In this document: positions 1 to 64,000 of the stretch, piece by piece
Numbering within the stretch: position 1 is the stretch's first letter
Layout of the letters: every line of letters begins with the position of its first letter
Sequence record: OL960577.1
Source: Escherichia phage vB_EcoM_SA35RD
DNA: 64,000 nucleotides
Strand: one strand, 5' to 3'
Notes under the pieces: generated by a model
Told to the model about the DNA's origin: nothing
What the model saw: the letters and a program-made list of their open reading frames with translations, nothing else
The model's database searches: none
Position numbers and translations under genes: made by a program

Positions 1-935
1 AGCTTAGAAATAGGGCCGTCATATTTCAGTTTACCAACGTTCAATTCAAATTCTGAAATGTAATCCAGAGAATACGACGGTTGATTGGTAAAAGAGAATT
101 TTTTGTAAAGGTCAATGTAATCAAGAACAGAGATACCGAACAATGTAATGATTTCACGAGAACCATACATGTTTTCGATAACTTTAACACGAGTTTTACG
201 ATGTGGTGATAAACGTTTCGCAGTAGATTCGCCAAAAATATTCTTGATTCGGTTATACACATATGGAATATCAAATGACTCAACGTTCCATCCAGTCAAA
301 ATGACAGGAGTTTTCTGTTGCCAGAAGTTGAGATATTCCATCAACAATTCTTTTTCGTTATCAAACGGCATATAAATGATTTTATCGATAATTTCGGATG
401 GAACTTCATCACCACCTTGTTCTTGAAGCTTAGCCGCAATTTCGATAGACCATTCTTCTACATTACCGTATGGAGAATTCAATAGATCAAATACGTAGAA
501 CCTGTCGTCAATTGAGTCATAATGGGTGATAGCATCAATCGGATGTTTTGCTTGTGACGGCTCAGGGAACCCATCCGGAGATGTTACTTCGATGTCGAAG
601 TTAGCCACACGAATTTTTGTATGGTCGTATTTGATTTCATAGTTATAAGTGTCAGACAAATACGCCAATTTGAAATCGTCCATGCCAAGTGCTTCAAGTC
701 CGATATCTTCCATGCGTTTAATCCATTGGGAGGCATCACGCATATTAGCGAACAACTTACGAGTACACGGCTTACCATAGATATCGAAATATTTCGTAGC
801 CTGACTTTCCGGACAATGAGCAAACAGTGATGGTTTATATTCTACTTCACGAGTACGTTCACGGCCATTAGAATCGATGTAACGTTCAAAAATTGAATCA
901 CCAATCTGTTCAACCGTTAAGTAAAATTCTTTCAT
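1..935 (-). CDS. 43: DNA polymerase gp43, N-terminal part (partial; continues past window start)
   Basis: Reverse complement from ATG at 935 translates MKEFYLTVEQIGDSIFERYIDSNGRERTREVE; not in ORF track because no stop in window; matches my recollection of RB69/T4 gp43 N-terminus. Confidence 0.9.
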   Translation of the reverse strand, partial: MKEFYLTVEQIGDSIFERYIDSNGRERTREVEYKPSLFAHCPESQATKYFDIYGKPCTRKLFANMRDASQWIKRMEDIGLEALGMDDFKLAYLSDTYNYEIKYDHTKIRVANFDIEVTSPDGFPEPSQAKHPIDAITHYDSIDDRFYVFDLLNSPYGNVEEWSIEIAAKLQEQGGDEVPSEIIDKIIYMPFDNEKELLMEYLNFWQQKTPVILTGWNVESFDIPYVYNRIKNIFGESTAKRLSPHRKTRVKVIENMYGSREIITLFGISVLDYIDLYKKFSFTNQPSYSLDYISEFELNVGKLKYDGPISK

Positions 936-1016
936 TTAATTTCCTTTAGACGAGTTATTGTCTTTTGTTTGTTGATGAACTTATTATACTCCAAATGGGA
1001 CCGAAGTCCCATTGCT

Positions 1017-1385
1017 TTAATTACCAATTGTATATTTTGCTTTCAAAGTCCAGTCATCTTTCTGTTTAAAAGAGATAACACGGAAGTTATTAGTAAGGCC
1101 AAACAGATCTTCACGAGCAGAGTCTTCAATAACAATCAAGCCCCAGTCTTCAAGCAACTGAGCAATCGAATCACGTCGCTGATAGTCTTCACCGTCAATA
1201 TCAACCTGACGTCCATCCATACGCAGCATTTCTTTAAAGTGGACGATGTAGTATTTACCTTGCTTTTGGAGGATATGACAGGACTGATAAAGGACTTTAT
1301 CCTTGTTATTAGCGATGCCCATACGGGTCAAAGTCTCTTTGACTTTAAGAAAATCTTCAGGGTTCTTCAATTTAATTTCAATCAT
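1017..1385 (-). CDS. regA: RegA translational repressor
   Basis: Track ORF 1017..1394; MIEIKLKNPEDFLKVKETLTRMGIANNKDKVLYQSCHIL matches T4 RegA; start set to MIEI Met. Confidence 0.85.
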   Translation of the reverse strand: MIEIKLKNPEDFLKVKETLTRMGIANNKDKVLYQSCHILQKQGKYYIVHFKEMLRMDGRQVDIDGEDYQRRDSIAQLLEDWGLIVIEDSAREDLFGLTNNFRVISFKQKDDWTLKAKYTIGN

Positions 1386-1387
1386 TT

Positions 1388-1951
1388 TTACCATTCCAAT
1401 GCTAATTTTTTAAATTGTTTTTGTTCTTTCACATTTTTTGTAACTTCTTTGAGAAACTCATCAGTGACCATGGCCTTCAGTTCTTTAAGGACTATTGGCA
1501 GCTTGTTATTTTTTTCAAGGAGCCGCTTATACTCGGTAGCATCATTCATGTTGATTGTGTAATGTTTCATCAACAGTTTGATAACTAGTAACTCTGAAGT
1601 GTCTTCGACTAGTTTAGCCCATTTAGAGAATCGTCGGCCACGTGGAATTGCCGCCATCATATAGTTGAAGTGCGCTTCATCACTTAATTCAGAACCGACT
1701 AAGTTCATCATGTAAACGGCTGGCATACATTCTGGGAACTGGGATAATGAGTTCTCAACCATAAATTTTGAGTAGTCGACCTGAGCAATTGACATAGATT
1801 TCTTTTCATTAATAGCATTAATGATTTTAAAGAATTCATTCTCAGGTTTTTCTTTAAACATGTCAGCACATTTTTGAATCGCGTCAGCGTCGTTAGACTT
1901 CCATGCAATTTGGTGCTCGTTAAGTTGGACGTCATCATCAAATAAGTTCAT
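1388..1951 (-). CDS. 62: clamp loader small subunit gp62
   Basis: 187 aa ORF immediately upstream of regA and downstream of gp44, T4 gene order and size. Confidence 0.8.
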
Positions 1952-1952
1952 A

Positions 1953-2915
1953 TTATTTCCAAGTCAGTTCGCAGGTCAGTTGAAGAAGCATATACATAAC
2001 ATGTAATTCAATATTACTTGCTAATCCATGAAACTTATTATTTTCGCCTGCAATTTCATAAAGCGAAATAATACTTTTACCAGGTGCAACTTGGTCATAA
2101 CATTCTGAAACTAATTTATCGATGAACCATGAATAATCTGCGGCATATTTTGGAGCTAATGCACGAAGCTGTTTGATATCTTTGTTCTTCATTGCTTCGA
2201 TAACATCAGAGACTGTGCCACGGTCATTAGTTACGATAGACAAAATACCAGCATCAAGAACACCTTTAGACGAGTACTGGTCTAATTGACCAATTGTACG
2301 ACGAAAGTCCGGGAAGTTCTTTTTAACCAGAGCTGCAACAACTTTCATATCAGCGATTTCGATATTTTCATTCTTACAGATTTCAACCATACGATGAATC
2401 ATTTTCTTCATCATCGAGATTTTATCTTCTTCGGTTGGACGTCCGAATTCAATAACTCGACAACGACTACGTAATGGTTCAATAATTCCATCGATGTTGT
2501 TAGCAGTAATAACAATAGAGCAGTTACTAGAGAATTCTTCCATAAACGTACGAAGGTGACGTTGTGATTCGGCGAGACCACTACGGTCGAATTCATCAAT
2601 AACAATAACTTTAGGCTTGCCTTCCATTGAGACTGAACGAGCGAATGCAGTTAACGGACCACGCACAAAATCAATCTTACAATCAGAACCGTTGACGAAC
2701 ATCATTTCGGCATTGATATCATTACATAATGCTTTTGCTACGGTTGTTTTACCTGTACCAGGAGAAGGAGAGTGCAAAATAATATGAGGAAGTTTTCCTT
2801 TAGATACTAAAGACTTGAATGTTTCATGGTCATACGCAGGCAGAATACATTCGTCAATGGAAGAAGGACGATATTTCTGTTCTAGAATGTGTTCTTTGGA
2901 ATTGATAGTAATCAT
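1953..2915 (-). CDS. 44: clamp loader ATPase gp44 (AAA+)
   Basis: 320 aa; Walker [11 protein letters not shown], Walker B VIVIDEFD; position between 62 and 45. Confidence 0.9.
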
Positions 2916-2990
2916 GTAATTTTCCTCATTATCATTAAACTGGAGGATTTCTCCTCCATAATCGTATCACAATAAACGTAAAGCTTTGAC

Positions 2991-3677
2991 TTAGAAGTCG
3001 TGAGTAGAATCGGCTTCCATCGCAATAACATAACTTACTTGAGAGCTTTCAAACTTGGCTGCAACTTTATCACCGGCTCCCCACAACATTACTTTATAAT
3101 TACCTGGCTGGATTTTCATATTAGCCATATTGATTACGAAGTTAAAGTTGTTAGAACCATCATAATCGGTAAGAGTCAAAGAATACTTAGGACGAGTTAG
3201 TCCAGAATCTTCAACTTTATTATAGCCATTGATAACAATTTTACCATCTTTATTTGTAATAGCAATTGTATCAATCTGAAGACCACGTGAAACTCGAAGC
3301 AATTGTTGAAGGTCTTCAGCTTTAATTTCAGTAATCACAGAAGCCACTGGGAATTGAATTGGCTTATTAGGAAAAACAATGGTGCTCTTGTCAGCGGCAG
3401 GCCAATAAACCGTGGAGCGTGTGTCTGCAATTTTAATATTGCCATCAGTGTGCATTGAAATTTCAGCATCATCAGACACTAGACTCAAAATGCTTAAGAA
3501 GCTATTCAAATCATAAAGTGCTACGTCAAAATCAATTTCATCAGAGATATTTGCTTCCGCATAAGTGGTGCCATTAACTGCACGAGTCATAATAAATTTA
3601 CCTTGACTCAGCAGAATGCCGGAGTTAATAGAGGCAAAGTTTTTCAGAATAGCGATAGTATCTTTAGACAGTTTCAT
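2991..3677 (-). CDS. 45: sliding clamp gp45
   Basis: Track ORF 2991..3692; start set to MKLSKDT with AGGAAA RBS; 228 aa as T4 gp45. Confidence 0.9.
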   Translation of the reverse strand: MKLSKDTIAILKNFASINSGILLSQGKFIMTRAVNGTTYAEANISDEIDFDVALYDLNSFLSILSLVSDDAEISMHTDGNIKIADTRSTVYWPAADKSTIVFPNKPIQFPVASVITEIKAEDLQQLLRVSRGLQIDTIAITNKDGKIVINGYNKVEDSGLTRPKYSLTLTDYDGSNNFNFVINMANMKIQPGNYKVMLWGAGDKVAAKFESSQVSYVIAMEADSTHDF

Positions 3678-3719
3678 TTTATTTCCTTTCAAGACAATTC
3701 AAAGTTTATAACAAATTTA

Positions 3720-4136
3720 TTATGCAGCAACCATCTGCTTTTTAATAGCTTCAGGCAGTGATTCAATATATTCTGGAATTTTAGAGGCAACAATTTCGCC
3801 AGCTGCAATTAGTTGTTCGTCGGCATCAACACAGTAGAAATCTTCCAGACGCTCAGAACCGTCTTTATCAAGAACGATTTTTCCACCAGCTTCAATAGAA
3901 TCTTTATAGTGCTTACGCATCAGATGAATCCACATATCAGATACATCGTTATCAATAAAACCGTAAATCATAAAACGAGTTTCTTGTGGCAAAGATTGGA
4001 GTTTTTTAGCACTTGCGTCATCACAATGCAGGACCCATGCTTTACGAACACGATTATGGTTATGTGGGTTAGCGTCAGTACGGATAGAAGTAACTTTCAG
4101 ATCAGCAGCAGTGAAACCTTTAGCAGTAGTAAACAT
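3720..4136 (-). CDS. rpbA: RpbA-like RNA polymerase-binding protein (tentative)
   Basis: 138 aa ORF at the T4 rpbA position between 45 and 46; assignment by synteny and size only. Confidence 0.45.
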   Translation of the reverse strand: MFTTAKGFTAADLKVTSIRTDANPHNHNRVRKAWVLHCDDASAKKLQSLPQETRFMIYGFIDNDVSDMWIHLMRKHYKDSIEAGGKIVLDKDGSERLEDFYCVDADEQLIAAGEIVASKIPEYIESLPEAIKKQMVAA

Positions 4137-4148
4137 ATTATTTCTCTC

Positions 4149-4349
4149 TTATTCGTAGAAGTCGGTAACTGTCCATGCGGAATTGCGATTAGACATTATT
4201 TTATTATACTCATCTTTAAAAGCAGATTTGAGCATTTGTTCAGTAACAATATGTTCTTCACCTGAAAACGTATTGGTCAAAACATATTTTTTAATTTCAG
4301 GGACAACGAGAAGATGTTGGCCGGTTGAATACTCCATGTTGTTCTCCAT
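4149..4349 (-). CDS. hypothetical protein (66 aa)
   Basis: Track ORF, tightly packed between rpbA-like ORF and gp46. Confidence 0.4.
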   Translation of the reverse strand: MENNMEYSTGQHLLVVPEIKKYVLTNTFSGEEHIVTEQMLKSAFKDEYNKIMSNRNSAWTVTDFYE

Positions 4350-4391
4350 TTAATTTGATGTGGTCATTATAACCACATCGTGTTAAAGCGT

Positions 4392-6080
4392 TTATGAAAC
4401 AGTCATTACCGTAAATCGTCCAACTTTGCTCATTTGAAGATGTTGTCCATAAGCTTGTGGGTCATGGTCTCTGTGACTAATTATAAACACGTTTGCATCG
4501 GTTAGAGAGTTAAGAATTGTTGAAATAGCTTTAATACCTTCAGAATCAGTCGCGGAATCCATGACTTCGTCCATAATTAATGTATTGATTCTAACACCAG
4601 AGACCTTTTCAGCAATATCTCGCCATGTAAACAACAACGCGATATCGATACGCGCTTTTTCGCCTTGACTAAATGAAGCATAACTGAACTCTTCACGGCC
4701 ACGTGATTTTATAGATTCATTGAATTCTTCGTCAATAGAAAACACGTAATCGGCTTCCATGATTTTAAGATAATGGTTAATCTGCTTATTGAACAAAGGC
4801 ACGTATTTTTTAATGATAGCACCTTTAATACCAGAATCTTTTAACATATCTGTGATAATACCACGATGGTATTTTTCAAGAACGATATCTGATTTTGTTT
4901 TAATGATTTTATCAAGTTCTTTTTGAAGCAAAGCTATCTCATCGGCATGGTCGATAAATTCCGCTGAGGCTTGTTCTATTGCAGCTTTAACTTTCTTAGC
5001 TTTATCAATAGTGGCAATCATTGCTTGTTTCTTGGTACGAATATCAGATGCAAGGTCCTGTTTAGTCTTAACATTAGCTCTATATTCGTCCACTAGGACA
5101 CTCAGATTATCTCTGTGGCAGGTAAGTTGCTCGAATGAGTGATTACATTCATGAAGCTTATCGGTAATCTTAGAGACAATAGGGTCACCCTGGTGCAACT
5201 GTGATGCGCAAGTAGGACATGTACCGCCATCATGATACATCTTAATAACTTTGTTATATGAGTCAATTTTAGATTTAATCAAGAATGCTTCTTGTCCGAT
5301 CTTGTTGAATGCCTCAGTAGGGTCTTCGTCAAGAACGATATTAAGTAGACGCTCGTTAGCTTCTTCAATTTCTGCTTTTAATGAACGAGCTTCTTTGGCT
5401 AGGTCGTCATACATATTCTGTAGACGCGCTACATTATCGCCAGATAATTTCTTTTGACGTTCGATATTCTCGTTATAAATCTTAATTTGTTGGATAATAC
5501 CATCTTTCTTGGCATCGAGAACTTGTCCCTGGGAATTAAGTTCTCGAACTTGAGACTTATTGATTTTATCCATTTCGGCGAGTGTGCCGACTTCTAAAAG
5601 GTCTTCGACAAGTTTTCTACGAGCAGGGGTGCTAAGAGCCATGAAAGGGGTATACCCTGCCGTCCCAAGCACAACGATTTGTTTAAAAGACGCGTATGAC
5701 ATTCCGATGCTACGTTCAAATTCTTCTTGGAAGTCACGACTGCTGGCAGATTCATCAAGACGAACACCGTCAACGGAGATTTCGAAAATATTGGGCTTTT
5801 GGCCTCGTTTAATGAAGTATTTTTTACCATCGAATTCCATCCAAAGCTCAACTAAGAGCTCTTTCTTGTTCGTGCTATTAATGATTTGTCCTTTCTTAAC
5901 ATCACGAAATGGTTTACCGAAAAGTCCGAAAGTAATGGCTTCTAACATCGTAGATTTACCACCGCCATTTTTACCAGTGATTAATGTCTTTTGGACTTTA
6001 TCTAATTGGATATCAATAGGATTCCCACCTACCGACATGATGTTTTGATAACGAACACGATTTAATTTAAATGATTTCAT
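4392..6080 (-). CDS. 46: recombination endonuclease subunit gp46 (SbcC/Rad50-like ATPase)
   Basis: 562 aa; Walker A GKNGGGKST, ABC signature region FSQGEKAR, Walker B LIMDEV, long coiled-coil middle. Confidence 0.9.
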   Translation of the reverse strand: MKSFKLNRVRYQNIMSVGGNPIDIQLDKVQKTLITGKNGGGKSTMLEAITFGLFGKPFRDVKKGQIINSTNKKELLVELWMEFDGKKYFIKRGQKPNIFEISVDGVRLDESASSRDFQEEFERSIGMSYASFKQIVVLGTAGYTPFMALSTPARRKLVEDLLEVGTLAEMDKINKSQVRELNSQGQVLDAKKDGIIQQIKIYNENIERQKKLSGDNVARLQNMYDDLAKEARSLKAEIEEANERLLNIVLDEDPTEAFNKIGQEAFLIKSKIDSYNKVIKMYHDGGTCPTCASQLHQGDPIVSKITDKLHECNHSFEQLTCHRDNLSVLVDEYRANVKTKQDLASDIRTKKQAMIATIDKAKKVKAAIEQASAEFIDHADEIALLQKELDKIIKTKSDIVLEKYHRGIITDMLKDSGIKGAIIKKYVPLFNKQINHYLKIMEADYVFSIDEEFNESIKSRGREEFSYASFSQGEKARIDIALLFTWRDIAEKVSGVRINTLIMDEVMDSATDSEGIKAISTILNSLTDANVFIISHRDHDPQAYGQHLQMSKVGRFTVMTVS

Positions 6081-6325
6081 ATGTATTCTCTTCGAATGAA
6101 GTCCTCTACATATTTTAACATGTCATCTCTATCAGCAAAATATTCATCTAGTTCTGCATACATAACAACACCTGGGGCGTACTCACAGGTAACATACATT
6201 GTTCCAAAGAAACGAGGAGTTGATTCCTCGTAATTCTCAGTCCATTCAACGATACCAATATAACCGTCACCAATACTAAATTCGTGACGATGGATTTCAT
6301 AGTCAGTCTTCGTCATTATACGCAT
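6077..6325 (-). CDS. hypothetical protein (82 aa)
   Basis: Track ORF between 46 and 47, start overlaps neighbour stop. Confidence 0.5.
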   Translation of the reverse strand: MRIMTKTDYEIHRHEFSIGDGYIGIVEWTENYEESTPRFFGTMYVTCEYAPGVVMYAELDEYFADRDDMLKYVEDFIRREYI

Positions 6326-6560
6326 CCTCGATACATGCTTCAGCCATTTTAAGAATAGAGCCAGGAGTATCGTTGTCCATTATATTAAAGCTAAATTCAA
6401 TAGCCCAGTCAGTGCAGACATGAACTGCTTTAACTTCATTGCCTTCAACGCGTAATGGCTCAATCCAATACTTGATAGTGTTCTCGAATCCATCGTCATC
6501 TTTAACGTCCATTTCAACTTCAAGCCTGAGACCAGCATTGTTAAATTCATCTAAAGTCAT
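6303..6560 (-). CDS. hypothetical protein (85 aa)
   Basis: Track ORF between 46 and 47. Confidence 0.5.
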   Translation of the reverse strand: MTLDEFNNAGLRLEVEMDVKDDDGFENTIKYWIEPLRVEGNEVKAVHVCTDWAIEFSFNIMDNDTPGSILKMAEACIEDAYNDED

Positions 6561-7576
6561 TGTGTTGCCTCAATATAAAGTTCGTTGGAATATTTGACCA
6601 GCGCTTCTCTGTCTTCGTCTGAGATATCTGGAATCGCGTCAATATATTCTTTAATGATATCTTGAAGTGATTTAATCTCGATTTCCTGGTCGTCATCAGA
6701 TTCAACACTGTTATCAACTTTAGAAACCATACGAAGAGAGTGAACTACTTTTTCAAGTTCGGATTCAAACTTAGTCAACTCAGAATCAATTTCTGATACT
6801 ATAACACGTACGGCTAGATTAGTATAATCAGAATAATTGATTTTGCCTTTAAACGGATAAGTGATTCGTCGATGCCATGTTGTTTCATTAGGAATAAATT
6901 CCATACGTTCAACATCGGTGTCAAATACCCAGAATCCGCGCGGGTCGTTCTCATCACCTGCAGTAAGGGTCCATGGTGTCCCAATATATTTGACGTTAGC
7001 AGCTTCAGAGATTGTGTGGAAGTGGCCGGACCAGACTTGTTTATAAGTCTTTAAGAAATCAGGTTCAAGCCCATGAGACTTCATCCCTTTATAGAAATAA
7101 AAGCCATTCAGTTCCCAGTGCCCAACACAATACGCAGCAGAAGAAGTCTTGATGTGCTCTAAGATTTCACCTGTATTTTCTTCACACATCCATGGAACGA
7201 TATCAATCAGACATCCGTCAAAATCTACAGTAGTTGGATGCTCGTAAATAGTAAAGTTTTCAAATTGAGTTAACAATTCAGAAACAGTGTTAGGTGTTAT
7301 TGTATTCTTAAACGCCATGTCATGGTTTCCTATCGTGACATGAACGTGAATGCCTGCTTTAGAAATCATATCAACGATTTCACGATTGAATTCCATTGTA
7401 CGATGTGTTATTGCTTTACGGACGTCAAACCAATCACCGTACTGAATCCAAGTTTTAATCCCGTGTTTCTTAGAGTATTCAATTGCTTGACGAATACCAT
7501 CACGTTGAATATCTTGAACCCATGGGTCGTCTTGTTTGACTCCGATATGGAAGTCGCCTAAGTGCAAAATTTTCAT
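6557..7576 (-). CDS. 47: recombination endonuclease subunit gp47 (Mre11/SbcD-like phosphoesterase)
   Basis: 339 aa; MKILHLGDFHIG and GNHD metallophosphatase motifs. Confidence 0.9.
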   Translation of the reverse strand: MKILHLGDFHIGVKQDDPWVQDIQRDGIRQAIEYSKKHGIKTWIQYGDWFDVRKAITHRTMEFNREIVDMISKAGIHVHVTIGNHDMAFKNTITPNTVSELLTQFENFTIYEHPTTVDFDGCLIDIVPWMCEENTGEILEHIKTSSAAYCVGHWELNGFYFYKGMKSHGLEPDFLKTYKQVWSGHFHTISEAANVKYIGTPWTLTAGDENDPRGFWVFDTDVERMEFIPNETTWHRRITYPFKGKINYSDYTNLAVRVIVSEIDSELTKFESELEKVVHSLRMVSKVDNSVESDDDQEIEIKSLQDIIKEYIDAIPDISDEDREALVKYSNELYIEATQ

Positions 7577-7589
7577 ATTATTTCCTCAT

Positions 7590-7625
7590 TAGTTAATTCA
7601 TTCTATCATCCGTTTATAAAGCAAA
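7590..7625 (-). promoter_or_regulatory. possible MotA-type middle promoter upstream of gene 47
   Basis: Minus-strand TTGCTTTATAAA (MotA-box-like) followed about 13 nt later by TAGAAT, directly upstream of gp47 start. Confidence 0.35.
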
Positions 7626-7648
7626 AAAAGGAACTCCGAAGAGTTCCT
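7622..7648 (-). terminator. rho-independent terminator (minus strand)
   Basis: Perfect hairpin AGGAACTC-cgaa-GAGTTCCT; T-run follows on minus strand. Confidence 0.6.
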
Positions 7649-7650
7649 AT

Positions 7651-7821
7651 CCACATAGTACACCGTACAGAGGCTCATTTGAACTTTTAAATCGAATGGG
7701 CTTGTATGTAATAGTTCCTTCGGCTTTAGCTTTATCATAAGACTCTTTAAAACGTCTCATTCTTTCTGCTTTGCCTTTACGGATTTTATCGAAATTTTCA
7801 GAAGTCGGGATGTTCGTCATG
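7651..7821 (-). CDS. hypothetical small basic protein (about 56 aa)
   Basis: Hand-translated ORF MTNIPTSENFDKIRKGKAERMRRFKESYDK..., GAGAGG RBS; below track size cutoff. Confidence 0.3.
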
Positions 7822-7859
7822 CATAAGCACCTCTCAGAAAATGCCTAAATCAATTTCTC

Positions 7860-8081
7860 TCATCGTTTCCACCATTTCTTAACTTGAAATGAATCAACCC
7901 ACACGAGTTGTTTTGGGTCTGCCTTTACAATAGGCGGACAAATTTCTGTAATAGAACCGTCGTGATATTCCTTTTCAGAAATTTTAACACAAAGAGGACC
8001 TCCCAATTTAAGGGTGAACCCTGCGTTCAGCTTCAGACGTTTAAACTTTGTTTGAACTAGCGCCATTAATGATGTCCTCAA
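7860..8081 (-). CDS. hypothetical protein (73 aa)
   Basis: Track ORF; occupies the locus where T4 carries a-gt. Confidence 0.4.
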   Translation of the reverse strand: MRTSLMALVQTKFKRLKLNAGFTLKLGGPLCVKISEKEYHDGSITEICPPIVKADPKQLVWVDSFQVKKWWKR

Positions 8082-8364
8082 TAGCCTGACGAGTAGTAAC
8101 CCACTGGATTTTAATTAACTTGTCATTATATGGTTGTCGTAGAATATCCCGAGATTTCTTAATAGCATATTCGTAAGCTTCGAAGTTGTTTTGAATTGCT
8201 GCTTCTTGAGCATGAGCATAAAGACGGTTTAGTTCAAAACGATTCTTTTTAAGAATCTTTTCGGATTTTTTACGTGCTTCAGCTTCATTTTTCTTTTGGA
8301 TTTCTTGTAGCATTTTAGCTACTGCATCTTCTGCTTCTTTATTTTCAATAATCTCGGTAGTCAT
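8041..8364 (-). CDS. hypothetical protein (107 aa)
   Basis: Track ORF, charged helical sequence. Confidence 0.45.
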   Translation of the reverse strand: MTTEIIENKEAEDAVAKMLQEIQKKNEAEARKKSEKILKKNRFELNRLYAHAQEAAIQNNFEAYEYAIKKSRDILRQPYNDKLIKIQWVTTRQAIEDIINGASSNKV

Positions 8365-8365
8365 A

Positions 8366-8575
8366 TTATCTCATTAAATTAAAATAAAAACGTCCATCCT
8401 CTTCAATACAGAACTCATATTCAACTGGAGTCCCGTTTATCGAAAATGACACGTCATGTGGGTTCAAAGGGTCGATGTCAAAATTAATTTTAAATTCACG
8501 ACCCAACAGTTTTACCAAATAAGGGATTGCTTCGTCAAAAGGTTCTTCTAAGTAGTTAGAGATGTCAATTGTCAT
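8366..8575 (-). CDS. hypothetical protein (about 70 aa)
   Basis: Track ORF 8366..8659 trimmed to Met at 8575/8581 because upstream part overlaps gp55. Confidence 0.4.
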
Positions 8576-9140
8576 CCTCATATAAAAAATCCAAACTAGG
8601 CGAATCGCTAACAACTTCCTTCTTTTCAGCCCCAGGAGCTTTATAAGCGGATTCTTCATAATGCGTCATTTTATCGTAGATGTCTTGAATAAACGTTTCA
8701 TCTACCAACGCTACCATATCATCGTCATGGCTGTCGTAGACATTATGAACGAAGTAACTATATTTCTTTGCAACTTCCTTACGTTCTTTTTTGATACGTT
8801 GGACAAAAGCATTAAAACAAGCTCGAGTTATGTATGCATGTGGGTTATTGTACTTAGTTTCGTCGAAATTATGAAGTCCCTTAATAGAGGCTTCAATCCC
8901 ATCTGCAATCATCTCCTGCTTCCAAGACTGGGTATATCCTGAAAAGTTGAAACGTTTGGACAGGCCTTCGGCGATAAGCATAATTGCTAAACCGATGGTA
9001 TCATTCTGACGAATAATTTTGTTTGGGTCTTTATTATTTAAGAGCTCCTTTTTCCACTCGATTATAGCGGCGAGAAGCTCTTTATTATTCACATAGTTAT
9101 TTTTAGGTTTTTGTTCAGTCATAAGTACCTCTTGGCTCAA
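8565..9140 (-). CDS. 55: late-transcription sigma factor gp55
   Basis: [31 protein letters not shown]...[35 protein letters not shown] matches T4 gp55; start may be 9140 or 9122. Confidence 0.85.
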
Positions 9141-9194
9141 TTCATAGGTCTATTATATCATAATATTTAGAGACCTATCTTAAAGCACGAGATA

Positions 9195-9464
9195 CTATCG
9201 GAGCAAACAATAAGCCTGAAACACTTTTTCCATTAAACGTTTGAACTCATGGATATCGATATAAAGCTCAGTAAGACCGGCATTATAAAGAAAATCTAAA
9301 AAGTTCTCATGTGTTTCGTTATAGTCGCCTTCGTTTAATTGAGATACATGAGTTTCCCAAAAACCAACACCTTTAACGAATGGAAAATACGTGACTTTCA
9401 TGTATTCGTCAACATAAAATTCGCCCAGCTTTTCTTCAGTTATACTGATTCGAGTTAATTTCAT
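9195..9464 (-). CDS. hypothetical protein (89 aa)
   Basis: Track ORF. Confidence 0.45.
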   Translation of the reverse strand: MKLTRISITEEKLGEFYVDEYMKVTYFPFVKGVGFWETHVSQLNEGDYNETHENFLDFLYNAGLTELYIDIHEFKRLMEKVFQAYCLLR

Positions 9465-9688
9465 TCTAGTTCCTTTGCTGCTTCAAGAGCAGCATCCAGC
9501 GAATCAAATTGGTCAACGAAATCAATATTCAACGCATCGTCAACCGTAGCATATAACCACCATTGTTTGAATTCGTATTCTAGAATAAATCCAGGACCTT
9601 CAATCTGAGGAAGACCTAGACTATTTGTACCAACTTCGTAACCAGCTAGACGCAGGTCATTAATCAAAGTTTCTGTTAATACGCTCAT
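9461..9688 (-). CDS. hypothetical protein (75 aa)
   Basis: Track ORF, stop overlaps next start. Confidence 0.45.
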   Translation of the reverse strand: MSVLTETLINDLRLAGYEVGTNSLGLPQIEGPGFILEYEFKQWWLYATVDDALNIDFVDQFDSLDAALEAAKELE

Positions 9689-10017
9689 TTTACCGCCTTA
9701 ACAATTTTAAGGTCAACGAATTTTTTCTTACGTTGATTTTTCATACGACGGATAGTCTTTTCAGAGATTTCATGTTTCTGATAAGCTTTAGATTCAACAC
9801 CAAATGCAGCAACGTCAAATTCAGAAAGAATATATTGTACTAGAATTTCACGAATAGAATTACGTCCAATTTTCTGGTCGTGTTTTTGCATGATTTCATA
9901 AAGACGGAATTCCCACGCGTCAAGAACTTGAGGAGTAACAATATTGCCGGATTCCAGAAGAGCAACAACTTTATCGAAAGCGAAAGAATTAACTACGTTT
10001 TTGATTTTAGTAGACAT
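9685..10017 (-). CDS. hypothetical protein (about 110 aa)
   Basis: Track ORF 9685..10065; start moved to ATG at 10017 with GAGGAAAATAAT RBS, downstream of early promoter. Confidence 0.45.
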   Translation of the reverse strand: MSTKIKNVVNSFAFDKVVALLESGNIVTPQVLDAWEFRLYEIMQKHDQKIGRNSIREILVQYILSEFDVAAFGVESKAYQKHEISEKTIRRMKNQRKKKFVDLKIVKAVK

Positions 10018-10054
10018 ATTATTTTCCTCGGTTATTTTATTATCCAACGAGAGA

Positions 10055-10083
10055 ATTATACTCATCTCTCAAGAGTTTGTATA
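10055..10083 (-). promoter_or_regulatory. early promoter cassette (-35 TATACA, 17 nt, -10 TATAAT) with inverted repeat GAGAGA/TCTCTC around -10
   Basis: Read directly; near-identical copy at 40640..40668. Confidence 0.5.
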
Positions 10084-10323
10084 TTATTTTTTAAGCATGA
10101 AAAGTAAGTAATTTGTATCACGTGGAGTAATATCAACACCCATATCAAAGACGCCTTTATAGATTGGGTATTTGTTTTCGGTTGTATCGAAGCTGAAACT
10201 ATTTCCATCACAACTAACAGTAATAACATCTGTTAAAATGTCATACTCAATCCTAACAATTGAATCCCCAATTTTAACGTCGAGGTGTTTTTTGAATTTG
10301 ATAAAATCTAATTCTTGGGCCAT
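10084..10323 (-). CDS. hypothetical protein (79 aa)
   Basis: Track ORF. Confidence 0.45.
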   Translation of the reverse strand: MAQELDFIKFKKHLDVKIGDSIVRIEYDILTDVITVSCDGNSFSFDTTENKYPIYKGVFDMGVDITPRDTNYLLFMLKK

Positions 10324-10386
10324 GATATTTTACTCATTTTAAGACGATAGGAAGATAATAACATGTCTTCCTATCGTTGTACATTA

Positions 10387-10599
10387 TTAACCGAACTTTT
10401 TAGCGCCTTTCCAGCCTTCATACATAACTGCACAAGTCAATAGTACAGCGTGCTGGCATTCTTTGTATTTGTAAACCCAGAACCAGCGTAAGAAGTCTTC
10501 ATCCTCAACGCCGTTGAGTTTCATATTGGCAAAGAATTCTGCACGTTCTTCACGAAGCTTTTGCGATAACATAGATTCAGGATTCATTTTGTGTTCCAC
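10387..10599 (-). CDS. hypothetical protein (70 aa)
   Basis: Track ORF. Confidence 0.4.
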   Translation of the reverse strand: MEHKMNPESMLSQKLREERAEFFANMKLNGVEDEDFLRWFWVYKYKECQHAVLLTCAVMYEGWKGAKKFG

Positions 10600-10718
10600 G
10601 CCCCATTTTCATCGATGAACTTAATCCAGTCATTTACAGACCATTTAGTTGTATCACCCTTTGGATTAACATTTAAAGTGTATAATCCCTGCTTAAAAAG
10701 CATTCGTTTGATATTCAT
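10584..10718 (-). CDS. hypothetical small protein
   Basis: Track ORF 10584..10811 trimmed to internal Met to remove overlap with next ORF. Confidence 0.3.
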   Translation of the reverse strand: MNIKRMLFKQGLYTLNVNPKGDTTKWSVNDWIKFIDENGAWNTK

Positions 10719-10725
10719 AATTTCC

Positions 10726-11019
10726 TCAACTGTAACGATAACATTCGTTAGCTTTACGTTTGGCTTCAGTATGAGAAGTATTATAATCATAATCTTCTTT
10801 ACTGTAAACATCTTTTTTCAACTTACGAACTTCTTTGCGGAGTTGTCGATTCATTTCATTCTTGACTTCAGAATCAACGCCTTTCATACGTTTCCATTTA
10901 TCTGAGCGGAAGATGTTTTCAACCATGTCTTTGTGGCTAACACCATCAGGAGCTTTACGCTTACCAAAATAGTCATAATCACGAACTTTCAAATCTTTAC
11001 GACGATATGTTTTACCCAT
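10726..11019 (-). CDS. hypothetical basic protein (about 97 aa)
   Basis: Track ORF 10726..11046; Lys/Arg-rich; start trimmed to MGKTYRR. Confidence 0.4.
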   Translation of the reverse strand: MGKTYRRKDLKVRDYDYFGKRKAPDGVSHKDMVENIFRSDKWKRMKGVDSEVKNEMNRQLRKEVRKLKKDVYSKEDYDYNTSHTEAKRKANECYRYS

Positions 11020-11026
11020 AAGTACC

Positions 11027-11275
11027 TCAGAGGTTGATCGATACAACGCGTTTGATAAAATTCACTTCACTTACTGAAAGGTCTTTAAGACCGATTGATT
11101 CTAAACGCTGAGTAAGCGTCAACATCGGGATATAATCCCATTGAGTTTTATTTGCTTGATAAGTACGAACGCCATTAGCAATTTCAACATGCAAATCGGA
11201 AATGGTAATGAATACCGGATGCTCGTCATTAACTTTAAGGGTTAGAACAACCTTCTTTGAATCTAAACTAATCAT
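11027..11275 (-). CDS. hypothetical protein (82 aa)
   Basis: Track ORF. Confidence 0.45.
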   Translation of the reverse strand: MISLDSKKVVLTLKVNDEHPVFITISDLHVEIANGVRTYQANKTQWDYIPMLTLTQRLESIGLKDLSVSEVNFIKRVVSINL

Positions 11276-11616
11276 GGCTTAATTTCCTTCGCAATTGAAC
11301 AGAAGATACTACGGTCACAAAGCATTTCACCAATTTCTGGATATTTGATTGAACGGTACCAAACATCCAGGCTTGAAATTCTGGTTATCCGTACTGCATT
11401 ACCATTGACAGAATAATACCGGTCAACCTTAATTTCTTTATCTTCAATTGTCATTTTATTTTCCTCTATAGTAGATGGTTTAATCTTAACACATTTATTG
11501 AGGATGTAAACTGTTTTATGAAAATATTTTTTGATTTGAGAGGGGCACAAGGAGATAGTGAAGTGAAGATTCCAATGGATTATATTAGAAATGAGATAAA
11601 GAAGACCAGGCGGCAC
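11272..11616 (-). CDS. hypothetical protein (114 aa)
   Basis: Track ORF. Confidence 0.45.
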   Translation of the reverse strand: MPPGLLYLISNIIHWNLHFTISLCPSQIKKYFHKTVYILNKCVKIKPSTIEENKMTIEDKEIKVDRYYSVNGNAVRITRISSLDVWYRSIKYPEIGEMLCDRSIFCSIAKEIKP

Positions 11617-11620
11617 CTGG

Positions 11621-11944
11621 TCAATCTTCTATGATATCAGAGTCATATCCTAATGAAATCAAGGACTTTTTAAACTCTGCAATATTCTTTTGTTTCTTAT
11701 CATTTAAAAATATGACAGGATAACGAATATTAAGTGAAGTGAATCCTGCACGTTTAGCAAGAGATACAATTAAAGGACGGTCATATTCAATCTTACCATT
11801 ATTAGTGAGGACTTTATAAAATGTATAAGGAGCATTGAGCTCCTTTAAAAGTTTTGTAACAGTATAACATCCTGGACAACGTCCAACTTCTTCAGGGATG
11901 CCATAGATTTCAATCTTGTTCTTTAAGTTCGAGTTTTGTTCCAC
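11621..11944 (-). CDS. glutaredoxin/NrdH-like redoxin (CPGC active site)
   Basis: KIEIYGIPEEVGRCPGCYTVTKLL; no in-frame ATG near the domain start, GTG at 11944 with AAGGAA RBS proposed; track ORF 11621..12073 N-terminus looks out-of-frame. Confidence 0.55.
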   Translation of the reverse strand: MEQNSNLKNKIEIYGIPEEVGRCPGCYTVTKLLKELNAPYTFYKVLTNNGKIEYDRPLIVSLAKRAGFTSLNIRYPVIFLNDKKQKNIAEFKKSLISLGYDSDIIED

Positions 11945-12227
11945 GAGAAATAATTCCTTGGTAAGCCCAATAAGGAGGATTAACAGAATCCTCACCAGAG
12001 TTTTCTTCAGGAAAATAAACCTGGATAACAAATCCAGACTCATCAAAGGTAAAATAAACCGTAGGCAGTTCACCTAACAAATCGGCACGAGCGTTGATTT
12101 CTTCGAGGTCTTGTTCACGCCCAGCCCAAAAACTAGGATTTAGATTACATTCGTAAAAATAATAGTCATTACCGAACATATCAAACCCCTTCCAACTCTC
12201 TACCACATACCGCTCAAAACTAATCAT
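11910..12227 (-). CDS. hypothetical acidic protein (105 aa)
   Basis: Track ORF; composition typical of a real protein; stop overlaps redoxin start region. Confidence 0.5.
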   Translation of the reverse strand: MISFERYVVESWKGFDMFGNDYYFYECNLNPSFWAGREQDLEEINARADLLGELPTVYFTFDESGFVIQVYFPEENSGEDSVNPPYWAYQGIISRGTKLELKEQD

Positions 12228-12229
12228 AA

Positions 12230-12445
12230 TTAAGCCTTTTTATCAAGAACAGAATTCAGTTTATTAGTAATTTTGTCCAAACGTTCATTGAATTCGCTGG
12301 AGGATAAACCCTTTTCCGGAGAAATTAAACTAATCACGAAAAATACACCAGTAAAAGGAATAAGAAAAATAGCTCCAACTGCCATAAACAAAAAGAACGT
12401 TACAGTTGTAAGAAAATCAGCTAAACCTTTACGAAATTTGTACAT
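12230..12445 (-). CDS. hypothetical membrane protein (71 aa)
   Basis: Track ORF with one hydrophobic span. Confidence 0.45.
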   Translation of the reverse strand: MYKFRKGLADFLTTVTFFLFMAVGAIFLIPFTGVFFVISLISPEKGLSSSEFNERLDKITNKLNSVLDKKA

Positions 12446-12555
12446 ATTTACCCTTAATTAACTAAGCATTGATAATCATTAAACTATATTGCGAATAAAA
12501 TTCTGGACCAAAACGAAAAATCATATCATTTATAGTATCCATAATGTAATTCAAT

Positions 12556-13026
12556 TTAATCATGTTTCCACACCCCATCGGTATTTGACCAAAGTCGCTG
12601 ATTATCTGATCCTCGCCACAGCTTTTTGGTCGGAAGATTTTTCTCATACTTCCCATCAATAATAACATCAACATATTTAAGCATTTCTAGTTGTTTAATA
12701 TCTTCAAACTTATATCCTGTCCACAACCAAATGCTTTTACTGGGATAAAGATTTTTTACTGTTTGAACAATGCAATGAATAACATCTCGATTATCAGGAT
12801 AGAGAGGGTCTCCTCCAGTTATAGTTAATCCTTCTATATAATCATTATTCAAACATTCAATTAATTGTTCTAGTGTCTCTCCAGTGAATGGAACACCGTT
12901 TCTAGCATTCCATGTTGATTTATTATAACATCCTTCACATTTATGCAAACAACCTGTAACGAAAAGAACGACCCTGCAACCAGGGCCATTCACAAAATCG
13001 CAAGGATAAAATCTATCATAATTCAT
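12556..13026 (-). CDS. nrdG: anaerobic ribonucleotide reductase activating protein NrdG (radical SAM)
   Basis: 156 aa; CLHKCEGCYN radical-SAM cysteine motif. Confidence 0.9.
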   Translation of the reverse strand: MNYDRFYPCDFVNGPGCRVVLFVTGCLHKCEGCYNKSTWNARNGVPFTGETLEQLIECLNNDYIEGLTITGGDPLYPDNRDVIHCIVQTVKNLYPSKSIWLWTGYKFEDIKQLEMLKYVDVIIDGKYEKNLPTKKLWRGSDNQRLWSNTDGVWKHD

Positions 13027-14840
13027 TGGTGTTTAACCCTATGCATGATTTCTTTATTTTTGCCAAGATTAAATCCGCGTTCGTTCGGATTTCCCAAATA
13101 ACCACAAGTTCTTCTTATTGTGTTCATCTTTTTAGGGTCAGTTTCTCCGCAAACTGAACAAACAAATCCGTTTTCAGTAGGAGTCATTTCATGGGTACTT
13201 CCACATGTAAAACATTTATCTACTGGCATATTAACACCAAAATAATCTAAATGTTGTGCGGCATAATCCCATACAGCCTCAAGACCTTTTAAGTTATTTT
13301 TCATATCAGGAAGTTCAACATAAGAAATGTGTCCGCCAGTCGCAATGAAATGATATGGGGCTTCGCGAGAAATCTTTTCAAACGGAGTGATATTTTCTTC
13401 TACTGAAACATGGAAACTATTAGTGTACCAGCCTTTATCAGTAACATCCTTTACACTTCCATATTTTTCAGTATCAAGTTTACAGAAGCGATAACAAAGG
13501 TTTTCAGCAGGTGTAGAATACAAACTAAAAGCAAAACCGGTTCTTTCAGTCCACTGTTTAAGATGAGCATTCATTTTAGTTAAAATTTCTTGTCCAATAT
13601 CACGACCGACAAGAATATTCAATTCGTGAATACCAATGTATCCTAGGGACACTGAACTTCTACCGTTTTTAAATAACTCAATTATATCGTCATCAGGTTT
13701 AAGACGAACCCCGAATGCACCTTCTTGGTAAAGAATAGGAGCAACAGTCGCTTTAACTCCTTTTAAGGAACTAATTCTACACATCAAAGCTTCAAAACAC
13801 AAATCCATTCGTTCATTGAACAATTCGGCAAATTTCTGTTCATTGAATTGTGTTCCAATATAAGAATCTAACGCAATGCGAGGAAGATTCAGTGTTACAA
13901 CACCAAGATTATTGCGTCCATCAAGAATTTCATTACCAGTCGAATCTTTCCATACACTCAAGAAACTACGGCAACCCATTGGAGAAACTGGAACTGAAGA
14001 ACCAGTAATAGCTTTATTATTCTTAACCGAAATAATGTCAGGATACATTCTTTTGCTTGCACATTCTAACGCAAGTTGTTTAATATCATAGTTCGGATCA
14101 TCTTTATAAAGATTAACACCTTCTTCAACGAACATAACAAGCTTAGGGAAAATAGGAGTTATTCCATCACGACCAAGGCCTTTAATGCGGTTTTTAAGAA
14201 TTGCTTTCTGAATCATTCGTTCAGTCCAGTCGGTTCCTGTACCAAATGTAATTGTTACAAAAGGAGTCTGTCCGTTTGAACTAAAGAGAGTATTTACTTC
14301 ATATTCATAAGCTTGGAATGCATCGTATACGTCTTTTTCTGTTTTAGATTGAGCATAATTCAACGCATCAGCGATTTGCCATTTTTCTGCATCTTCAACA
14401 TGTTTAGCGTATGTACGTTTAACATAAGGAGAAAGAACTTTATCGACATTTGCAAATGTAGTTCCGCCATACTGATGTGAAGCAACTTGTGCAGTAATTT
14501 GTGCCATAATTGCAGTAGCAACACCAATCGATTTAGGCGTTTCAATTTGAGCATTGCCTAATTTAAATCCATTCTCAAGCATCCCCTTTAAATCGACTAA
14601 ACAGCAATTGGTAAACGGAAGAGCAGGAGAATAATCAATATCATGCATGTGGATAATTCCACTTTCATGCGCATTCATAATAAAAGACGGGACCGTATTT
14701 TTGGCAATGTGCTTAGACACAATACCAGCCATAAGGTCCCGTTGAGTTGGAAAAACACGAGAATCTTTATTAGCATTCTCGTTTAAAAGGTCTTTATTAG
14801 TTTTATGAATTAATCCTTCAATTTCTTTTTCAATTTTCAT
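13023..14840 (-). CDS. nrdD: anaerobic ribonucleoside-triphosphate reductase NrdD
   Basis: 605 aa; C-terminal Zn-ribbon CFTCGSTHEMTPTENGFVCSVCG and glycyl radical region RRTCGYLG; uninterrupted ORF. Confidence 0.9.
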   Translation of the reverse strand: MKIEKEIEGLIHKTNKDLLNENANKDSRVFPTQRDLMAGIVSKHIAKNTVPSFIMNAHESGIIHMHDIDYSPALPFTNCCLVDLKGMLENGFKLGNAQIETPKSIGVATAIMAQITAQVASHQYGGTTFANVDKVLSPYVKRTYAKHVEDAEKWQIADALNYAQSKTEKDVYDAFQAYEYEVNTLFSSNGQTPFVTITFGTGTDWTERMIQKAILKNRIKGLGRDGITPIFPKLVMFVEEGVNLYKDDPNYDIKQLALECASKRMYPDIISVKNNKAITGSSVPVSPMGCRSFLSVWKDSTGNEILDGRNNLGVVTLNLPRIALDSYIGTQFNEQKFAELFNERMDLCFEALMCRISSLKGVKATVAPILYQEGAFGVRLKPDDDIIELFKNGRSSVSLGYIGIHELNILVGRDIGQEILTKMNAHLKQWTERTGFAFSLYSTPAENLCYRFCKLDTEKYGSVKDVTDKGWYTNSFHVSVEENITPFEKISREAPYHFIATGGHISYVELPDMKNNLKGLEAVWDYAAQHLDYFGVNMPVDKCFTCGSTHEMTPTENGFVCSVCGETDPKKMNTIRRTCGYLGNPNERGFNLGKNKEIMHRVKHQ

Positions 14841-15310
14841 TTTAAACTCTTTCTAAGCTGCTTTTTGAATGAAGCTATTAATTGTGTTTTAGTATCAGAT
14901 TCATTATATTCAAATCCTCTTTGAAGCATCTCGGACATCATTTCCTCTTTACCTAGTCTTGAGAACTCTTTAGTTTTGTCTGGAACAAAATTAGGATGGA
15001 TATTATTATCAGAATAATCTTGTTTCAAATAAGCAAGAAGAGATTCAAGCCATTCGAGGTAGTCGACATCACGACCTTTAAGACCAGAACGGTTGAACTT
15101 ATGCTTCATTTGGCCTTCTGCTGCGTTGCACAGATTACAGAGTAACCCACGAACTCTACCTGCTTTTGGCCCGTTTAATTCGTGGTCGTGGTCAAGATGG
15201 TTACCTTGAACATCAGGGTCTAATTCACGGTGGCAAATAGGACACTTACCGTTCTGTGCATCATAAAATTTTTGTTTTTCTTCTTTGTATAATTTGCCAG
15301 ATAATAACAT
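14837..15310 (-). CDS. 49: endonuclease VII (Holliday junction resolvase) gp49
   Basis: 157 aa; KCPICHREL...HLDHDHELNGPKAGRVRGLLCNLCN zinc/H-N-H-like motif matches T4 endo VII. Confidence 0.85.
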   Translation of the reverse strand: MLLSGKLYKEEKQKFYDAQNGKCPICHRELDPDVQGNHLDHDHELNGPKAGRVRGLLCNLCNAAEGQMKHKFNRSGLKGRDVDYLEWLESLLAYLKQDYSDNNIHPNFVPDKTKEFSRLGKEEMMSEMLQRGFEYNESDTKTQLIASFKKQLRKSLK

Positions 15311-15339
15311 AATAAACCCTTACCATATATAGATAAGGG

Positions 15340-15347
15340 TATTTATA
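15340..15347 (-). promoter_or_regulatory. late promoter TATAAATA upstream of gene 49
   Basis: Forward tatttata = minus-strand TATAAATA, about 30 nt upstream of gp49 start. Confidence 0.6.
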
Positions 15348-15349
15348 AT

Positions 15350-15529
15350 TTAGTAAACGTTATAAAAGTCTCGATGAAAACGTTTATACTGTCGAATCAT
15401 TCTTTTAGTAGGACGTGTTACCGAAATGATTGAAGTCCTCATGTTCGGATTGTTTGGAGCCCCAATCATAATAAATTTCCAGGATTTTTGGCCGTTTGTT
15501 CTTTCGCCATAAAATAGTTCAGTTTTCAT
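15350..15529 (-). CDS. hypothetical small basic protein (59 aa), paralogue family VTRPTKR...KRxHRxFY
   Basis: Hand-translated MKTELFYGERTNGQKSWKFIMIGAPNNPNMRTSIISVTRPTKRMIRQYKRFHRDFYNVY; below track cutoff. Confidence 0.4.
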   Translation of the reverse strand: MKTELFYGERTNGQKSWKFIMIGAPNNPNMRTSIISVTRPTKRMIRQYKRFHRDFYNVY

Positions 15530-15538
15530 AATAAACCT

Positions 15539-15952
15539 TTAACTTAAACGTCTTTCTAAATATTCAATGTATTCCGCTGCGGCTTGCATCAGATTACCTT
15601 CATAACCGTCATTATTTTCTTGGGCGGCTAATTTAGCTAAAGCATAAGAAATACGTTCACCTTCGAATTCGCCAAGTCCACCATCACAAACTACTTGGTC
15701 AATTTCTTCGAGTTCATCTATTGAATGGGATTCCCAGAAGCACCAAAGAGAAGTATCACGGTCATAGATGCAAAGTTTCTCACCTGTGTTCAACATCACT
15801 TCAATAATGCCATGGTCGCCATAACCATCTTCGGTAGTAGTACCAATTACCTTGATGATCGTATCTTTCTTTAATTCAGGAAACTTGACTTGTAGTTCTT
15901 CATCTTCTTTAACAATCTTGAACCATTTACCGCGAGTTTCAGAAATATTCAT
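15539..15952 (-). CDS. hypothetical acidic protein (about 137 aa)
   Basis: Track ORF 15539..16090; N-terminal 46 codons look out-of-frame, start set to MNISETRGKWF. Confidence 0.45.
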   Translation of the reverse strand: MNISETRGKWFKIVKEDEELQVKFPELKKDTIIKVIGTTTEDGYGDHGIIEVMLNTGEKLCIYDRDTSLWCFWESHSIDELEEIDQVVCDGGLGEFEGERISYALAKLAAQENNDGYEGNLMQAAAEYIEYLERRLS

Positions 15953-15953
15953 A

Positions 15954-16124
15954 TCAATATTCTCTATAAAAGTTACGATGAGAACGTTTAGCTTTGCGAA
16001 GCTGACGTTTAGTAGGACGAACTGTAAATGGTTGTCCAGAGAAAAAATTCGGATCGGTTTTAATAAGCAAATACCAATCATGCTTGCCATTTTTTAATAA
16101 ACGGTACAATAATTTAACTTGCAT
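15954..16124 (-). CDS. hypothetical small basic protein (about 56 aa), paralogue of 15350..15529
   Basis: Track ORF 15954..16151; ...GQPFTVRPTKRQLRKAKRSHRNFYREY shares C-terminal motif. Confidence 0.4.
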   Translation of the reverse strand: MQVKLLYRLLKNGKHDWYLLIKTDPNFFSGQPFTVRPTKRQLRKAKRSHRNFYREY

Positions 16125-16252
16125 AATAATCTCTTCCCATCTCCATATCAATTAATTCATTTATTGAAGGTTCATCATAACACGTTTCTTCGTCGTTGTA
16201 AACTGTTTCGACGTCTGGCTCGACTGTCTCCCATCGAGCCGAATACCATGGC

Positions 16253-16609
16253 TTAACCCCGGAGTTTATTGAGCTCTTCATAATCAATCCAGGATTCTAG
16301 CCCTGACGGCAGGTCACATTCAATGTTCCACAGAAGCTCTTCAATGGCTTGCAGGCGATTATATTCTTCAACGGTAATGGTAACCATTGGTGCAACCGGT
16401 TCTGTCTTTTTAACCATCATGTCGTTCATCAGGACGTAAAGGTCATCACGAACGACAGTGTCGTTCCATCCCCATGATTTGGCTTCGTAAGCTAATGATG
16501 AAGGGAGCACATTTAAAACTTCAATAATAGTTGGAGCATCAGGACCAAGTTCATTGGCACAAACTTCGTATACATCTTGGAAATCTTTAAGATTTAATGA
16601 ATATGTCAT
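16253..16609 (-). CDS. hypothetical protein (118 aa)
   Basis: Track ORF. Confidence 0.5.
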   Translation of the reverse strand: MTYSLNLKDFQDVYEVCANELGPDAPTIIEVLNVLPSSLAYEAKSWGWNDTVVRDDLYVLMNDMMVKKTEPVAPMVTITVEEYNRLQAIEELLWNIECDLPSGLESWIDYEELNKLRG

Positions 16610-16869
16610 TTAAAATATTCTCGTAGTTGGTCAAAGCCACCGATCGAAGTTCCATCAGGAGCAAACACTTGAGGCATAGTCAATCCGACTTGTGATTCAC
16701 GTCCAAGCTTAACCAGAAGCTCAGCAATTTTTTCTTCATCGAATACACCTTTTTCTGGCATAACATTAATGAATTCGAACGGCTGTTTCTTAACAGTCAG
16801 CAATCGTTTCGCATTATCACAATAAATGCATTTATGAATAATAGAGTCATACCCGTACACTTTAAACAT
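16606..16869 (-). CDS. nrdC: thioredoxin NrdC
   Basis: MFKVYGYDSIIHKCIYCDNAKRLLTVKKQPFEFINVMPEKGVF matches T4 NrdC; CxxC active site. Confidence 0.85.
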   Translation of the reverse strand: MFKVYGYDSIIHKCIYCDNAKRLLTVKKQPFEFINVMPEKGVFDEEKIAELLVKLGRESQVGLTMPQVFAPDGTSIGGFDQLREYFK

Positions 16870-17275
16870 TATTTTTCCTTTCATCGATTAAATATGCAAT
16901 GCCAAATACAATACATGTAATAAAACCTGTTATACAGATAGAAACCAACAACACTGTACCAAAGAACCAAATCAAGTTATCTTTAGTAGTTTGTTTGATA
17001 TCCATCTCACGAATTTCTATAGCTATCGTATCACCTTTATTCAGAAGCGTATAAAACGAAGGTGATACACGCCTGTCAAAAACTCGTCCTTGCTCATCTT
17101 TATAGACTGCAATAAATTCTAATTTAGAATATTTTCCTGTAGATTGGCCTGAGATTAATTCCACTACCTCCACAGGAATTACTTTAGTTTCCATGTAAGT
17201 ATTCTGGCTGTTCCAAATGAATGGAATAATAGCAAAAACTAAAGCTGCGATAAAACAACGAAGGCTATATCTCAT
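16862..17275 (-). CDS. hypothetical membrane protein (137 aa)
   Basis: Track ORF; N- and C-terminal hydrophobic spans. Confidence 0.5.
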   Translation of the reverse strand: MRYSLRCFIAALVFAIIPFIWNSQNTYMETKVIPVEVVELISGQSTGKYSKLEFIAVYKDEQGRVFDRRVSPSFYTLLNKGDTIAIEIREMDIKQTTKDNLIWFFGTVLLVSICITGFITCIVFGIAYLIDERKNNV

Positions 17276-17580
17276 TATAATGTTCTCTCAAATTTGTGGA
17301 AGCATTTACGGCATTTCAATTTCAAGTTATCACTGGTCCAGTTAACCAGTTGGACTTGGATAGTTCCACATTCCGGACATGGATGTTTTGCTGCCGATTT
17401 GGCAGCATTTTCACGTCGTTCAACCATTTTCATTATTTCGTTCCATGCCGGAGGAACGAACTCTTCTTCACCATGAATTTTATCTCGCTGAACAAATTCA
17501 ATCTTTGAACTATCATCAATAAACTTAACTAAGCCATGATTAGTGCTCATATCAATATCCTCTAGAAGACGTAGGTTCAT
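17275..17580 (-). CDS. hypothetical Zn-ribbon protein (101 aa)
   Basis: CPECG...CRKCFHKF four-Cys motif. Confidence 0.5.
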   Translation of the reverse strand: MNLRLLEDIDMSTNHGLVKFIDDSSKIEFVQRDKIHGEEEFVPPAWNEIMKMVERRENAAKSAAKHPCPECGTIQVQLVNWTSDNLKLKCRKCFHKFERTL

Positions 17581-18527
17581 TATAACACCTCAATGGCATT
17601 TCGTAAACCATCCGCTTTCGCGTTCAGAGCTTTTAACGATTTAGTCTGTTCTTTAATCTGGGCTTCGACTTCTTTAAGACGAGATTTGAGATATTCACGT
17701 TCTTCGCTCAAGTTGTCAACTTTTTCTACTTTAGGTTCTTTAATAGTCTTAAGTTTATACTCGTTAGGGTTCTTCAACTTAATTTGAATGCGAGAACTGA
17801 ATAACATCGAACCGTTATCTTCGGTTTCGTCATACATTTCTACTACGTCCATGATTCTTAACATCATGCGAAGTTTATAAGACAGCGAACGAACGGTTTT
17901 ATTGTGCTTCTTAATTTCTTCAGCTTTCATGGTGCCGAGATTACGTGAGTAGTAATAAGGAACCTGGATATCAATTGACAATGATGCGTTACCATTACCT
18001 GTTGGTTTGAATACTGCAGTAACCCAATCTTTAACATGAACTTTATTTGTACGATCATCGCCACCAGTGAATAATTTACGAGAATGTTTAAAAAGCATAT
18101 TCACTTGGTTATTGAATTCACAAGCAAATTTATCAGCAAATTTAGTTTCAGGAATGGTAGATAACCAATCAGCCAAATGAGTCTTTTTAACATCATTAAC
18201 AATAGTGAATTCAACCAAATCGGTTTTAGATGTCACAGATTTAATAAAGCTCGGCTTCATAAAGTTTTTAATGTTATCGCGAGCTACAGTAGAAGATAAT
18301 AAACGAGAACGTTTGAACCATTGAAGCAGCGTCCCTAATGAATGAGAATATGCATTTTGAGTATCTTTACAGATATGATTTTCTTGGCCTGTGTATGTAA
18401 GAAAATCACGAAGAATACTATAAACCACACCTTTATGTGGAACATCAGTCCAAGCACCAGTAGCACGTTGAGCGTGAGCGTTAGCGATAAGACCGGCAAA
18501 GTATTCAATGTAATGTGAACGTGTCAT
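17580..18527 (-). CDS. hypothetical protein (315 aa)
   Basis: Track ORF; C-terminal coiled coil; own early promoter. Confidence 0.55.
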   Translation of the reverse strand: MTRSHYIEYFAGLIANAHAQRATGAWTDVPHKGVVYSILRDFLTYTGQENHICKDTQNAYSHSLGTLLQWFKRSRLLSSTVARDNIKNFMKPSFIKSVTSKTDLVEFTIVNDVKKTHLADWLSTIPETKFADKFACEFNNQVNMLFKHSRKLFTGGDDRTNKVHVKDWVTAVFKPTGNGNASLSIDIQVPYYYSRNLGTMKAEEIKKHNKTVRSLSYKLRMMLRIMDVVEMYDETEDNGSMLFSSRIQIKLKNPNEYKLKTIKEPKVEKVDNLSEEREYLKSRLKEVEAQIKEQTKSLKALNAKADGLRNAIEVL

Positions 18528-18545
18528 AATATTTTCCTCTCGTTA

Positions 18546-18575
18546 AGATAGGTTCATTATACTCCAACCATCCTT
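18546..18575 (-). promoter_or_regulatory. early promoter cassette (-35 GTTTAC, 17 nt, -10 TATAAT) with CAACCA-agga-TGGTTG hairpin in spacer
   Basis: Read directly. Confidence 0.55.
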
Positions 18576-18589
18576 GGTTGTAAACTGAT

Positions 18590-19549
18590 TTATGATTTTA
18601 ATGCATTCATTGCGTTAAAAAGTTTAGAGTACTGCAACTGGAGATTGGTCACCACCTGTTGAGCATCACGAAGCTTAGCTTGTGCTTTGTCAAGTTCAAC
18701 GGACAGTTGGTCTACAGTAGCCTTGATTTGGTTGTAATGATAATCTTCGGCCGGAAGAAGGTCATTAGAAACATTTAGTTTTACTGCCGACAGTTTGCAC
18801 ACATTTGGCAAACCTTTAAACATACCAGATTGTGCTGGAGAATATGCGCCTAGAACCTCTGCATTACCGACTGGTGTTGCTGTAATATTGCCTTCAAACA
18901 ATGCATTTTCCTTTTTAAGATTTTGATAGTATTCAGAGTCTTTGTGCCACCATGGCGCAGGAACCTTTTTACCAATAGATACACGAGCTTGGATAGCGAT
19001 ATGGCCCTTATTCTTGATAGGGTCGATAATATTAAGCTCACGAGAATAAATTGCTTTAATCTGGTGGATATTATCACCTAAAACTTCCAACGCTTGGTGA
19101 AATACACGAGCAACGTTATCATTCTTAGGTTTATACGTAAGAGTGAACTCATTCTCACTGATAACCATGATTTCCAACTTATCATAAGTATATTTCAAAT
19201 GTTTCATGTTAATTGCTTGAGGACGAATACGAGAAGCAATGGCCATCAGATTGTTAAGGTTATTCCGGAACTGCTTAGCGAAATATTGTCCTTCACCGCC
19301 AATACAAAAATTACGAAGTTTCTGTTTGGCCAATAAACGGCTGAACTCACCATTTTTAATGAACTCTTTAACGGGTGTGTTAGTAACACATTCAAATTGA
19401 GTAAACTTACGAGAATTAATCCCATAATACGAACAGATTTCCTCAATCTCTTCAGGAGTCTTTACAGGCATACGGATAGGATTAGGTCCTGGAGTATATG
19501 CGTTCGAGGTAAATTCTTTGATAAGTTCTCTACGTGTAATAAAAGCCAT
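18590..19549 (-). CDS. hypothetical protein (319 aa)
   Basis: Track ORF; C-terminal coiled coil. Confidence 0.55.
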   Translation of the reverse strand: MAFITRRELIKEFTSNAYTPGPNPIRMPVKTPEEIEEICSYYGINSRKFTQFECVTNTPVKEFIKNGEFSRLLAKQKLRNFCIGGEGQYFAKQFRNNLNNLMAIASRIRPQAINMKHLKYTYDKLEIMVISENEFTLTYKPKNDNVARVFHQALEVLGDNIHQIKAIYSRELNIIDPIKNKGHIAIQARVSIGKKVPAPWWHKDSEYYQNLKKENALFEGNITATPVGNAEVLGAYSPAQSGMFKGLPNVCKLSAVKLNVSNDLLPAEDYHYNQIKATVDQLSVELDKAQAKLRDAQQVVTNLQLQYSKLFNAMNALKS

Positions 19550-19575
19550 TTTATATTCCTCATGTTGAAAAATTT

Positions 19576-19604
19576 ATTATACTCCAACCATCCTTGGTTG
19601 TACA
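19576..19604 (-). promoter_or_regulatory. early promoter cassette (-35 TGTACA, 17 nt, -10 TATAAT), same spacer hairpin
   Basis: Near-identical 28-nt core to 18546..18575. Confidence 0.55.
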
Positions 19605-20600
19605 TCATTCCTTAAGAAGTTTTACTACCTGAATAAGATTAGCTCGTTCTGTTTTATTTTTACCATTTAAGCCTGCTAATCGTGAGATTTCATCGTCAGT
19701 CTGTTGAATAGTTACATTAAGTTCGTTAATCAAAGCTTCAAAGTATTTGATTTGCTCAGCATGTTTTGATTCAAATTTCTGAACCGGAATAACGTCTTGG
19801 TTTAGTTCATCAATAAGGTCTTTAAGAGCATCTTCTTGGTTGATATCATATTCAACTTCTTTTATTTCTTCAACGAGCTCGTCTTTATATCTAACGTCTT
19901 TTAGTCCTGGTGCTGGTCCTGAAATCTCTTCTTTAAGAGTACAAACATATCCAATACGGTATCCAATGCCGTCTCGCTTGATATCAACTTCGTCGATAAA
20001 TCCACAATGTTTAAGCCCGGAGCCGATTATGTCAAAATATCCTTGACGTCGTCCTTCAAACGTTACACGAACTACTAAGACAGTTTTACCTGCAACCTTT
20101 TGAAGCTCACATTTATAAAAGTCAGTTGAACCTGAATAACGTGGATGAGTTTTAAAGTTCATCTGACGATCTAGGCCCATTTGTAAGCGTGCTGTTACGG
20201 CCATAAAACGTGTTTGGTTCTCGTTAAGATGAGCAACAATCCATTTCAAAGGCATTTTACACTGTTCACGGCCGAACAAATCGGTACGTCCTAAATTACG
20301 CAGGATATTGTTAGAGTTAATCATCGACAGAACGTTAAGTTTATTCAGCGCGCTGAAGATTCCATCAGCCATTGATTTTCCATAACCTTTACACGCTTTA
20401 ATAAGTGCTCGCGGCAGATTAGTATAGATTTCAGACGGCATATGAAAATCAAATTTACTAACCAGTAATTGATGAACTTGGATAGCAATTTGTTCATAAT
20501 TAAGTGCTCTGCGATCGTTATGGTCTTTAAACCACACTTTAATCTGTGAAGCACATAAACCGTTAATTTCATGTTTTACCGCATCAGATGTAATGCTCAT
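19605..20600 (-). CDS. hypothetical protein (331 aa)
   Basis: Track ORF. Confidence 0.55.
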   Translation of the reverse strand: MSITSDAVKHEINGLCASQIKVWFKDHNDRRALNYEQIAIQVHQLLVSKFDFHMPSEIYTNLPRALIKACKGYGKSMADGIFSALNKLNVLSMINSNNILRNLGRTDLFGREQCKMPLKWIVAHLNENQTRFMAVTARLQMGLDRQMNFKTHPRYSGSTDFYKCELQKVAGKTVLVVRVTFEGRRQGYFDIIGSGLKHCGFIDEVDIKRDGIGYRIGYVCTLKEEISGPAPGLKDVRYKDELVEEIKEVEYDINQEDALKDLIDELNQDVIPVQKFESKHAEQIKYFEALINELNVTIQQTDDEISRLAGLNGKNKTERANLIQVVKLLKE

Positions 20601-20635
20601 AACTATTTCCTCAGATTGAATTGGAACTCAAAACC

Positions 20636-20664
20636 ATTATAACCCGTCCTTGGGTAAAGCGTTT
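20636..20664 (-). promoter_or_regulatory. probable early promoter (-10 TATAAT) with AACCC-aaggac-GGGTT hairpin
   Basis: Read directly; -35 weak. Confidence 0.4.
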
Positions 20665-21190
20665 ATGCGTGAACCGTCTTTAAACGTTCTTCAAATTTCC
20701 GAAGAGTACTAATACGTTCTGCTTTCTGTTTTGTATAGTTTGCAATACGTTCTGAAGTGAGAGCGTATCGTTCGTTTACTGTTTCTTTCATGAAGTCAGG
20801 GATTTCACGAGAAGCTTTAATTTCATCAAACTTATCGAGTACTGCCTGGTCTTCAGCGATTAAATTTTCGTACATCTCGATATCTTTCTTGATAAACTCG
20901 ATATCTTCCTGGGTTACTTTGGATAAACGAGATGCTTTATCCTTTTTGTACTGCTCGTTAGTTTCACGAGACCAGAATAATGTACGTTTTTTGTTGGTGT
21001 TTTTGTAGACTTCCACAATTCCAACTGAATCGATGATAACGATCCAATTCCAGCGAGATTTGAAAATCTGTCCTCCGTCCACGGTAATCTCGTTACCATA
21101 AGCAATGTCATTAAAGAACTTACTTTGTGCTTCAGATTTAAATTTACCGTCGTTATAATTTACCAGGTTGAAAATATCTTTAGCGTTCAT
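20663..21190 (-). CDS. hypothetical protein (175 aa)
   Basis: Track ORF; GGAGG RBS. Confidence 0.55.
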   Translation of the reverse strand: MNAKDIFNLVNYNDGKFKSEAQSKFFNDIAYGNEITVDGGQIFKSRWNWIVIIDSVGIVEVYKNTNKKRTLFWSRETNEQYKKDKASRLSKVTQEDIEFIKKDIEMYENLIAEDQAVLDKFDEIKASREIPDFMKETVNERYALTSERIANYTKQKAERISTLRKFEERLKTVHA

Positions 21191-21217
21191 GTTTTACCTC
21201 CAGTAGTTGATAGGTCT

Positions 21218-21246
21218 ATAATAACATAACTATAGACCTTGTAAAC
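21218..21246 (-). promoter_or_regulatory. early promoter cassette (-35 GTTTAC, 17 nt, -10 TATTAT) with AGGTCTATA/TATAGACCT inverted repeat
   Basis: Read directly. Confidence 0.5.
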
Positions 21247-21248
21247 AA

Positions 21249-21536
21249 CTAAAAGAAACTTTTTTCGGTATTTTTTCCACTGAACCAAACAGACTTCGGG
21301 ATTTTTTGTAATTTTTCAGATTTAAGTTTCTCTTCCTGTTCTTTCTTATATACACCCTTGTCGTACTGGAGCGTCTCTATGGCATTCTTTTGCAAACGAT
21401 CTAAGGTAATTAAGGCTTTAGTTTTTCCTTTCAAGGAAGAGTCCTGGCGAACCTCCTCACTATATTGCATCGTAGAACTAACCATACGATGAGCATACAG
21501 TTCGACTGCGGCTTTAATTTTTTGCATAAAATCCAT
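21249..21536 (-). CDS. hypothetical protein (95 aa)
   Basis: Track ORF. Confidence 0.45.
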   Translation of the reverse strand: MDFMQKIKAAVELYAHRMVSSTMQYSEEVRQDSSLKGKTKALITLDRLQKNAIETLQYDKGVYKKEQEEKLKSEKLQKIPKSVWFSGKNTEKSFF

Positions 21537-21673
21537 AACATATCCTCTTTGATTTGTACATCATTATTTTAAATATTTCTATGCCCTCAGTAGGTTCCTG
21601 GTGTCCTTCTTTGAGGTAAGCCATATGATTATTCATCTTTATGGCTTTTGTTACCTCAGAACTTCCTATAAGC

Positions 21674-22675
21674 TTATTTCAGTAAAGTTACTTCAGAGAT
21701 TTCCTCCCAACCATCTTTATCAGTTGAAATAAAATCTGCTACATAAAGAGCGGTACGTAATGATACATTGCGAAGACGAGATACATTAGCCTTCATCCAG
21801 GACAATGCTTTATACGTTTCTGCATCAGTCAGACCACGTTTCTGCATCATGTCAGTAGATAATATTACATCTTCAACTCGAACCATAATCTCTTCATTAG
21901 AGTGTACTCCAAGGTCGAGATACACTGAGCGAGATACTAAAGCTTGAAGGTGTGGAGCAAGTTTCGAACCGCGTTCTAACTCTTTATCGATATCAACGTT
22001 TGTAATGAAAACGATAGTACCTTCAAACTCAAATTCTTTATCAATACCCTTATCATCGAGATAAGATGACGCAGTGCTCCAACAAACTTTGCGTTTATCA
22101 CCGGTATCTAATGCTGCTTTAAGAAGGTTCAGGATGTCCATATCTGAGAATACGTCAACGTCATCGATTAAGAGAACGCTGTCTGCATCACGGTTGAGCC
22201 AAAGTTGTTCGTAAAGGCCAATACCAGAGATTTTACCATTAATGCTTTTGTATTTGATGAAACCATTATCATTAGCATTATTAAGTGCTTTATCCAGAGA
22301 ATACGTCTTACCAATACCGGCTGCACCTGAAATAATGAGTGAACGAATTTTGCCATCGATAATGCCATTCGTCATCATGTTCATTACTTTAAAGCGTTTG
22401 TTGATACGAGTTTTCATATCTTCAGTGCTTTCAACAACTGCAACTGGTGATGTCTCAACTCCTTCCATTACGATGTCTGATTTGAAGACCCATACTCCAC
22501 GTTCAGAACCATCAATCATAACGAAAATTTTACCGTCACCTAAGTGGGAACATTCAGGATTAAGCTTTGCTGGGAACCAGGTCTTTGTGGCAACATAAGA
22601 ACCAGAGATTTCGTTATTACGATAGATACCTTTTTTGATTTGAACGTTGAACATTTTATTCTCCAATTTACTCAT
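21674..22675 (-). CDS. P-loop ATPase (Walker A/B), function unknown
   Basis: 333 aa; Walker A SGAAGIGKT, Walker B LLIDDVD. Confidence 0.6.
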   Translation of the reverse strand: MSKLENKMFNVQIKKGIYRNNEISGSYVATKTWFPAKLNPECSHLGDGKIFVMIDGSERGVWVFKSDIVMEGVETSPVAVVESTEDMKTRINKRFKVMNMMTNGIIDGKIRSLIISGAAGIGKTYSLDKALNNANDNGFIKYKSINGKISGIGLYEQLWLNRDADSVLLIDDVDVFSDMDILNLLKAALDTGDKRKVCWSTASSYLDDKGIDKEFEFEGTIVFITNVDIDKELERGSKLAPHLQALVSRSVYLDLGVHSNEEIMVRVEDVILSTDMMQKRGLTDAETYKALSWMKANVSRLRNVSLRTALYVADFISTDKDGWEEISEVTLLK

Positions 22676-22692
22676 TTCGTTTCGATAGGTCT

Positions 22693-22721
22693 ATAATAAC
22701 ATATCCTAAAAGCATGTACAC
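22693..22721 (-). promoter_or_regulatory. early promoter cassette (-35 GTGTAC, 17 nt, -10 TATTAT)
   Basis: Shares ATGTTATTATAGACCTATC core with 21218..21246. Confidence 0.5.
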
Positions 22722-22751
22722 TACTTTTTAAAAATATTTTAACCCCCTAAA

Positions 22752-22767
22752 GGGACCCGAAGGTCCC
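22752..22767 (-). terminator. terminator-like hairpin GGGACC-cgaa-GGTCCC
   Basis: Perfect 6-bp stem, followed on minus strand by TTTAGGGGG. Confidence 0.4.
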
Positions 22768-22772
22768 CACAT

Positions 22773-23054
22773 TTACTTATCACACTTAGCAACATAATTA
22801 GGCATATCACAGAATACGGAGCGAGTAACTACTCGACCCTTTGACCATGCTTCAGTTGCTTGTCCGGCCGTGCTATTAATATAGCTTGATTTAATGTTCT
22901 CAATACCCTGAGAATGTGATGCATTTACCGAACCATTGGAAGGCCCAGAAGACTGGTTACCACCAGCTCCTGCACTACCGCTGGCTGCACCCGTGGTAGC
23001 ACCAACAGAGAATGCCATCATTACTGCGAATAAACCAATTGCTAATTTTTTCAT
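22773..23054 (-). CDS. small secreted/periplasmic protein (93 aa) with signal peptide and Gly/Ser-rich linker
   Basis: MKKLAIGLFAVMMAFSVGA signal-like N-terminus; two C-terminal Cys; late promoter upstream. Confidence 0.5.
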   Translation of the reverse strand: MKKLAIGLFAVMMAFSVGATTGAASGSAGAGGNQSSGPSNGSVNASHSQGIENIKSSYINSTAGQATEAWSKGRVVTRSVFCDMPNYVAKCDK

Positions 23055-23085
23055 ATTTACCTCAAGTTAAGGGTTATTTATCTAC

Positions 23086-24075
23086 TTATTTATAGTAAGA
23101 ATTATGATTTTCGAGATAGACTTGCTCAAGGAAATCATCCCAGAAACTCATATCTACTTTTTGTTGCATACCATTCTTGGCAGCTTGTTCTGACGCATGT
23201 TCAACTTGGTCAACGATATCTTCTAGGAATTCTTGTACAGTTTTAAACGTATGTTTACCAAGCTTAACATCGAGAATAAATGGAGCATCCTGAAGTGGGT
23301 AAACCAGGTCGCCGGTTTTGTAAATTTCCAATAATTGAAGTCCACCACGACACGCATGACTCAATGCTTTCCAGTCAATACCTTCGTTAGCTTCTGCCTT
23401 ACGAGCACGTTCACCATAGTTCTCTTCCAGTTTAACCAAGATGGCATTGAACTCTTTATTGGTTAACGTGTCTTGGAATTTACGGTCTAACAGATTATAG
23501 AATGTTTGCTTACCTGTTTTCTCGTTTTCGGTTTCAACCCACGAAGCAAATTCACCTATAGGCAGAACATTCTTCATATGTGATAAACGAATTACTGCAC
23601 CGTTATCAAAGTATTGTCCCCATTCATTAGAACGTTTAAGGGCTTGACGAAGAACAGCCAGTCGAGAACCCTTGACACCATATTTAGAAGCTTGCTTACG
23701 GACGTACCCTAAATAAGATTTCATGTTAGTGGTATAGAAACGAGACCTGTTATCTTGAATATACTTCCATACATCAGGCAAATCAGATTTAACTACTAAA
23801 CTTTGTGGAGTGTGAAGCATATCTAATGCGACAGTTTCACCGTCCGCAGCTAGTTTAAAGAAATATTTGAGACTATACAACTCATGGTCCACGTCGTCTT
23901 TTGTGTTCTTAGAAGATGTGTTATTCGTGTTCTTGCTCATATGTTCTTTAACGTTACCGGTCAAGATATCACGAGCATGAGGGACATAAATTTCTTTAAA
24001 ATCAACGTCAGATTCTGGGGTAGACGTTCCATAAAGGTGGCTACCAAAGTAGCCTTTCATAATTGTTTTCATCAT
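23086..24075 (-). CDS. putative nucleotidyltransferase-fold protein (329 aa)
   Basis: N-terminal GSHLYGTSTPESDVDF fits the Pol-beta-superfamily G-S-x(9-13)-D-x-D motif; otherwise uncharacterised. Confidence 0.45.
   Translation of the reverse strand: MMKTIMKGYFGSHLYGTSTPESDVDFKEIYVPHARDILTGNVKEHMSKNTNNTSSKNTKDDVDHELYSLKYFFKLAADGETVALDMLHTPQSLVVKSDLPDVWKYIQDNRSRFYTTNMKSYLGYVRKQASKYGVKGSRLAVLRQALKRSNEWGQYFDNGAVIRLSHMKNVLPIGEFASWVETENEKTGKQTFYNLLDRKFQDTLTNKEFNAILVKLEENYGERARKAEANEGIDWKALSHACRGGLQLLEIYKTGDLVYPLQDAPFILDVKLGKHTFKTVQEFLEDIVDQVEHASEQAAKNGMQQKVDMSFWDDFLEQVYLENHNSYYK
23087..23094 (-). promoter_or_regulatory. late promoter TATAAATA upstream of secreted small protein
   Basis: Forward tatttata, about 33 nt upstream of start at 23054. 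Confidence 0.5.
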
Positions 24076-24545
24076 TTAGCCTTATATTCAAGAGTAGGAC
24101 AGACTTTTTCTTTACGAGCTTTAAGGTATTCACCTATTAATGATTTCTTACGTTCAATAGGCTCAAGTCCATTTTTAATTCGTTCTTGGTTTTGCGCAAT
24201 GAGCTCAATTTCTTTATAATATTTTCTGTCGTTATATTTGTCTAACAACCAAGACGGACCAATTACCAACCCGGTAGCAATAAAAGCCATGACTGCTACC
24301 ATTAAAATGCCTACACCAATTGAAGCCGGAACTAATGTCCATAGACTGCTAAAAACAAAGAATTTAGTTAAAATTTCCTGGCCAATGATTGTGACTGCTG
24401 CTAAAATCGCAAATCCAATAATTGAAACAGCCAATACCGGGATTAACGTTTTCCAAAAATAAGCACACAACGTTTTCGGACGATTCCATGTACTATTGAA
24501 CGCGGCATAAAGTTTAAAGTGCCAAGAGTTTTCATTGATAATCAT
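24072..24545 (-). CDS. hypothetical membrane protein (157 aa)
   Basis: Three or four hydrophobic spans; stop overlaps next start. Confidence 0.5.
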   Translation of the reverse strand: MIINENSWHFKLYAAFNSTWNRPKTLCAYFWKTLIPVLAVSIIGFAILAAVTIIGQEILTKFFVFSSLWTLVPASIGVGILMVAVMAFIATGLVIGPSWLLDKYNDRKYYKEIELIAQNQERIKNGLEPIERKKSLIGEYLKARKEKVCPTLEYKAK

Positions 24546-24554
24546 AATAATTCC

Positions 24555-25085
24555 TTATTTCAAAGTTGGGATAATAGAATCGAGATAAGCTTTAAGAGCA
24601 ACTGCTTCATCTTTGTCTAATGTAATGATATGTTGACGAAGGTCATCAATTTGACGAATAACTACGACATCACCATCTTCATAAGAAGGATTAACGCCTA
24701 GGACTGTTGTATAGTCAGGGCGGTCCTGATTTGTAATAAAAGCATTACGGCATTTAGCCCATTGAAGTTTGGCCTTTTTAGCTGTTTCAGATTCCACGAA
24801 TTCTTTCACCTTAGTGACGAATGTTTTCCAATTATTAATAGAAAAACATTCGTCTTCAGTTTCGATATTAACCCCACTATAAAGTCCATGATAAAAACGA
24901 ACTTGAAGGTCTTCGTCAATGTTAATTACAGATGCATGGCCCGGTGGATTGAGTTTCAAAATCTTGTCCAGTTCCATAGGAAGAATAGTAGCAGCATCAT
25001 CTTCTTGTGTCAGAACATACACATAACCACGTTTTTCGATACATAAATCACCAAACAACTCGGTTGTTTCAATTACAGTTTTCAT
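24555..25085 (-). CDS. hypothetical protein (176 aa)
   Basis: Track ORF. Confidence 0.5.
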   Translation of the reverse strand: MKTVIETTELFGDLCIEKRGYVYVLTQEDDAATILPMELDKILKLNPPGHASVINIDEDLQVRFYHGLYSGVNIETEDECFSINNWKTFVTKVKEFVESETAKKAKLQWAKCRNAFITNQDRPDYTTVLGVNPSYEDGDVVVIRQIDDLRQHIITLDKDEAVALKAYLDSIIPTLK

Positions 25086-25255
25086 TTATTCACCAATTAA
25101 AGTTTCAACAAAATTCACCAAAGCATTCTGGCAAGCATCAACCTGATTTTCGTAAAAGTCTCCGCTATCATTTACCGCATGATAAGCTACATCATTCAAA
25201 TCTGAATCGGCTTCACGTAAGTCACGGATAAGGTCCATCAATTTATTAGCTTGTT

Positions 25256-25372
25256 CACGGGTCATTTTACCATACTCGTTTCAATAAGATTCACTATGCC
25301 GTTTACCATGTTATAAGTAAACATCGGATAATTGTATTGTACTACAACATAAGCGATAAGCAAAAGTTTCAT
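25256..25372 (-). CDS. possible small hydrophobic peptide (38 aa)
   Basis: Hand-translated MKLLLIAYVVVQYNYPMFTYNMVNGIVNLIETSMVK after promoter cassette and GGAG RBS. Confidence 0.25.
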
Positions 25373-25400
25373 TTTGTTCTCCATTTGTTTTGGTAGGATT

Positions 25401-25430
25401 ACTATATCATAGTCCTACCAAGACGTAAAC
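25401..25430 (-). promoter_or_regulatory. early promoter cassette (-35 GTTTAC, -10 TATAGT)
   Basis: Read directly; leader CAAAACAAATGGAG. Confidence 0.45.
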
Positions 25431-25645
25431 TACCGATTGTGTTTTAAATGTTGATAAAGCTCTTCAACTTGTTTAGGGTCCAGGTAAATAACATCATCAT
25501 CTTGCTCAATGGAAATTCCGCCAGTATTACCTTCAACGAAATTACATTCGCATACTTCAACGGTGCGATATACATCACCAACTGGATGCCCAGGCTCCAG
25601 AACAATCACACCATCTTCAGAACAACCGCTTGGGTCATATAACAT
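25430..25645 (-). CDS. hypothetical protein, MLYDxxGxSEDGV family
   Basis: Track ORF 25430..25720 trimmed to MLYDPSGCSEDGVIVLEP. Confidence 0.4.
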   Translation of the reverse strand: MLYDPSGCSEDGVIVLEPGHPVGDVYRTVEVCECNFVEGNTGGISIEQDDDVIYLDPKQVEELYQHLKHNR

Positions 25646-25736
25646 TACAGTTTCCTCGCTAACCATGAAAAGAATAAACCAATTAAAACAGGTCCTACAG
25701 TCATTGTTAACCAAGCCCAAGGTTCAAGATAATAAA

Positions 25737-25901
25737 TCATCTCATGCTCCTGTGCCAACAGTTTCTTGGTTCACGTTTAAAAATTTCATCATGCATTGAT
25801 TGACAACCAACACAATATATCACCACCATATCATCTTCAGCGCTTTCAGGTAAAAGTTCAAGTACACCGTCTTCAGATTTTCCAGTATAATCGTAAAGCA
25901 T
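25737..25901 (-). CDS. hypothetical protein, MLYDxxGxSEDGV family paralogue
   Basis: Track ORF 25737..25928 trimmed to MLYDYTGKSEDGVLELLP. Confidence 0.4.
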   Translation of the reverse strand: MLYDYTGKSEDGVLELLPESAEDDMVVIYCVGCQSMHDEIFKREPRNCWHRSMR

Positions 25902-25908
25902 AATATCC

Positions 25909-26089
25909 TCACATAATCTCGTTAACATACATTTGCAATTCGGTGTGGGCTTCGGCCATCTTTTTCATAGCTCTGTTAATGTCGATGTCTCCATCTTCGC
26001 AACCATGAGCATTTTCCCAATCAGATACCGCATTAGCGTACTCTTCAATCAAAAACATTAACTTAGAAATTTTTTCTTTACGTGTCATA
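25909..26089 (-). CDS. hypothetical protein (about 59 aa)
   Basis: Track ORF 25909..26157; start set to MTRKEK downstream of promoter. Confidence 0.4.
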
Positions 26090-26115
26090 ATGTTCTCCTC
26101 TAGTAAGTAAGGACT

Positions 26116-26144
26116 ACTATAACACAACCTGAGGAGAAGTAAAC
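26116..26144 (-). promoter_or_regulatory. early promoter cassette (-35 GTTTAC, 17 nt, -10 TATAGT)
   Basis: Read directly. Confidence 0.5.
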
Positions 26145-26155
26145 TGATAGATGCC

Positions 26156-26185
26156 AAAAAGCCCCAACCATAAGGAAGGGGCTAG
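26156..26185 (-). terminator. rho-independent terminator, copy 1 of a repeated hairpin element
   Basis: Minus strand GCCCC-TTCCTTATGGTT-GGGGC followed by TTTT. Confidence 0.55.
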
Positions 26186-26189
26186 TAAA

Positions 26190-26492
26190 TTAGATAGATG
26201 TAGGCTCTAATTTTATTTTCATGAACTCGGCAAATTGTCTGGCAGTTTTTATGCCTTGTTCATGGCATTCAAATGCATCATCACAGGGGCTATTTTTGTA
26301 ATGCTTTGCCATATACTTATAGAATTTTTCAGAATTCTCGACATTTTGAATTTCAAACAAAGTATATACGTTTTTAATCCCTGATTCCATAAAGTTATCA
26401 AAATATGGGTCGGTGTACGCAGTACCAACGATAGGAGTTGTTGCTGCAAAAAACCCCAGCATCGCCATGACAGCTATCGCTCTTAAGGCCAT
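26190..26492 (-). CDS. rI: lysis-inhibition protein rI-like
   Basis: 100 aa; hydrophobic N-terminus; resembles T4 RI as I recall it; position next to tk. Confidence 0.6.
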   Translation of the reverse strand: MALRAIAVMAMLGFFAATTPIVGTAYTDPYFDNFMESGIKNVYTLFEIQNVENSEKFYKYMAKHYKNSPCDDAFECHEQGIKTARQFAEFMKIKLEPTSI

Positions 26493-26504
26493 ATAGGCCT
26501 CCTG

Positions 26505-26717
26505 TTAATTTTGACCAGTATTTATTTTTCGCCTTTGGACGGCCTTAACATCTGTGAGGTATTTTTCCAGCTTGCGCTTGCGTGTATAATCAGCTTTAGA
26601 ACCAGTTTGACGGATATCCTCGTTTAAATGAGAAATAGAATGTCCTAATTCTCTTCGGATTTCATCCAATTGGGTTACAGTAAGATTACGAAGTTGTCTT
26701 TCGTTTAATTGCTGCAT
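26505..26717 (-). CDS. hypothetical protein (70 aa)
   Basis: Track ORF; late promoter immediately upstream. Confidence 0.45.
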
Positions 26718-26741
26718 ATATACCTCTTGGTTAGATATTAG

Positions 26742-26749
26742 TATTTATA
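26742..26749 (-). promoter_or_regulatory. late promoter TATAAATA
   Basis: Forward tatttata, about 25 nt upstream of ORF start at 26717. Confidence 0.5.
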
Positions 26750-27326
26750 ACAACCCTGTCAAATCATTCCAATGCTTCCGGCATAATGACACGTATCTAT
26801 CGGTATCACCAATTTCAATTTGACTGCCATCTGTAATTGGAAGTCCGTCTTCCGTGACTCTAGCTACCATTGTGGCCTTTTTACCACAATGACAGACACC
26901 TTTAAGTTCAACAAGCTTATCGGCAATAGCCATTAATGCTTGAGAACCTTCAAATAGATTACCTTTAAAATCTGTTCGTAGTCCATATGCCATTACCGGC
27001 ACATTGTATACGTCAACAATACGACTAAGTTGATACACCTTTTCAGTAGTTAAGAACTGAGCTTCGTCAACAAATACACAATGAATATCCTTTTGTGCTG
27101 CAGCCCATTTATAGAATTCAAAGATATCCATGTCTTTTGTAATTATATTGGCATCCTGACGAATACCAATACGAGAGACTATTTCACCTTTTGAATCGCG
27201 AGTATCAATAGCCGGTTTAAGAACTAATACACCCATGCCACGTTCTTTATAGTTGTGTGCGGCAGTAAGTAATGAAGCAGACTTACCAGCGTTCATAGCG
27301 GCATATGTAAAAATTAAACTAGCCAT
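26745..27326 (-). CDS. tk: thymidine kinase
   Basis: 193 aa; P-loop YAAMNAGKSASLL and C-terminal Zn-binding CHCGKKATM...CRKHW. Confidence 0.9.
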   Translation of the reverse strand: MASLIFTYAAMNAGKSASLLTAAHNYKERGMGVLVLKPAIDTRDSKGEIVSRIGIRQDANIITKDMDIFEFYKWAAAQKDIHCVFVDEAQFLTTEKVYQLSRIVDVYNVPVMAYGLRTDFKGNLFEGSQALMAIADKLVELKGVCHCGKKATMVARVTEDGLPITDGSQIEIGDTDRYVSLCRKHWNDLTGLL

Positions 27327-27335
27327 AAGAGTCCC

Positions 27336-27518
27336 TTATAGTGAATTCACGTAGTCAATGAGTTCTTGTTCTTTCCTGTCAAATGATTCCATCAATGCGT
27401 GATATTCTTCATCTGTTAAAGGAGCATATTCATCGTACGCATTGGTGGCTGCTTGTTCATCCAATAGGTCATGGATAAGTTCGAACAGTTTAGCTTTCTC
27501 TTCTTTAGTTAATTTCAT
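27336..27518 (-). CDS. hypothetical acidic protein (60 aa)
   Basis: Track ORF. Confidence 0.4.
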   Translation of the reverse strand: MKLTKEEKAKLFELIHDLLDEQAATNAYDEYAPLTDEEYHALMESFDRKEQELIDYVNSL

Positions 27519-27742
27519 TTAGGTTCACCTTCTTTAACGAAATCTGGGTAAGGGTAAAATCCTGAGTAAAACCCTTCACCTTTATGATTGCTACAACCTT
27601 TGTTCGAACAGTAACACCAATAATCAAAATCACAAGCCATTTCGTCATTGCATAAAGCAAAAACTACAGGCCATTCGCATTTTTCGCATTTAGCACCTGT
27701 AAGAATTTTTGTTTGACTCATAGCCATGTCACCTTTAAGCAA
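27515..27742 (-). CDS. hypothetical Cys-rich protein (75 aa)
   Basis: Multiple Cys/CxxC pairs. Confidence 0.4.
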   Translation of the reverse strand: MLKGDMAMSQTKILTGAKCEKCEWPVVFALCNDEMACDFDYWCYCSNKGCSNHKGEGFYSGFYPYPDFVKEGEPK

Positions 27743-27945
27743 TATTCTTCTACATGTTGTTTACGGCCTTTCTTATCAATAAAGGTATATTCAACGAATG
27801 TTCCGATGTAGTCTTTATCTACATCATGTGGACTATTAATTGGGCATTTGGTACGACAAATGCGTTCCCATTGACGAATAATTACTGCCTTATTCTTTGG
27901 GTCATATGGATGTGGATAATGTATATTCATAATAACGGTTCCCAA
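27718..27945 (-). CDS. hypothetical protein (75 aa)
   Basis: Track ORF. Confidence 0.4.
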   Translation of the reverse strand: MGTVIMNIHYPHPYDPKNKAVIIRQWERICRTKCPINSPHDVDKDYIGTFVEYTFIDKKGRKQHVEEYCLKVTWL

Positions 27946-28424
27946 TCAACAATCACAATTTCTAGTTTAGTAGAATACGTATCTAAAATCTCTTCGATGA
28001 CATCCCAGTTTCCACCACCAATACCTGCACCAATTCTTGGCATATAAATTACAGGCTTTATTATCTTATTCTTTCCGAATTCATTTAATTCTATTATACA
28101 ATTCATTAAAGCATAGTACTCAAAATTAGGTCCCGGCTCAAACTGTGTATAAAGATTAAAGCAATAAGCTTTATGGGTCTTAAAATATTTTTCATAAACC
28201 GAATAAGTCCCGAGTTTAGACTCGTCTCCGAATTCGGTTTGAAGTTTATCGGCTTCCAGAATTTTTGGATAAGCCTTTGCTAATTGTCCTGCCACACCGG
28301 CGCCCATTGTATGAAAACAATTACACCCATGAGCAATATTATTACCTTTAGAAAACAGGGCGACAATATCGCCCTTGATGTAGTTTTTAATCACTTGCTG
28401 CAAGTCCTCTATTATAAGAGTCAA
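27927..28424 (-). CDS. hypothetical protein (165 aa), possibly macro-domain-like
   Basis: NIAHGCNCFHTMGAGVAGQL loosely resembles macro-domain N-x-A...G-G-V motif; weak. Confidence 0.35.
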   Translation of the reverse strand: MTLIIEDLQQVIKNYIKGDIVALFSKGNNIAHGCNCFHTMGAGVAGQLAKAYPKILEADKLQTEFGDESKLGTYSVYEKYFKTHKAYCFNLYTQFEPGPNFEYYALMNCIIELNEFGKNKIIKPVIYMPRIGAGIGGGNWDVIEEILDTYSTKLEIVIVDWEPLL

Positions 28425-28734
28425 CTAGACGGTCCACCATAGAATTGCATGCTGCCTTATCTTTAGGTTCCGCCACCGAGCATTCTAATATTTGCCATTT
28501 TTTATAGTATCTTTTAATTAAGGTAGACGCCTTGAACCTACTAGACGCCCCATCTTTTTCTCCGTCTTTATACGCGTATAACAATTTTTGTGAAAAATCT
28601 ACTTTACACTCTTGACTTTTACCACAATAATCAGACGCCGTTCTGTTTGTATACTCCGTTACATCAGTATATGTAGTATTAGCAAGAGCGTTAAATGAAA
28701 CCAAGCTAACTATTAAAGCCAACATTTTGGTCAT
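28387..28734 (-). CDS. secreted/periplasmic protein (115 aa)
   Basis: Signal-peptide-like MTKMLALIVSLVSFNALA; four Cys. Confidence 0.5.
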   Translation of the reverse strand: MTKMLALIVSLVSFNALANTTYTDVTEYTNRTASDYCGKSQECKVDFSQKLLYAYKDGEKDGASSRFKASTLIKRYYKKWQILECSVAEPKDKAACNSMVDRLVDSYNRGLAASD

Positions 28735-29273
28735 TCTTTTATTTCCAGTAGTTTATTTGATTTAAGGTAATTAGCCTTTTCTAGGACTTCAGAAGCATAT
28801 TTACTTCCAGCACTTGTCTTCCATCCCGCATTATATGAGGATATAGCTTTTCTTATATCCCCGTTATGTATATTTAACCAATAAGAAAATTCGATATAAG
28901 CCCATCTGGCTGAATTAGACCGCTTAGATAGCATTTTCTTAATTTGGGCATCAGTCATATTATAACCAAGCTGGTTAATTCTTGCCCTCATTGTTGGTAG
29001 ATAATTTTGGAACATTCCATACGCATGGTGACCTTTCTTATCTTTAAGATTAATACCGGCAGATGATTCTTGCCATAGTATTGCGGCCATTATGTATCCA
29101 AGTCCTTTCTTATGCATATTTTCATGCGTTTTAAATTTTCCGTCCTTAGAAAACTGTTCCCCAAACTGATAAGCATAATTCAAGTTATCGAGTTGGACAT
29201 TACTAAAAGTATGCTCGGAGCTATGTGCTGATAATGAAAGAGCAAATAGACCAGCGAGTAGTGCTTTTCTCAT
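28731..29273 (-). CDS. secreted lytic-transglycosylase-like protein (180 aa)
   Basis: Signal peptide; WQESSAG...YGMFQ resembles SLT-domain ES...GLMQ catalytic motif. Confidence 0.5.
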   Translation of the reverse strand: MRKALLAGLFALSLSAHSSEHTFSNVQLDNLNYAYQFGEQFSKDGKFKTHENMHKKGLGYIMAAILWQESSAGINLKDKKGHHAYGMFQNYLPTMRARINQLGYNMTDAQIKKMLSKRSNSARWAYIEFSYWLNIHNGDIRKAISSYNAGWKTSAGSKYASEVLEKANYLKSNKLLEIKE

Positions 29274-29281
29274 GTTTACCT

Positions 29282-29740
29282 CTAGATTTTAATCACTGCT
29301 TTAGAAGCTTTTCCTGGTAGTCGTTTACTGTTAATAATAGCCATTCTACATTGAAGAGTCTTCATTTTGAATGTCGGATTTTCGCGACAAACTGTAAGTC
29401 CTAACCAAAGATTTCCGTCAGTTATTTCTAAACGGCCTGGACGATACTCGACACCTTCGACAAAATCTTCATCAACATCTGGACGTGCCGGCATTGATAA
29501 AAATTCTGCAACTTCTTTAACGTGATTTTTTACTTTATGAAATAATTCAAAAACGTAATTCTCATCTATTTCTCTCTGGATGGCACGATCTAAGAGATGT
29601 TGAGAATACTTGATATGAAAGCCTGGTAGTCCAAGAGACTTTGCAGCATCTTTTATACCGGCATTTATTTTGCGGAACTCCGTTTCAAAGATTCGACGGA
29701 GTTTATTACGACGGATAAAAACGTCTGAATTGATAGTCAT
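29282..29740 (-). CDS. regB: RegB endoribonuclease
   Basis: 152 aa; MTINSDVFIRRNKLRR...YSQHLLDRAIQREIDE...RLPGKASKAVIK matches T4 RegB. Confidence 0.85.
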   Translation of the reverse strand: MTINSDVFIRRNKLRRIFETEFRKINAGIKDAAKSLGLPGFHIKYSQHLLDRAIQREIDENYVFELFHKVKNHVKEVAEFLSMPARPDVDEDFVEGVEYRPGRLEITDGNLWLGLTVCRENPTFKMKTLQCRMAIINSKRLPGKASKAVIKI

Positions 29741-29768
29741 TTTGATTTCTCCTCTAGTTGACAGGTCT

Positions 29769-29797
29769 ATAGTAACACAACTAGAGGAGAAGTAAAC
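29769..29797 (-). promoter_or_regulatory. early promoter cassette (-35 GTTTAC, 17 nt, -10 TACTAT) upstream of regB
   Basis: Read directly. Confidence 0.5.
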
Positions 29798-29801
29798 TAC
29801 T

Positions 29802-30017
29802 TTATTGATAAAATGGAGTTAAAGCCCAAGATTCTTTAGATACTATATTGGCGAAATGCCTCATCTCTTCGATTTGGCGACGACGTTGGTCAGCATAGTC
29901 TTCTTCGCCTTCTTCCTTACAATCTTCAAGGTCTTCTTCAAGATACTTTAAGTATTCACTACAAATTTTGTTGACCTTTTCTTGGAAGTCCAATAACCCA
30001 GTAATAGTAGAAGCCAT
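29802..30017 (-). CDS. hypothetical acidic protein (about 71 aa)
   Basis: Track ORF 29802..30059 trimmed. Confidence 0.4.
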   Translation of the reverse strand: MASTITGLLDFQEKVNKICSEYLKYLEEDLEDCKEEGEEDYADQRRRQIEEMRHFANIVSKESWALTPFYQ

Positions 30018-30283
30018 TAGTATTTTTCCTCGGGTCGAAATACTGCACGACATGCCCACATGCTGGCTTCTTTTAGATGTTGCTTAGCATACTTAAGAGC
30101 CTGCACTGCATCCATATCTTCTTTGGTTTGTTGCTCTGTTTCATTTTCTTTCAAGATATATGCTTCTTCAATCAGAGCATCAAACATCAATCCAAGACGG
30201 ACTTCTGCATCTTTAATAGCGTTCACTTTACTGATTTTATCATCGGTATGCGGTTTGTAGCCTTTGATGTCTTCAATCGACAT
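30017..30283 (-). CDS. hypothetical protein (about 88 aa)
   Basis: Track ORF 30017..30451 trimmed to MSIEDIKGYK. Confidence 0.4.
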   Translation of the reverse strand: MSIEDIKGYKPHTDDKISKVNAIKDAEVRLGLMFDALIEEAYILKENETEQQTKEDMDAVQALKYAKQHLKEASMWACRAVFRPEEKY

Positions 30284-30497
30284 AAGGAATTTCCTCATCG
30301 GTGGCAAGGTCATATTCGACCAATTGGATAGGCTCATTAATACCATATCCACGTACAGTGATATCAGTTGTCGGATAGTTTCCAGTAATATCACCCATTC
30401 TAAATGCTTCAGTGAATGATTGCTCGCCTGAGCAACTAAACCAGGCGGCAAAACATTTTAAAACATCTTCAGACCCGTCTATAATCAATTTAGCCAT
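30273..30497 (-). CDS. hypothetical protein (74 aa)
   Basis: Track ORF. Confidence 0.45.
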   Translation of the reverse strand: MAKLIIDGSEDVLKCFAAWFSCSGEQSFTEAFRMGDITGNYPTTDITVRGYGINEPIQLVEYDLATDEEIPYVD

Positions 30498-30859
30498 TAT
30501 AGACTCTCAGTAAAGGTACGAGCGATAACGTCGCGCTGCTGTTCTGGAGTCAGAGAGTTAAAGCGAACTGCATAACCGGATACACGAATGGTCAGCTGAG
30601 GATATTTTTCCGGATGCTTAACTGCATCTTCCAGAGTTTCACGACGCAGAACGTTAACGTTCAGGTGTTGACCACCTTCAATTTTAACTTTAGGTTGATG
30701 TTCAATTTCAATTTCACGGGCGTTAAGACCGTAGAAAATTTCCGGGTCTACAATAGCGTCTTCTTTAAAAGTCTTAGAGACAATAATCCGGGCTTGAGTA
30801 CAGTCTTCAAAATAAATAGTGCCTTTGTGTGTGCCTTCAAGAATTTGATATGCTTTCAT
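30497..30859 (-). CDS. autonomous glycyl-radical cofactor (GrcA/YfiD-like)
   Basis: C-terminal [60 protein letters not shown] is the PFL-type glycyl radical domain. Confidence 0.8.
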
Positions 30860-30865
30860 ATAACC

Positions 30866-31174
30866 TCAATTAGAAAATAAATTTATCCAAGTTTTTTCTT
30901 TAATCAAAAATGGGTCGGAATTAAACGCCATTAAACTTTGAGTGATTAATCCCTTAAATGGCCCATCAATAAATTCCATTTTGAAATGCGGAATACTAGT
31001 CATCAACCGTGCATTAGGAGCAGTACAAAGAACCTGCTGCCCTGCGAACGGACCTTTAGTCAAACGATATCGTTTAGGTTTAAAATGGTAAATCTCGTAA
31101 TTTTCTACAAGGGCCCTTTTATTGCATACTGGACTGTTATAACAATACTCAAAAACTTCAATAGTGGTCATCAT
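30866..31174 (-). CDS. hypothetical protein (102 aa)
   Basis: Track ORF; stop overlaps upstream gene start. Confidence 0.45.
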   Translation of the reverse strand: MMTTIEVFEYCYNSPVCNKRALVENYEIYHFKPKRYRLTKGPFAGQQVLCTAPNARLMTSIPHFKMEFIDGPFKGLITQSLMAFNSDPFLIKEKTWINLFSN

Positions 31175-31710
31175 TGCATTCCAATCACAAAAAATTGAGG
31201 ACGAGCATTACTGCCGATGCAATATTTGCTTTTGCAGCAGTGCTGTACTGTTTTAATGTGGACATTGTAAATCTTATCCATATCAGGAGCTTTAATAGGC
31301 TCGTCAATTATATACAGAATACGAGAAAGCGTTAATCCACGGAATTTAGAACCTTCATTGCCAATAAAACTACGAACAGAATCAGTAAATAAACGGAATC
31401 GAATATCGTCGCTAGAATAACGAGAAAATTCTTTTTCAATGTTGCCAGCAGAAATTTTAGCATAAGCTGAAGTATTAGAAAGAACAATAACCGTTCCACC
31501 ATCATACAGCCAATTAGCAGCAAAGTTAGTCACAGCAATTGATTTACCTGATTGTCGGCCGCCGTCTAAACGAAGTGTACAGTACTGCTTGAGTACGTCT
31601 TCAAATGGTGGGGCATAACCGTTCTTACAAATTTCTTCTACTCTAGCATCAGAATGGTGTGTAAAAGCATTCATCAGGGATAGATAAGGTCCAGTTAAAA
31701 ATGTTCTCAT
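31171..31710 (-). CDS. small P-loop NTPase-like protein (179 aa)
   Basis: Walker A DGGRQSGKS, Walker B-like ILYIIDEP. Confidence 0.5.
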   Translation of the reverse strand: MRTFLTGPYLSLMNAFTHHSDARVEEICKNGYAPPFEDVLKQYCTLRLDGGRQSGKSIAVTNFAANWLYDGGTVIVLSNTSAYAKISAGNIEKEFSRYSSDDIRFRLFTDSVRSFIGNEGSKFRGLTLSRILYIIDEPIKAPDMDKIYNVHIKTVQHCCKSKYCIGSNARPQFFVIGMQ

Positions 31711-31823
31711 TTAGTTTCTCTTTTAGGTTGGGCCATTCCGTGGCGCATGAATTGTCCATTTCTGTATTTACCCCTCCAAGTAATTATGAATATACTATCA
31801 CAATTCTAGGAGAAAGTAAACTG

Positions 31824-32126
31824 TTATTTACCTTTAATTACTTTAGCTGCTTCGATAGCCGCTTGCTGAAGGTCATCCATAGACATACCGAATTTAGAAG
31901 CAAAGTTATCAATTTTCTTTTCGACAGCATTCAAAGGCTTGGCCTGTTTACCTTCATTAGCGCCAGGAAGAGCGAGAATACGCTCTTTGTCAATATAAAG
32001 GCTTACAAGTTTCTTACGGTCTTTATCGGACAAATCATGAAATGAATGGGCCTTTTTATTTATAGCGGCTTCTAATTTACCTGCACTCACTCGAGCTTCA
32101 GTAATAAATTCTTGATATGTTTTCAT
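31824..32126 (-). CDS. internal (capsid-targeted) protein, IPII-like
   Basis: N-terminal capsid targeting sequence MKTYQEFITE; 100 aa. Confidence 0.65.
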   Translation of the reverse strand: MKTYQEFITEARVSAGKLEAAINKKAHSFHDLSDKDRKKLVSLYIDKERILALPGANEGKQAKPLNAVEKKIDNFASKFGMSMDDLQQAAIEAAKVIKGK

Positions 32127-32151
32127 TTTGTTCCTATTGTTTTAATTTATG

Positions 32152-32466
32152 TTATTCTTTAGGGAAGTTTTTAGAGTATGCATCATAAAGTTTATTACCA
32201 ATACGGCGGAAGACTTTAGCTGCAAAACGGTTTTCAGGGTTTTTAATCATGATTTGCATCATGTAAGTTCCTGCATCCGAAAGAGCTTCTTCATAGTACC
32301 CATTAATTTCTTTAAGAGTCCTACGTTTACCACCAGGACCATCAACAGTAATTTTCCATTTACCTGTAGAAGTGCGGCTCGGTGGCTCAACTTGTTCAAT
32401 CCAAATATAACCACCTTCAACGCGTTGGTTGGCGGATTCTGCAATAAATTCTTTATACGTTTTCAT
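32152..32466 (-). CDS. internal (capsid-targeted) protein
   Basis: N-terminal MKTYKEFIAE; 104 aa. Confidence 0.6.
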   Translation of the reverse strand: MKTYKEFIAESANQRVEGGYIWIEQVEPPSRTSTGKWKITVDGPGGKRRTLKEINGYYEEALSDAGTYMMQIMIKNPENRFAAKVFRRIGNKLYDAYSKNFPKE

Positions 32467-32529
32467 TTTTGTTTCCTTGTTTGTTTTGATAGAGTAATTA
32501 TACCATATTAATACTTAAGCGTAAACAAT

Positions 32530-32790
32530 TTAAGCTTTACCGCCAGAAATAATTCCGAAGTTGTTAAAATCGTATCCAATATCGTCAACATCTACTTTAG
32601 GACTTGCTGCAACATAAGCAATTTCACTACGTTTTGCATAGGTGTTGATTTCTTTACCATCGCCACCTAAGAAAGAATACCCATTACGTTTTAATGAGCC
32701 AAAGTCTTCCGCATCACCAATGAAAGCTTTAACTTTAAATTTGGGGTCTTTGGCATCTGATTCAGCGATAAATTCTTGATACATTTTCAT
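32530..32790 (-). CDS. internal (capsid-targeted) protein
   Basis: N-terminal MKMYQEFIAE; 86 aa. Confidence 0.6.
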   Translation of the reverse strand: MKMYQEFIAESDAKDPKFKVKAFIGDAEDFGSLKRNGYSFLGGDGKEINTYAKRSEIAYVAASPKVDVDDIGYDFNNFGIISGGKA

Positions 32791-32796
32791 TTTTCC

Positions 32797-33210
32797 TTAG
32801 TAAATTGATTTACCATAGTATTTGTACCAAGTCGGACGTTGAGCAATTTTTTCATCTAAGCGTGCTTGACTTATCGCAATGGACGCTTCGGACGGGTCAT
32901 AATTATTACGAAATTCGGCAGGGATGTCGGAAATATCCTGGACTGTCGTGTCCTTGATTTTGAAACCACGTTTCAAGCATTCAGCGATTAGCTCGATTTG
33001 ACGTAAACGTAAAAATTCGAGTTTGTCGTAAAAGAATGTTACGTGACCTGTGCCTAAGATAAATGTTGGAGAGATTTTAAAATCCTTTACACGTTTACCG
33101 TTTTGAACATGTTTACGGACTGCACCAAATACGCGTGGTAATTCACGATACTCAGCCATAAGATGTTGGTCGGACAGTTCAGAAACAAGTGTTAAATTGA
33201 TACGAGTCAT
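32797..33210 (-). CDS. denV: endonuclease V (pyrimidine-dimer DNA glycosylase)
   Basis: [35 protein letters not shown] matches T4 DenV; start set to MTRIN. Confidence 0.9.
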
Positions 33211-33237
33211 AATTTCCTCCAAGTAGTTGATGAATGT

Positions 33238-33267
33238 ATAGTATCAAAACCCTTGGAGGAAGTAAAC
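33238..33267 (-). promoter_or_regulatory. early promoter cassette (-35 GTTTAC, -10 TACTAT) upstream of denV
   Basis: Read directly. Confidence 0.45.
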
Positions 33268-33268
33268 A

Positions 33269-33541
33269 CTATTTTTCTGAAGCGCCTGAAATATATTTTT
33301 CAAGACGTTGTTTCATCAGCGAGCCGTTCTTAGCGATTTCTTCTGGTTTATCGCACATACGCAACAAGGCTTCAAGCTTAGCGATATCGCTGGTACGTTC
33401 AAATTTGCGAGTATCTATCTTACTAGCAAGTTCAGAAATACGTGCTAATAGACTTTCAGCTTCAACCAAAGCTGCACCTAGCTTAGTTGCAAATGTGTCA
33501 GTAGCTTCGTTAAGAATAGATTCTGATAAAAATTCACTATA
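33269..33541 (-). CDS. internal (capsid-targeted) protein
   Basis: Track ORF 33269..33565; start set to [10 protein letters not shown]. Confidence 0.6.
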   Translation of the reverse strand, partial: YSEFLSESILNEATDTFATKLGAALVEAESLLARISELASKIDTRKFERTSDIAKLEALLRMCDKPEEIAKNGSLMKQRLEKYISGASEK

Positions 33542-33546
33542 TGTTT

Positions 33547-34035
33547 TCATATATACGCTTTCCAAGTTCCTGTTTTAAATGTTGAGATTACGCGTTTCGC
33601 GCGATTAGGTGTCTGACGATACCATTTAGATTGAGCTAGATTTACTGCCGCTTCATCCCAACGTTTCTGTTTAAGCATACGAAGAGAATTAGTAAAACCG
33701 GCGACTCCTGCTACACCCATTTGGAAGACCATATTGACCAATGCACACCGACGAACTGCATCTAAAGAATCATATACCGGTTTAAGTTTAGCATTACCCA
33801 AGATTCCGCGAACGGCTTTATCAACGTCTTCATTAAATAGCTTTTCAGCCTCATCAAGGGTAATTGTACCGTTGCATTTACGACCGATCATTCTGTCAAG
33901 TTCAGCTTTAGCTACGGCTAAAGACGGGTTCTTTGTTACCAAGTGGCCTATGCCAATCGTCCAAAAGCCTTCAGTGTCTTTGTATAAAGTCAGTCTAAGA
34001 CCTTCGTCATTACGAAGCATTTCAAATATATTCAT
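33547..34035 (-). CDS. e: lysozyme (endolysin) e
   Basis: [32 protein letters not shown] matches T4 lysozyme; catalytic Glu/Asp region present. Confidence 0.9.
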
Positions 34036-34069
34036 AATACCTCCCACGTTTATAGGAGATATTTATTAC

Positions 34070-34528
34070 TTATAGGATAGTAGTGAGCACCTTATATAAT
34101 GATTTGCCCATCACATATTCCCATTGAGAAGGTTTAATTAAAGCGAACGCATCAAATTCAGGAATCTGTCGTCCGTCTGGGAATGTATGATAGGAATTAC
34201 AAGCACTGTTTCTGAATTGCTCGTGCTCTACAGGGATGGTATATAGGAACAGATGAATATTCTTATTGTCTGAGTAATGATGTTCACCTAGGTCTTTCAG
34301 GAAGGCAGGGTCATATTGTGTAAACCCAGTTTCTTCTTCGCATTCGCGAATAGCGGCTTCAATAGGAGATTCACCGGGCTCGACACGTCCTTTAGGAATA
34401 TCCCAGCGATGAGCTAAAGAACCTTTAGGACGAGAACCAGTTACACGCCCCATGAATAATTCTTTATCTTCGGTAAGGAAAATAATACCGGCTGATAGTT
34501 CTTTCACTTTATTTTTCTTACTCATCAT
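34070..34528 (-). CDS. nudE: Nudix hydrolase
   Basis: Nudix box GRVEPGESPIEAAIRECEEETG. Confidence 0.8.
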   Translation of the reverse strand: MMSKKNKVKELSAGIIFLTEDKELFMGRVTGSRPKGSLAHRWDIPKGRVEPGESPIEAAIRECEEETGFTQYDPAFLKDLGEHHYSDNKNIHLFLYTIPVEHEQFRNSACNSYHTFPDGRQIPEFDAFALIKPSQWEYVMGKSLYKVLTTIL

Positions 34529-34769
34529 CTCGGTCCCATGATTTGGCCATTAATTCGGACATAAATTCTTCAATGCGCGTTTCTTTAGATGGACTTTCAC
34601 TATTAGAGACCGCAAGTTTGTAATCTGCAATAGGACAGAACATATCAAGATCCGTATTAAGGTCGTCTTTGATTTTTTCTTCTGACACATCTTTATCGTA
34701 TGTGTACAGATAACTATCACATGATTCTGATTTAATGTAAATTGCTATACTCATCTCAAATTCCTGCAT
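34518..34769 (-). CDS. hypothetical acidic protein (83 aa)
   Basis: Track ORF. Confidence 0.45.
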   Translation of the reverse strand: MQEFEMSIAIYIKSESCDSYLYTYDKDVSEEKIKDDLNTDLDMFCPIADYKLAVSNSESPSKETRIEEFMSELMAKSWDRDDE

Positions 34770-35242
34770 TCAGTAATAAAACATTCAACTTCGTTATTCT
34801 TGGCCTTTATCTTGTCTTTACGTTCCTGTAAACTACTTTTAACAAGATTAATAATGATGCCTACAGTACCTCCACCAATTATACCGCCAATTATACTTAC
34901 GATAGCAGATGCTAATAAGATAGCAATAATATCAACAAAACCGAAAGAACTCACCTTAGTACTAAAAAACCATACCGACGGTACAAATATAATCCATCCT
35001 GTTATCCATTGGCACTTATTGAAAAACTTTTCAAGATCAGCTTGAGTTGTTCGTATTACTTCATCGATAGGTTGATATCCATTAATGTATCTGTTCACGA
35101 TAATACCTGCTGGTTTGTCGATTTTAAATTCTTGGCAAATACGTTTCACTAAGTAGGATGGACATCCTGTCCAATCCACTGAATAGTACGAAATACCTTC
35201 ATTGCCGTCGTCAATATTAGACCAATATGTTTTGTTAATCAT
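34751..35242 (-). CDS. hypothetical membrane protein (163 aa), C-terminal ECFITECR tail
   Basis: Hydrophobic spans with GGIIGGG motif. Confidence 0.5.
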   Translation of the reverse strand: MINKTYWSNIDDGNEGISYYSVDWTGCPSYLVKRICQEFKIDKPAGIIVNRYINGYQPIDEVIRTTQADLEKFFNKCQWITGWIIFVPSVWFFSTKVSSFGFVDIIAILLASAIVSIIGGIIGGGTVGIIINLVKSSLQERKDKIKAKNNEVECFITECRNLR

Positions 35243-35928
35243 TACCAGCCTTCCATAGGGAATTCCAGATAAACTTGGGCATTGACGCGAATTTCATTGG
35301 TAATCTTTTTAACTCGGTCTGTATTACGAGATACACGTCCGAACCAACGCCATCCATTACTAATTGCACGAGAACCAGTGTGCCATGTTTGCCAATCAAA
35401 CTGAAGAAGAGTACGGTCTGGAGCTTCCCATTTCTCTAGTTCGCCTTTTTCGATTTTTTCGAGGACTTCTTTGTGCCACTGGCGATAGATAAGTTCGCCA
35501 TCAGGAATCTGACTGAACTCTGCAGTTCCTGTTGCAAAATGAGTAGGACACACATCAGCGTTAACAAGACCAAGAATATGTTCAGACAAATAGCGAGGAT
35601 TGTCATAGTCAGGTTGTCCTGCAGTAATAAAATGTTGACCAACCGGAATATCCGGGCGTGGTACGTCATCATGGTGATAACCTGGGATAGCAGGATACCA
35701 ACCAGGCATCAGCATGTGGACTCGTGAATCAAATACAACCTGGTCGGTGTTCCAATCATCTGGCAAGTTCATAATGAAAGAGCGAGTAATAGGACCGCCG
35801 TTATTATAAGCAAATTCTAAACTACAGTTGAAGAACATAGGCTCGTTCTTGATTTTATCATTAGAAATACCGCCGGCAAAACCACCTACTGCACGAGCTT
35901 GACTATTAAACACTTTAGAACTATTCAT
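35242..35928 (-). CDS. hypothetical protein (228 aa)
   Basis: Track ORF; Trp/His-rich. Confidence 0.5.
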   Translation of the reverse strand: MNSSKVFNSQARAVGGFAGGISNDKIKNEPMFFNCSLEFAYNNGGPITRSFIMNLPDDWNTDQVVFDSRVHMLMPGWYPAIPGYHHDDVPRPDIPVGQHFITAGQPDYDNPRYLSEHILGLVNADVCPTHFATGTAEFSQIPDGELIYRQWHKEVLEKIEKGELEKWEAPDRTLLQFDWQTWHTGSRAISNGWRWFGRVSRNTDRVKKITNEIRVNAQVYLEFPMEGW

Positions 35929-35929
35929 A

Positions 35930-36235
35930 TTATTTTCCTCGACATTCTTTAATGAAATTTTCTAGATTGGTAGATTCAATAGCTTTTTTACGAGCTTCTG
36001 CGTGTTCTTCTTCGGACAATTTACGTTTATAATTGACCCAGACATTATGGTCGAAACCAGTCGTGGCATATAATAACAATGCTCCAACGAATAGCAAAAA
36101 CGGCGATAAGAATACAAAACCAGGAACACCATCCATATCGTAAGCCTTTTGTAATACTGCAACAGAAAGAGTTGCGTAAAAAGGTGATGCAAGTATTGTT
36201 AAAAGACCAATTCGATTGGTTTCTGTTAATTTCAT
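35930..36235 (-). CDS. hypothetical membrane protein (101 aa), C-terminal ENFIKECR tail
   Basis: Two hydrophobic spans. Confidence 0.5.
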   Translation of the reverse strand: MKLTETNRIGLLTILASPFYATLSVAVLQKAYDMDGVPGFVFLSPFLLFVGALLLYATTGFDHNVWVNYKRKLSEEEHAEARKKAIESTNLENFIKECRGK

Positions 36236-36266
36236 AATATTCTCCTCATGTTTTAATAGGACTACT

Positions 36267-36296
36267 ACTATAACATAGTCCTATCAGTTTGTACAC
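36267..36296 (-). promoter_or_regulatory. early promoter cassette (-35 GTGTAC, -10 TATAGT) with TAGGACTA inverted repeat
   Basis: Read directly. Confidence 0.5.
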
Positions 36297-36497
36297 TTAT
36301 TTTGACATTTCTTCGATGTCACGACGATACCCATCACGAACTTCACGAAGAGCTTCAAGGCCACACATAGGCTCGATACCAGTAATGTGAACTTGATTAA
36401 TCTGATACTCTACATCTTCTAACTGAGCGAAAACATAACGACGTTCTGCTGCACAACCAGGTTTAGCTTTACCGAAACGTTTATTCAAAGTAGTCAT
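36297..36497 (-). CDS. hypothetical protein (about 66 aa)
   Basis: Track ORF 36297..36515 uses GTG; ATG at 36497 follows GGAGAT RBS. Confidence 0.45.
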   Translation of the reverse strand: MTTLNKRFGKAKPGCAAERRYVFAQLEDVEYQINQVHITGIEPMCGLEALREVRDGYRRDIEEMSK

Positions 36498-36535
36498 TTT
36501 TATATCTCCATTCACTCATTTGTTTTGATAGGTCT

Positions 36536-36565
36536 ATAGTATCAACAACTACAGACCTTGTAAAC
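36536..36565 (-). promoter_or_regulatory. early promoter cassette (-35 GTTTAC, -10 TACTAT)
   Basis: Read directly. Confidence 0.5.
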
Positions 36566-36577
36566 TGTTTTGTGAAA

Positions 36578-37534
36578 TTATTTGAAAGGTTTTACCATAT
36601 GAAAGTTTTGTTTGAAACGCTTGACGTAATCGTCGTGTCCTAAGCTTTGGTACATACTTACTACTTTGCTATAATTTTCCCAAGCGAACTCACGGAACCA
36701 TCCTGATGTGATTGATGTACAGACCTTTTCAAGGGCCATCATAAAACTATCACGTGGATGGATTTTAAAGTCGTTAGGAATCTGAGAACGTTCTAATGCT
36801 AGTACACATGATTCTTCATATACACCGGCCAATTTGACCATTTCTGGTAATGATTCGAACTTCTCGCGTGAGGTCATGACTTCAGAACCATCTTTCATGT
36901 AAAATGTATAAGCCGGACGGTCTGTTAGTGCAATAGCTTCGTGAATAGTATCATGGTCATATGTATAGATGTCATCTTTAAAGAACGCACTTTTAGAAGT
37001 GTCAAGAACAGGGTGAGCATAGTTCAAGGTTTCTTTCTGGCGTTTCAGCATAATTTCAGTAAGTTCATCGTTCAGTTTAACACCTTTACCACGAAGATAC
37101 TGAATATGGTTCATAGTCTTTAAAAAGAATGGATTATTTTTCTTGAAACGATGAGACATCTTAATTGCAAGACATATCTCAGGAGTTGCCCAGTAAAACC
37201 CGTTCAAACGGTCTTTAGTCAAATTTTTCTTGGCGTATTTTAAAAGGTCATAAGAAGACGTGAAATCTTCAGGAGTGAGTTCACCGACTAATTCACGGAC
37301 ACTAGTGATTGCCGGAACAATATATGCTTCAAAATGAGTTTCGCGTCCATTATGGAAGCATTTGAAAACTTGGACATCAGGGTTATCTTGGTGAACATAT
37401 ACACCCATCATTTGATTTTTGAATGCATTCCAAGAACCTTGGTCCGCAATAAAGTCCCAATCACTATTTTTAATAGCGCTAGAATCAATAAGACCGTGAT
37501 AGTGAAGTGCACGAGAACCAATAACTAACATCAT
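36578..37534 (-). CDS. hypothetical protein (318 aa), possible nucleotidyltransferase-like N-terminus
   Basis: VIGSRALHYHGLIDSSAIKNSDWDF loosely fits GS...D-x-D; weak. Confidence 0.45.
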   Translation of the reverse strand: MMLVIGSRALHYHGLIDSSAIKNSDWDFIADQGSWNAFKNQMMGVYVHQDNPDVQVFKCFHNGRETHFEAYIVPAITSVRELVGELTPEDFTSSYDLLKYAKKNLTKDRLNGFYWATPEICLAIKMSHRFKKNNPFFLKTMNHIQYLRGKGVKLNDELTEIMLKRQKETLNYAHPVLDTSKSAFFKDDIYTYDHDTIHEAIALTDRPAYTFYMKDGSEVMTSREKFESLPEMVKLAGVYEESCVLALERSQIPNDFKIHPRDSFMMALEKVCTSITSGWFREFAWENYSKVVSMYQSLGHDDYVKRFKQNFHMVKPFK

Positions 37535-37562
37535 AATATTTTCCTCGGATTAATTCATTAAC

Positions 37563-37814
37563 TTAAATTTCACGACATGCGATATTATATTCATCCCAGA
37601 GGTCATCATGTGAAGCCTCTACCAATGGAACGATTGTACCGTTTATGTCTTCATTATAAGGGCAAATTGTACAGTGCGCATCTTCGAATCGGATGCCTTT
37701 GTGTTCAGATTTTTTATAACGCATATCGAATATCTTTGCAAACTTTTCACGAGTAATGGTTTTACCAACCACTTTGGTTCCGATACTTTCGTAATAAATC
37801 ATTGTGGACTCCAT
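37563..37814 (-). CDS. hypothetical Cys/His-containing protein (about 80 aa)
   Basis: HCTICPYNED motif; start 37814 or 37802. Confidence 0.45.
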   Translation of the reverse strand: MESTMIYYESIGTKVVGKTITREKFAKIFDMRYKKSEHKGIRFEDAHCTICPYNEDINGTIVPLVEASHDDLWDEYNIACREI

Positions 37815-37830
37815 TTGTTTTGATAGGACT

Positions 37831-37860
37831 ACTATAACATAGCCCTATCTTGTTGTAAAC
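37831..37860 (-). promoter_or_regulatory. early promoter cassette (-35 GTTTAC, -10 TATAGT)
   Basis: Read directly. Confidence 0.5.
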
Positions 37861-37864
37861 TGTT

Positions 37865-38062
37865 TTAGCAAGAATAACTAGATGATACCCAGCCTTGAAC
37901 AGTGATACTATTGTGGGATAATGAGATCGCGTCCTGGAGATTCAGACCTGCGTTATCTTCAATCCATAATGTAACTTCTTCGCGTTCTTCTGTTGCAATT
38001 TGGAACAGGTTTTCCAGAGCAGCTACTGCCGTACGTACAGCACAATCTAATTCACGAGACAT
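37865..38062 (-). CDS. hypothetical protein (65 aa), GWVSSSxxC-tail family
   Basis: Ends QGWVSSSYSC. Confidence 0.45.
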   Translation of the reverse strand: MSRELDCAVRTAVAALENLFQIATEEREEVTLWIEDNAGLNLQDAISLSHNSITVQGWVSSSYSC

Positions 38063-38071
38063 ATTGTTTCC

Positions 38072-38344
38072 TTAGCAAGTGTGAGAAGATGCGACCCAAC
38101 CACCAGTTTCGAGGCTCAGGTTGTAGTCGTATTGGTAAACGTCAGCCCATTCAGCATAGCCATTTTTTGTACAACGTTCAAGATCGGCTTTAAGATGTCC
38201 GGGTGAATGATAGGTTCCACCCATACCGTAAGCTGGATACAAGTCGAATGTTGTGTTTTGTTTATCAGCAATTTCTTTGGCAGCCTCAATAGCTGCATAG
38301 ATTTTTGCTACAGCTTCAGCCAGTTCGGTTTGTTCTTTAGACAT
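38072..38344 (-). CDS. hypothetical protein (90 aa), GWVSSSxxC-tail family
   Basis: Ends GGWVASSHTC. Confidence 0.45.
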   Translation of the reverse strand: MSKEQTELAEAVAKIYAAIEAAKEIADKQNTTFDLYPAYGMGGTYHSPGHLKADLERCTKNGYAEWADVYQYDYNLSLETGGWVASSHTC

Positions 38345-38353
38345 AATGATTCC

Positions 38354-38659
38354 TTAGCACAACGCAGAAGACGAAACCCAAGCACCTTCAGTAATAACGT
38401 AACCATTACCTTCACGCTTAACATCGCCACCATTATTTTCAATTTCATCTTTCATCCACTGGGATACGATTTCACCCTTAGGATAATAAGTACGACCGCT
38501 ACCATAATCACCTACAGAAAATGATACGGCATATTGGTCTGCGATCTTTGTTGCTTCTTCTTCGATACGTTCAGCTTGATTCAGAAGTTTATAAATTGCA
38601 TCTGAAGCGGATTTGGCATTATTAAACTCTGGTACTTTAATTTCAATAATCTTACTCAT
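38354..38659 (-). CDS. hypothetical protein (101 aa), GWVSSSxxC-tail family
   Basis: Ends EGAWVSSSALC. Confidence 0.45.
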   Translation of the reverse strand: MSKIIEIKVPEFNNAKSASDAIYKLLNQAERIEEEATKIADQYAVSFSVGDYGSGRTYYPKGEIVSQWMKDEIENNGGDVKREGNGYVITEGAWVSSSALC

Positions 38660-39015
38660 TTTCTACATTCCTTAATAAAGTTTTCGATTGTTTCATTTTC
38701 ACGTCTAGCTAGGAGTTCATTATAACTAATCATTTGAGAAGCGTAAACCTTTTTATTTTTCTTGTTATGGTTTATAAAATCGTAGTAAAAATAGACTACA
38801 GTACAAAATGATGCGATGGATGCAAAGGCTTGGGTATACCGTAAGTCCTGCCATTGGTCTGTGAATCCACCAGTGTTCCCTATAAATCCTAACACAACGC
38901 CGTCAATAAGAAATCCAACTAATCCAAAGGCAAATCCCATGCCAATACTCATAATAAAAATTAGAATGTTCTCACCAAGAGAAGGCCATACGGTTAAGAG
39001 TTGAGGCTTTTGCAT
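38656..39015 (-). CDS. hypothetical membrane protein (119 aa), C-terminal ENFIKECRK tail
   Basis: Two or three hydrophobic spans. Confidence 0.5.
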   Translation of the reverse strand: MQKPQLLTVWPSLGENILIFIMSIGMGFAFGLVGFLIDGVVLGFIGNTGGFTDQWQDLRYTQAFASIASFCTVVYFYYDFINHNKKNKKVYASQMISYNELLARRENETIENFIKECRK

Positions 39016-39419
39016 CTTATTTCCTTAACGAATTCCATAGCTTCTTCATATTCATACTTTTTAATAGCTTCATCATACTGAGCTTGGGCTTTTGCGCACT
39101 GAACTTTCCATTCTCTTAATCGGGCTCTGTGATGACGGCCTTGGTGCCAATATCCCACCCAATTAATAGGCATTAATAAAAACGGTACAATAAGTGGTGC
39201 GACGAACATTAATGAAAATGCTGCATCAGACGATATAACTTCACTAGAATCTAAAACAGCTCCTATAATCATAAAGATTAAAAATGCTAAAGCTAAAATA
39301 GGGCCAAATAGTACTTCATTTGGGATTAATTTACGCTTGTATTCATACGCCCAGGGCTTACTTGGCATGTATAGGGTTGGCTTTGACATATTCTCTACAT
39401 TCCATAATAAATTGCTCAA
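38994..39419 (-). CDS. hypothetical membrane protein (about 131-141 aa), C-terminal EFVKEIRCK tail
   Basis: Hydrophobic spans; start ambiguous (39419 or 39389). Confidence 0.45.
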   Translation of the reverse strand: MSNLLWNVENMSKPTLYMPSKPWAYEYKRKLIPNEVLFGPILALAFLIFMIIGAVLDSSEVISSDAAFSLMFVAPLIVPFLLMPINWVGYWHQGRHHRARLREWKVQCAKAQAQYDEAIKKYEYEEAMEFVKEIRCKSLNS

Positions 39420-39975
39420 GGATTAAATTGTTAGTGAAATTAGGACTAACAACCATAGTTTCATAAAGCGCATCAATAGCACTTAAAGCATCAACTCTTT
39501 TAAGCAAAGGCTTGCCTTCATACATAGTTTCAGAATCGACGATTAAAGTGAAGTAGTATTTTTTATTATTGGCCAGAACTTCTGTATCAATATAAAACAT
39601 GTTAGACCTTAAAAGCTTGTCTCTAAAGCCTACGTAATCATCTGAACGTTCACTGATATATTCCCATTCGGTGTTTAAACAACAAACAGACCACGTAGGA
39701 GCAACGAAATCAGTGAATCTAATATCATGGTCTGCAACTAGTTTAGCAATAGCTCCGATATCATGAATCATAATACCTGGGGCTAATAAAGATTTTCGGT
39801 TATTTGCATATTCAGTTGTCTCATAAGAAGACGACCAGTACCATTTACGTCCAGTTGCAACATATCGTAATGAATCAACTAAAGACGTAGGTGGATTTAC
39901 CTTATCTCGGAACTCTTCGAACATTGAGTCAATATCATTATTTTGGTTTCGCATGTTAACTCCTTTATTATCCAA
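39358..39975 (-). CDS. hypothetical protein (205 aa), C-terminal EQFIMECR motif
   Basis: Track ORF. Confidence 0.5.
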   Translation of the reverse strand: MDNKGVNMRNQNNDIDSMFEEFRDKVNPPTSLVDSLRYVATGRKWYWSSSYETTEYANNRKSLLAPGIMIHDIGAIAKLVADHDIRFTDFVAPTWSVCCLNTEWEYISERSDDYVGFRDKLLRSNMFYIDTEVLANNKKYYFTLIVDSETMYEGKPLLKRVDALSAIDALYETMVVSPNFTNNLILEQFIMECREYVKANPIHAK

Positions 39976-39996
39976 AAGGAGGACCGGGGTCCTCCG
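39973..39996 (-). terminator. terminator hairpin GGAGGACC-gg-GGTCCTCC
   Basis: Perfect 8-bp stem; T-run follows on minus strand. Confidence 0.5.
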
Positions 39997-40003
39997 TATT
40001 ATT

Positions 40004-40597
40004 TTATTTCAAAGAGTTAATATATTCTTGTACATCAGCAGAAGTGGTTTCGACACCTGCTGGAGTGCCATTGAACGTTTCAACCCGAGTCAGAGTGTCT
40101 TCGATATCAACCTTAGTCAGTGCAGCGATTTCAATTACATCATCGGCCGTAGAGATACCAAGGGCATTAGCTGCTCGAGTTTCACGAATGTATTCGAGTT
40201 TGATTGCCAGATTCTGACGAGCATCATCAAGTTCAACCACCTTACGAGCAATTTCAATTCGCATAGCGGCATACCCGTCAGCTTTTGTATTAAGTTGTTC
40301 GGCAGTTCGACGATACAGAAGACCAAGCTTAGCATGCATGGTAACATCTTGTCCTTCAGCCAGGAGCTTACGAATTTCACGTTCCTTAGAAGCGGCTTGC
40401 TTGTTCTTTTCAATAACAAGTTCGCGAATACGTTTTTCTTCATTAATAGATTTAACAGAAGCCGTTTTTAGTTCTTTGATTTGGGTAATCAACTTATCTG
40501 CAGCTGCGTTATACTGTTCTTCGACAGTCAGATTTTTAGCCATAGCAGTACCCAGTTTAGTGCGAATGAATTCAACAAGTTTCTTCAGTGTGTTCAT
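40004..40597 (-). CDS. hypothetical coiled-coil protein (about 197 aa)
   Basis: Track ORF 40004..40612 uses TTG; ATG at 40597 follows AGGT RBS; architecture vaguely PspA-like. Confidence 0.5.
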
Positions 40598-40639
40598 ATT
40601 ATTACCTTTCAATTGGTGGTTTATTATCCAACGAGAGCA

Positions 40640-40668
40640 TTATACTCTGCTCTCAAGAGTTTGTACAC
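40640..40668 (-). promoter_or_regulatory. early promoter cassette (-35 TGTACA, 17 nt, -10 TATAAT) with GAGAGC/GCTCTC inverted repeat
   Basis: Near-duplicate of 10055..10083 with compensatory A:T to C:G change. Confidence 0.5.
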
Positions 40669-40919
40669 TTATTTGTACGAATTAATAATCTCTTCCATTT
40701 TATCCAGAACATGGATATCGATTATACGAGGAAGTGCCGAAAGATTAGAACCGTCGAAAGATTTAAGGTCTTCCAAAATAATATTTTCAATGGCCTTTAA
40801 AGCTTCCGCAGATTCTGATGCAGAATTAAATTCAGGAATTTCTCCAAAAAGACGTAAGAATGAACCAAAGTATTCTGCGGCGATTTCTTTAGCTTGTTCG
40901 ATATCAGACTTAAACATTT
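40669..40919 (-). CDS. hypothetical acidic protein (about 83 aa)
   Basis: Track ORF 40669..40950; start set to MFKSD after GAGGAAA RBS. Confidence 0.45.
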
Positions 40920-40945
40920 TGTTTTCCTCATTTGTTGGTGGAGTA

Positions 40946-40974
40946 ATCATATCACCATCCTTGGCGTTTGTACA
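40946..40974 (-). promoter_or_regulatory. early promoter cassette (-35 TGTACA, 17 nt, -10 TATGAT) with CACCA-agga-TGG hairpin
   Basis: Read directly. Confidence 0.45.
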
Positions 40975-41202
40975 TTATTTTTTAATCAAGTTGACATAAA
41001 ATTCTGCATCTTCAGGGTGCATGCCTTCGCAGTATTCTTCAACCATGAACTTCTTAACAGCTTCATAAGGACCACTCAGATTAAGCTCAGTTGTCCAGAA
41101 CTTGGAATCTTGGACTGAATCGATATGAACTTCAGGGTGTCGGTTGCGAATAACTTCTTCGGTGTATTCATAATCAACGACATCAATACTAACTTTAGCC
41201 AT
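40975..41202 (-). CDS. hypothetical protein (75 aa)
   Basis: Track ORF. Confidence 0.45.
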   Translation of the reverse strand: MAKVSIDVVDYEYTEEVIRNRHPEVHIDSVQDSKFWTTELNLSGPYEAVKKFMVEEYCEGMHPEDAEFYVNLIKK

Positions 41203-41443
41203 TTTATTTTCCTCTTGATTTGATGTGATTACTATAACATAAACTTACTTAGATGTAAATTATTTCAACGTCACCTTTAGCTGCTTTATAACCTTCAGCC
41301 CAAGATACAACAGAGTTTTTATCCGAGGATTCAAATTCAGGCATTGGACTTTCACCAATATTCACACAGTATGTTTCTTCATTTTCATCGAACCAAATAA
41401 TTAAAGTAGTCATTTTGTTTACTCCTCTGTAGTTGATAAGTCT

Positions 41444-41472
41444 ATAGTATCACCATCCTTGGTGCTTGTACA
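41444..41472 (-). promoter_or_regulatory. early promoter cassette (-35 TGTACA, 17 nt, -10 TACTAT) with CACCA-agga-TGGTG hairpin
   Basis: Read directly; a short ORF (about 40-50 codons, roughly 41290..41413) follows. Confidence 0.45.
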
Positions 41473-41480
41473 TCATTATT

Positions 41481-41786
41481 TTATTTTTTCCAACTCAACA
41501 ACTTGTAATGTCCTTCATTCGTACGTGGTTTATCCCAAGAAATACTAATATATGATTCGCTGTCAATAGAAGTCGCCGGGTTTTTCTCTACCGTAAGACC
41601 TTCACTTTCCAGCCATTCAATAGTATTTGCGCATAAATCGGAAGAACACCTCATCGGGAACCGGCAAGATTTTTCACCTTTAGATGCTGCATCGTACATC
41701 TTTTCCAAAATACGCTTTTGCACGTTTTTAAAAATAGTTTCAGCAGATTCTTCAGATTTTTTATTCAGTTCAGTGTAAAGACTCAT
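41481..41786 (-). CDS. hypothetical protein (101 aa)
   Basis: Track ORF. Confidence 0.45.
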   Translation of the reverse strand: MSLYTELNKKSEESAETIFKNVQKRILEKMYDAASKGEKSCRFPMRCSSDLCANTIEWLESEGLTVEKNPATSIDSESYISISWDKPRTNEGHYKLLSWKK

Positions 41787-41814
41787 AACATTTTCCTCTA
41801 TGGTTGATAAGTCT

Positions 41815-41843
41815 ATAGTATCATGTCCTTAGAAGAAGTAAAC
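41815..41843 (-). promoter_or_regulatory. early promoter cassette (-35 GTTTAC, 17 nt, -10 TACTAT)
   Basis: Read directly. Confidence 0.5.
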
Positions 41844-41875
41844 ATCTTTATGAAATATTTTTATGCCCTAGATAC

Positions 41876-41905
41876 CAAAAGGCCCCAACCATAAGGAAGG
41901 GGCAT
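41876..41905 (-). terminator. rho-independent terminator, copy 2 of repeated hairpin element
   Basis: Same GCCCC...GGGGC hairpin plus T-run as 26156..26185. Confidence 0.55.
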
Positions 41906-41909
41906 TCTA

Positions 41910-42374
41910 TTATTTAATTTGTTTAGCAGACCAGATACGGTCTTTAATAAGTTTTTGGATATCTTCAACATACTCAAGGCTATGAGCGTGAGGATTATCT
42001 TTGAAGCTATGTGCTCGTGCCAGTTTCTGGCCTTCTGTTTTGATTACTAAAAGCTCTTTAAGAATTGCTTCATACTTAGAAATAATTCCTTTGGCGATAT
42101 TTTTTTCTTGAGCTGCTTTAGGGTCTGTTTTTGGCGCAGGTGCTTTACCTGTAGCTTTCTGGAACAATTCACCTGATGCAGCTAGGCTTTTAAAAACTCG
42201 GCTAACAGTATTAGCATTAGTAAAACCTTCGGCTTTAAAATCTCTAATAAAACGGAAACGTTCTTCATCAGAGGCGTCTTTGTAAGAATATTTACCTGCT
42301 TGAATTGCTGCAATCGCAGCGGCTTTTACATCTGAACTAGATTGTTCAGTCAAAAATTCAGCGTATGATTTCAT
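41910..42374 (-). CDS. internal (capsid-targeted) protein (154 aa)
   Basis: N-terminal MKSYAEFLTE capsid-targeting-like leader. Confidence 0.55.
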   Translation of the reverse strand: MKSYAEFLTEQSSSDVKAAAIAAIQAGKYSYKDASDEERFRFIRDFKAEGFTNANTVSRVFKSLAASGELFQKATGKAPAPKTDPKAAQEKNIAKGIISKYEAILKELLVIKTEGQKLARAHSFKDNPHAHSLEYVEDIQKLIKDRIWSAKQIK

Positions 42375-42420
42375 GTTGCTTTTCCTAAGTTAATTAACTT
42401 ATCTATTTATTATTATGCCA

Positions 42421-42450
42421 AAAAGCCCCGACCTTTCGGAAGGGGCTAAG
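42421..42450 (-). terminator. rho-independent terminator, copy 3 (variant loop)
   Basis: Minus strand AGCCCC-TTCCGAAAGGTC-GGGGCT then TTTT. Confidence 0.55.
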
Positions 42451-42454
42451 CCTT

Positions 42455-42745
42455 GCGGCAACCTTGTCGGGGTTTCCACCTACTAAGGCAAGTGTTTGTA
42501 CGAAACGCCGGGATTCGAACCCGGTTATCAAGTAGTTGACGCTACTCAATATTTTTAAAAGGCCATATCTCGACCATATCCGAACGTTCCGTCAAAAACG
42601 CTACTCGGCTTACGGCAAAGATATTTCCTCGAATCGATAATTCGGTGCGCCGTTTCTGCTGTGATGTAAGGGGATATTAACAAATCGTAAAGATTTATTA
42701 AGACCAGTCCTTACTCAGGGAACATCAGTCCGACGACTTACCGGT
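42455..42745 (-). ncRNA. non-coding region with tRNA-like 3' end (stable RNA or degenerate tRNA)
   Basis: About 300 nt with no ORF; minus strand carries CCGGG-TTCGAAT-CCCGG T-arm plus 7-bp acceptor pairing at 42497..42523, but I could not fold a full cloverleaf. Confidence 0.3.
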
Positions 42746-42759
42746 AGCGACCCGGCTTC

Positions 42760-43104
42760 TTATTTTGGCATATCATCAATTTGCTCTCGACGCCGACGCC
42801 ATAGATTAATCGCTTCATTAACACATTCGGCGTTTGGTATATGACGGCAATAATATAATGATTCGCGTTTCTGGAACCGATGTTGCAATGGAATTTCGTT
42901 TAAAAGGTCTTTACGGTCAAAGTATTCAAAACTAGTTAACCCAGAACGATTTTTAATGAACTTCCAATGTCCAAATTCATTTTGAACATAGATGTAATCG
43001 GCATGCTGATACAGCAAATTAATCAATCGATGAGAAATAACTGTATCATATTCGTTAAAATAAAACGTTAAATCATGAACTACCAGATAAATATTGCCTT
43101 TCAT
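42760..43104 (-). CDS. hypothetical protein (about 114 aa)
   Basis: Track ORF 42760..43152 trimmed to MKGNIYLVVHDL to clear the tRNA. Confidence 0.45.
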   Translation of the reverse strand: MKGNIYLVVHDLTFYFNEYDTVISHRLINLLYQHADYIYVQNEFGHWKFIKNRSGLTSFEYFDRKDLLNEIPLQHRFQKRESLYYCRHIPNAECVNEAINLWRRRREQIDDMPK

Positions 43105-43122
43105 ATTTTCCTCACTTGAAGT

Positions 43123-43199
<77 letters not shown>

Positions 43200-43205
43200 A
43201 ATATA

Positions 43206-43279
43206 TGACCCAGACCAGATTCGAACTGGTAACCTTTCCCTTATGAGGGGACTGCTGCTAACCATTGAGCTACAGGGCC
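43206..43279 (-). tRNA. tRNA with CAU anticodon (Ile2/AUA-decoding or Met)
   Basis: Acceptor GGCCCTG/CTGGGTC (one U-U mismatch), anticodon loop CTCATAA, T-arm ACCAG-TTCGAAT-CTGGT; 3-bp D-stem. Confidence 0.6.
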
Positions 43280-43358
43280 TAAATAACTTTCTATTATGAA
43301 AGGCACTTTAGAGCACCTTTGGTAATAGAGGGTATGAATTAATAATATCACATTATTC

Positions 43359-43874
43359 TTAAAGCAAATCAATCATTTTAACAGTCGGCAAAACGATTTC
43401 TTCTTCAATATAAGCGAATTCAACACGTTCAACTACACGCAAGAAATCATAGTCGTAGTATTCAGAAGCATAGCCAAGAATATCAATAAGGCCTTTGGAT
43501 ACCTCATCACCTTTCACAAAGAACAGGTCGAATACACGGGCTTCGTCTTCTTCAGATTTATCGCCAAGGTCAACTTCAATACCAAAGACCTTTTTAATGA
43601 ATTCCGGCTGGAGCTGGTCAGAGAACAGTCCTTCAACCAGATATTCGTAGATAATAAGCGAGCAACGACCGAATGGCGTATTACCACAGTAACGTTCGGC
43701 TTTAGTGCTGGAATGACGACTCTTAAATTTCTTCAAGAGATATTTAAACTGTTGGAGCTCATGCTCTTCTACACCAAATAATGTTTTGGTTTTATAGTTG
43801 TCACCGTCATTTTCCCAAGTAGTGACATCAATTACGTAACCCTTAGGAATTGTACTGCCTAAACAAATATTCAT
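43359..43874 (-). CDS. hypothetical protein (171 aa)
   Basis: Track ORF. Confidence 0.5.
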   Translation of the reverse strand: MNICLGSTIPKGYVIDVTTWENDGDNYKTKTLFGVEEHELQQFKYLLKKFKSRHSSTKAERYCGNTPFGRCSLIIYEYLVEGLFSDQLQPEFIKKVFGIEVDLGDKSEEDEARVFDLFFVKGDEVSKGLIDILGYASEYYDYDFLRVVERVEFAYIEEEIVLPTVKMIDLL

Positions 43875-43878
43875 TTAC

Positions 43879-44169
43879 TCACCTTACCATATTAATGTAA
43901 TTATATTCAATGCAACGCAATTTCAAAGGATTCTTGAAAATATCATATTCAAGAGGGCCTTTTTCTGTTTCAATAAAGAAATCAAAGTTAACTGTGTTAA
44001 ATTTATCATCTTCACATAGTAATTTAACCTGTGAAGATGAACGGTCGATATAAACCTTTTCAACCTCAAAGTTAGTCAGAATACCGTAGTCATCGACTAG
44101 TGCTTTAGCTGCACGTTGATCGCTTTCATATCCATTCTCAATGGACGATACTTTAGCATAAAGAATCAT
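43879..44169 (-). CDS. hypothetical protein (96 aa)
   Basis: Track ORF. Confidence 0.45.
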   Translation of the reverse strand: MILYAKVSSIENGYESDQRAAKALVDDYGILTNFEVEKVYIDRSSSQVKLLCEDDKFNTVNFDFFIETEKGPLEYDIFKNPLKLRCIEYNYINMVR

Positions 44170-44561
44170 GAATGTTCCACCACTTCAAAAGTATGTGCAC
44201 TGACAATCTGGTACCAGTCAAAATTTTCTTCAGCATTTTTGTAGATTTCACGAAGAGCTTCAACAGTTTTTCCTGTAGCAACAAGGTCGTCAATACCACC
44301 AAGAGGATAACAGTCATAACCAGCAAACAGAAGGAAATTAATAGTTTCTGTAGGTTCTTGATGCAGTGTACCATTGTCATCGACTACTTCAAAGAACATA
44401 TAACCAGGCGATTTAGATTTAATCCAAGCCCATGCTTGAGCTGCTGAATCAAATGGTTTGCGTATCAAACGACAATCAGGATCTTTAGAAGGATTTGCTT
44501 CAAAATCCGCATATACGTGATATTTCATTTTACTCACCTTTTGCAATTTTATCCATAACAA
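44166..44561 (-). CDS. hypothetical protein (131 aa)
   Basis: Track ORF. Confidence 0.5.
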   Translation of the reverse strand: MLWIKLQKVSKMKYHVYADFEANPSKDPDCRLIRKPFDSAAQAWAWIKSKSPGYMFFEVVDDNGTLHQEPTETINFLLFAGYDCYPLGGIDDLVATGKTVEALREIYKNAEENFDWYQIVSAHTFEVVEHS

Positions 44562-44736
44562 TAGCGATTAAACCGATTAGAAATGCTACTACCAATGAGA
44601 TAGAATTTTCGGTTGTTGTCAGTAGTCCGCAAATGAATCCTACAAACATCGAAAAACTAAAAGCCATTGAAGCAATTACTACAGCAACATTACGAATCAG
44701 TTCAGCGCGTTTCATTTTATTTCTCCATTTACTCAT
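44530..44736 (-). CDS. hypothetical small membrane protein (about 61-68 aa)
   Basis: Two hydrophobic spans; start 44736 or 44715. Confidence 0.45.
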   Translation of the reverse strand: MSKWRNKMKRAELIRNVAVVIASMAFSFSMFVGFICGLLTTTENSISLVVAFLIGLIAIVMDKIAKGE

Positions 44737-44753
44737 TTTGTTTTGATAGGACT

Positions 44754-44783
44754 ACTATAACATAGTCCTATCGTGTTGTAAAC
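44754..44783 (-). promoter_or_regulatory. early promoter cassette (-35 GTTTAC, -10 TATAGT) with TAGGACTA inverted repeat
   Basis: Read directly. Confidence 0.5.
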
Positions 44784-44786
44784 TAC

Positions 44787-45074
44787 TTACAGAAGAGTTT
44801 TTGCAATAATTTTAAGCTGAGCTACAGAAATGTGCTTAGTTTTAAACAGTGCAGTCTCTTCAGCCGGAGAGATAACAATAGTAGCGCCATCTTTCTTAGC
44901 AGACCATCCATCCCCTAAGTAAACAGTACCTTTTACTTCTTCGCCGTCAACCAGACTAATCATTGGTTTACCCTCACGTCCTTTATTTGCTTTAATAACT
45001 TCGGAAGTAAGGGTTGCTTCGGTTAGAGTAGAAACGTTAGCATCAGGTGATATAAATTCTTTATAGGTTTTCAT
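44787..45074 (-). CDS. ipI: internal protein I (IPI-like)
   Basis: 95 aa; MKTYKEFIS leader; position next to 57B as in T4; body resembles IPI as I recall it. Confidence 0.7.
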   Translation of the reverse strand: MKTYKEFISPDANVSTLTEATLTSEVIKANKGREGKPMISLVDGEEVKGTVYLGDGWSAKKDGATIVISPAEETALFKTKHISVAQLKIIAKTLL

Positions 45075-45108
45075 TTTATTTCCTTGAGGTCGTTTATTTG
45101 ATAGGATG

Positions 45109-45138
45109 ATAGTAACACGTCATCATCCTTATGTAAAC
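45109..45138 (-). promoter_or_regulatory. early promoter cassette (-35 GTTTAC, -10 TACTAT) upstream of ipI
   Basis: Read directly. Confidence 0.5.
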
Positions 45139-45151
45139 TGTTTTGTGAAAA

Positions 45152-45837
<686 letters not shown>

Positions 45838-45841
45838 TTTA

Positions 45842-46576
45842 TTACCTTAAGATTGTTTCAATTTTAGAATAAAGCTCTTCTAAAGAGCCGTCGTTTGTAA
45901 TAACTAAATCGCCTTCTTCAATAGGCAACCCAGCTTCTGTAATATGTTTATCGGTGGATTCCGTACCAGAGCGAACCACATGAATAACTGTAGCACCCAT
46001 CGCTCTAGCGGTTTCCATTTCATGGACTTGGCGTGTATCGGTTACAACATAGTAATCGAAATCACTTCCAATATAATCCATATAATTTAATGCAAAAAGT
46101 TTAACCCAATACATACGGTCAAATAAATTAACGACAACATCCGTACCGAGGGCTTGCATAAGACGGCGGATTGACCATGTGTCGTTGATATTATTTATAG
46201 CTTCACGCAGGGCTTCATATGGTTTAATATCTAGATATGAATATCCACCTTCTAAGGATGATAATACTTTAACATTATTAATTGGTAAATATTGACTTTG
46301 TAAATAAATTAGCGCTTCTTCCATTAATTCAATAACATCCAACTTATTGATATTTAATGGCGTTTCACGGTCGTATCCAACACCTTCAAAGTATTCATAT
46401 TTCAACTCAGTGAATACATCAGGGTTTTCAGCATGTTTACGTCCCCAGGCTATTGCTAGAGCGTCTTTAATCGGATATGCCAATTGGTATTTTACGGATT
46501 TAAAGTTTGAATTGATGTAATCAGCAGTAGTGTCTTTACCACTACGTTTGATGCCACTTAAAAAGATTAGCTCCAT
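45842..46576 (-). CDS. 1: deoxynucleoside monophosphate kinase gp1
   Basis: 244 aa; P-loop FLSGIKRSGKDTTADYI. Confidence 0.85.
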   Translation of the reverse strand: MELIFLSGIKRSGKDTTADYINSNFKSVKYQLAYPIKDALAIAWGRKHAENPDVFTELKYEYFEGVGYDRETPLNINKLDVIELMEEALIYLQSQYLPINNVKVLSSLEGGYSYLDIKPYEALREAINNINDTWSIRRLMQALGTDVVVNLFDRMYWVKLFALNYMDYIGSDFDYYVVTDTRQVHEMETARAMGATVIHVVRSGTESTDKHITEAGLPIEEGDLVITNDGSLEELYSKIETILR

Positions 46577-46629
46577 AGGTTTTCCTCATATAATTTATGA
46601 GTGATTATAACATACGGAGCTAGAAGCGA

Positions 46630-47214
46630 TTAACGCAAGGAAGGGTGTCTAGAAATGGATTTAGATTCGGCTGCCTGACGTGGTTGTTGAGATACAATGA
46701 CTTCACCATCTTTTTCTATCGTCATATACGCATAGTGAATAGTTGCTACGCACGTAACAGCAGGGTCAGAGTCTTCAGTGTAACTAAATTCAATTTCACT
46801 CAAATCAGAAATCCATGGTTTATAGAAATTTGCCGTCAAAACGACTTCAGTCTTATTGTTGTTTAAAATGTGCAAAGTAACAAACTCAGGACCATCGGAG
46901 TGGGCCGTATTATGTCCGGTTATATAGTTATTAGTGCTGAGCATCCATTTATACATGTTCATCCAGGACGTCATGTCTTCATCAACTATAAATCGTACAA
47001 CAAAAGGGTCATATTCAAATGTGGTGCCTGCACGCATTGCACGTCCTAACCCCATTGTGCCTGTCACAGTTTCAACAACAGGAATTCTCACACCTGGCAA
47101 TGGAGCCGTTTGGGCATTGAGCACAAAACCCGAAGTTCGTGTACTATCTGGGATATCCACAACAAAGTTTGTTATATTTGTTTGGTTAAAAATCTGTCTC
47201 GCTGGACGAGTCAT
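46630..47214 (-). CDS. 3: tail completion/sheath stabiliser gp3
   Basis: Track ORF 46630..47220; MTRPARQIFNQTNITNFVVDIP N-terminus; synteny. Confidence 0.7.
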   Translation of the reverse strand: MTRPARQIFNQTNITNFVVDIPDSTRTSGFVLNAQTAPLPGVRIPVVETVTGTMGLGRAMRAGTTFEYDPFVVRFIVDEDMTSWMNMYKWMLSTNNYITGHNTAHSDGPEFVTLHILNNNKTEVVLTANFYKPWISDLSEIEFSYTEDSDPAVTCVATIHYAYMTIEKDGEVIVSQQPRQAAESKSISRHPSLR

Positions 47215-47316
47215 AAGCACCTCAAAAACGCTTTAATAAAAATGCAGTATAATGGTTTTAGGTCTCTTCCATTAATCCGGTTCAACAGAATATCGGAAGA
47301 ACGGAAGAGAATAGAA

Positions 47317-48138
47317 TTAAGATTTCCAAACAGTATTCGCAGAGAAACGTTTTCCTTTTGACATAAACTGCTGAGTAGGTAACATGATTATGTTAGCCCA
47401 GTCTTTAGGAGCTATTTCTGTTATTGTTCCTCTAATGTGGCCTGGCAGGTATGCTTTAATCATTTTGTCAGCACCTTGAAATCCTTTCACCTTGCTCCAG
47501 TCTATCTTCAACTTTGTGTTATTAGTAATAGTAGTTGTGCTAGCATATTGCTTCAGCAATTCTTCAAGAAACTGTTGTCGTGCTTTAGGTGGGATATAGT
47601 GCAAGTTTAACCCATACATCAAATTATGTTTACCTAATCCTAAATAAATAATCAAAGGATATCTGTCCCAATATGGCAGAGTATCTTTATGTTTAGCATC
47701 ATACACGTAAGTATAAATTTTGCCTGGCGTAGGCTTGACTACTTTATGACCTTTTACACTTTTCTTAATTGTTTCAACAAACCACTTAGATGATTTGTTG
47801 TTTACTGCTGCGCCTTCATTTCTAATCTTTTCTCGTATTGAACTGCGAAACGAGTTTATCATCAGAAGTTGACGTTCTTGCTTATTGAGTTTATTTTTAG
47901 GTTTAGATTCAAGCGTTTCAATTTTCTGTGCAGTCTTAATAGATGATGCATATCTAGACATTGCAGATGTAAACGACGAGTATTTTATTCCTTTTGATTC
48001 TGCAAATGCTTTTGCAGTGATTCCTTTCTCTTTAGCTTTCTTGTATTCTAATCCTATCTCAATCCATTTTCTTTCATTCATAGACTGAGCAATCTTAGGG
48101 GCTTGTACGCCTTCAGATATAATTTGGAATATGCTCAT
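47317..48138 (-). CDS. 2: DNA end protector gp2
   Basis: 273 aa basic protein at T4 gene 2 position. Confidence 0.75.
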
Positions 48139-48140
48139 AA

Positions 48141-48593
48141 TTACCCCTTGTATCCGAGTTTTCTAAGACCATCTTCGGTTAGAACTCGAAATTTTATATT
48201 TCTCTTTTCAGCAACAGCTGAGGCAGCTTTCCATTTGTCACAGTTCACAGACCATGTGTAGATTTCATTCATATAACGTTTCTTAGCCGCAGTTGTAAGA
48301 TTCACCGGTTTAATAGGTGGCTGAGTTTCTTTCTTTGGTTTTATTTCTACAAAAAACTCTTGACCTGATGCATCTTTCATCCATATGTCCATATAGTATC
48401 GACGTTTTTTACCTTCAGCATTACAAAAATATGGAATTACTGCTGTTTCACTACCCCATGCAATAATTTCTGGATTTTTATCCAACCATTCGAAAAAGAA
48501 TTTTTCCCAGTTTGAACGATACGTTATTTTGGTATGGTCTCCACGGTATTTTTTTAAATTTTTTGGGACCCATTTACCAGAGTAGGCCATGTT
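48141..48593 (-). CDS. 4: head completion protein gp4
   Basis: Track ORF 48141..48734 trimmed to [19 protein letters not shown] (150 aa). Confidence 0.75.
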
Positions 48594-48601
48594 GTCCTCC
48601 T

Positions 48602-48609
48602 TATAAATA
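48602..48609 (+). promoter_or_regulatory. late promoter TATAAATA for gene 53
   Basis: Exact motif about 43 nt upstream of gp53 start. Confidence 0.7.
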
Positions 48610-48616
48610 GTATTAT

Positions 48617-48624
48617 TATTTATA
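48617..48624 (-). promoter_or_regulatory. late promoter TATAAATA for gene 4 (divergent)
   Basis: Forward tatttata about 24 nt upstream of gp4 start. Confidence 0.6.
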
Positions 48625-48651
48625 CCAATTTCATATTGGAAGGAGACTATC

Positions 48652-49227
48652 TTGTTATTTACATTCTTCGACCCAATAGGATATAGTGCTAAAACAGTTG
48701 ATAAGAATGCACCTACTATTCCTATGACAGACATATTTCGTAACTATAAAGAGTACTTTAAGCGTGTTGCTGCCAATTATAGATTACGTTCTTATTATAT
48801 TAAAGGCTCTCCGCGTCCTGAAGAACTAGCGAATATCATTTATGGCAACCCTCAATTATACTGGGTCATTTTGATGTGTAATGACAACTATGATCCGTAT
48901 TATGGTTGGATTACATCTCAGGAAGCCGCGTATCAAGCTTCCATTCAGAAATATGCTAATGCAGGCGGCGACCAAGTTCTTTATCATATTAATGAAAATC
49001 GTGAGAAATTTTACAATTTGGTTTCATATCCGGACGAGCCTTTAGTGTGGTACGATAAAGGTGATGAAGCTCGTAAGTATCCGCAATATAAAGGACCTTT
49101 AGCTGCAGTAGATACTTATGAAGCGGCAGTATTAGATAATGAAAAACTTCGTAAAATAAAAATTGTTGCAAAAGAAGATATAAACTCGTTTATCACAGAT
49201 TTGATTCGTGAGATGGAGATTGCATAA
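48652..49227 (+). CDS. 53: baseplate wedge protein gp53
   Basis: 191 aa, MLFTFFDPIGYSAKTV..., TTG start after GGAAGGAG RBS. Confidence 0.85.
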   Translation: MLFTFFDPIGYSAKTVDKNAPTIPMTDIFRNYKEYFKRVAANYRLRSYYIKGSPRPEELANIIYGNPQLYWVILMCNDNYDPYYGWITSQEAAYQASIQKYANAGGDQVLYHINENREKFYNLVSYPDEPLVWYDKGDEARKYPQYKGPLAAVDTYEAAVLDNEKLRKIKIVAKEDINSFITDLIREMEIA

Positions 49228-50960
49228 TGGAAATGATTAGCAGTAGCCTTAATTGGTTCGTGGGTGTTGTCGAGGACAGAATGGACCCGTTAAAACAAGG
49301 GCGAGTTCGAGTTCGAGTCGTTGGTCTTCATCCGGCCCAGAGAGCACAAGGTGACGTACAAGGTATTCCTACAGAAAAACTTCCATGGATGACTGTTATT
49401 CAACCTATTACGTCTGCATCAATGTCAGGTATTGGCGGTTCTGTTACAGGTCCTGTTGAAGGAACTCGAGTATATGGTCATTTCTTAGACAAATGGAAAA
49501 CAAACGGGATTGTACTTGGTACATACGGCGGAATCGTACGTGAAAAGCCTAATAGACTTGAAGGTTTTTCAGACCCGACGGGCCAGTATCCGCGACGTTT
49601 AGGTAATGATACGAACGTATTAAACCAAGGTGGTGAAGCTGGTTATTATTCGAACTCTAACGTAATTCAAGATAACAACTTAGATTATGGTATAAACCCA
49701 GACGATACAGATTTAGCAAATATTCCAGAAGATGACGACCCTAATTTTACAATAACAGAAATGTTACGTCGTGACGAAGGTCTTCGTGATAAAGTGTATT
49801 GGGACCATCTCGGGTATCCTACAGTAGGTATTGGACACCTTATCGTAATGGAAAAGACCCGAGATATGTCTCGAATTAATAAATTGTTATCTGATCAAGT
49901 AGGGCGTGAAGTAACAGGAAATCCGGGAACTATTACATTAGAAGAAGCAACAGCGTTATTTGAGAAGGACCTTGCTAAGATGCAGAAAGACATTCGTTCT
50001 AATTCTAAAGTAGGTCCTGTTTATGCTAAAATGAACAGATCTCGCCAAATGGCATTAGAAAACATGTGCTTCCAAATGGGCGTTGGTGGTGTAGCAAAAT
50101 TCAATACTATGCTTAAAGCAATGGCCGAAGGTGATTGGAAAACTGCATACAAATCTGGGCGCGATTCATTATGGTTCCAACAGACTAAAGGACGCGCTTC
50201 ACGTGTAACAACAATTATTTTAACCGGTAACATGGAATCATACGGTGTTCCTGTTAAAACACCGCCTTCACCAGGAGTTGGTGCCGATTTAGTTACTAGA
50301 AATACCGATCCAGAAGACCCGGCTGGTCCTCCTGTTCCATTAGATTCACGCATCCTTTTTAAAGAACCTGAATCAAGTTATCGTGGTGAGTATCCATATG
50401 TTCATGCTATGGAAACAGAAAGCGGTCATATCCAAGAATTTGACGATACTCCAGGTAATGAACGTTATCGCTTAGTTCATCCAACAGGGTCATATGAGGA
50501 AGTTTCTCCTTCTGGGCGTCGTACTCGTAAAACTGTAGAAGACCTTTTTGACATCACTAATGGCGATGGGAACTTTTTGATTTCTGGCGATAAGCTTGTT
50601 AACGTTGGTGCTAATGAAATATATTATAACATGGCAGACCGCCTCCATCAAATAGACGGCAATGACACAATCTTTATTCGTGGTAACCAATCTAAAACTG
50701 TTGAAGGCGATGGAACTCTTTACGTTAAGGGTGATATCAAAATAGTTGTTGACGGAAATGCAGATATTCTTGTTAAAGGTGATGCTAAAACTCAGGTCGA
50801 AGGGAATCATGATTACACCGTCAACGGAAACGTTAAATGGACTGTTAATGGTAATGTTGATATGACTGTTGCCGGGGATTGGGCAGAAACAATGTCTACA
50901 ATGAGCTCAGTAGCTTCAGGACAATACACTGTTGACGGATCTCGTATTGATATTGGGTAA
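49227..50960 (+). CDS. 5: baseplate hub/tail lysozyme gp5
   Basis: 577 aa; N-terminal OB domain, central T4-lysozyme-like domain, C-terminal VxGxxxxx beta-helix repeats. Confidence 0.9.
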   Translation: MEMISSSLNWFVGVVEDRMDPLKQGRVRVRVVGLHPAQRAQGDVQGIPTEKLPWMTVIQPITSASMSGIGGSVTGPVEGTRVYGHFLDKWKTNGIVLGTYGGIVREKPNRLEGFSDPTGQYPRRLGNDTNVLNQGGEAGYYSNSNVIQDNNLDYGINPDDTDLANIPEDDDPNFTITEMLRRDEGLRDKVYWDHLGYPTVGIGHLIVMEKTRDMSRINKLLSDQVGREVTGNPGTITLEEATALFEKDLAKMQKDIRSNSKVGPVYAKMNRSRQMALENMCFQMGVGGVAKFNTMLKAMAEGDWKTAYKSGRDSLWFQQTKGRASRVTTIILTGNMESYGVPVKTPPSPGVGADLVTRNTDPEDPAGPPVPLDSRILFKEPESSYRGEYPYVHAMETESGHIQEFDDTPGNERYRLVHPTGSYEEVSPSGRRTRKTVEDLFDITNGDGNFLISGDKLVNVGANEIYYNMADRLHQIDGNDTIFIRGNQSKTVEGDGTLYVKGDIKIVVDGNADILVKGDAKTQVEGNHDYTVNGNVKWTVNGNVDMTVAGDWAETMSTMSSVASGQYTVDGSRIDIG

Positions 50961-50963
50961 TAT

Positions 50964-51479
50964 ATGGCACAAATACTTCCTTTAAATACCGACTTAGGAG
51001 AAGACATGGAAGGGGCGTCTATTGAGGTCCTTTTTACTCCACAGTTAGAAACAACCGAAACTTTAGTGTCAATAAATATAACAGATTATGAACCGACACA
51101 AGGCATTACGGTAGATGGTAATCGTTTATATGGAACATATGAAAGTGTGTTTAGCTTTTCTTCGGATGCATTGAAATACCGATTAAATGATGATTTTGAA
51201 ACCGCATCTTCATGGGATGATTTACCAAAAGATGAATCCACACAGTTATATTTGTGGAGAGCTCCTCAGAATCTTCGTAAAGTGTTTAGTTATACGGTTG
51301 AAATGATTTATAACCACCAAGAAGAAAGTTCATCAGGCGGTTCTAGAAGTGACTCTGGTACAGAACCTCCACCGGCTCCAGTACAAAAAACTCTTACTAA
51401 GGTTTATACAAAAACTATAGTAGGAAATTGGAGCAAATGGGCTCATCAATTACGAAACTATGTTTATGTGAGGCCGTGA
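50964..51479 (+). CDS. gp5.1-like protein (171 aa)
   Basis: Track ORF between 5 and 5.4. Confidence 0.55.
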
Positions 51480-51481
51480 AA

Positions 51482-51775
51482 ATGTCTGGCTTAAGTTACG
51501 ACAAGTGCGTTACAGCAGGTCATGAAGCATGGCCTCCTACTGTAATAAATGCTTCTCAATCTAAAGTGTTCACCGGCGGTATTCCTGTTCTTGTGGCAGG
51601 AGACCAAATAACACCTCATACAGAAATTAAAAAACCATACGAGACTCATGGAGGTGTTACTGAACCTCGTACATCTAAAGTATACGTCACCGGTAAAAAG
51701 GCCGTTCAAATGGCTGACCCAATTTCATGCGGGGATACTGTTTCTCAGGCCTCGTCAAAAGTCTTTATCAAATAG
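51482..51775 (+). CDS. 5.4: PAAR spike-tip protein gp5.4
   Basis: Track ORF 51428..51775 trimmed to [20 protein letters not shown] (97 aa). Confidence 0.8.
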
Positions 51776-51783
51776 GAATTAAA

Positions 51784-53757
51784 ATGGCAAACACTCCTGT
51801 AAATTATCAATTAACCCGAACAGCGAATGCTATTCCCGAGATTTTTATCGGGGGCACATTTGCCGAAATCAAACAGAATATTATCGAATGGCTTAATGGG
51901 CAGAATGAATTTCTTGATTATGATTTTGAAGGTTCACGCTTAAACGTATTGTGCGACCTTTTAGCATATAACACTCTTTACATCCAACAGTTTAGTAATA
52001 GTGCAGTGTATGAAAGTTTTATGCGTACTGCAAACTTGCGTAGTTCTGTTGTACAAGCGGCTCAAGATAACGGATATCTGCCTTCATCTAAATCAGCAGC
52101 ACAAACAGAAATTATGCTCACATGTACGGATGCATTAAATAGAAACTATATCACCATTCCACGTGGCACTCGTTTCTTAGCATACGCTAAAGATACTTCT
52201 GTTAACCCGTATAACTTTGTTTCTACTGAAGATGTCATTGTAGTTAAAGACAAAAATAACCAATATTTTCCACGTCTTCGATTAGCTCAAGGACGTATTG
52301 TTCGCACTGAATTAACATTTGATAAATTAAAACCTATCATTATTCGTGATAAGAATATTGACCGTAATTTGGTTAAGTTGTATGTTGACGGAGCAGAATG
52401 GATTAACTGGACTCGTAAGTCGATGGTTCACGCTGGTTCTACGTCAACAATCTATTATATGCGTGAAACAGTTGACGGGAACACCGAATTTTATTTTGGT
52501 GAGGGCGAAATCTCTATTAACACATCAGAAGGTGCGTTAACATCTAACTATATTGGTGGCCTTAAACCTGTTCAGGGTTCTAAAATCGTAATTGAGTATA
52601 TTTCTACTAATGGTGCAGATGCTAACGGAGCTGTAGGATTTTCTTATGCTGATACATTAGCTAATATCACGGTAATCGATATTAACGAGAACCCTAGCAA
52701 TAACCCAGACTTTGTTGGGGCCGACGGTGGTGGTGACCCTGAAGATATTGAACGTATCCGCGAATTAGGCACAATTAAACGCGAAACTCAACAACGTTGT
52801 GTAACCGCTTCCGACTATGACACATTCGTCTCTGAGCGGTTTGGTTCTATTATTCAAGCGGTTCAAACATTCACAGATTCATCTAAACCCGGGTACGCAT
52901 ATATTGCTGCTAAGCCTAAATCTGGATTGTATTTGACTTCTGTCCAACGTGATGATATCAAAAACTATTTGAATGATTATAACTTAGGGACTATTACACC
53001 TGTTGTTATTTCGCCTGATTATTTGTTTATCAAAATGAATATCAAAGTTACATATGCTTTGAATAAGCTTCAAGAATCAGAGCAATACCTTGAAGGGCAG
53101 ATTATTAATAAAATAGACCGTTATTATATTGAAGATGTAGAAATTTTTAACTCATCGTTTGCAAAATCTAAAATGCTAACTTATGTCGATGATGCAGATA
53201 TTTCTATTATTGGTTCTTCAGCTACTATTCAAATGGTTCGCGAAGTACAAAACTTCTATAAAACGCCTGAGGCCGGTATTAAATACAATAATCAGATTAA
53301 AGATAGATCGATGGAATCTAATATATTCTCGTTTGATTCACACAGACCTAATCCAGAAAATGCAAATGAAACTATTAAATACGGTGTTCGCATAGTATCT
53401 TCTGACCGTAATGACCGTGGCATAGGTCAAGTTATTATTGGACCATTTGCAGACGGTGATGTTGTTGAAAACGAAAATATACAACCTTATACAGGTAATG
53501 ATTTTAATAAACTTACTGTTACTGACGGACGAAACAAATACTATTCAATTGGTGAAGTGAATTATCCTGCCGATTCGATTTATTGGAACATTGCTAAAAT
53601 TGACCTCACTTCGGATCGTTTTGAAGTTCAAACAATTGAACTTTATTCCGACCCTGCAGATGATATTATTTTTACAAAGGATGGTTCTTTAATCGTATTC
53701 GAAAATGACTTACGTCCTCAGTACTTAACTATAGATTTGGAGCCTATTTCACAATGA
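51784..53757 (+). CDS. 6: baseplate wedge protein gp6
   Basis: Track ORF 51727..53757 trimmed to MANTPVNYQ; size as T4 gp6. Confidence 0.85.
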   Translation: MANTPVNYQLTRTANAIPEIFIGGTFAEIKQNIIEWLNGQNEFLDYDFEGSRLNVLCDLLAYNTLYIQQFSNSAVYESFMRTANLRSSVVQAAQDNGYLPSSKSAAQTEIMLTCTDALNRNYITIPRGTRFLAYAKDTSVNPYNFVSTEDVIVVKDKNNQYFPRLRLAQGRIVRTELTFDKLKPIIIRDKNIDRNLVKLYVDGAEWINWTRKSMVHAGSTSTIYYMRETVDGNTEFYFGEGEISINTSEGALTSNYIGGLKPVQGSKIVIEYISTNGADANGAVGFSYADTLANITVIDINENPSNNPDFVGADGGGDPEDIERIRELGTIKRETQQRCVTASDYDTFVSERFGSIIQAVQTFTDSSKPGYAYIAAKPKSGLYLTSVQRDDIKNYLNDYNLGTITPVVISPDYLFIKMNIKVTYALNKLQESEQYLEGQIINKIDRYYIEDVEIFNSSFAKSKMLTYVDDADISIIGSSATIQMVREVQNFYKTPEAGIKYNNQIKDRSMESNIFSFDSHRPNPENANETIKYGVRIVSSDRNDRGIGQVIIGPFADGDVVENENIQPYTGNDFNKLTVTDGRNKYYSIGEVNYPADSIYWNIAKIDLTSDRFEVQTIELYSDPADDIIFTKDGSLIVFENDLRPQYLTIDLEPISQ

Positions 53758-56700
53758 CAGTAAAAGCGCCAGCAGTCACAAGTCTCAGAATATCCAAGTT
53801 GTCCGCTAACCAAGTTCAAATACGCTGGGATGACGTTGGTGCTAATTTCTACTATTTCGTAGAAATCGCTGAGACTAAAACGGCAGACGGGGAAATAATT
53901 CCCCCTGCCAGCTACAGATGGATAAATTTAGGATATACTCCTGATAGCAACTGGTTCGAAAGTAGCTTAGACCCATTAACTTCTTATATTATTCGTGTAT
54001 CAACTGCCGCTGAAGGCTTTGAGAGATCTGATTGGGTATATACCGAAATATTTGAATCATTTCAGACTAACGCGTATACATTTCAACATATGATTGAAAT
54101 GCAATTGGCTAACACTTTTATTAGAGAAAAATTTACAAATAACAACATGGCTTATGTCGATTTTAATAACGACACTATAATGGCAGCTCTAATGAATGAA
54201 TCGTTCCAATTTAGCCCTGCTTATGCGGATATTTCATCTATTAAAAATTTCATTATTGGCGAAAATGAGTATCATGAAATTCAAGGTTCGATTCAACAGG
54301 TGTGTCATGATATAAACCGTGTTTATTTGATGGAATCCGAAGGAATTCTTTATTTGTTTGAACGGTATCAGCCTGTGGTTAAAGTCTCTAATGATAAGGG
54401 ACAAACCTGGAAATCGGTTAAATTGTTTAATGACCGTGTAGGGTACCCTGTATCAAGAACAGTGTATTACCAGACAGGTTATACCACGTATGTTCTTGGG
54501 TATGATAAATTATTTTACGGCCGTAAATCAACTGACGTTCGTTGGTCTGCTGATGATGTGAGATTTAGTTCTCAAGATATAACATTTGCTAAAATTGGTG
54601 ACCAGTTAAATTTAGGATTTGATGTAGAAATATTTGGTAACTATGCATCATTACCTGCTAACGTATCACGTATTGCAGAAGCTATCGTTTGCAATGACGA
54701 TTATGTATACGTTGCTGCTCGAGATAAAGTTCGTTTTATTAAAACTAGTAATGCCCCTATTGATTCAGACCCGTTATCTCCGACATATTCCGAACGTTTG
54801 TTTGAACAAGAAACATTTAACATCACAGGTAACCCTAAGGCAGTTTGCTATAAAATGGATTCTGTCGGTGGTAAAATATTTGCACTGATTATTGGTGAAG
54901 TTGTTAATCTTAATGACGACCCGAGGACCACTCCTATTGTCGATTCTGCTGATAAGGGTGTTTACGTTCTAGACCATGATGCTGGCACATTTAAACGTGT
55001 GTTTGGTAATACTGAAGAAGAACGCCGTCGTATTGAACCTGGGTACACCAGTATGTCTACTGATGGTGTTGAGTTATCTATTTCATCTAGTAATTTTAAA
55101 TTTCTAGAATCGGATATTGTTGATGACCCGAAAACACAAATCAAGTACGGTTTAATCGGTGCTGTTAAATATGAGTATCCTCGCGAATGGTTGGCTGATA
55201 AACATTATCATATGATGGCATTTATTTCAACTGAAGACTCTCAATGGGAATCGTTCACTCCTCAACCGATGGAATACTATGCTGAGCCATTCTTTAGTTA
55301 TTCTAGAAAGTCTGGTACTCGATGTTGGATTAATAACTCAGACAAGGCCGTTGTAATTTATTCTGATTTACTTTACACTAAGGTTATTGAGAATCATCCA
55401 CTTAGTTCTTCAGACCGTGAAGTTCATGAATATTGGAAGGACGGCGACTGTACAATAGTGATGCCTAACGTAGATTTCACCGGATTTAAAAAATATGCAT
55501 CTGGCATGATTTTCTATAAAGCATCAGGTGAGATTATTTCTTATTATGATTTTAGTTACCGTGTTAGAGATAATGTTTCTATAATTTGGAAGCCTACTAA
55601 TATATTCTTAACAGCATCGTTACAAAACCAAGAAAAAGATACCACATGGACTCCTGTAGAAGAGAACGGTATTGCAGACCCAGATTTACGACCATTGCTC
55701 ACTACAATGATGCCAGAGTCTTATCTTTTAGATAATACAAACTTCGAAGCATTCTGCGAGGCTTATATTCAGTATCTTTCTGACGGTTATGGGACCCATT
55801 ATAACAACCTTTTGAATCTTATTAAAAATCAGTATCCGCGCGAAGAACATGCGTGGGAATATTTATGGTCTGAGATTTATAAACGAAACATTTACTTAAA
55901 CGCCGAAAAACGCGATTTAGTGTCTCGTTTCTTTGAATCAAGAAGTTATGACTTCTATTCAACTAAAGGAACTGAAGCATCGTATAAATTCTTGTTTAAA
56001 GTGCTTTATAACGAAGATGTTGAAATTGAAATTGAATCTAGTTCCGGGACCGAATATGATATCATCATTGAATCTGATTCGTTGACAGAAGATTTGGTCG
56101 GACAAACCATATACACCGCGACAGGACGTTGTAATGTGACGTATATCGAGAGAAGTTACTCTAAAGGTAAATTACAATGGACTGTAACAATTCACAACCT
56201 CTTAGGTCGTTTAATCCAAGGACAGGAAGTTAAAGCTGAAAGACTCCCTGGTTTTGAAGGTGAAATTGTTCGTGGTATTAAAGGTAAAGAGCTTTCTCAG
56301 AACAACATCGATTACATAAATCGTGGTAGAGCATACTACGTAATGAAGATTAAATCTAAACTTCCATCATCTCGTTGGAAATCAGACGTATTACGTTTTG
56401 TTCATCCGGTTGGATTTGGATTTATCGCAATTACCCTTCTCACAATGTTTATTAACACCGGATTAACACTTAAACATGTTGAAACCATTATTAATAAATA
56501 CAAAAACTATAAGTGGGATTCTGGATTACCGACTAAATATGCAGACCGAGTGGCTAAATTAGACCCACAAGGAAATGTTGAGTTTGACCCTATTACAGGT
56601 AAAGCGATATATGAAATAGGCCCTATGGCTGGTCAAGATTATCCATTGCCTGAAGATTATAATGCTGAAAACAATAACTCCATATTTCAAGGTCAACTTC

Positions 56701-56852
56701 CATCGGAACGACGTAAACTGATGAGCCCATTATTTGATGCGTCCGGAACAACATTCTCTAGATTTAGAGATTTGGTTGAACAACGGTTAATCGATAATGT
56801 AGGAAATCCAAGAGACCCCGTGAATCCACCACAGGTTAAATTAGATGAATGA
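53754..56852 (+). CDS. 7: baseplate wedge protein gp7
   Basis: 1032 aa, identical length to T4 gp7; synteny. Confidence 0.9.
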   Translation: MTVKAPAVTSLRISKLSANQVQIRWDDVGANFYYFVEIAETKTADGEIIPPASYRWINLGYTPDSNWFESSLDPLTSYIIRVSTAAEGFERSDWVYTEIFESFQTNAYTFQHMIEMQLANTFIREKFTNNNMAYVDFNNDTIMAALMNESFQFSPAYADISSIKNFIIGENEYHEIQGSIQQVCHDINRVYLMESEGILYLFERYQPVVKVSNDKGQTWKSVKLFNDRVGYPVSRTVYYQTGYTTYVLGYDKLFYGRKSTDVRWSADDVRFSSQDITFAKIGDQLNLGFDVEIFGNYASLPANVSRIAEAIVCNDDYVYVAARDKVRFIKTSNAPIDSDPLSPTYSERLFEQETFNITGNPKAVCYKMDSVGGKIFALIIGEVVNLNDDPRTTPIVDSADKGVYVLDHDAGTFKRVFGNTEEERRRIEPGYTSMSTDGVELSISSSNFKFLESDIVDDPKTQIKYGLIGAVKYEYPREWLADKHYHMMAFISTEDSQWESFTPQPMEYYAEPFFSYSRKSGTRCWINNSDKAVVIYSDLLYTKVIENHPLSSSDREVHEYWKDGDCTIVMPNVDFTGFKKYASGMIFYKASGEIISYYDFSYRVRDNVSIIWKPTNIFLTASLQNQEKDTTWTPVEENGIADPDLRPLLTTMMPESYLLDNTNFEAFCEAYIQYLSDGYGTHYNNLLNLIKNQYPREEHAWEYLWSEIYKRNIYLNAEKRDLVSRFFESRSYDFYSTKGTEASYKFLFKVLYNEDVEIEIESSSGTEYDIIIESDSLTEDLVGQTIYTATGRCNVTYIERSYSKGKLQWTVTIHNLLGRLIQGQEVKAERLPGFEGEIVRGIKGKELSQNNIDYINRGRAYYVMKIKSKLPSSRWKSDVLRFVHPVGFGFIAITLLTMFINTGLTLKHVETIINKYKNYKWDSGLPTKYADRVAKLDPQGNVEFDPITGKAIYEIGPMAGQDYPLPEDYNAENNNSIFQGQLPSERRKLMSPLFDASGTTFSRFRDLVEQRLIDNVGNPRDPVNPPQVKLDE

Positions 56853-57849
56853 TTCAAGTGTTATCTATCGTGCAATAGTTACATCAAAATTTAGAACAGA
56901 GAAAATGCTGAATTTTTATAATTCAGTTGGGGATGGAGATGATAAGAACTCCATTTATATTACGTTTGGACGTTCAGAGCCTTGGGCGTCAAATGAAAAT
57001 GAGGTGGGCTTCGCCCCACCTTATCCTACAGATTCTGTTCTTGGTGTTACCGATATGTGGACCCATATGATGGGTACCGTTAAAGTTTTACCTTCAATGT
57101 TAGATTCTGTTATTCCTAGACGTGATTGGGGAGATGTACGATATCCAGACCCTTACACGTTTAGAATTAACGATATAGTCGCATGTAATACTGCTCCGTA
57201 CAACGCGACAGAAGTTGGAGCCGGTTGGTTAATTTACCGTTGTTTAGATGTCCCTGACGTAGGGCTCTGTTCAATAGAATCTTTAGATAATAAAGATGAA
57301 TGTCTTAAATTAGGTGGTAAATGGACTCCGTCTGTTCGTTCTATGTCTCCTCCTGAAGGCAGAGGCGATGCTAATGGGGTTATCGAAACCGGTGATGGAT
57401 ATATTTGGGAATATCTTTATGAGATTCCTGCCGATGTGTCAATTAACCGTTGCACTAATGAATATCTTGTAGTTCCATGGCCGGAAGAAATTAAAGAAGA
57501 CCCCACCCGTTGGGGATATGAAAATAACTTAACTTGGCAACAAGACGACTACGGCTTGATTTATCGTGTTAAAGCTAATACAATGCGGTTTAAAGCATAT
57601 TTTGATTCTGTTTATTTCCCTGAGGCAGCTTTGCCAGGTAACAAGGGTTTTAGACAGATATCAATTATCGCAAACCCATTAGAAGCTAAGAAAAATCCAA
57701 ATGACCCTAATGTTAAAGCAGAAAAGGATTATTACGACCCTAGAGACCTGCAACGTCATTCTGGTGAAATGATTTATATGGAAAACCGACCACCTGTTAT
57801 TATGGCAATGGACCAAACAGAAGAAATTAACATTTTGTTTATGTTTTAA
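56845..57849 (+). CDS. 8: baseplate wedge protein gp8
   Basis: 334 aa as T4 gp8; synteny. Confidence 0.9.
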   Translation: MNDSSVIYRAIVTSKFRTEKMLNFYNSVGDGDDKNSIYITFGRSEPWASNENEVGFAPPYPTDSVLGVTDMWTHMMGTVKVLPSMLDSVIPRRDWGDVRYPDPYTFRINDIVACNTAPYNATEVGAGWLIYRCLDVPDVGLCSIESLDNKDECLKLGGKWTPSVRSMSPPEGRGDANGVIETGDGYIWEYLYEIPADVSINRCTNEYLVVPWPEEIKEDPTRWGYENNLTWQQDDYGLIYRVKANTMRFKAYFDSVYFPEAALPGNKGFRQISIIANPLEAKKNPNDPNVKAEKDYYDPRDLQRHSGEMIYMENRPPVIMAMDQTEEINILFMF

Positions 57850-57852
57850 TTA

Positions 57853-57876
57853 GGGAGCCTTCGGGCTCCCATTTTT
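57853..57876 (+). terminator. rho-independent terminator after gene 8
   Basis: GGGAGCC-ttcg-GGCTCCC followed by ATTTTT. Confidence 0.65.
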
Positions 57877-57882
57877 GTATCT

Positions 57883-57890
57883 ATAAATAG
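57883..57890 (+). promoter_or_regulatory. late promoter TATAAATA for gene 9
   Basis: Exact motif about 32 nt upstream of gp9 start. Confidence 0.7.
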
Positions 57891-57921
57891 AATATAATAT
57901 CGGACAACAAAAGGCAGAATT

Positions 57922-58794
57922 ATGGCATTTTTTAAGCAAACTCCTAAACAATTAATCGATACCGGCGAAATTGGTAATGCCTCAACAGGTGATATCTTAT
58001 TCGACGGTGGTAATAAAATAAATGACGATATCAACGCTATTTACAATGCATTTGGCGATCAACGTAAAATGGCTGTAGCAGATGGAACCGGACCTACAGG
58101 TCAAACTATTCATGCCACAGGTTATTATCAAAAAGGAAAGGCGGCCGATTATCAAACTCCTATTAAACCAGGCACCATGCATGATATTGATGCTTCTGAT
58201 GGTGGTGTGATTGTTATTATTGACCGTCCTGAATTAGGTGACTCTGTAGAATTCATAAACTCTAATGGGTCTATTTCTGTTAACAATCCTTTAAGTATCC
58301 AAGTAACCGATGGTTCGATTAAAGGTGTTCTTAATAATCTTGTTATTTCCACCCCTTATACCCATGTTGTTCTTCGTTGTGTTGAACTTAATGGGCCAAC
58401 TTCAGTATGGAATTATTCTACTGATAGCATGTTTGGGCAGAAAGAATCTCCTGTTGATGGGACTTGGAGTCTTACAGGAAACACAGTTTCTATTCCTCTG
58501 TTTTATCGCACAGATTATAACATGGCTAAATTGCTTGTTACATGTCAATCCGCCGACGGTAGAAAAATAAAAACATGCGAAATAAATATTCTAATAGATA
58601 CAATTAACTCAGAAGTTCTTTCTACCGAATTTGCAGTAATGCGAGTTGGTAATGTAGATGAAACCGACGAGATTGCTAATATTAGCTTTAGTATTATTAA
58701 CAACTTTGCTACTATGACGATTACATCCGATATTATTGGATTACGTTCGGCAGTTAAAATTATCTCAACTCAGAAAATTGGGGTCGCTCAATAA
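57922..58794 (+). CDS. 9: baseplate wedge/long tail fibre socket gp9
   Basis: 290 aa; ...KQLIDTGEIGNASTGDILFDGGNKIN resembles T4 gp9. Confidence 0.9.
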   Translation: MAFFKQTPKQLIDTGEIGNASTGDILFDGGNKINDDINAIYNAFGDQRKMAVADGTGPTGQTIHATGYYQKGKAADYQTPIKPGTMHDIDASDGGVIVIIDRPELGDSVEFINSNGSISVNNPLSIQVTDGSIKGVLNNLVISTPYTHVVLRCVELNGPTSVWNYSTDSMFGQKESPVDGTWSLTGNTVSIPLFYRTDYNMAKLLVTCQSADGRKIKTCEINILIDTINSEVLSTEFAVMRVGNVDETDEIANISFSIINNFATMTITSDIIGLRSAVKIISTQKIGVAQ

Positions 58795-60599
58795 TGAAAC
58801 AAAATATTAAAATTGGTAACGTCGTTGATGACGGACAAGGCGATTACCTTCGTCGAGGTGGTGAAAAAATAAATGAGAACTTTGACGAAATCTATTATGA
58901 ATTAGGTGATGGTGAAGTTCCTTATGCAGCTGGTGCATGGAAGACTTATGATGCGGCTGATGGTCTTAATCTTAAGGCTGCTTGGGGTAAATCTTATGCA
59001 ATTAATACTACTTCTGGGCGAGTTTCGGTAAATCTTCCTAAAGGGACAATTGCAGACTATAATAAAGTTATTCGTGCTCGTGACGTATTTGCAACTTGGA
59101 ACATTAACCCTGTTACTTTAATTCCGGCAAACGGAGATACGATTAAAGGTTCTTCATCTCCGGTAGAAATTAACGTTCAGTTCTCTGATTTAGAATTAGT
59201 TTATTGTGCTCCTGGACGTTGGGAATACATCAAGAACAAACAAATTGATAAAATAGTTAGCTCTGACATTAGTAATGTTGCTCGTAGAGAATATCTGGTT
59301 GAAACCCAAGGTCAGACCGATTTCATGGATGTTTTTAACGGTACCTCTTATAACATTAACAACATTCGCGTAAAACATCGTGGCAACGAATTGTATTATG
59401 GTGATGTATTCAGTGATAATAGTGATTTTGGTTCTCCAGGCGCTAATCCTGGTGAACTGGTTGCACTCGATGGATTTAATATTAGATTACGCCAACCATG
59501 TAATGTTGGGGACACTGTACAAATTGAGACATTCCTAGACGGTGTTTCTCAGTGGCGTAGTTCATATACTCGTCGCCAAGTTCGCATTTTAGATAGTAAA
59601 TTGACTGCTAAAAAGTCTATTGACGGAAGTATTTACGTCACTGATTTGAGTACATTCAGGTCTATTCCATTTACAGCATTTGGTATTAATCCTACAGAAC
59701 CACCTAACCCGAATTCATTAGAAGTTCGCTTCAATGGTATTCTCCAAGAATTAGCGGGTACTGTTGGAACTCCTATTTTCCGTTGTGAAGGTGTGGATGC
59801 TGATTCTGAAGAGTCATGCGCTAATCTCGGTGGGACATGGACTCAATCGTATACAGATTATGCGATTGAATATACTGATAATATCCCTAGCGCAATTCTG
59901 TTTGACCGTCAATTTGAAGACCAAGACATTATTACCATCACATGGTTTAATAACGATTTAGGAACTCTTCTTGAAATGGAAGAAATCCTTGATGCCACTG
60001 ACGAGAAATATGTTTCTCAAGGGTCTAACATTGAAATTACTGGCGATGTTGCATTAACCGATTTTGATAAAATCGGCTGGCCTAATGTAGAACCTGTTCC
60101 TACATATGAACGTGAATTCTCGACTATTTCAGCAATATTTGACACAATTTATCCTGTTGGGACTATTTACGAAAATGCTGTTAACCCTAATAATCCGGCC
60201 ACTTATTTAGGTTTTGGTTCGTGGAAAATTTGGGGACAAGGCAAAGTATTAGCAGGTTGGAATGACGACGCATCCGATCCTAATTTTGCATTAAATAATA
60301 ATGACCTTGACGTCAATGGTAACCCTACTCATACCGCGGGTGGTACCGTTGGTGTAACAACCATCACATTAGAAAATGCTGATTTACCGGCTACACAAAC
60401 CGATGAAAAGGTTCTTATTTCTGATGATAATGGTACAGTAATTATAGGCGGTTGCCAATATGACCCGGATGAAGAAGGTCCTATTTACACTAAATATCGT
60501 GAAGACCATGCAAAGACTAATGGATCTCATGTTCCAGCGCGTTCTATAACTAATATTCAGCCATCTATAACTGTATACCGTTGGGTAAGGATTGCATAA
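58794..60599 (+). CDS. 10: baseplate wedge protein gp10
   Basis: 601 aa; synteny. Confidence 0.9.
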
Positions 60600-61258
60600 T
60601 GACTGTACTTAATACAAAGGCGGGAGTTATTTCCCGTCATGCTGATTTTTTGAATTACAGAAAAAATCCAGATCAAATTGATGTTTTAAACAACCAAGCT
60701 GTAGGTTCCGTGACTATTTCTCAGTTAGCTCGCGGTTTTTATGATGCTAACGTAGAATCTGCAATAAATGATGTCCATAATATGGCACGAGCTGATATTG
60801 GTACTGTTGTCACAAACACTTCAGGCGTATCGCCTGAAGGTACAGCACAAGTTGATTATTGGACTTTTTCTGGTGATGTTCTCGACGATACTTTGGCCCC
60901 TGGAACGCCGGTCGTTATTAACGTATTTGGACTTGCGGTTAAAGCAACAATCGGTATGACTGATAACGAATTAACGGCACAAGTTCGTATAGCTTTACAA
61001 GAAGCCATTGCTAATCAAATCGCTATTTCTTCTTATAAAGACCATCCGTCAGAAGGTAATAAACTTCAGGTGACATATTTAGATAACCAACGTCATGTGT
61101 TGCCAACATATGCTTCGTTTGGTGTAACAATTTCGCAAGAAATTTTGTCTGAAGCAAAATCCGGATACGGAACATGGAATTTACTGGGTGCCCAAACGGT
61201 TACTCTTGATAACCATAATACTCCTACCGTTTTCTACCACTTTGTGAGAGCCTCATGA
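60599..61258 (+). CDS. 11: baseplate wedge protein gp11
   Basis: Track ORF 60581..61258 trimmed to [12 protein letters not shown] (219 aa); local coordinates may be off by 1. Confidence 0.85.
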
Positions 61259-62838
61259 GTAATAACAATACATACCAACACGTTTCAAACGAATCCATTT
61301 ACGTTGAATTCGACCCTACGGGGTCGAATTTTCCAGATACAGTCACTAATGTCCAAGCCGCATTAGCTGCTATTTCTCCTTCAGGTGTTAATGGTGTACC
61401 GGAAGCGACAACTACTACATCAGGAATTATTCAAATAGCTACTCCACAAGAAGTTATTGATGGATTAGATAATAGTAAAGCTGTTACTCCGGCATCACTG
61501 AATGCTCGTCTACAATATCCTAATGCAACTGAAACTCAATATGGCTTAACTCGTTATGCTACTGAAGATGAAGCAGTAACAGGAACTATTGACGATGCAT
61601 CAATTACTCCGCTTAAATTGAATCAAAAAATAGACAATGTATTTCAGACAAAAGTGTCAACAGAAGCAACAAATGGTGTAATTAAAATTTCAACTTCTGC
61701 TGCGGCATTAGCTGGCTCTGACGATACAACGGCAATGACCCCGTTAAAAACGCAACAATTAGCAATTAAACTTATTTCGCAAATTGCTCCAAATAATAGT
61801 GACGCCACCGAATCTATTACCGGTGTTGTTCGTTTGGCTACAGTTGCTCAAGCACAACAAGGCACCCTGCGTGAAGGCTATGCAATTTCACCTTATACCT
61901 TTATGAATTCAGTAGCATCAGAAACTAATAAAGGTGTCGTTAAACTAGGGACACAGACTGAAGTAAATAGTAACAACTCTTCAGCTGTAGTGACCGGCGC
62001 AACATTAAACGGACGTGGTGCTACAACTTCTTTACGTGGAGTTGTTCGTTTAACTACACAAGCGGGTAGTCAATCAGGTGGTGATGGTTCTTCTGCCCTT
62101 GCTTGGAATGCTGATGTTATCCACCAACGAGGTGGACAAACTATTAATGGCACGCTTCGCATTAATAATACGTTGACGGTTGGTTCTGGTGGTGCTAATA
62201 TAACGGGTAATGTCAATATGACCGGCGGTTATATTCAAGGCAATCGTATTGTGACTCAAAATGAATTAGACCGAATTCTTCCAGTTGGCGCTATTACAAT
62301 GTGGGCTGCAGATAGTTTACCGAGTTCTGATTGGCGCTTCTGTCACGGTGGGACCGTTTCTGCTTCAGAATGTCCGGTATATGCTTCCAGAATTGGGACA
62401 CGATATGGTGGTAGTTCTTCTAACCCAGGCTTGCCTGATATGCGTGGATTATTTGTTCGTGGCTCAGGTCGTGGCTCTCACTTAACAAATCCAAATGTTA
62501 ATGGTAATGACCAGTTTGGTAAGCCTAGATTAGGTGTAGGTTGTACTGGTGGATATGTTGGTGAAGTACAGAAACAACAGATGTCTTATCATAAACACGC
62601 TGGCGGATTTGGTGAGCATGATGATTCTGGAGCATTCGGTAATACCCGTAGATCAAATTTCGTTGGTACACGTAAAGGACTTGACTGGGATAACCGTTCA
62701 TACTTCACCAATGACGGATATGAAATCGACCCGGCATCACAACGAAATTCCAAATATACATTAAATCGTCCTGAATTAATTGGAAATGAAACACGTCCAT
62801 GGAACATTTCTTTAAACTATATCATTAAGGTAAAATAA
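61255..62838 (+). CDS. 12: short tail fibre gp12
   Basis: 527 aa; [27 protein letters not shown]...; C-terminal HxH receptor-binding region. Confidence 0.9.
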
Positions 62839-64000
62839 TGGCTGATATAACTCTGGTAGATTTACCATATGTTGACGGCCCGCCAGACGCGGGTCAGAGT
62901 CGTATTGAATGGATTAAAAACGATGAAGAAATAACAGGTGCTGACACAAAATACGGTTCTGAAGGTGTAATGAACCGTCCTATTGTTGAAGTTCAACGTA
63001 ACGTAGAAGCGTTAGATGTTAATATTAAAACTATAGCATCTTCTTTGAATACGGCCAATGAAGATATAAAAGTTATTCAAGGTATTTTAGATGTTTCTGG
63101 GGATGTTGATGCTCTTGCACAGATAGGCCAGAACACCCAAGATATTGATGTCATTAAAGTCACAGTTCAAACCCATGCTAGTGAATTGAATGATTTGAAT
63201 GAACGTATTGATGCGAATACTGATGATATTGGTGTTTATAATCAGGAAACAGATTCAGTTTATAGAACGGTTCGTAACGACCTGCTTTGGATTAAAAATG
63301 AATTAGGACAATATACTGGTCAAGATATTAATGGGGTTCCTACTCCAGGAAATGATAGCACTGGTATGAAACGCCGTATTATGACTAATAGCTCCGTAAT
63401 TGTTGACCATGGCGTTCGATTAACTGATTTAGAAACTAAATTTGCTGATTCTGACGTCGGCTCTTTAACTATTGAAGTCGAACACTTGCGCGAAGAAATG
63501 GGACCTCGCACTTCTTTCACTACTCCAGTGTTTAGTCGTCTTTCCGGTATTGATTTAACTTTGTCGCGTCAAAATGCTGACTTGGATGGCATTAAACAGT
63601 CTATTGGGTATCCTAATACGACTTCTATTATTACTACAACTAATGCGAATAGTTCAGCAATAAACGACATTAATCTTGAGCTCAATAAATCAGGTGGTAT
63701 TAAACCTCGTTTGACTACAGTAGAAACTGTCATTGGCGCTGATGATTTGCCTACTACAATCCAAGGACGTATTAAACTCAATACTGATGCTATCGGAGCA
63801 TTGAACACTGTTGTCGGCTCTGATTCTTCGTCAGGATTGCGTTTTAATGTGTCATGGTTAAATAACGTAGTCGGTGTTGACGCTTCAGGTGGGAAACCGG
63901 AACCAGCCGGCTCTTTGCTTTATCGTACTCGAGAGCTTGAAGGAACTATCAGTGGGATGAGTAATGACATTCAGAACATTCAAACTGATGTTGGGACTAA
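62838..64000 (+). CDS. wac: fibritin (whisker) wac, N-terminal part (partial)
   Basis: ATG at 62838 opens [31 protein letters not shown]..., heptad-repeat sequence open to window end. Confidence 0.85.
   Translation, partial: MADITLVDLPYVDGPPDAGQSRIEWIKNDEEITGADTKYGSEGVMNRPIVEVQRNVEALDVNIKTIASSLNTANEDIKVIQGILDVSGDVDALAQIGQNTQDIDVIKVTVQTHASELNDLNERIDANTDDIGVYNQETDSVYRTVRNDLLWIKNELGQYTGQDINGVPTPGNDSTGMKRRIMTNSSVIVDHGVRLTDLETKFADSDVGSLTIEVEHLREEMGPRTSFTTPVFSRLSGIDLTLSRQNADLDGIKQSIGYPNTTSIITTTNANSSAINDINLELNKSGGIKPRLTTVETVIGADDLPTTIQGRIKLNTDAIGALNTVVGSDSSSGLRFNVSWLNNVVGVDASGGKPEPAGSLLYRTRELEGTISGMSNDIQNIQTDVGT

Follow-up and report, generated by a model that had tools for sequence, protein, structure and literature searches.

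Diverged DUF7279 paralogs around the Lon-inhibitor gene pin in a Mosigvirus phage, and their apparent part in its loss

Just upstream of gene 49 in a T-even phage genome, two very small open reading frames (ORFs) with strongly basic products lie on either side of an ORF with an acidic product. This arrangement raises the question of whether the small ORFs are related genes, how they came to flank their neighbor, and what they do there. The locus is part of a 64,000-nucleotide (nt) stretch of Escherichia phage vB_EcoM_SA35RD (sequence record OL960577.1), termed the window, whose DNA is 96–99% identical to that of RB69-like T-even phages of the genus Mosigvirus. Every gene of the nrdC-49 region around the three ORFs is on the minus strand (Table 1). 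The upstream small ORF is termed orf56 and the downstream one orf59; orf56 is counted as 56 amino acids (aa) from the ATG at 16124, which lies inside a 65-aa ORF that starts with TTG.

Table 1. Features of the nrdC-49 region, with positions in the window; genes are given in order of transcription.
Feature	Position	Strand	Basis or remark
nrdC	16606-16884	minus	first in transcription order
118-aa ORF	16253-16609	minus	after nrdC in transcription order
49.1-like small acidic ORF	16114-16287	minus	ORF list; phrog_2382 E=1.7e-28; RB69 annotation gp49.1
orf56 (upstream DUF7279 gene, 56 aa, basic)	15954-16124	minus	ORF list; PF23945; phrog_3272; RB69 ORF089c
pin (PinA), 137 aa, acidic	15539-15952	minus	PF10465; phrog_2167; RB69 annotation
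orf59 (downstream DUF7279 gene, 59 aa, basic)	15350-15529	minus	ORF list; PF23945; phrog_3272; RB69 ORF087c
gene 49 (endonuclease VII)	14837-15310	minus	ORF list; annotation of RB69 and relatives
nrdD	13023-14840	minus	last in transcription order, after gene 49
direct repeat copy 1, 55 nt	15361-15415		3′ coding part of orf59; spans the RPTKR..KR.HR.FY motif
direct repeat copy 2, 55 nt	15965-16019		3′ coding part of orf56
9-nt ACTTTTATA, chimera crossover site	15361-15369, common to 15965-15973	minus	alignment and codon comparison
TATAAATA late-promoter-like box (15347-15340), then 9-bp hairpin	15316-15347	minus	sequence; terminator scan
sigma-70/T4-early-like promoter match	16174-16202	minus	promoter scan, 10/12 consensus matches; candidate only

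The genes of this region follow one another closely, in the compact manner typical of T-even phages. The start of orf56 overlaps the end of the 49.1-like ORF by 11 nt, its stop is 1 nt from the pin ATG, and orf59 starts 9 nt past the pin stop. The candidate promoter (TTTACA, a 17-nt spacer and TATGAT, with TG) falls within the 49.1-like ORF, some 50 nt before the orf56 start codon. The late-promoter-like box and the hairpin directly follow the orf59 stop, and the hairpin covers the Shine-Dalgarno sequence of gene 49. Both elements are conserved in T4, PP01, G2285 and APCEc01, and they probably correspond to the known control element of T4 gene 49 (reportedly described by Barth et al. 1988). 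A neighboring gene in the region matches a PHROG named “antitoxin”.

The two small ORFs are related along their whole length. BLASTP with composition adjustment aligns orf59 with orf56 at 37% identity over full length (E=1e-11). Their Smith-Waterman score of 97 compares with 23.2 ± 4.5 in 5000 shuffles (z=16.5), none of which reached 97, and this rules out compositional chance as the source of the likeness. The non-basic N-terminal halves, taken alone, also beat 5000/5000 shuffles. Invariant alignment columns are M1, L5, Y7, G13, W17, P28, N29, R39, P40, T41, K42, R43, R46, K49, R50, H52, R53, F55, Y56 and Y59. Both peptides match Pfam family DUF7279 (PF23945), which has a gathering threshold of 24.5 bits, at 53.1 bits for orf59 (E=3e-14) and 54.5 bits for orf56 (E=1.1e-14), and the matches cover profile positions 1/2-53 of 53. 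They also match phrog_3272 end to end over positions 1-59 (E=3.8e-30 and E=5.8e-27, respectively). From these comparisons, orf56 and orf59 are true paralogs and members of DUF7279 / phrog_3272. A six-frame HMM scan found no third DUF7279 copy in the 64-kb window. The preliminary description of this DNA had presented the two peptides as paralogs with a basic C-terminus that bracket an acidic 137-aa ORF just upstream of gene 49. The ORF list, the alignment and a charge computation bear out its coordinates, sizes, charges and motif, as well as the arrangement itself: the isoelectric points (pI) are 10.75 for orf59 and 10.82 for orf56, with net charges of +8.6 and +10.7, compared to a pI of 4.38 and a net charge of −16 for the ORF between them. 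Both small genes are already catalogued, as DUF7279, as phrog_3272 and as the hypothetical proteins RB69 ORF087c and ORF089c, and their products are 90–100% identical to annotated Mosigvirus hypothetical proteins.

The acidic ORF is, by its profile matches, a member of the Pin/PinA family of Lon-protease inhibitors. It matches Inhibitor_I24 (PF10465) at 160.2 bits against a threshold of 27, over profile positions 2-136 of 136, and phrog_2167 at E=3.7e-51; the RB69 annotation agrees. It also keeps the conserved block FxGERISYALAKLAxQENNDGYEGNLMQAAAEYIE. An extended pin ORF of 183 aa was considered and rejected, as the Pfam match begins at the ATG at 15952, and so does the gene in the RB69 annotation. 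According to the account given in PMC9697503, which cites Skorupski et al. 1988 and Hilliard et al. 1998, T4 PinA inhibits the ATPase of E. coli Lon as well as proteolysis by this enzyme, a property known only for the T4 protein. The window protein resembles T4 PinA in being a clear PF10465 member, but is 24 aa shorter than T4 Pin. The extra C-terminal 13 residues of T4 Pin (the MIQQYKRLHQMFYNT region) are not Pin sequence but a relic of the neighboring DUF7279 gene that was fused to pin by deletion. In T4 and T2 the DUF7279 gene is lost, but its 3′ end survives in frame as the last residues of Pin (...SFSDR-MIQQYKRLHQMFYNT). In PP01, by comparison, Pin ends with ...SFSDRAF and the product of the next gene ends with ...KKMIRQYKRLHRMFYNT.

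DUF7279 is a narrow family. With tblastn the gene turns up in some 490 phage records, every one a T-even phage of Escherichia, Shigella, Salmonella, Yersinia or Proteus. When 1.84 billion cluster representatives were scanned exhaustively with HMMER, only two 50%-identity clusters and no distant annotated relative were found, while an index of 5.8 billion proteins gives 19 clusters at 90% identity, all with PF23945. The clusters found by word-indexed searches (2 and 19) are all T-even-like, and an IMG/VR scan gave 2 loci. The distant members are gp48.1 and gp48.2 of Gelderlandvirus S16 (each about 42 bits to PF23945) and gp79 of Moonvirus Merlin; further members are JS98 ORF076c and VR7 ORF082c, and related PHROGs are phrog_15176, 2375, 8921 and 12748. 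NCBIfam and PADLOC hold no matches for DUF7279 proteins. A literature search on DUF7279 and on the identifiers of the RB69 ORFs, loci and proteins returned nothing relevant, and its sole match concerned Aeh1ORF087c.

The two copies differ in distribution. The downstream gene, orf59, is the positional ortholog of the single gene between pin and 49 in Tequatrovirus PP01 and RB32 (56–60% identity), and a single copy in this place is also found in Gaprivervirus VR7, the JS98/VR20 group and Moonvirus Merlin. Copies of the orf56 type (at least 87% identity) occur only in Mosigvirus-type records, and all other matches are at or below 43%. By this comparison, orf56 is an additional, diverged copy, found in no genus but Mosigvirus. 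The orthology of orf59 across genera and the limitation of orf56 to Mosigvirus together indicate that the pair is an old, diverged duplication, or an acquired homolog, and not a fresh duplication produced by insertion of pin.

Comparison of related phages for the presence or absence of these genes reveals four arrangements between 49.1 and 49 that segregate within Mosigvirus. Allele A, with orf56, pin and orf59, is that of the window, RB69 and JK45. Allele B (APCEc01) has orf56 and pin, and allele D (G2285) has pin and orf59. Allele C (AV114 and phiE142) has a single small gene and no pin. This single gene is a chimera, which follows orf56 up to ...CAT CGT AAC TTT TAT A and then continues as orf59 (AC GTT TAC TAA) and the late-promoter region downstream of orf59. 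In alignment and codon comparison, AV114 and phiE142 match orf56 up to ...CATCGTAACTTTTATA and match orf59 from ACGTTTACTAAATTATAAATACCC, and the junction reads ...CATCGTAACTTTTATA followed by ACGTTTACTAA... The encoded protein ends with FYNVY, not FYREY. The crossover falls within the 9-nt ACTTTTATA that is common to both copies and is itself inside a longer direct repeat (repeat family D1), in which 55 nt of the two genes are 76% identical with a start-to-start spacing of 604 nt. This spacing equals the length that is absent from pin-less alleles (a span of 1102 nt compared to 498 nt). In the phage collection, counting records with RefSeq/GenBank duplicates included, the contiguous chimera junction of allele C is found in 33 records, and its halves are found at separate places, as in allele A, in 35. 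The orf56-to-pin junction (alleles A and B) is found in 102 records and the pin-to-orf59 junction (alleles A and D) in 53.

These junctions show that recombination between the 3′ ends of the paralogs has, by all appearances, deleted pin and left a functional-looking orf56/orf59 chimera before gene 49. The deletion is explained by the repeats themselves, as the two 3′ coding segments are 76% identical over their 55 nt, lie in direct orientation and are 604 nt apart. Recombination between them would in turn account for the pin-minus allele that is common in nature among Mosigvirus phages. A single ancient event, and not recurrent recombination, could lie behind all 33 pin-less records.

Loss of a gene between direct repeats has a known counterpart in T4-type phages. 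In these phages, non-coding units made up of a strong sigma-70-like early promoter and a stem-loop terminator, termed PeSLs, serve as direct repeats that drive modular shuffling in hyperplastic regions (Arbiol et al. 2010, PMC2839356; Comeau et al. 2014, PMC4122927). As with PeSLs, short direct repeats at the pin locus flank a non-essential gene in a hyperplastic region, and recombination between repeats leads to insertions and deletions among close relatives, here the 604-nt pin deletion with its junction inside the repeat. Unlike PeSLs, the repeats around pin are the coding 3′ segments of paralogous genes rather than a promoter and stem-loop, and recombination yields a chimeric gene that stays in frame. 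The repeats lie inside coding sequence, no promoter match falls within them, and a repeat search found 0 inverted repeats in 15200-16300. By this analogy, the paralogs would resemble PeSL direct repeats in how they work, but not in membership of that class.

The region bears other scars. Allele B has lost orf59 by a clean deletion between two TAAA tetranucleotides, which turns the TATAAATA box before gene 49 into GTTAAATA. The RB69 reference has an extra A in the A6 run of orf56, a homopolymer frameshift that explains the truncated 38-aa annotation of ORF089c. CGG4-1 holds only a non-coding DUF7279 remnant. A pair that flanks pin is specific to part of Mosigvirus, and S16 has an analogous two-copy arrangement around a different gene of 116 aa; the downstream S16 copy consists of the first ~18 pin codons fused to the last ~37 DUF7279 codons, with the junction at GATGATGG. 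The scars in T4 and T2, allele B, S16 and CGG4-1 show that these phages can do without the genes, and that plasticity in the region is high. Some DUF7279 copies could be on the way to decay. Overall, DUF7279 is a family of ordinary accessory genes that can be dispensed with and that lie in a plastic region.

The predicted fold offers some indication of what these proteins may do. AlphaFold (AF2) predicts that three antiparallel strands precede a C-terminal helix of 17 residues (E-E-E-H), and two independent runs with 4 and 16 sequences agree (pLDDT 81.4 for orf59 and 80.5 for orf56). On the predicted helix, lysine and arginine residues gather on one face (resultant 0.75 for orf59 and 0.67 for orf56, with 39 and 9 of 10000 permutations as extreme; p ~0.001-0.004), and hydrophobic and aromatic residues lie ~200–220 degrees from this face on the helical wheel. 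The hydrophobic face presumably packs on the sheet. With lysine and arginine clustered on one side and hydrophobic residues opposite, the model places R39, P40, T41, K42, R43, R46, K49, R50, H52 and R53 in an exposed basic stripe on the helix. Searches of PDB sequences with the family profile gave only a β-hairpin match to designed propeller proteins, and PDB-sequence and NCBIfam searches found no sequence relationship to small β-sheet-plus-helix or arginine-rich nucleic-acid binders. In structure comparison, matches to the three-stranded arm-binding domain of tyrosine integrases (such as 3jtz), the PUR repeat and the dsRBD were not significant, and none stood above generic matches to RNase-H-like/RWD sub-structures. 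In integrase/AP2-type domains it is the sheet that contacts DNA, whereas the DUF7279 model has its conserved basic residues on the helix. From this model we tentatively infer that DUF7279 proteins may bind a polyanion through the basic stripe, most probably a nucleic acid, a suggestion that is possible rather than probable. The target of the stripe could equally be an acidic protein or a membrane.

Several other explanations of the locus have to be weighed against this reading. The most radical is that the ORFs are not translated, and that their similarity is that of a repeat at the DNA or RNA level (for instance, a regulatory cassette or a recombination site) that happens to be open. The conserved part is indeed the 55-nt direct repeat that serves as a recombination substrate, and CGTCCTACTAA is invariant, with no difference among the copies examined. 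However, the N-terminal halves of orf56 and orf59 are significantly similar as protein and barely so as DNA, and distant members (S16 and Merlin) hold the protein pattern at 22–33% identity. Selection also acts on the amino acids: dN/dS is 0.13–0.25 among orf59-type orthologs (window, RB69, G2285, PP01 and VR7), third-position changes dominate, and within the conserved motif RPTKR..R..KR.HR.FY the residues are fixed while their codons drift among synonyms (AAA/AAG, CGA/CGT/CGC/CGG, TAT/TAC). A low dS between the paralogs (dS 0.70, dN 0.60) was considered as a sign of gene conversion or DNA constraint and was rejected as evidence, since the identical codons are the preferred codons of the phage and orthologs vary synonymously at the same sites. 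Both ORFs are tightly packed among their neighbors and have proper ribosome-binding sites, with a Shine-Dalgarno-like sequence and a start context ..TTATTATG nearly as in the bona fide gene 49; the contexts AAAGGTTTATTATG of orf59 and AAGAGATTATTATG of orf56 closely match AAGGGTTTATTATG of gene 49 (repeat family D2). Since Rfam has no family at or near its gathering score in the orf56-orf59 region, and inverted repeats are absent from the interval given above, the RNA-element reading is unsupported. ORFs of both types are annotated as coding sequences in many GenBank records. An untranslated element is scarcely credible, and the evidence says that orf56 and orf59 are genuine genes, whose expression is suggested by their sequence signals. 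Another explanation takes pin as a recently inserted mobile cassette that duplicated its target, with the small genes as halves or duplicates of one gene; the preliminary description had likewise raised a duplicated insertion, taken here as a recent duplication or a target-site-like one made when the middle gene inserted. The pin-less allele, with its single gene of orf56 body and orf59 tail, could resemble an empty site if the events are read backwards. Against this, the genes on both sides are of full length and share only 37% identity, which contradicts a recent duplication, as do the orthologs of orf59 in other genera. The order 49.1-pin-DUF7279-49 without an upstream copy is common to other genera, and is thus probably ancestral, and Pin is conserved across them. 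In addition, neither a transposase or homing endonuclease nor terminal inverted repeats are found with pin at this locus. Insertion of pin is therefore very unlikely as the origin of the pair.

If the small genes are old paralogs, as preferred here, their product might still be tied to Pin. In this explanation, the acidic Pin protein has DUF7279 proteins as its partners or regulators, in a small module that might, for instance, mask, deliver or titrate the Lon inhibitor, and this would explain why the small genes stay beside pin. A DUF7279 gene adjoins pin in Mosigvirus, Tequatrovirus, Gaprivervirus, Dhakavirus-type phages, Moonvirus and Gelderlandvirus, the charges are opposite (+9 to +11 compared to −16), and in T4 and T2 the Pin C-terminus is fused in frame to the last 13–15 DUF7279 codons. 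But conserved synteny alone can explain the adjacency, and the T4 relic has two of the conserved arginines changed to glutamine. The two DUF7279-type genes of S16 flank a gene that is unrelated to pin. Moreover, the genes assort independently: pin occurs without an intact DUF7279 gene in T4 and CGG4-1, and DUF7279 occurs without pin in AV114, phiE142 and the 33 junction-positive records. The distribution shows that DUF7279 genes do not form an obligate unit with pin. Such free assortment contradicts an obligate form of the “small regulatory module” that the preliminary description had suggested, and makes a partnership with Pin doubtful. It is also conceivable that these proteins are anti-defense or host-takeover effectors that inhibit an acidic host protein rather than bind nucleic acid, with the two copies countering different host variants. 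Consistent with this are the setting in a hyperplastic region rich in host-interaction genes (pin and the neighbor with the “antitoxin” PHROG), the patchy presence and repeated loss across close relatives, the narrow and fast-diverging family confined to enterobacterial T-even phages, and the divergence of the paralogs, which is mostly in the sheet, with a fixed helix motif. However, the proteins show no likeness to a known anti-defense protein or PADLOC model, the literature searched offers nothing on the subject, and in the few comparisons made dN/dS is well below 1, with no sign of positive selection from an arms race. Effectors of this kind are unlikely on present evidence.

The best overall explanation, to which we assign a probability of roughly 55%, is that orf56 and orf59 are genuine, diverged DUF7279 paralogs that flank pin, encode accessory proteins with a basic stripe, and act as repeats in the deletion of pin. 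The genes would be translated from prereplicative, rightward-to-leftward transcripts shared with 49.1, pin and the early form of gene 49. This timing is suggested by the orientation shared with pin and 49, by the early-like promoter match at 16202-16174, and by the late promoter and hairpin downstream of orf59. Each protein, of about 57 aa, is predicted to consist of a three-stranded antiparallel sheet packed on an amphipathic C-terminal helix, whose solvent-facing side would carry the conserved stripe R-P-T-K-R-x-x-R-x-x-K-R-x-H-R. The two proteins may act early, as small, non-essential accessory or host-takeover proteins that bind a polyanionic target, likeliest RNA or DNA, and the two copies, having diverged in the sheet, may recognize different targets. 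Recombination between the 3′ repeats would remove pin and leave the in-frame chimera ahead of gene 49.

As a gene call, this carries little weight, since the ORFs are already annotated as hypothetical proteins of a catalogued family. The small new points are the repeat-mediated deletion of pin, the fusion of T4 pin to a relic, and the corrected annotations. Orthology and paralogy can now be assigned within the family, the frameshift behind RB69 ORF089c is identified, and the tail of T4 Pin is recognized as a relic of the neighboring gene. The family is absent from T4 itself, which is why classical T4 genetics missed it. The locus also provides a clean natural case in which coding paralogs, and not PeSL cassettes, apparently serve as the direct repeats that delete a Lon-inhibitor gene, and it draws attention to a tiny, highly basic family, predicted to be well folded, that is easy to test biochemically. 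A bolder and rather improbable extension is that DUF7279 represents a new class of very small effectors, in which a helical stripe of arginine and lysine binds host RNA, DNA or an acidic protein, and that the paralog pair works as an “excision switch” that repeatedly makes pin-plus and pin-minus phages in natural Mosigvirus populations. If true, such a switch would let a population toggle Lon inhibition against Lon-dependent host defenses, while always keeping one intact small gene.

In phages T4 and T2, the C-terminal ~13–15 residues of the Lon-protease inhibitor Pin (MIQQYKRLHQMFYNT) match, in frame, the 3′ end of a DUF7279 gene, the small basic gene family to which orf59 and orf56 belong. 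This tail is what remains, still in frame, of the DUF7279 gene located between pin and gene 49 (endonuclease VII) in other T-even phages. T4 Pin (161 amino acids) is therefore a fusion of pin with a DUF7279 3′ end, generated via a deletion of ~135 nucleotides. Two motif arginines have become glutamine in the T4 relic.

Other DUF7279 copies are also rearranged or altered. Salmonella phage S16 likewise has two such genes, gp48.1 and gp48.2, but these enclose an unrelated 116-aa gene, gp48.3 (phrog_13441), rather than pin. S16 gp48.2 is itself a fusion: the first ~18 pin codons are joined, at GATGATGG, to a Merlin-type DUF7279 gene of which the 3′ two-thirds are present. In CGG4-1, pin is intact, and what is left of the Merlin-type DUF7279 gene after it (TATTGGCTCTATAATTGAGATAAAT) is non-coding. 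A metagenomic orf59-type copy from IMG/VR has an altered N-terminus (KLHYFFGER...) and lacks an ATG at the usual position; this copy may be decaying, or an alternative start may be used. Within orf56, codons 9–11 contain a run of seven A residues in the RB69 reference, compared to six in the window and in JK45. RB69 ORF089c is annotated at only 38 amino acids because of this frameshift, which could have arisen naturally, as a slippage mutation, or through an error in sequencing.

Coordinates of the features discussed (~, approximate)
Feature	Locus	Coordinates	Strand	Counterpart or position
20-nt start repeat, gene 49	window	15308-15327		
20-nt start repeat, orf59	window	15527-15546		
20-nt start repeat, orf56	window	16122-16141		
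TATAAATA late-promoter box and 9-bp hairpin	window	15316-15347	minus	
118-aa ORF	window	16253-16609	minus	
Site of 98-aa 49.3-like gene	window	~16600		L002 (JK45) 2329-2625
Pin-tail relic	L005 (T4 NC_000866)	4898-4945	minus	window 15350-15400
A7/A6 run	L001 (RB69 NC_004928)	~1780-1800		window ~16085-16095
orf59 deletion	L008 (APCEc01)	2095-2135		window 15340-15545
DUF7279 region	L011 (Salmonella phage S16)	10063-10759		
pin and DUF7279 remnant	L013 (CGG4-1)	2501-3017		
orf59-type copy	L006 (IMG/VR UViG_3300030021_000012)	3001-3174		
Homing-endonuclease gene	L009 (AV114)	2183-3004		between 49 and nrdD
Homing-endonuclease gene	L004 (VR7)	259-939		between 49.1 and 49.3
Homing-endonuclease gene	L011 (S16)	8929-10014		adjoins nrdD

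The 118-aa ORF upstream has a C-terminal region of 55 residues that matches phrog_3402 (E=1.6e-32), whose name is “antitoxin from a toxin-antitoxin system”, and that shows weak, below-cutoff similarity to the T7 gp5.9 RecBCD inhibitor (PF25708, 15.8 bits). The RB69 annotation splits this stretch into two ORFs (091c and 092c), and PP01 has only the 56-aa C-terminal part, as a separate gene. The ORF may represent an anti-defence gene that has undergone fusion or splitting. Between it and nrdC, JK45, WFbE185, phiC120 and APCEc01 have an additional ~315-bp gene (98 aa, 49.3-like) that is absent from the window and RB69, a further presence/absence polymorphism among close relatives in the pin–nrdC neighbourhood. 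The insertion points of homing-endonuclease genes around pin and gene 49 also differ between phages, and S16 lacks gene 49 at its homing-endonuclease/nrdD site. These endonuclease genes may contribute to the rearrangements.

Gene 49, orf59 and orf56 have translation-initiation regions that belong to one 20-nt repeat family with the coding-strand pattern ..A/G-rich..TTATTATG, and the start contexts of orf59 and gene 49 differ at only 1 of 14 bases. In the gene 49 leader, a 9-bp hairpin (ACCCTTATC...GGTAAGGGT) lies directly after the TATAAATA late-promoter box and includes the gene 49 Shine-Dalgarno sequence in its 3′ arm. This box-plus-hairpin element is kept in T4, PP01, G2285 and APCEc01, and some records annotate it as a terminator. 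The element looks like the classical gene 49 control element, in which, as Barth et al. (1988) reportedly described, the ribosome-binding site is masked in the long early transcripts but accessible in the late ones. In APCEc01, which has orf56 and pin without orf59, the orf59 deletion has its endpoints at two TAAA tetranucleotides and turns the gene 49 late-promoter box from TATAAATA into GTTAAATA. Late endonuclease VII expression might differ in phages with the orf59-less allele.

Follow-up and report, generated by a model that had tools for sequence, protein, structure and literature searches.

The stretch of DNA analysed here (64,000 nucleotides, hereafter the window) is a segment of the genome of a T4-like Mosigvirus, and the region in question is 98% identical to Mosigvirus genomes. 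All four minus-strand ORFs that the initial annotation had placed there were recovered by ORF calling at the same positions, and they are genuine neighbouring genes of a T4-like coliphage, annotated in public genomes already. Their counterpart in T4 is the interval from nrdC.10 to mobD.1. Read along the minus strand, the genes and the predicted elements of the locus are:

24072–24545, minus strand: membrane protein, 157 aa (ORF, hydropathy, PHROG 944)
23086–24075, minus strand: nucleotidyltransferase, orthologue of T4 NrdC.11, long-form RlaP family, 329 aa
23087–23094, minus strand: TATAAATA, motif resembling a T4 late promoter, 32 nt ahead of the 93-aa ORF's ATG
22773–23054, minus strand: putative secreted/periplasmic protein, 93 aa (ORF, PHROG 2243)
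22751–22768, minus strand: hairpin GGGGACC-UUCG-GGUCCCU, directly past the stop of the 93-aa ORF (sequence and terminator scan)
22693–22720, minus strand: predicted sigma-70-type (T4 early-like) promoter, TGTACA-16-TATTAT with an upstream TG, before the ATPase gene
21674–22654, minus strand: AAA+ ATPase, orthologue of T4 NrdC.10, 326 aa (the mechanical ORF extends to 22675, 333 aa)

The cluster had been described as uncharacterised, which is inaccurate. Looking for conservation in T4, as had been proposed, locates the orthologues NrdC.11 (NP_049709, 78% identity to the 329-aa protein and syntenic with it) and NrdC.10 (NP_049708, 77% identity to the ATPase and in the same position); nucleotidyltransferase and AAA ATPase domains were assigned to the homologues of nrdC.11 and nrdC.10, respectively, back in 2006, and GenBank relatives bear matching annotations for both. 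The features are therefore already known, and the window supplies merely one more orthologue. On the whole, the observation made in the initial annotation is confirmed in most of its parts and its interpretation is supported in part. Phage tRNA genes are present in the window and in its relatives, and an Rfam scan of positions 19000–28000 matched no known RNA family.

The nucleotidyltransferase begins with MMKTIMKGYFGSHLYGTSTPESDVDF (many records take the second ATG as its start, giving 328 aa) and does carry the GS...DxD signature first noticed in it. G11, S12, D23 and D25 are invariant, and D61, D63 and D85 at least 90% conserved, in 70 diverse representatives (33–52% identity) taken from the 742 clusters that make up the family at E<1e-30 in the representative library. 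Two further checks suggested at the outset came out in favour of a nucleotidyltransferase: an HMM search against nucleotidyltransferase families gave Pfam RlaP (PF10127) at 49.5 bits against a curated cut-off of 23 (E=5.8e-13), in an alignment limited to residues 7–136 against profile positions 23–143 of 249, and the AF2 model (pLDDT 93.7) has a nucleotidyltransferase fold. Sequence and model together show a Pol-beta catalytic core (GS, DxD and additional aspartates that are conserved) and support the assignment of the protein to the nucleotidyltransferases of the Pol-beta superfamily, with its catalytic residues conserved. The model is unlike cGAS or DncV, to whose fold it had been compared. 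Single-sequence and profile searches of the PDB gave no relatives for this protein, for the ATPase or for the membrane protein.

The canonical RlaP enzymes (PfRlaP, PaRlaP) share with the 329-aa protein the hGS...DxD core, the further conserved aspartates and the layout, with a nucleotidyltransferase domain at the N-terminus and a helical domain at the C-terminus, which is also what the model shows. Profile-profile comparison with canonical short RlaP (93.7% probability, E=1.8e-7) covers residues 2–131 and lines up D61 and D63 with invariant aspartates of the canonical family. The likeness, however, is limited to these N-terminal ~130 residues, so that substrate choice could differ: the C-terminal halves fail to align, the protein has an inserted beta-hairpin region (model residues ~177–201), and the long form measures ~330 aa as opposed to ~250–270 aa. 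Judging from sequence, the NrdC.11 type is a distinct long-form subfamily of RlaP.

Downstream, the ATPase had been given as 333 aa at 21674–22675. This ORF exists, but the true start is most likely M8 (ATG at 22654, with GGAG 7 nt upstream), since the upstream ATG is missing in relatives, the PHROG alignment begins at residue 8 and GenBank has 326 aa. The Walker A (GAAGIGKT) and Walker B (VLLIDD) motifs already pointed out are there; in sets of 20 and of 55 homologues they do not vary, and nor do N226, R249 and R307, whose roles as sensor 1, arginine finger and sensor 2 are given by position only. The protein consists of an N-terminal beta-rich domain of ~65 residues, an AAA+ alpha/beta core and a helical lid, which supports its assignment to the P-loop (AAA+) ATPases. 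T4 NrdC.10 has the same full motif set and fold, and is likewise preceded by a hairpin and an early promoter. Structurally it matches best the MoxR-type proteins NorQ and CbbQ, which are also its nearest solved folds. A comparison of NrdC.10 with the MoxR ATPase found in a bacterial RlaP operon showed generic similarity only.

The hairpin between the two transcription units resembles a terminator or an RNA-stabilising element and would end the unit holding the nucleotidyltransferase. Its folding energy (-12.9 kcal/mol) is no better than that of shuffled sequence; T4 has its counterpart, GGGAGCC-UUCG-GGCUCCC with a T run behind it, at the nrdC.11/nrdC.10 junction. The ATPase would then be transcribed, behind the hairpin, from an early promoter of its own, as had been proposed: the sigma-70-like element predicted at 22720–22693 is kept in relatives, with GTTTAC...TACTAT in the equivalent position of T4.

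The 93-aa protein does have the signal peptide ascribed to it, a typical one (MKKLAIGLFAVMMAFSVGA); the Gly/Ala/Ser linker behind it is variable, and the C-terminal part, which has Cys82 and Cys91, is conserved. The protein occurs in 101 phage records, almost all of them Mosigvirus, which make up only 17 protein clusters with none attributable to a bacterial genome, and it accompanies the nucleotidyltransferase in just two of 79 viral loci. By these signs it is a lineage-specific, predicted periplasmic protein whose gene is an insertion restricted to Mosigvirus. Kinship with YbgS was rejected, as the Pfam match is weak and below cut-off; given this, and the lack of bacterial homologues, the resemblance is probably compositional. 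As for the late promoter claimed for the gene, the motif TATAAATA does stand at 23087–23094, is kept in close relatives bearing the insert (T4 carries TATAAATG in its place) and, like most other copies, has an SD and an ATG downstream. It is, however, part of coding sequence, being built from the last codons of the nucleotidyltransferase (TAT AAA TAA), and its count in the window is at chance level (8 copies against 8.3 expected). A late promoter at this site is plausible, and the 93-aa protein may possibly be expressed late as well.

At the upstream end, the 157-aa protein matches PHROG 944 ('membrane protein', E=7.5e-54) and has no Pfam match. Its two hydrophobic stretches (24 and 38 residues) are followed by a very basic tail of 55 residues, a hydropathy profile suggesting that it is probably an inner-membrane protein with two transmembrane helices and with both termini, the basic C-terminal tail included, on the cytoplasmic side; it had been called multi-span, of which the membrane location stands, although the helices are probably just two. 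The overlap reported between the two genes was also found, in the form of an ATGA shared by the first ATG of the nucleotidyltransferase and the TGA stop of the 157-aa ORF. With members in 1129 phage records, this is a widespread small phage inner-membrane protein. Its gene lies upstream of the nucleotidyltransferase in 43 of the 79 viral loci; in T4 the mobD homing endonuclease occupies its position, and neither the membrane protein nor the secreted protein is found in the nrdC-tk interval of that phage. Outside the T4-like phages, in ICP1, the homologue of the membrane protein does not travel with a nucleotidyltransferase, being followed by a kinase-like gene instead. The three genes other than that of the nucleotidyltransferase give no sign of an unusual mechanism.

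The initial annotation had seen in the combination of nucleotidyltransferase, ATPase and membrane/periplasmic proteins a possible module for nucleotide signalling or counter-defence. Across the 79 viral loci these genes fail to co-occur as a set. The ATPase is missing within 6 kb in 44 of them, sits behind a hairpin and a promoter of its own, and occurs elsewhere in phages apart from the nucleotidyltransferase, in unrelated neighbourhoods, which together argues that the four genes are not one module. That they form a nucleotide-signalling module is not supported; a role in counter-defence is plausible. In T4-like phages, membrane protein before nucleotidyltransferase and nucleotidyltransferase before ATPase are orders that do persist over wide divergence, and this conservation may reflect some functional link.

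The bacterial homologues of the long form (35–42% identity) sit in RNA-repair operons with RtcB, RtcA, Pnkp, Hen1 and Ro60. At least one of these genes lies within 5 kb of the homologue in 17 of 80 bacterial loci, and in 12 of the 44 that are full-length. Canonical RlaP is close to the long form in 23 of the 80, often in tandem, which suggests a role of its own for the long form; in one operon (L107) the gene order is Ro60, RtcB, RtcA, long RlaP, short RlaP, Hen1. Unlike these relatives, the phage gene stands away from ligase and kinase genes: no RNA ligase or other RNA-repair gene was found within 6 kb of it in any of the 79 viral loci. Phage ST0, which over this region shares 97.9% identity with the window, is annotated with an RNA ligase (gp63-type) and a polynucleotide kinase, and in its genome both lie ~85 kb from the nucleotidyltransferase gene.

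What the canonical enzymes do has been described recently. PfRlaP and PaRlaP of Pseudomonas add one or two NMPs to an RNA 3'-OH, preferring Mn2+, are inactive on DNA or protein, and restore the aminoacylation of a tRNA short of one nucleotide; in vitro they have little NTP or RNA specificity, labelling full-length tRNA and rRNA too, and T4 NrdC.11 is named as a member of the family (2025 preprint, PMC12776372). Restoring excised nucleotides ahead of ligation is the role predicted for the phage RlaP enzymes (PMC7824862). The statement that no function is established from sequence is, in view of this literature, outdated. T4 deletions taking out nrdC.11 are viable on laboratory hosts, which fits an accessory role and is no positive evidence in itself.

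The repair of tRNA cut by a host suicide nuclease, through Pnkp and RNA ligase, is the textbook pathway of T4. It copes with PrrC without NrdC.11, and RloC-type nucleases have been proposed to beat it by excising the wobble nucleotide too. Both of its enzymes (Pnkp/PseT and RNA ligase 1), which in T4 face PrrC and RloC, are encoded by the lineage studied here. In principle, once a host anticodon nuclease has cut a tRNA, the phage polynucleotide kinase/phosphatase would heal its ends, NrdC.11 would put back the nucleotide excised by nucleases such as RloC, and RNA ligase 1 would reseal the molecule. [quoted passage not shown] Our preferred reading is that the region is the Mosigvirus version of T4 nrdC.10–mobD.1, four adjacent early-region genes in conserved order, in which the long-form nucleotidyltransferase would be an RNA-end-repair enzyme acting with the phage tRNA-repair pathway and its neighbours would be independent of it; we give this, as a whole, a probability of about 0.6. 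Against it weigh the C-terminal half that fails to align with canonical RlaP, the ~85 kb between the gene and those of ligase and kinase, and the other kinds of neighbour that it has in distant phages. Nucleotide replacement by NrdC.11 would extend the classic RNA-repair counter-defence of T4, and if the lost nucleotide is indeed put back by enzymes of the NrdC.11 type, these would supply the third step that is missing from that pathway, carried out in phages by a separate long subfamily whose bacterial counterparts adjoin the canonical enzyme in RNA-repair operons.

The most serious competitor, though clearly the less probable, keeps RNA 3' ends as the substrate and moves them away from anticodon-loop breaks, either to toxin-damaged tRNA acceptor (CCA) ends or to other host or phage RNAs that would be tailed. 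Catalytic core and RlaP membership fit it equally well, the phage tRNA genes and the low in vitro specificity of RlaP are in keeping with it, and the divergent C-terminal domain could alter specificity. However, the bacterial homologues keep company with RNA ligases and with enzymes that heal RNA ends (Pnkp, Hen1, RtcB, RtcA), which points to break repair, and there is no sign of CCA-adding-type motifs and no CCA-enzyme match in Pfam.

It is rather unlikely that NrdC.11 and NrdC.10 are partners, with the ATPase, for example, presenting damaged RNA by remodelling the ribosome or RNA-protein complexes. MoxR-type AAA+ proteins may remodel in such a way in some bacterial RNA-repair operons, and the ATPase has NorQ and CbbQ as its best structural matches. 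In addition, in 35 of the 79 viral loci, with nucleotidyltransferase identities as low as 49%, its gene follows that of the nucleotidyltransferase within 6 kb, and a MoxR-type AAA+ gene is found near an RlaP homologue both in the bacterial operon mentioned above (L107) and in one viral locus (L078). We find it somewhat more doubtful still that membrane protein, nucleotidyltransferase and ATPase form, as their order might suggest, a real unit, whether for membrane-tethered or ATPase-assisted synthesis or repair of nucleic-acid ends or as a Hailong-like signal/decoy pair, with the long-form C-terminal domain conferring an activity unlike that of the characterised RlaP enzymes.

A Hailong-like pair as such, where an oligonucleotide made by the enzyme would control the membrane protein or mimic the host's inhibitory oligo-dA signal, is very improbable. 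Sequence searches with E up to 10 gave no similarity to HalA or HalB, which also differ in domain architecture, and structure comparison aligned HalB over only 143 residues at 15% identity, whilst Pfam puts the protein in RlaP. Hailong is a host gene pair; the pair here belongs to a phage and is not conserved outside the T4-type gene order, the membrane gene being missing in T4 and some relatives, the ICP1 homologue having no nucleotidyltransferase behind it, and the bacterial orthologues residing in RNA-repair operons and not next to membrane proteins.

Hardly any weight is left for a cGAS/DncV-like signalling or anti-signalling module of all four genes, as first suggested, which is largely refuted: all that speaks for it is the generic GS...DxD motif, together with the presence of ATPase and membrane genes next door. 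With the CD-NTases of CBASS the 329-aa protein shares only the Pol-beta superfamily catalytic motif; no CBASS/CD-NTase model matched in PADLOC (E<=0.1), Pfam or NCBIfam (for none of the four proteins did the PADLOC and NCBIfam scans yield anything useful), and no cGAS, DncV, OAS or CD-NTase is among its best 50–60 fold matches. No partner effector accompanies it, the neighbours having no sensor or effector domain recognisable by Pfam, PHROGs or PADLOC, and the set, as seen above, does not hold together. Equally improbable is the modification of a small molecule or protein, as by aminoglycoside/lincosamide nucleotidyltransferases or AMPylating MNT antitoxins, since matches of those types are distant (8–11% identity), Pfam and operon context indicate RNA, and the characterised RlaP enzymes labelled no proteins.

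In distant phages the surroundings of the nucleotidyltransferase are of another kind, its neighbours there being, on a reading of their sequences only, Dcm methylase-, UvrD helicase-, NAMPT-, NadR-, primase-helicase- and DNA polymerase-like genes, i.e., genes of NAD salvage, methylation or replication.

Numerous Escherichia and Shigella genomes of Mosigvirus, a group of T4-like phages in the Straboviridae, share 97-98% identity with the stretch from 21000 to 25200, in which all genes of interest lie on the minus strand. In the local order of transcription the features are as follows.

Genes and promoter-like elements of the region, in order of transcription
26745-27326, minus strand: tk, first in the local order
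After tk, minus strand: rI.1, rI and several small ORFs
24555-25085, minus strand: MobD.1/y05I homologue (Pfam T4_y05I_N and T4_y05I_C)
24072-24545, minus strand: membrane protein ORF, 157 aa
23086-24075, minus strand: nucleotidyltransferase ORF, 329 aa
23087-23094, minus strand: TATAAATA, late-promoter-like motif
22773-23054, minus strand: 93-aa ORF
22720-22693, minus strand: sigma-70-like promoter
21674-22675, minus strand: ATPase ORF as first listed
Beyond the ATPase, minus strand: homologues of T4 nrdC.9 and nrdC.8, last in the local map

The initial annotation of this cluster was largely correct in what it observed: the window does contain the ORFs, together with GSHLYGTSTPESDVDF, the stop/start overlap (ATGA), the signal peptide and the Walker motifs. 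The cluster is not, as it was then called, uncharacterised: T4 nrdC.11 and nrdC.10 were assigned as nucleotidyltransferase and AAA protein in 2006 (PMC1524935), relatives are annotated to match, and the genes are already known. By tblastn against the T4 nrdC-tk interval, the nucleotidyltransferase is 77.7% identical to nrdC.11 and the ATPase 77.3% identical to nrdC.10, whereas the membrane and 93-aa ORFs have no T4 counterpart there. The gap between nrdC.11 and mobD.1 in T4 holds the HNH homing endonuclease gene mobD (8430-9209 of the retrieved T4 locus, L001), at the position taken by the membrane gene in the window and in many T4-like phages; mobD may have displaced the membrane gene in T4. 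A 59-aa ORF at 25086-25265 (minus) is called ‘helicase loader’ in the RefSeq annotation of phage ST0, a label that looks unlikely given the small size of the product; the sole T4 match of the ORF in the interval is a weak one, of 28% identity to tk.1. Elsewhere in the window, adjacent genes for tRNA-Arg (TCT) and tRNA-Met (CAT) lie at 43123-43279 (minus).

The nucleotidyltransferase fold, first proposed from the acidic motif, is confirmed by the family search, by residue conservation and by structure prediction. The protein matches the Pfam family RlaP (PF10127, ‘RNA repair pathway DNA polymerase beta family’), scoring 49.5 bits where the cut-off is 23, over residues 7-136 only, and a library clustered at 50% identity yields 3242 representative homologues at E<=1e-3, with 742 at E<=1e-30, mostly full length. 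When aligned with 69 representatives of 33-52% identity, G11, S12, S22, D23, D25 (the last two belonging to the acidic motif), Y132, R223, K236, R243 and G273 are invariant, and D61, D63, D85, H240 and K271 are conserved in at least 90%. The AlphaFold2 model, a confident one (pLDDT 93.7, pTM 0.83), combines an alpha/beta nucleotidyltransferase domain at the N-terminus with a small inserted beta-hairpin (residues ~177-201) and a helical domain at the C-terminus. Orthology, membership of the catalytic domain in the family, conservation of the active-site residues and fold are established. In a profile-profile comparison, the long phage type matches short-form RlaP with 93.7% probability (E=1.8e-7), and since the alignment covers only residues 2-131, the phage protein represents a distinct long-form subfamily with a differing C-terminal domain.

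This places the protein in a family whose biochemical activity has recently been established. According to a preprint of December 2025 (PMC12776372), two RlaP enzymes from Pseudomonas, whose genes lie between rtcB and rtcA, extend RNA 3'-OH ends by one or two NMPs (or dNMPs), prefer Mn2+ and are inactive on DNA or protein. On a cleaved tRNA mimic they favour the broken end and, for a tRNA lacking one anticodon-loop nucleotide, the action of RlaP followed by T4 Rnl1 ligation partly restores aminoacylation; the similarity network of the same work has T4 NrdC.11 inside the RlaP family (PMC12776372). An earlier comparative study had predicted that phage RlaP restores nucleotides removed by RloC-like nucleases before ligation (PMC7824862).

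The genomic surroundings of the bacterial homologues point the same way. Full-length homologues of 33-52% identity turned up in a scan of genomes from bacteria and archaea; Ro60, RtcB, RtcA, Hen1 or Pnkp lies no more than 5 kb away in 17 of 80 loci (12 of the 44 with full flanks), and the identities of these neighbours are borne out by Pfam. One such locus (L107, 558-11060) reads Ro60-RtcB-RtcA-long RlaP-short RlaP-Hen1-MoxR AAA-vWA; in another (L132, 1088-6802) a short RlaP of the canonical kind is confirmed beside Pnkp, with Hen1 upstream and a long RlaP in between according to the ORF map. A shorter canonical paralogue is close by in 23 of the 80 loci, the phage-like long form often standing directly upstream of it in bacterial RNA-repair operons; the two forms probably do different jobs. 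The partner enzymes are present in the phage lineage too, as phage ST0, which shares 97.9% identity with the window over this region, is annotated with a gp63-type RNA ligase and a polynucleotide kinase, both about 85 kb from the nucleotidyltransferase. [quoted passage not shown] The significance of the gene rests on this possible in vivo role of NrdC.11. The main rival on the side of the substrate is another RNA 3'-end target.

Whether the nucleotidyltransferase acts with its neighbours is a separate matter. The initial annotation had likened the four genes to a nucleotide-signalling or counter-defence module. The signalling-module reading is not supported: neither PADLOC nor NCBIfam yields a defence or CBASS hit for the nucleotidyltransferase, and the genes are not constant companions in the 79 viral loci retrieved, all of which carry a homologue of the nucleotidyltransferase (39-99% identity). 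In 43 of them the membrane gene is found upstream, often directly adjacent, with one to three small genes in between in several lineages; the ATPase follows within 6 kb downstream in 35, after variable inserts of 0.1-2.3 kb; the 93-aa gene occurs in two. As rI, tk, rI.-1 and tk.4 are also common to these loci, the linkage reflects the general T4-type gene order. Cooperation of ATPase and nucleotidyltransferase, another main rival, would fit the 35 loci with both; some lineages (L008, L013 and L059) keep the nucleotidyltransferase with nrdC.9 and nrdC.8 and without the ATPase, and more distant phages have quite different nucleotidyltransferase neighbours. The ATPase itself lies among replication genes in Vibrio phage D509 and, in a shorter form, among unrelated ORFs in an Alcyoneusvirus. 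The third main rival, in which membrane protein and nucleotidyltransferase would pair as in Hailong, has in its favour only the fold of HalB; neither HalA nor HalB is matched in sequence. In the window as in T4, the nucleotidyltransferase unit ends ahead of the ATPase at a UUCG hairpin, with an early-type promoter also lying between the two, and T4 deletions spanning nrdC.11 to mobD.3 are viable (PMC9825161). On this evidence, combined with the locus survey and the contexts of the ATPase and membrane genes elsewhere, the four genes are neighbours within an early region of plastic content, with nothing to show that they make up a functional unit. The shortened genome deposited as ‘Escherichia phage T4’ (GenBank OL964745.1, 159,752 bp) retains coding sequence for just the final 39 residues of NrdC.11, a near-loss in agreement with the gene being dispensable on laboratory hosts.

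The 157-aa membrane protein, earlier described as multi-span, most likely has two transmembrane helices only, with both ends in the cytoplasm, as suggested by its basic N-terminus and very basic 55-residue tail. Its family counts 1129 phage records, among them Vibrio phage ICP1, whose homologue keeps the motifs CxYFWKT near the N-terminus and K-x-CP-x-x-E-[YW] at the C-terminus and is followed by a kinase-like gene, not a nucleotidyltransferase. In that pair (gp169-gp170, L166:3923-5055) the second gene overlaps the membrane gene stop to start, and its P-loop kinase-like look was judged by eye only.

The 93-aa protein is far narrower in distribution, with 101 phage records, almost all Mosigvirus, and only 17 clusters, none attributable to a bacterial genome. 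Conservation extends over its signal peptide and its last 55 residues, Cys82 and Cys91 among them, whilst a Gly/Ala/Ser linker (codons ~20-33, window 22960-23000, minus) varies by in-frame indels (4-7 codons); outside the linker the protein is nearly invariant among relatives. Such a pattern is that of a real, exported small protein. A YbgS-like relationship was discarded, the Pfam match being weak, below cut-off and probably compositional.

The Walker motifs of the ATPase stand, whereas its length of 333 aa probably does not. ATG 22654 has GGAG 7 nt upstream, the listed start (22652-22675 region, minus) lies 7 codons earlier and is missing in a close relative (L003), residue 8 is the first in the PHROG alignment, and the GenBank and RefSeq records give 326 aa; the start is therefore probably ATG 22654. 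Walker A (GAAGIGKT), Walker B (VLLIDD), N226, R249 and R307 are invariant in alignments of 20 (62-99% identity) and 55 (52-82%) homologues. Pfam AAA matches remain under cut-off, and the PHROG family is one without known function. Set against the MoxR ATPase encoded in the bacterial RlaP operon, it shows similarity in the generic core only. A MoxR-like AAA+ gene does occur two genes upstream of a 40%-identity nucleotidyltransferase homologue in a viral contig (IMGVR_UViG_3300014208_000003, L078:4596-5309), the one case in the 79 viral loci.

As to the promoters, the early one claimed for the ATPase corresponds to the sigma-70-like element at 22720-22693. The late promoter claimed at 23087-23094 is less certain: TATAAATA is present, but its eight copies in the window compare with 8.3 expected, and this copy consists of the last nucleotidyltransferase codons, TAT AAA TAA, where T4 has TATAAATG. 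What speaks for a late promoter is that five of the eight copies, this one included, are followed on the same strand within ~25-45 nt by a clear Shine-Dalgarno sequence and ATG; such a promoter is possible, though unproven. At 48602-48624, two TATAAATA motifs stand back to back, one on each strand and separated by 8 nt, where the sign of the GC skew switches and the genes seem to reverse direction; the pair looks like divergent late promoters.

Follow-up and report, generated by a model that had tools for sequence, protein, structure and literature searches.

A probable mosaic recombination joint with an in-frame hybrid ORF in a JS09-like Mosigvirus (rI-nrdC hyperplastic early region)

The window analysed here (the whole stretch of DNA, 64,000 nucleotides) belongs to a T-even phage, a Mosigvirus of the JS09/RB69-like type, and the 901 bp around the finding are 95-98% identical to about 19 Mosigvirus records of the JS09/PhAPEC2/RB69 group. 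The locus is the rI-nrdC hyperplastic early region, where all genes lie on the minus strand. An earlier note on this DNA had drawn attention to two small neighbouring ORFs, called here ORF A and ORF B, that begin with the same motif, and had read them as the local duplication of a small Zn-binding protein. From upstream to downstream, the region is organised as follows.

26745-27326, minus strand: tk
Between tk and rI in the gene order, minus strand: rI.1
26190-26492, minus strand: rI
26116-26143, minus strand: T4-early-type promoter-like site (TTTACT-16-TATAGT, TG extended), an inferred promoter upstream of a four-gene unit
25909-26088, minus strand: mobD.2a-like gene, 59 aa, DUF7438 (PF24219, 61 bits), the first gene of the four-gene unit
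25737-25901, minus strand: ORF B, 54 codons, an in-frame chimera (MLYDYTGKSEDGVLELLPES...CWHRSMR)
25645-25740, minus strand: TM-peptide gene, 31 codons, with a single TM (MIYYLEPWAWLTMTVGPVLIGLFFSWLARKL; phrog_12165; equal to VR7 ORF105c), donor-derived
25430-25645, minus strand: ORF A, a full-length DUF7189 gene, 71 aa (MLYDPSGCSEDGVIVLEPGH...LKHNR)
25385-25432, minus strand: PeSL-like element, TTTACG-17-TATAGT over a stem-loop of 9-12 bp, directly after the ORF A stop and before the gene of a mobD.2-like peptide
After ORF A and the PeSL-like element, minus strand: the mobD.2-like peptide, a tk.1-like gene, mobD.1 and nrdC.11

The four-gene unit (mobD.2a-like gene, ORF B, TM gene and ORF A) is flanked by the promoter-like site at 26143-26116 and the PeSL-like element at 25432-25385. 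The hairpin of the latter (TTGGTAGGA...TCCTACCAA) has a dG of -15.7 kcal/mol and a z of -4.5, with 0 of 200 shuffles as stable; PeSLs are defined in PMC4122927 and PMC2839356. Within the unit, ORF B has as its RBS the resident GAGGA just upstream of its start, its stop overlaps the start of the TM gene (ATGA), whose AGGAG Shine-Dalgarno lies within the last codons of ORF B, and a second overlap (TAATG) links the TM stop with the start of ORF A. Of the sigma-70-like sites in the region, the best-matching one (TTGGCA-18-TATTAT, 10/12, 25729-25758, minus strand) covers donor-derived sequence at the 3' end of ORF B and the first part of the TM gene; chance is its probable cause, though it could be an internal promoter for ORF A. 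Longer ORF starts, which do occur in some database entries, were considered and rejected (a 63-aa form from ATG 25928, and a 96-aa form from TTG 25720), since homology, RBS and most annotated relatives favour the MLYD starts.

The mobD.2a-like gene is resident Mosigvirus sequence, with a DNA identity to RB69/moskry of 94.8-97.8%. It is one of three DUF7438 paralogues of about 59-60 aa (27336-27518, 25909-26088 and 25086-25265, all on the minus strand, 57-62 bits each), which the annotations of relatives call mobD.2a, 'tk.1/helicase loader' and similar; DUF7438 is a family of small helical proteins, amplified here inside one hyperplastic region. A further cassette difference in the same region is found between nrdC.11 and mobD.1, where the window encodes a 157-aa multi-pass membrane protein (24072-24545), and T4 (56429-57208) has the mobD HNH homing endonuclease.

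Both ORFs of the pair are confirmed at the positions listed above, on the minus strand, and both begin MLYD(P/Y)(S/T)G(C/K)SEDGV. Pairwise BLASTP aligns them over residues 1-18, with 12 of the 18 identical (E=6e-6), and both pass the gathering threshold of the DUF7189 profile PF23819, so that their similarity is a real homology and exceeds what a shared initiation region would leave. ORF A is a full-length member of this family (104.4 bits, residues 1-71 against profile positions 1-68 of 68). ORF B, in turn, reaches 35.1 bits (cutoff 27) with its residues 1-31 and only the profile positions 1-31, which corresponds to a fragment and not to a full member. Likewise, in PHROGs, ORF A belongs to phrog_4844, and ORF B to phrog_25948 with a secondary phrog_4844 match over residues 1-34. 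The similarity between the two proteins ends at around residue 18-31, that is, within their first third to half.

What follows that point in ORF B has a different origin. When GenBank phages were searched with ORF B by tblastn, the matches fell into two disjoint types: residues 1-47 match the single DUF7189 gene of RB69-type Mosigviruses, and residues 15-54 or 27-54 match annotated TraR/DksA C4 zinc-finger (ZnF) proteins of Dhaka-, Gapriver-, Kanagawa-, Karam- and Slopek-type phages and of jumbo phages. The homology of the 3' half of ORF B to the ZnF genes also holds at the DNA level. ORF B is the 5' end of the resident DUF7189 gene fused in frame to the 3' end of a donor gene for a TraR/YbiI-type zinc finger. 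Its composition is MLYDYTGKSEDGVLELLPESAEDDMVV followed by IYCVGCQSMHDEIFKREPRNCWHRSMR, where the resident parent, moskry_123, reads MLYDYTGKSEDGVLELLPESAEDDMVVMFCKNG... and the donor ZnF of PSD2001 reads ...IPEARRQAIKGVIYCVGCQSMHDEIFKREPRNCWHRSMR. The segments of ORF B and the two junctions of the locus are the following.

25824-25901, minus strand: ORF B codons 1-26, resident Mosigvirus allele, with 100% DNA identity to the single-copy gene of moskry/RB69 (ORF107c), and 81/81 nt to moskry_123 over nt 1-81 of ORF B
25819-25823, minus strand: left junction, a 5-nt microhomology (GTGAT) inside the 12-nt patch GTGATnTnTTGT, in which parent and donor are 10/12 identical
25737-25818, minus strand: ORF B codons 28-54 and stop, the last 27 codons of the donor ZnF gene (a Gaprivervirus TraR/DksA C4 gene, VR7/PSD2001)
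25479-25482, minus strand: right junction, a shared TGGA inside the homeologous 3' end of DUF7189

The C-terminal 27 residues of ORF B are identical (27/27) to those at the end of a TraR/DksA-type protein of 85 aa. This donor ZnF matches PF01258 (36 bits), arranges its cysteines as C40xxC43-x17-C61xxC64 and has among its relatives YbiI of E. coli (2KGO, E=4e-9) and TraR of the F plasmid (5W1S, E=1e-4), with VR7 ORF106c and JS10 'PA4870' as phage homologues. Out of the CxxC-x17-CxxC arrangement of a C4 finger, ORF B keeps only C30xxC33, the second CxxC, equivalent to C61/C64 of the donor; the first CxxC and the IPEARR motif are missing, and PF01258 gives no match in ORF B at E<=1. The N-terminal helix typical of TraR/DksA is also absent, residues 1-26 being DUF7189 and not the MAVGFAKDGAEQ... 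helix of the donor. As a DUF7189 protein, ORF B is equally incomplete, without the beta-sheet core and, with a C-terminus that reads ...EPRNCWHRSMR, without the C-terminal helix motif of the family. TraR inserts its N-terminal helix into the secondary channel of the RNA polymerase (5W1S/6N57 complexes), and we infer that ORF B would be unable to serve as an RNA-polymerase binder of the TraR/DksA type or as a C4 zinc finger.

The zinc-binding part of the earlier reading rested on the Cys pairs of the two ORFs (CECNF in ORF A, CVGCQ in ORF B). These pairs are present in both, but they are not homologous to each other: CVGCQ does derive from a zinc-finger protein, of which it is only one half, foreign to the DUF7189 part, whereas CECNF is specific to the Gaprivervirus allele of DUF7189, its Cys34 aligning mostly with Trp in other members. 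An alignment of 12 DUF7189 sequences has no invariant or near-invariant Cys, and no Cys/His column conserved before the C-terminal LKHNR, in which His69 is invariant; the invariant positions are Y3, G12, Q48, L55, Q59, E61, L63, Y64, K68, H69 and N70. Both observations argue that the domain shared by the two ORFs is not a Zn-binding one, as far as it can be judged from the alignment. A genuine small protein of the Zn type is found about 2 kb upstream, where a Cys-rich ORF of 68-75 aa (27515-27742, minus strand) matches PF23895, 'Phage zinc binding domain', with 101 bits; its overlapping neighbour (27718-27945, minus strand) belongs to DUF7202 (131 bits).

DUF7189 is a tiny family, with 16 matches at E<=1e-3 among 1.84 billion cluster representatives, and its named members include RB69 ORF107c, VR7 ORF104c and JS98 ORF094c. 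ORF A carries both the MLYDPxGSSENG N-terminus and the LDxxQVExLYxxLKHNR C-terminal helix of the family. Its AlphaFold model (mean pLDDT 74.8) consists of four beta-strands and a C-terminal helix (57-69). Conservation in the family is highest over the N-terminal 13 residues, yet these are modelled as a low-confidence coil. The comparison of the model with PDB folds gave nothing significant (best E=0.79, small barrels of the PWWP/SH3/Tudor type, TM<=0.41), only family members were significant in BFVD, and no PDB match came from a sequence-profile search based on the family alignment. A kinship to the MobD.1/T4 y05I domains, suspected from a faint Pfam match (E=0.073) and from BFVD ranks 10 and 28, was rejected with an hhalign probability of 0.5%. 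A literature search gave no paper on DUF7189, nor any on mobD.x gene names that was relevant to ORF A or ORF B. ORF A would represent the working DUF7189 copy, an early, accessory, non-Zn protein made of a small beta-sheet and a C-terminal helix; as a guess from its context, it might be a binding protein directed at the host. In some single-copy Mosigvirus-like contigs, represented by the metagenomic proteins P0005, P0007 and P0009 (equivalent to 25262-25645 of the window), the TAG stop of DUF7189 is replaced by CAG, resulting in a read-through of 124-125 aa across the promoter/stem-loop into the 40-aa mobD.2-like membrane peptide (precomputed PF23819 plus PF26864).

The limits of the foreign DNA can be placed by comparison with both parents. 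Aligned to moskry, the window matches at 26600-25812 (97.8%) and at 25482-25000 (96.3%) with nothing aligning between, and RB69 behaves likewise; the stretch from 25823 to 25434 aligns to the Gapriverviruses PSD2001 (91.8%) and VR7 (89.2%). The 344-nt patch taken alone is 90-95% identical to about ten Gaprivervirus records among the matches listed. This donor patch, of 336-345 bp, stands in place of about 65 bp from the centre of the resident gene, and contains the 3' end of the ZnF gene, the 31-codon TM gene and codons 1-55 of DUF7189. In VR7/PSD2001, the same order is found, ZnF (85 aa, ORF106c), TM (31 aa, ORF105c) and DUF7189 (71 aa, ORF104c), with identical ATGA and TAATG overlaps. Following the informative positions site by site, the last resident-specific site on the left is 25824 and the first donor-specific one 25818; on the right, donor-specific sites end at 25483 and resident-specific ones resume at 25478. 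ORF A, compared with the other DUF7189 members, is itself a mosaic of two alleles, with donor codons 1-55 and resident codons 56-71, and is still a complete DUF7189 protein.

The makeup of the chimera, the two breakpoints, the order of the donor genes and the phage distribution described below can be taken as established. We also consider it very probable that a mosaic joint, left by recombination in the rI-nrdC hyperplastic early region of this JS09-like Mosigvirus, accounts for the 'tandem pair', with ORF B as its scar. The ancestor would have carried one DUF7189 gene, like RB69 ORF107c or moskry_123, between mobD.2a and the promoter/stem-loop element. Upon co-infection with a Gaprivervirus-like T-even phage, having the order TraR-like ZnF, 31-aa TM peptide and DUF7189, a donor patch of about 340 bp would have been swapped in for the central 65 bp or so of the resident gene. 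The left crossover would be illegitimate, joining resident codon 27 to ZnF codon 58 at the GTGAT microhomology, and the right one homeologous, within the conserved 3' ends of both DUF7189 genes. Since the left join would have fallen in frame by chance, a hybrid ORF B of 54 codons would be formed, starting at the resident RBS and ending at the native stop of the ZnF gene, and this native stop would keep the ATGA and TAATG overlaps to the TM gene and to the rebuilt ORF A.

Such an exchange resembles two known processes without coinciding with either of them. The junction, placed in a 5-nt identity within a 10/12-nt patch, recalls the microhomology-mediated recombination and deletion of T4, but the event proposed here would be inter-genomic, involving two genera, and has a homeologous crossover as its counterpart. 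In phage T4, illegitimate recombination and deletion at microhomologies include the rII deletions between short direct repeats. The mosaicism of T4-type hyperplastic regions is well known (PMC2839356, PMC4122927), and the PeSL-mediated modular shuffling described for them (Arbiol et al. 2010, PMC2839356; Comeau et al. 2014, PMC4122927) shares with our case the sort of early accessory region, the promoter or promoter-plus-stem-loop borders and the insertion of a cassette between close relatives. However, even though a PeSL-like element follows ORF A, both crossovers lie inside coding sequence and not in PeSLs, leading to a chimeric ORF instead of a clean gene-cassette swap.

The same joint might also have been reached in two steps, through the insertion of a larger donor block (e.g., mobD.3-ZnF-TM-DUF7189) downstream of the resident gene, followed by a microhomology deletion between codon 27 and ZnF codon 58 that would have created ORF B. 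T4-type deletions form between short repeats, and GTGAT at the left joint fits such a deletion, as does the position of the right junction at the very end of the gene in most carriers. However, no Mosigvirus with an intact ZnF gene beside the resident gene surfaced in the searches of phage collections, the protein search with ORF B returned ZnF-part-only matches from other phage groups and one place in each of the listed JS09-type records, and a single double-crossover is more parsimonious. We consider the two-step route unlikely.

An 81-nt probe across the left joint was used, and a record covered in full was counted as a carrier. Full coverage was found in 19 GenBank/RefSeq records, all of them Mosigvirus-like coliphages, a number that includes duplicate GenBank/RefSeq entries for PhAPEC2, HX01, ST0 and JS09. 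The other 153 probe-matching records have less than 80% coverage, and those listed end at the junction, which corresponds to an undisrupted single gene; an exact search of IMG/VR viral contigs with the junction 26-mer gave 0 matches. In GenBank, PhAPEC2_95 and PhAPEC2_93 are both noted as 'similar to RB69ORF107c', and JS09_077 as similar to JS98 gp095. The annotators recorded these separate similarities only, and no description of the chimera itself was found.

The locus was extracted and its sequence checked in 14 carrier phages. Two variants of the left junction exist, JS09/JN02 resolving two informative sites downstream (VVMFC/VGC). The right junction takes four positions in these 14 relatives: before DPKQ in this window, between ASQV and EELYQH in TH58, just ahead of the His69 codon (H of KHNR) in HX01/JS09/JN02, and, in the remaining carriers examined, within the last two codons, another 3-6 nt towards the 3' end. 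Variable joints are what continuing homologous exchange would be expected to produce, and the sequences fit one founding event with ongoing homologous exchange with single-copy Mosigviruses thereafter; independent events steered by the same microhomology may be the alternative. The metagenomic ORF P0019/L022 (ENA scaffold of 673 nt, 473-667) has its first 72 nt (24 codons) as in the resident DUF7189 allele and then another tail, acidic and of low complexity (ESGDIEEGNGNDG...EDDDMMYF...), with a different upstream context and a divergence about 6-10 nt upstream of the left junction of the window. In P0028, likewise, another N-terminus precedes ...DDDMVVIYCVGCQ....

In 13 of the 14 relatives, ORF B is intact, in frame and 54-55 aa long, PhAPEC2 being the exception with C48stop; a 3-nt indel is tolerated among them, and not one of 1 or 2 nt. 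Decayed forms are also found in protein databases, namely a 49-aa truncation from contigs of about 172 kb (P0027), a frameshifted 36-aa form (P0017) and a C30Y form in a metagenomic cluster (P0025). The pooled pN/pS is 0.18 for the TM gene, 0.24 for ORF A, 0.09 for the mobD.2a-like gene and about 0.23 for ORF B, a value that may reflect some constraint on ORF B and that comes from only 10 variable sites in young, recombining lineages, too few to split 'functional' from 'young scar'. Most likely, ORF B would be a tolerated, translated and largely functionless scar that keeps the coupling to the two genes downstream. Its main effect would be the delivery of ribosomes to the coupled TM gene and ORF A, and its in-frame state would be tolerated, perhaps favoured, because of it.

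It is distinctly unlikely, in our opinion, that ORF B, with the same recombinational origin, has by now become a functional new gene, in which the N-terminal motif of DUF7189 (MLYDxxGxSEDGV), probably unstructured, would act as a portable partner-binding module on the conserved basic tail of the TraR-like protein. Its intactness in nearly all relatives examined and its low pN/pS would be in line with this, together with its retention by isolates from Europe, Asia and North America, the conservation of an N-terminus modelled as a low-confidence coil, and the recurrence of the first 24 codons ahead of another tail in P0019/L022. However, the nonsense, frameshift and Cys-to-Tyr variants are independent of one another, ORF B lacks one half of the zinc finger and, of the TraR fold, all of the N-terminal helix, the signal of selection comes from those few variable sites, and intactness would also be expected if only the in-frame read-through to the ATGA overlap were selected. 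A further version of this proposal, which we regard as a long shot, presents ORF B as a newborn functional gene with a portable, probably disordered DUF7189 peptide, and the acidic GAA/GAT run of codons 19-25 as a recurrent breakpoint, hinted at by P0019/L022 and P0028. The alternative fusion of P0019 had no tblastn match in GenBank phages, its only contig measures 673 nt, and the claim of a recurrent breakpoint drawn from it is anecdotal.

The scar being our preferred reading, the local tandem duplication of a small Zn-binding gene with later divergence, as first suggested for this pair, is hardly tenable. Homologous N-termini and Cys pairs in both ORFs could be taken as its traces, but the copies of a recent duplication should be closest to each other and alike at synonymous sites. 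Instead, the DNA of ORF A and ORF B is 59% identical over the first 54 nt and 51% (41/81) over the first 81 nt; of the 12 amino acids in common, just 5 are encoded by the same codon, third codon positions match in 6 of 18 cases, and the synonymous sites between both segments are saturated. Each N-terminus is far closer to the allele of a different genus, that of ORF B to the single-copy moskry_123 of the Mosigvirus moskry, with which it shares all 81 nt, and that of ORF A to the Gaprivervirus PSD2001 gene (74/81), which indicates that they are alleles of two phage lineages united by recombination. The TraR-like C-terminus of ORF B, the lack of a Cys conserved across DUF7189 and the breakpoints themselves contradict a duplication as well, and the Gapriverviruses show synteny for the TM gene between the two ORFs and for the 3' end of ORF B. 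Copy number points in the same direction, the relatives examined having one full copy or none. The search with ORF A gave a single matching place in every record matched; RB69 and moskry, the single-copy Mosigviruses examined, have one undisrupted DUF7189 gene at the locus, and JS10 (Dhakavirus), VR7/PSD2001 (Gaprivervirus) and PEi20 (Kanagawavirus) have one with a ZnF gene ahead of it. The rI-nrdC.11 region of T4 has no homologue of DUF7189, the TM peptide or the ZnF gene (best tblastn E=0.13). A full copy accompanied by an N-terminal fragment is found only in JS09-type Mosigviruses. An assembly or annotation artefact in the form of a chimeric contig has a negligible chance, given that 19 independently sequenced records share the junction in identical or nearly identical form, with flanks that have co-diverged.

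For annotators, the 54-aa 'hypothetical protein' of phrog_25948 is a DUF7189::TraR-like chimera, and neither a separate family nor a zinc-finger protein. The locus also serves as a cautionary case, as N-termini common to adjacent ORFs need not signal a duplication. For the T-even phages, it offers a base-pair-resolved case of how new small ORFs would be made by an inter-genus patch, the hybrid ORF being in frame and retained by many isolates. This is ordinary phage mosaicism and no new biological system, and it may be of use to those who study how genes arise and decay in the accessory regions of phages.

Follow-up and report, generated by a model that had tools for sequence, protein, structure and literature searches.

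Three near-identical hairpin elements on the early strand of Escherichia phage vB_EcoM_SA35RD are probably paralogous intrinsic (Rho-independent) terminators that also act as passive portable homology, the mechanism being read from their anatomy. Two of them bracket a gene of the internal-protein type that is absent from T4. The analysis covers a stretch of 64,000 nt of the phage sequence (OL960577.1, hereafter the window), which is a Mosigvirus genome, RB69/JS09-like (RB69-type T-even phage).

One hairpin in three copies

The 22-nt hairpin GCCCCUUCC-N4-GGUYGGGGC, followed by a run of U, occurs three times in the window, each time on the minus (early) strand, in an intergenic position shortly past the 3′ end of a gene or RNA and on the strand that bears it. 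The structural pattern GCCCCNNCCNNNNGGNNGGGGC has exactly three matches in the window, namely: 26161-26182 (copy 1), 41882-41903 (copy 2) and 42425-42446 (copy 3), and none in the shuffled window. The 26-mer AAAAGCCCCAACCATAAGGAAGGGGC is present exactly at 26157-26182 and, with one mismatch, as AAAGGCCCC at 41878-41903, while 100 dinucleotide-preserving shuffles of the window contain no match to it. Because of this one mismatch, the RNA tail of copy 2 reads CUUUU and not UUUUU. Copies 1 and 2 are identical across all 22 nt of the hairpin, and copy 3 differs from them at 4 of the 22 positions, three in the loop and one in the internal mismatch. The sequence common to the copies extends over about 35-40 nt and comprises the hairpin and UUUUUGGYAU(CUA). 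A sequence-only reading of the window had described three near-identical copies, each forming a GC stem followed by a T-run on the minus strand; the pattern counts and the folding described below bear this out, with its coordinates correct to within 1-4 bases.

The genome-wide search for further copies that this reading had proposed was run on the complete genome of the close relative a20 (168,870 bp). The 22-mer scaffold is found there only at the same three sites, together with a fourth hairpin that has the same interior on a GGCCC/GGGCC stem instead. With 3 copies and 1 variant only in a complete genome, a dispersed repeat of the REP/MITE type was ruled out. The same strand of the window carries approximately 7 other terminator-like hairpins, all unrelated in sequence to the three copies, and UUCG loops are found in several other terminators of the window. 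Some 25 early promoters were identified in the window, only 3 of which have such a hairpin upstream.

Genomic setting of the three copies

Copy 1 (GCCCCUUCC-UUAU-GGUUGGGGC, 26161-26182, minus strand) lies 7 nt past the stop codon of the lysis inhibition gene rI (26190-26492, minus strand; phrog_1246, E 8e-31). Its U-tract (UUUUU, 26160-26156) and the shared tail GGCAUCUA together occupy 26148-26160 on the same strand. A match to the T4-type early promoter (consensus GTTTAC-N17-TAYWRT, here GTTTAC-N17-TATAGT) begins 17 nt past copy 1, at 26144-26116 on the minus strand, and drives a mobD.2a-like ORF (25909-26088). Copy 1 would close the tk-rI unit, just ahead of the early promoter of the mobD.2a-like gene.

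Copy 2 (41882-41903, minus strand) has the same hairpin as copy 1 and lies 6 nt past the stop codon of a 154-aa ORF. Its U-tract (CUUUU) and tail GGUAUCUA span 41869-41881 (minus strand), and the single T4 hairpin has the same tail. The early-promoter match downstream begins 38 nt past copy 2 (41843-41815, minus strand) and drives an RB69ORF146c-like ORF (41481-41786). The earlier placement of copies 1 and 2 before early promoters is thus confirmed by the promoter matches at both sites.

Copy 3 (GCCCCUUCC-GAAA-GGUCGGGGC, 42425-42446, minus strand) lies 52 nt past an rnaC homolog and is the ortholog of T4 GCCCCGACCGAAAGGUUGGGGC; its U-tract (UUUUU) and the beginning of the shared tail (GGCAU) follow at 42415-42424 on the minus strand. 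The transcription unit that copy 3 would close carries tRNA-Arg and tRNA-Met (43123-43279) in its upstream part and homologs of the T4 small stable RNAs rnaD (42644-42763) and rnaC (42499-42637) in its distal part, all on the minus strand. The ~300 nt before copy 3 are therefore rnaC and rnaD and not small proteins.

The 154-aa ORF (41910-42374, minus strand) forms the cassette between copies 3 and 2, and its ATG (42374) is 50 nt past copy 3. The ORF matches phrog_2280, and its residues 1-43 weakly match phrog_7857 (internal virion protein). Its N-terminus, MKSYAEFLTE, is of the internal-protein capsid-targeting type, as compared with MKTYQEFIAE of T4 IPII/IPIII, which makes the ORF a candidate internal protein, putatively packaged. 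The interval between copy 3 and the ORF contains no early promoter, only a late-promoter-like box, AATAAATA (42404-42411, minus strand), that agrees with TATAAATA at 7 of 8 positions. A perfect TATAAATA is found directly past the hairpin U-tract in JS09, L204, L226, L227 and L228.

Predicted fold and termination

In isolation, the hairpins fold at -15.0 to -16.0 kcal/mol with z-scores of -2.8 to -3.3 (copy 1: -15.8 kcal/mol); in a 51-nt context the fold is the same, with modest z-scores for copy 2 (-1.3) and copy 3 (-1.9). The predicted fold consists of a GC stem of 5-6 bp, a tandem U·U mismatch, a CC/GG helix of 2 bp and a tetraloop. The U-tract lies directly 3′ of the stem, as UUUUU at copies 1 and 3 and as CUUUU, interrupted and weakened, at copy 2, whose ortholog is uninterrupted (UUUUU) in a20, KAW3E185, SF and JM17. 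Covariation support is thin, with a two-sided change in one pair and most pairs invariant. In public records, the authors of related genomes have independently annotated terminators with ARNold at the ortholog of copy 2 (MK373782 and KF562341) and at that of copy 3 (KF562341). In the literature on T4, we found no Term-seq study and no transcript 3′-end or termination-efficiency data.

Judging from this anatomy, the nascent RNA would fold into a hairpin of about -15 kcal/mol directly before the U-tract, which would in turn destabilise the RNA:DNA hybrid and release E. coli RNA polymerase. The hairpin would probably also protect the 3′ end of the upstream RNA, and this could even be its main role, with the three elements acting as RNA 3′-end stabilisers or as barriers to processing (endonuclease cut and exonuclease trimming) while the polymerase mostly reads through. 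Early RNAs of T4 undergo extensive processing, the tRNA/rnaC precursor whose 3′ trailer contains copy 3 is itself processed, and the U-tract of copy 2 is interrupted; furthermore, the late-promoter box before the internal-protein gene is imperfect, so read-through could aid its expression. However, a hairpin with U5 directly 3′ of it is the canonical signature of an intrinsic terminator and ARNold calls these sites, and we consider predominant read-through unlikely. The stabilising and terminating roles are in any case not mutually exclusive.

The interior of the hairpin invites a different question. All three copies share UUCC...GGUU, tandem U·U mismatch included, and the sequence-only reading saw here a conserved 12-nt loop that might serve a second purpose. 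A sequence-specific function, such as a site that a phage or host protein binds or processes, would explain this conservation in place of termination. The same interior is found at the uvsW.1/uvsY.-2 junction of a20, of other T-even contigs, and of KP15 and RB43, and cellular genomes seldom contain the exact scaffold, with 29 matches in 596 Gb and none that are enterobacterial. A scaffold scan of viral contigs returned ~100 loci, a number that cannot by itself show enrichment because the UU/U interior was required by design. Against such a function, each of the three sites shows free variation of the four central bases between orthologs (UUAU, UUAC, GAAA), the bases flanking them are predicted to pair as CC/GG, and in T4 and its relatives Watson-Crick or wobble pairs take the place of the two U·U mismatches: T4, L226 and L228, with GA/UU or AG/UU, are fully paired at these positions (-20.3 vs. 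-16 kcal/mol). More distant relatives have unrelated hairpins at the uvsW.1 site. The idea of a conserved 12-nt loop does not survive these observations, and we give a second function in the interior only a small chance of explaining its conservation.

A bolder proposal is that the S-UU-CC-loop-GG-UU-S′ hairpin is more than a tolerated imperfect terminator: a Straboviridae-wide element that a conserved phage protein recognises, either in the RNA or in extruded DNA, and through which this protein targets cassette exchange or RNA fate, as in a phage analogue of integron attC. This is a long shot. If true, it would account both for the persistence of this interior at the uvsW.1/uvsY.-2 junction in genera as far apart as RB43 and KP15 and for its having been copied to T-even cassette boundaries.

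Empty site, replaced cassettes and loop swaps

At the corresponding site, 52 nt past rnaC, T4 has a single hairpin (GCCCCGACCGAAAGGTTGGGGC followed by TTTTTGGTATCTA) and lacks the bracketed gene. Both flanking hairpins of L228 align to this one T4 hairpin, and the 555 bp between them, comprising TATAAATA and a 157-aa homolog of the 154-aa ORF, are missing from T4. In phage SF, the complete T4-like spacer and e.8 come after copy 2. In JS09 and L204, the segment at 41850-42412 of the window is replaced by TATAAATA, another CTS-type gene and another hairpin, while PhAPEC2 carries a tandem pair of such cassettes, with a separate terminator for each. By these sequence comparisons, the mobile unit is the internal-protein-type gene with its own predicted 3′ terminator, and not an early-promoter cassette. 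The earlier suggestion that the terminator travels with mobile cassettes or marks their boundary therefore stands in part: copies 3 and 2 do flank a gene that T4 lacks and for which JS09 has another, but the unit is not the early-promoter cassette that had been proposed. The sampled Mosigvirus genomes are all collinear at copy 1 and show no indel boundary there; thus, the case for copy 1 as a recombination boundary consists only of loop swaps and one duplication junction, namely that of a 130-bp tandem duplication in a20, which falls within the 3′ arm (GGGGC) of the hairpin.

The tetraloops differ as whole blocks between otherwise identical flanks. Copy 1 has UUAU in the window, UUAC in JS09 and GAAA in a20; copy 2 has UUAU in the window, UUAC in KAW3E185 and SF, and GAAA in PhAPEC2; and copy 3 has GAAA in the window, UUAC in KAW3E185 and UUAU in JM17. 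Copies 2 and 3 are homogenised inside KAW3E185, JM17 and PhAPEC2. The identity of the loop is evidently interchangeable.

Since T4-type phages recombine on short homologies, the terminators can be viewed as passive portable homology. Copy 3 is the ortholog of the single T4 hairpin and would close the tRNA-Met/tRNA-Arg/rnaD/rnaC unit of the window, and copy 2 is a direct repeat of it beyond the inserted internal-protein-type gene that would insulate this gene from the next early unit. Recombination between the two flanking repeats would lead to gain or loss of the cassette, and short patch exchange between copies would give rise to whole-tetraloop swaps. Allelic exchange between co-infecting phages, and not between copies within one genome, could be partly behind these swaps.

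Active movement of the cassettes by a dedicated recombination system, with the hairpin as its recognition site (cf. integron attC and REP/RAYT), would fit an imperfect hairpin with unpaired bases, direct repeats around a gene cassette and the a20 rearrangement junction within a GGGGC arm, and Arbiol et al. speculated on a protein recognising GGGG...CCCC stems. However, there are only 3-4 copies per genome, the alternative cassettes at the same locus have unrelated hairpins, and phage homologous recombination on homologies of <50 bp suffices (PMC2839356); we regard such a system as very improbable. Independent convergence of unrelated terminators, with neither shared ancestry nor exchange and with the likeness reflecting only the features of a good terminator, is least credible of all: GC-rich stems like GCCCC...GGGGC are generic, and a looser palindromic pattern matched >120 viral contigs that are unrelated and span all GC contents, but the identity of the copies includes, besides the stem, the mismatch, inner helix and 3′ tail (GGYAUCUA), the ~7 other hairpins on the strand do not share it, both cassette-flanking copies map to one T4 hairpin, and four-base loop blocks are common to different sites.

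Implications

Read as paralogous terminators, the three copies make this locus a clear, sequence-resolved case of accessory-gene swapping in a T4-type phage that would leave neighbouring transcription undisturbed. The swapped gene, which likely encodes an injected internal protein of the anti-defence type, would bring its own terminator, and the duplicated 22-nt hairpin would provide the homology for both insertion and loss, with the empty site still to be seen in T4. An annotation of this region should list the three hairpins as probable terminators, rnaC and rnaD in the ~300 nt that precede copy 3, and the 154-aa ORF as an internal-protein candidate.

Comparison with known systems

The PeSLs (promoter-early stem-loops) of T4-type phages are stem-loops located just 5′ of early promoters, which have been assayed as terminators and are present at indel boundaries (PMC2839356, PMC4122927). 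The genome pairs in these papers are RB49/phi1, T4/PST and KVP40/nt-1, Mosigvirus being absent from them. Excised mini-circles, the expected product of recombination between flanking PeSL copies, were assayed by inverse PCR on infected cells (PMC2839356). As relayed in the same paper, Repoila 1994 saw PeSL-like sequences at internal-protein loci, and Mosig 1998, as cited there by Arbiol et al., described deletions ending at GGGC/GCCC.

Copies 1 and 2 resemble PeSLs in placing a GC stem-loop just 5′ of a T4-type early promoter, a Shine-Dalgarno sequence and an ATG, and copy 1 with the early promoter after rI is a PeSL-like cassette. In addition, the hairpin copies lie in hyperplastic regions rich in small ORFs, the ORFs between the repeats vary from one close relative to another (the cassette of copies 3 and 2 being absent in T4 and replaced in JS09/L204), and the proposed mechanism is likewise homologous exchange on short homology. 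In contrast to PeSLs, the repeated unit here is the hairpin with its U-tail and not the promoter, only 3 of the ~25 early promoters have an upstream hairpin, and there are 3-4 copies per genome and not dozens. Furthermore, copy 3 is followed by a box of the late-promoter type (AATAAATA/TATAAATA) and lacks the defining early promoter.

The internal-protein loci of T-even phages, to the extent that Repoila et al. 1994 is relayed in PMC2839356 and PMC3012670, share with this locus a gene with a capsid-targeting N-terminus in the tRNA-to-e region, a late-promoter box (imperfect in the window) preceding it, and its being present, absent or replaced between conserved non-coding cassette ends. The stem-loops at these loci are, however, weaker, AT-rich and without polyG according to Arbiol et al. 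(PMC2839356), whereas the window hairpin is GC-rich. Taken together, the arrangement matches the modular shuffling of PeSLs and internal-protein loci already known in T4-type phages (Repoila 1994; Arbiol 2010; Comeau 2014) and not a new kind of element, and our locus leaves the understanding of PeSL-type shuffling unchanged.

The hairpin that follows rnaC (species 1 RNA) in T4 is like copy 3 in its position 52 nt past rnaC, in 18 of 22 bases plus the tail, and in its GAAA tetraloop. It differs in having a fully paired stem (GA/UU, -20.3 kcal/mol) and in being the only copy at its site, whereas the hairpin of the window contains U·U/U·C mismatches and has another copy past the inserted gene. 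Broida and Abelson reportedly mapped this T4 hairpin as the terminator of the tRNA operon in 1985. Among the extra-stable intercistronic tetraloops of T4 (C(UUCG)G and GNRA), copy 3 resembles the latter with its C-G closed GNRA loop (GAAA), whereas the UUAU of copies 1 and 2 is no special tetraloop. Finally, REP/BIME elements and integron attC sites are likewise short, imperfect intergenic hairpin repeats, which can serve to end transcripts, to stabilise them or to border gene cassettes. Unlike these, the window hairpins have neither tens to hundreds of copies nor an identified transposase or integrase, and they are confined to one strand and to the 3′ ends of genes.

A repeated hairpin on the early strand

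The pattern GCCCC-NN-CC-NNNN-GG-NN-GGGGC occurs exactly three times in the window, at 26161-26182 (copy 1), 41882-41903 (copy 2) and 42425-42446 (copy 3). The 26-mer picked out in the sequence-only reading is exact at 26157-26182, recurs with one mismatch at 41878-41903 and has no matches in shuffled sequences. As minus-strand RNA, copies 1 and 2 read GCCCCUUCCUUAUGGUUGGGGC and copy 3 reads GCCCCUUCCGAAAGGUCGGGGC, followed by the U-tracts UUUUU (copy 1), CUUUU (copy 2) and UUUUU (copy 3). A hairpin-plus-U-run scan of the window gave about ten plausible terminators on the minus strand. Since the others are each unique in sequence, several with UUCG loops, the three copies form a true repeat that goes beyond a common shape. 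The proposed genome-wide search for further copies, run on the complete genome of a close relative, phage a20, returned only the same three sites; an extra a20 hairpin at the uvsW.1/uvsY.-2 junction has an identical interior, with the stem GGCCC/GGGCC instead. Rfam at gathering thresholds reported two tRNAs only, with no matches to the hairpins, rnaC or rnaD.

Searches with a 3-kb piece (copy 1) and a 2.1-kb piece (copies 2 and 3) matched T-even phage genomes by the hundred; Mosigvirus genomes (RB69/JS09-like; TU01, a20, JS09) matched best, with 97-98% identity. According to the JS09 annotation, the region runs from nrdC to mobD, rI, tk, vs, regB, denV, the internal protein (IP) genes, e, the tRNAs and ipI. 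All of these genes lie on the minus strand of the window, which is thus the early strand and the one on which the hairpins are to be read. With the rnaC 3' end, the rI protein or UvsW.1 as anchor, each IMG/VR retrieval brought back 3-9 loci, so that the population sample amounts to about a dozen genomes and not hundreds. A metagenome scan for the hairpin plus its tail returned one contig, OCHD01000040.1 (170,927 bp; L232/L233), which has the window's exact states at all three copies, including CUUUU at copy 2 and U·C at copy 3, and probably represents this phage or one almost identical to it. Run against viral contigs, the palindromic pattern GCCCCNNCCNNNNGGNNGGGGC proved too unspecific, with unrelated GC-rich contigs among the matches listed, and serves as a rough background only.

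Predicted fold and direction of termination

The folds do not predict the 12-nt loop described earlier: both the MFE and the centroid structures pair inside it. Within an outer stem of 5-6 bp they place an internal 2x2 loop, U·U/U·U in copies 1 and 2 and U·U/U·C in copy 3, and then a CC/GG helix of 2 bp capped by a tetraloop. The hairpins score -15 to -16 kcal/mol, at z-scores of about -3. The plus-strand version contains A·A mismatches, folds more weakly (-13.8 kcal/mol) and lacks a U-run; the element is therefore one-directional, and a bidirectional terminator is ruled out on these grounds. We infer termination at the hairpins from their anatomy, their placement and third-party predictions: ARNold terminators were annotated by the PhAPEC2 authors at all three hairpins of that phage's tandem cassettes and by the KAW3E185 authors at copy 2. 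A literature search found no Term-seq paper on T4.

A terminator-like hairpin with a UUCG loop, unrelated to the three copies, lies on the plus strand at 57852-57883 (AGGGAGCCUUCGGGCUCCCA); the tail behind it, UUUUUGUAUCUA, is almost the same as those of copies 1 and 2 and of the T4 hairpin.

Surroundings of the three copies

Copy 1 starts 7 nt past the stop codon of rI (26190-26492, minus; phrog lysis inhibition) and is followed 17 nt on by a T4-type early promoter (26144-26116, minus; GTTTAC-N17-TATAGT); a mobD.2a-like ORF, preceded by a Shine-Dalgarno sequence, comes next. Copy 2 starts 6 nt past the stop of a 154-aa ORF (41910-42374, minus), with an early promoter 38 nt on (41843-41815, minus) and then an RB69ORF146c-like gene. 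Copy 3 lies 52 nt past the 3' end of an rnaC homolog; after it come UUUUUGGCAU, then AATAAATA (42411-42404), which resembles a late promoter, and the 154-aa ORF with a Shine-Dalgarno sequence ahead of it. The suggested terminator-promoter junction thus holds for copies 1 and 2, which precede early promoters, but not for copy 3. Only 3 of about 25 minus-strand early-promoter matches have a strong hairpin and U-run upstream, namely those after copies 1 and 2 and one after an unrelated UUCG hairpin at 22752-22768.

That UUCG hairpin (minus, ahead of an early promoter at 22720) belongs to another terminator family that recurs, GGGGAC(C)UUCGG(G)UCCC with UUUAGGGGG after it. JS09 has the same element (L001, ~34635-34650), where it ends the alternative IP gene at the position of copy 2 and has a similar ...AAGTAA ahead of it.

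The rnaC homolog (42499-42637, minus) is identical to T4 rnaC at 137 of 139 positions; upstream of it come, in order, an rnaD homolog (42644-42763, minus; 106/119 identical to T4 rnaD), a small ORF, tRNA-Arg and tRNA-Met. The function of these small stable RNAs is unknown even in T4 (PMC3014915). In the public a20, KAW3E185 and JM17 records both homologs are overlaid by small hypothetical CDSs. The small ORF (114 aa, 42760-43104, minus; RB69ORF150c, phrog_3355) lies between tRNA-Arg and rnaD; in T4 rnaD directly follows tRNA-Arg, and phage JM17 is without the ORF. From this arrangement, the ORF looks like another small insertion within the tRNA/small-RNA unit.

Copies 3 and 2 bracket a putative internal-protein cassette

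T4 has a single hairpin, GCCCCGACCGAAAGGTTGGGGC-TTTTTGGTATCTAAG, at the same distance from rnaC as in the window, followed by a spacer of ~190 nt, an early promoter and e.8. It is fully paired, with G·U and A-U at the window's U·U positions (-20.3 kcal/mol), and its tail GGUAUCUA is that of the window's copy 2, not of copy 3. In a Tequatrovirus-like contig (L228), the sequence through the first hairpin and the sequence from the second hairpin both align to this single T4 hairpin, while the 555 bp between the hairpins, which contain TATAAATA and a homolog (157 aa) of the 154-aa ORF, are missing in T4. The Mosigvirus phage SF has the same arrangement: copy 3, ORF, copy 2, a complete T4-like spacer and e.8. 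Set against T4, these two genomes identify copies 3 and 2 as direct repeats around an insertion, and T4 as the empty (or excised) site. The proposal that the hairpins mark cassette boundaries is thereby borne out for copies 3 and 2, but not for copy 1, which is collinear in the sampled Mosigvirus genomes apart from a duplication in a20.

The content of the cassette varies. In JS09 and one further relative (L204), collinearity with the window extends to the copy 3 U-tract and resumes just upstream of the early promoter; the stretch between holds TATAAATA, a 208-aa gene other than the window's ORF, and a terminator that also differs (GGGGACUUCGGUCCCC). PhAPEC2 has two cassettes in tandem. The window's ORF begins MKSYAEFLTE, the JS09 alternative MYTFNEFLAE, and T4 IPII and IPIII MKTYQEFIAE; this shared N-terminus is the capsid-targeting sequence, described in the T4 head review as the only conserved feature of the otherwise highly diverse internal proteins (PMC3012670).

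Five minus-strand ORFs of the window start with the IP capsid-targeting motif MK[ST]Y.EF[IL] (45074-44787, 33550-33269, 32466-32152, 32126-31824 and 42374-41910). As they include the ipI and ipII orthologs, both polymorphic IP loci lie inside the window.

Loop states and exchange between copies

The loop, earlier taken to be conserved, proved variable: at all three sites the tetraloop changes in blocks among orthologs despite identical flanks. At copy 1 it is UUAU in the window, OCHD01000040 and two IMG/VR contigs, UUAC in JS09, and GAAA in a20 and one IMG/VR contig. At copy 2 it is UUAU in the window, a20, APCEc01 and JM17, UUAC in KAW3E185 and SF, and GAAA in PhAPEC2. At copy 3 most genomes, including T4, have GAAA, KAW3E185 has UUAC and JM17 UUAU. 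GAAA and UUAU differ at all four positions in genomes otherwise 95-98% identical, which makes single-base mutation an improbable route. Copy 2 equals copy 3 within each of KAW3E185, JM17 and PhAPEC2. These patterns suggest that short patches may have been exchanged between copies, either ectopically or among co-infecting genomes.

In the a20 duplication (L224, 32372-32630), 130 bp spanning the early promoter and the opening 17 codons of the mobD.2a-like gene are repeated in tandem. The junction of the repeat, GAAGAGTA|GGGGCTTTTT, falls within the GGGGC 3' arm of copy 1, and the duplication leaves a truncated additional ORF, a20_217. At the T4 counterpart of the copy 1 place, after rI.-1, there is an unrelated UUCG hairpin with an early promoter. 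A 330-bp segment of the window with small ORFs (25483-25811) is replaced by ~60 bp in three relatives (L136, L229, L231), a replacement that the relatives with 89% coverage probably share; no hairpin lies at its endpoints.

Constraint on the hairpin interior

An anti-Shine-Dalgarno role for CUUCCUUA, which in copies 1 and 2 matches the 16S 3' end, was rejected, the match being gone in GAAA-loop orthologs at the same sites. A dedicated recognition role of the interior is conceivable but unlikely. Copy 3 orthologs were collected through the rnaC anchor, which leaves the sampling unbiased with respect to the hairpin; they have UU, GA or AG facing UU, and outer stems of GCCCC or GGCCC. Only 2 of 11 distinct sequences pair the two mismatch positions. 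In these alignments, the U·U mismatch is tolerated and not required. By formal count 81% of cells are paired, and a single pair shows compensation (C-G to G-C), which lends the stem slight covariation support.

The UUCC-loop-GGUU interior recurs outside the window, at the uvsW.1/uvsY.-2 convergent junction of T-even contigs (a20 L222, 17655-17677; IMG/VR L142, L265-L271), with outer stems of GCCCC or GGCCC and loops of 4-7 nt. Slopekvirus KP15 and Pseudotevenvirus RB43 have the exact 22-mer scaffold at this junction; UvsW.1 relatives at 62-64% identity have unrelated hairpins there. In cellular genomes the scaffold plus UUUU has 29 matches in 596 Gb, none in enterobacteria, and this rarity indicates that the scaffold is not host-derived.

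Comparison with known systems

Promoter-early stem-loops (PeSLs), as defined by Arbiol et al. 2010 and Comeau et al. 2014, are stem-loop terminators just 5' of a unit made up of early promoter, Shine-Dalgarno sequence and ATG. They cluster in hyperplastic regions and lie at indel boundaries; their activity as terminators has been tested, and recombination between them excises mini-circles (PMC2839356, PMC4122927). Copies 1 and 2 share this layout. PeSL-like sequences at both polymorphic T-even IP loci were seen by Repoila et al. 1994, as cited in PMC2839356, a picture that copies 3 and 2 fit. The arrangement is thus already of a known kind. The PeSL authors also noted that GGGC/GCCC inverted repeats are frequent endpoints of T4 deletions (PMC2839356). 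Three features set the present case apart: the terminator and not the promoter is the repeated unit, the hairpin repeat is derived from, or common to, the terminator of the tRNA cluster, and T4 keeps the empty site.
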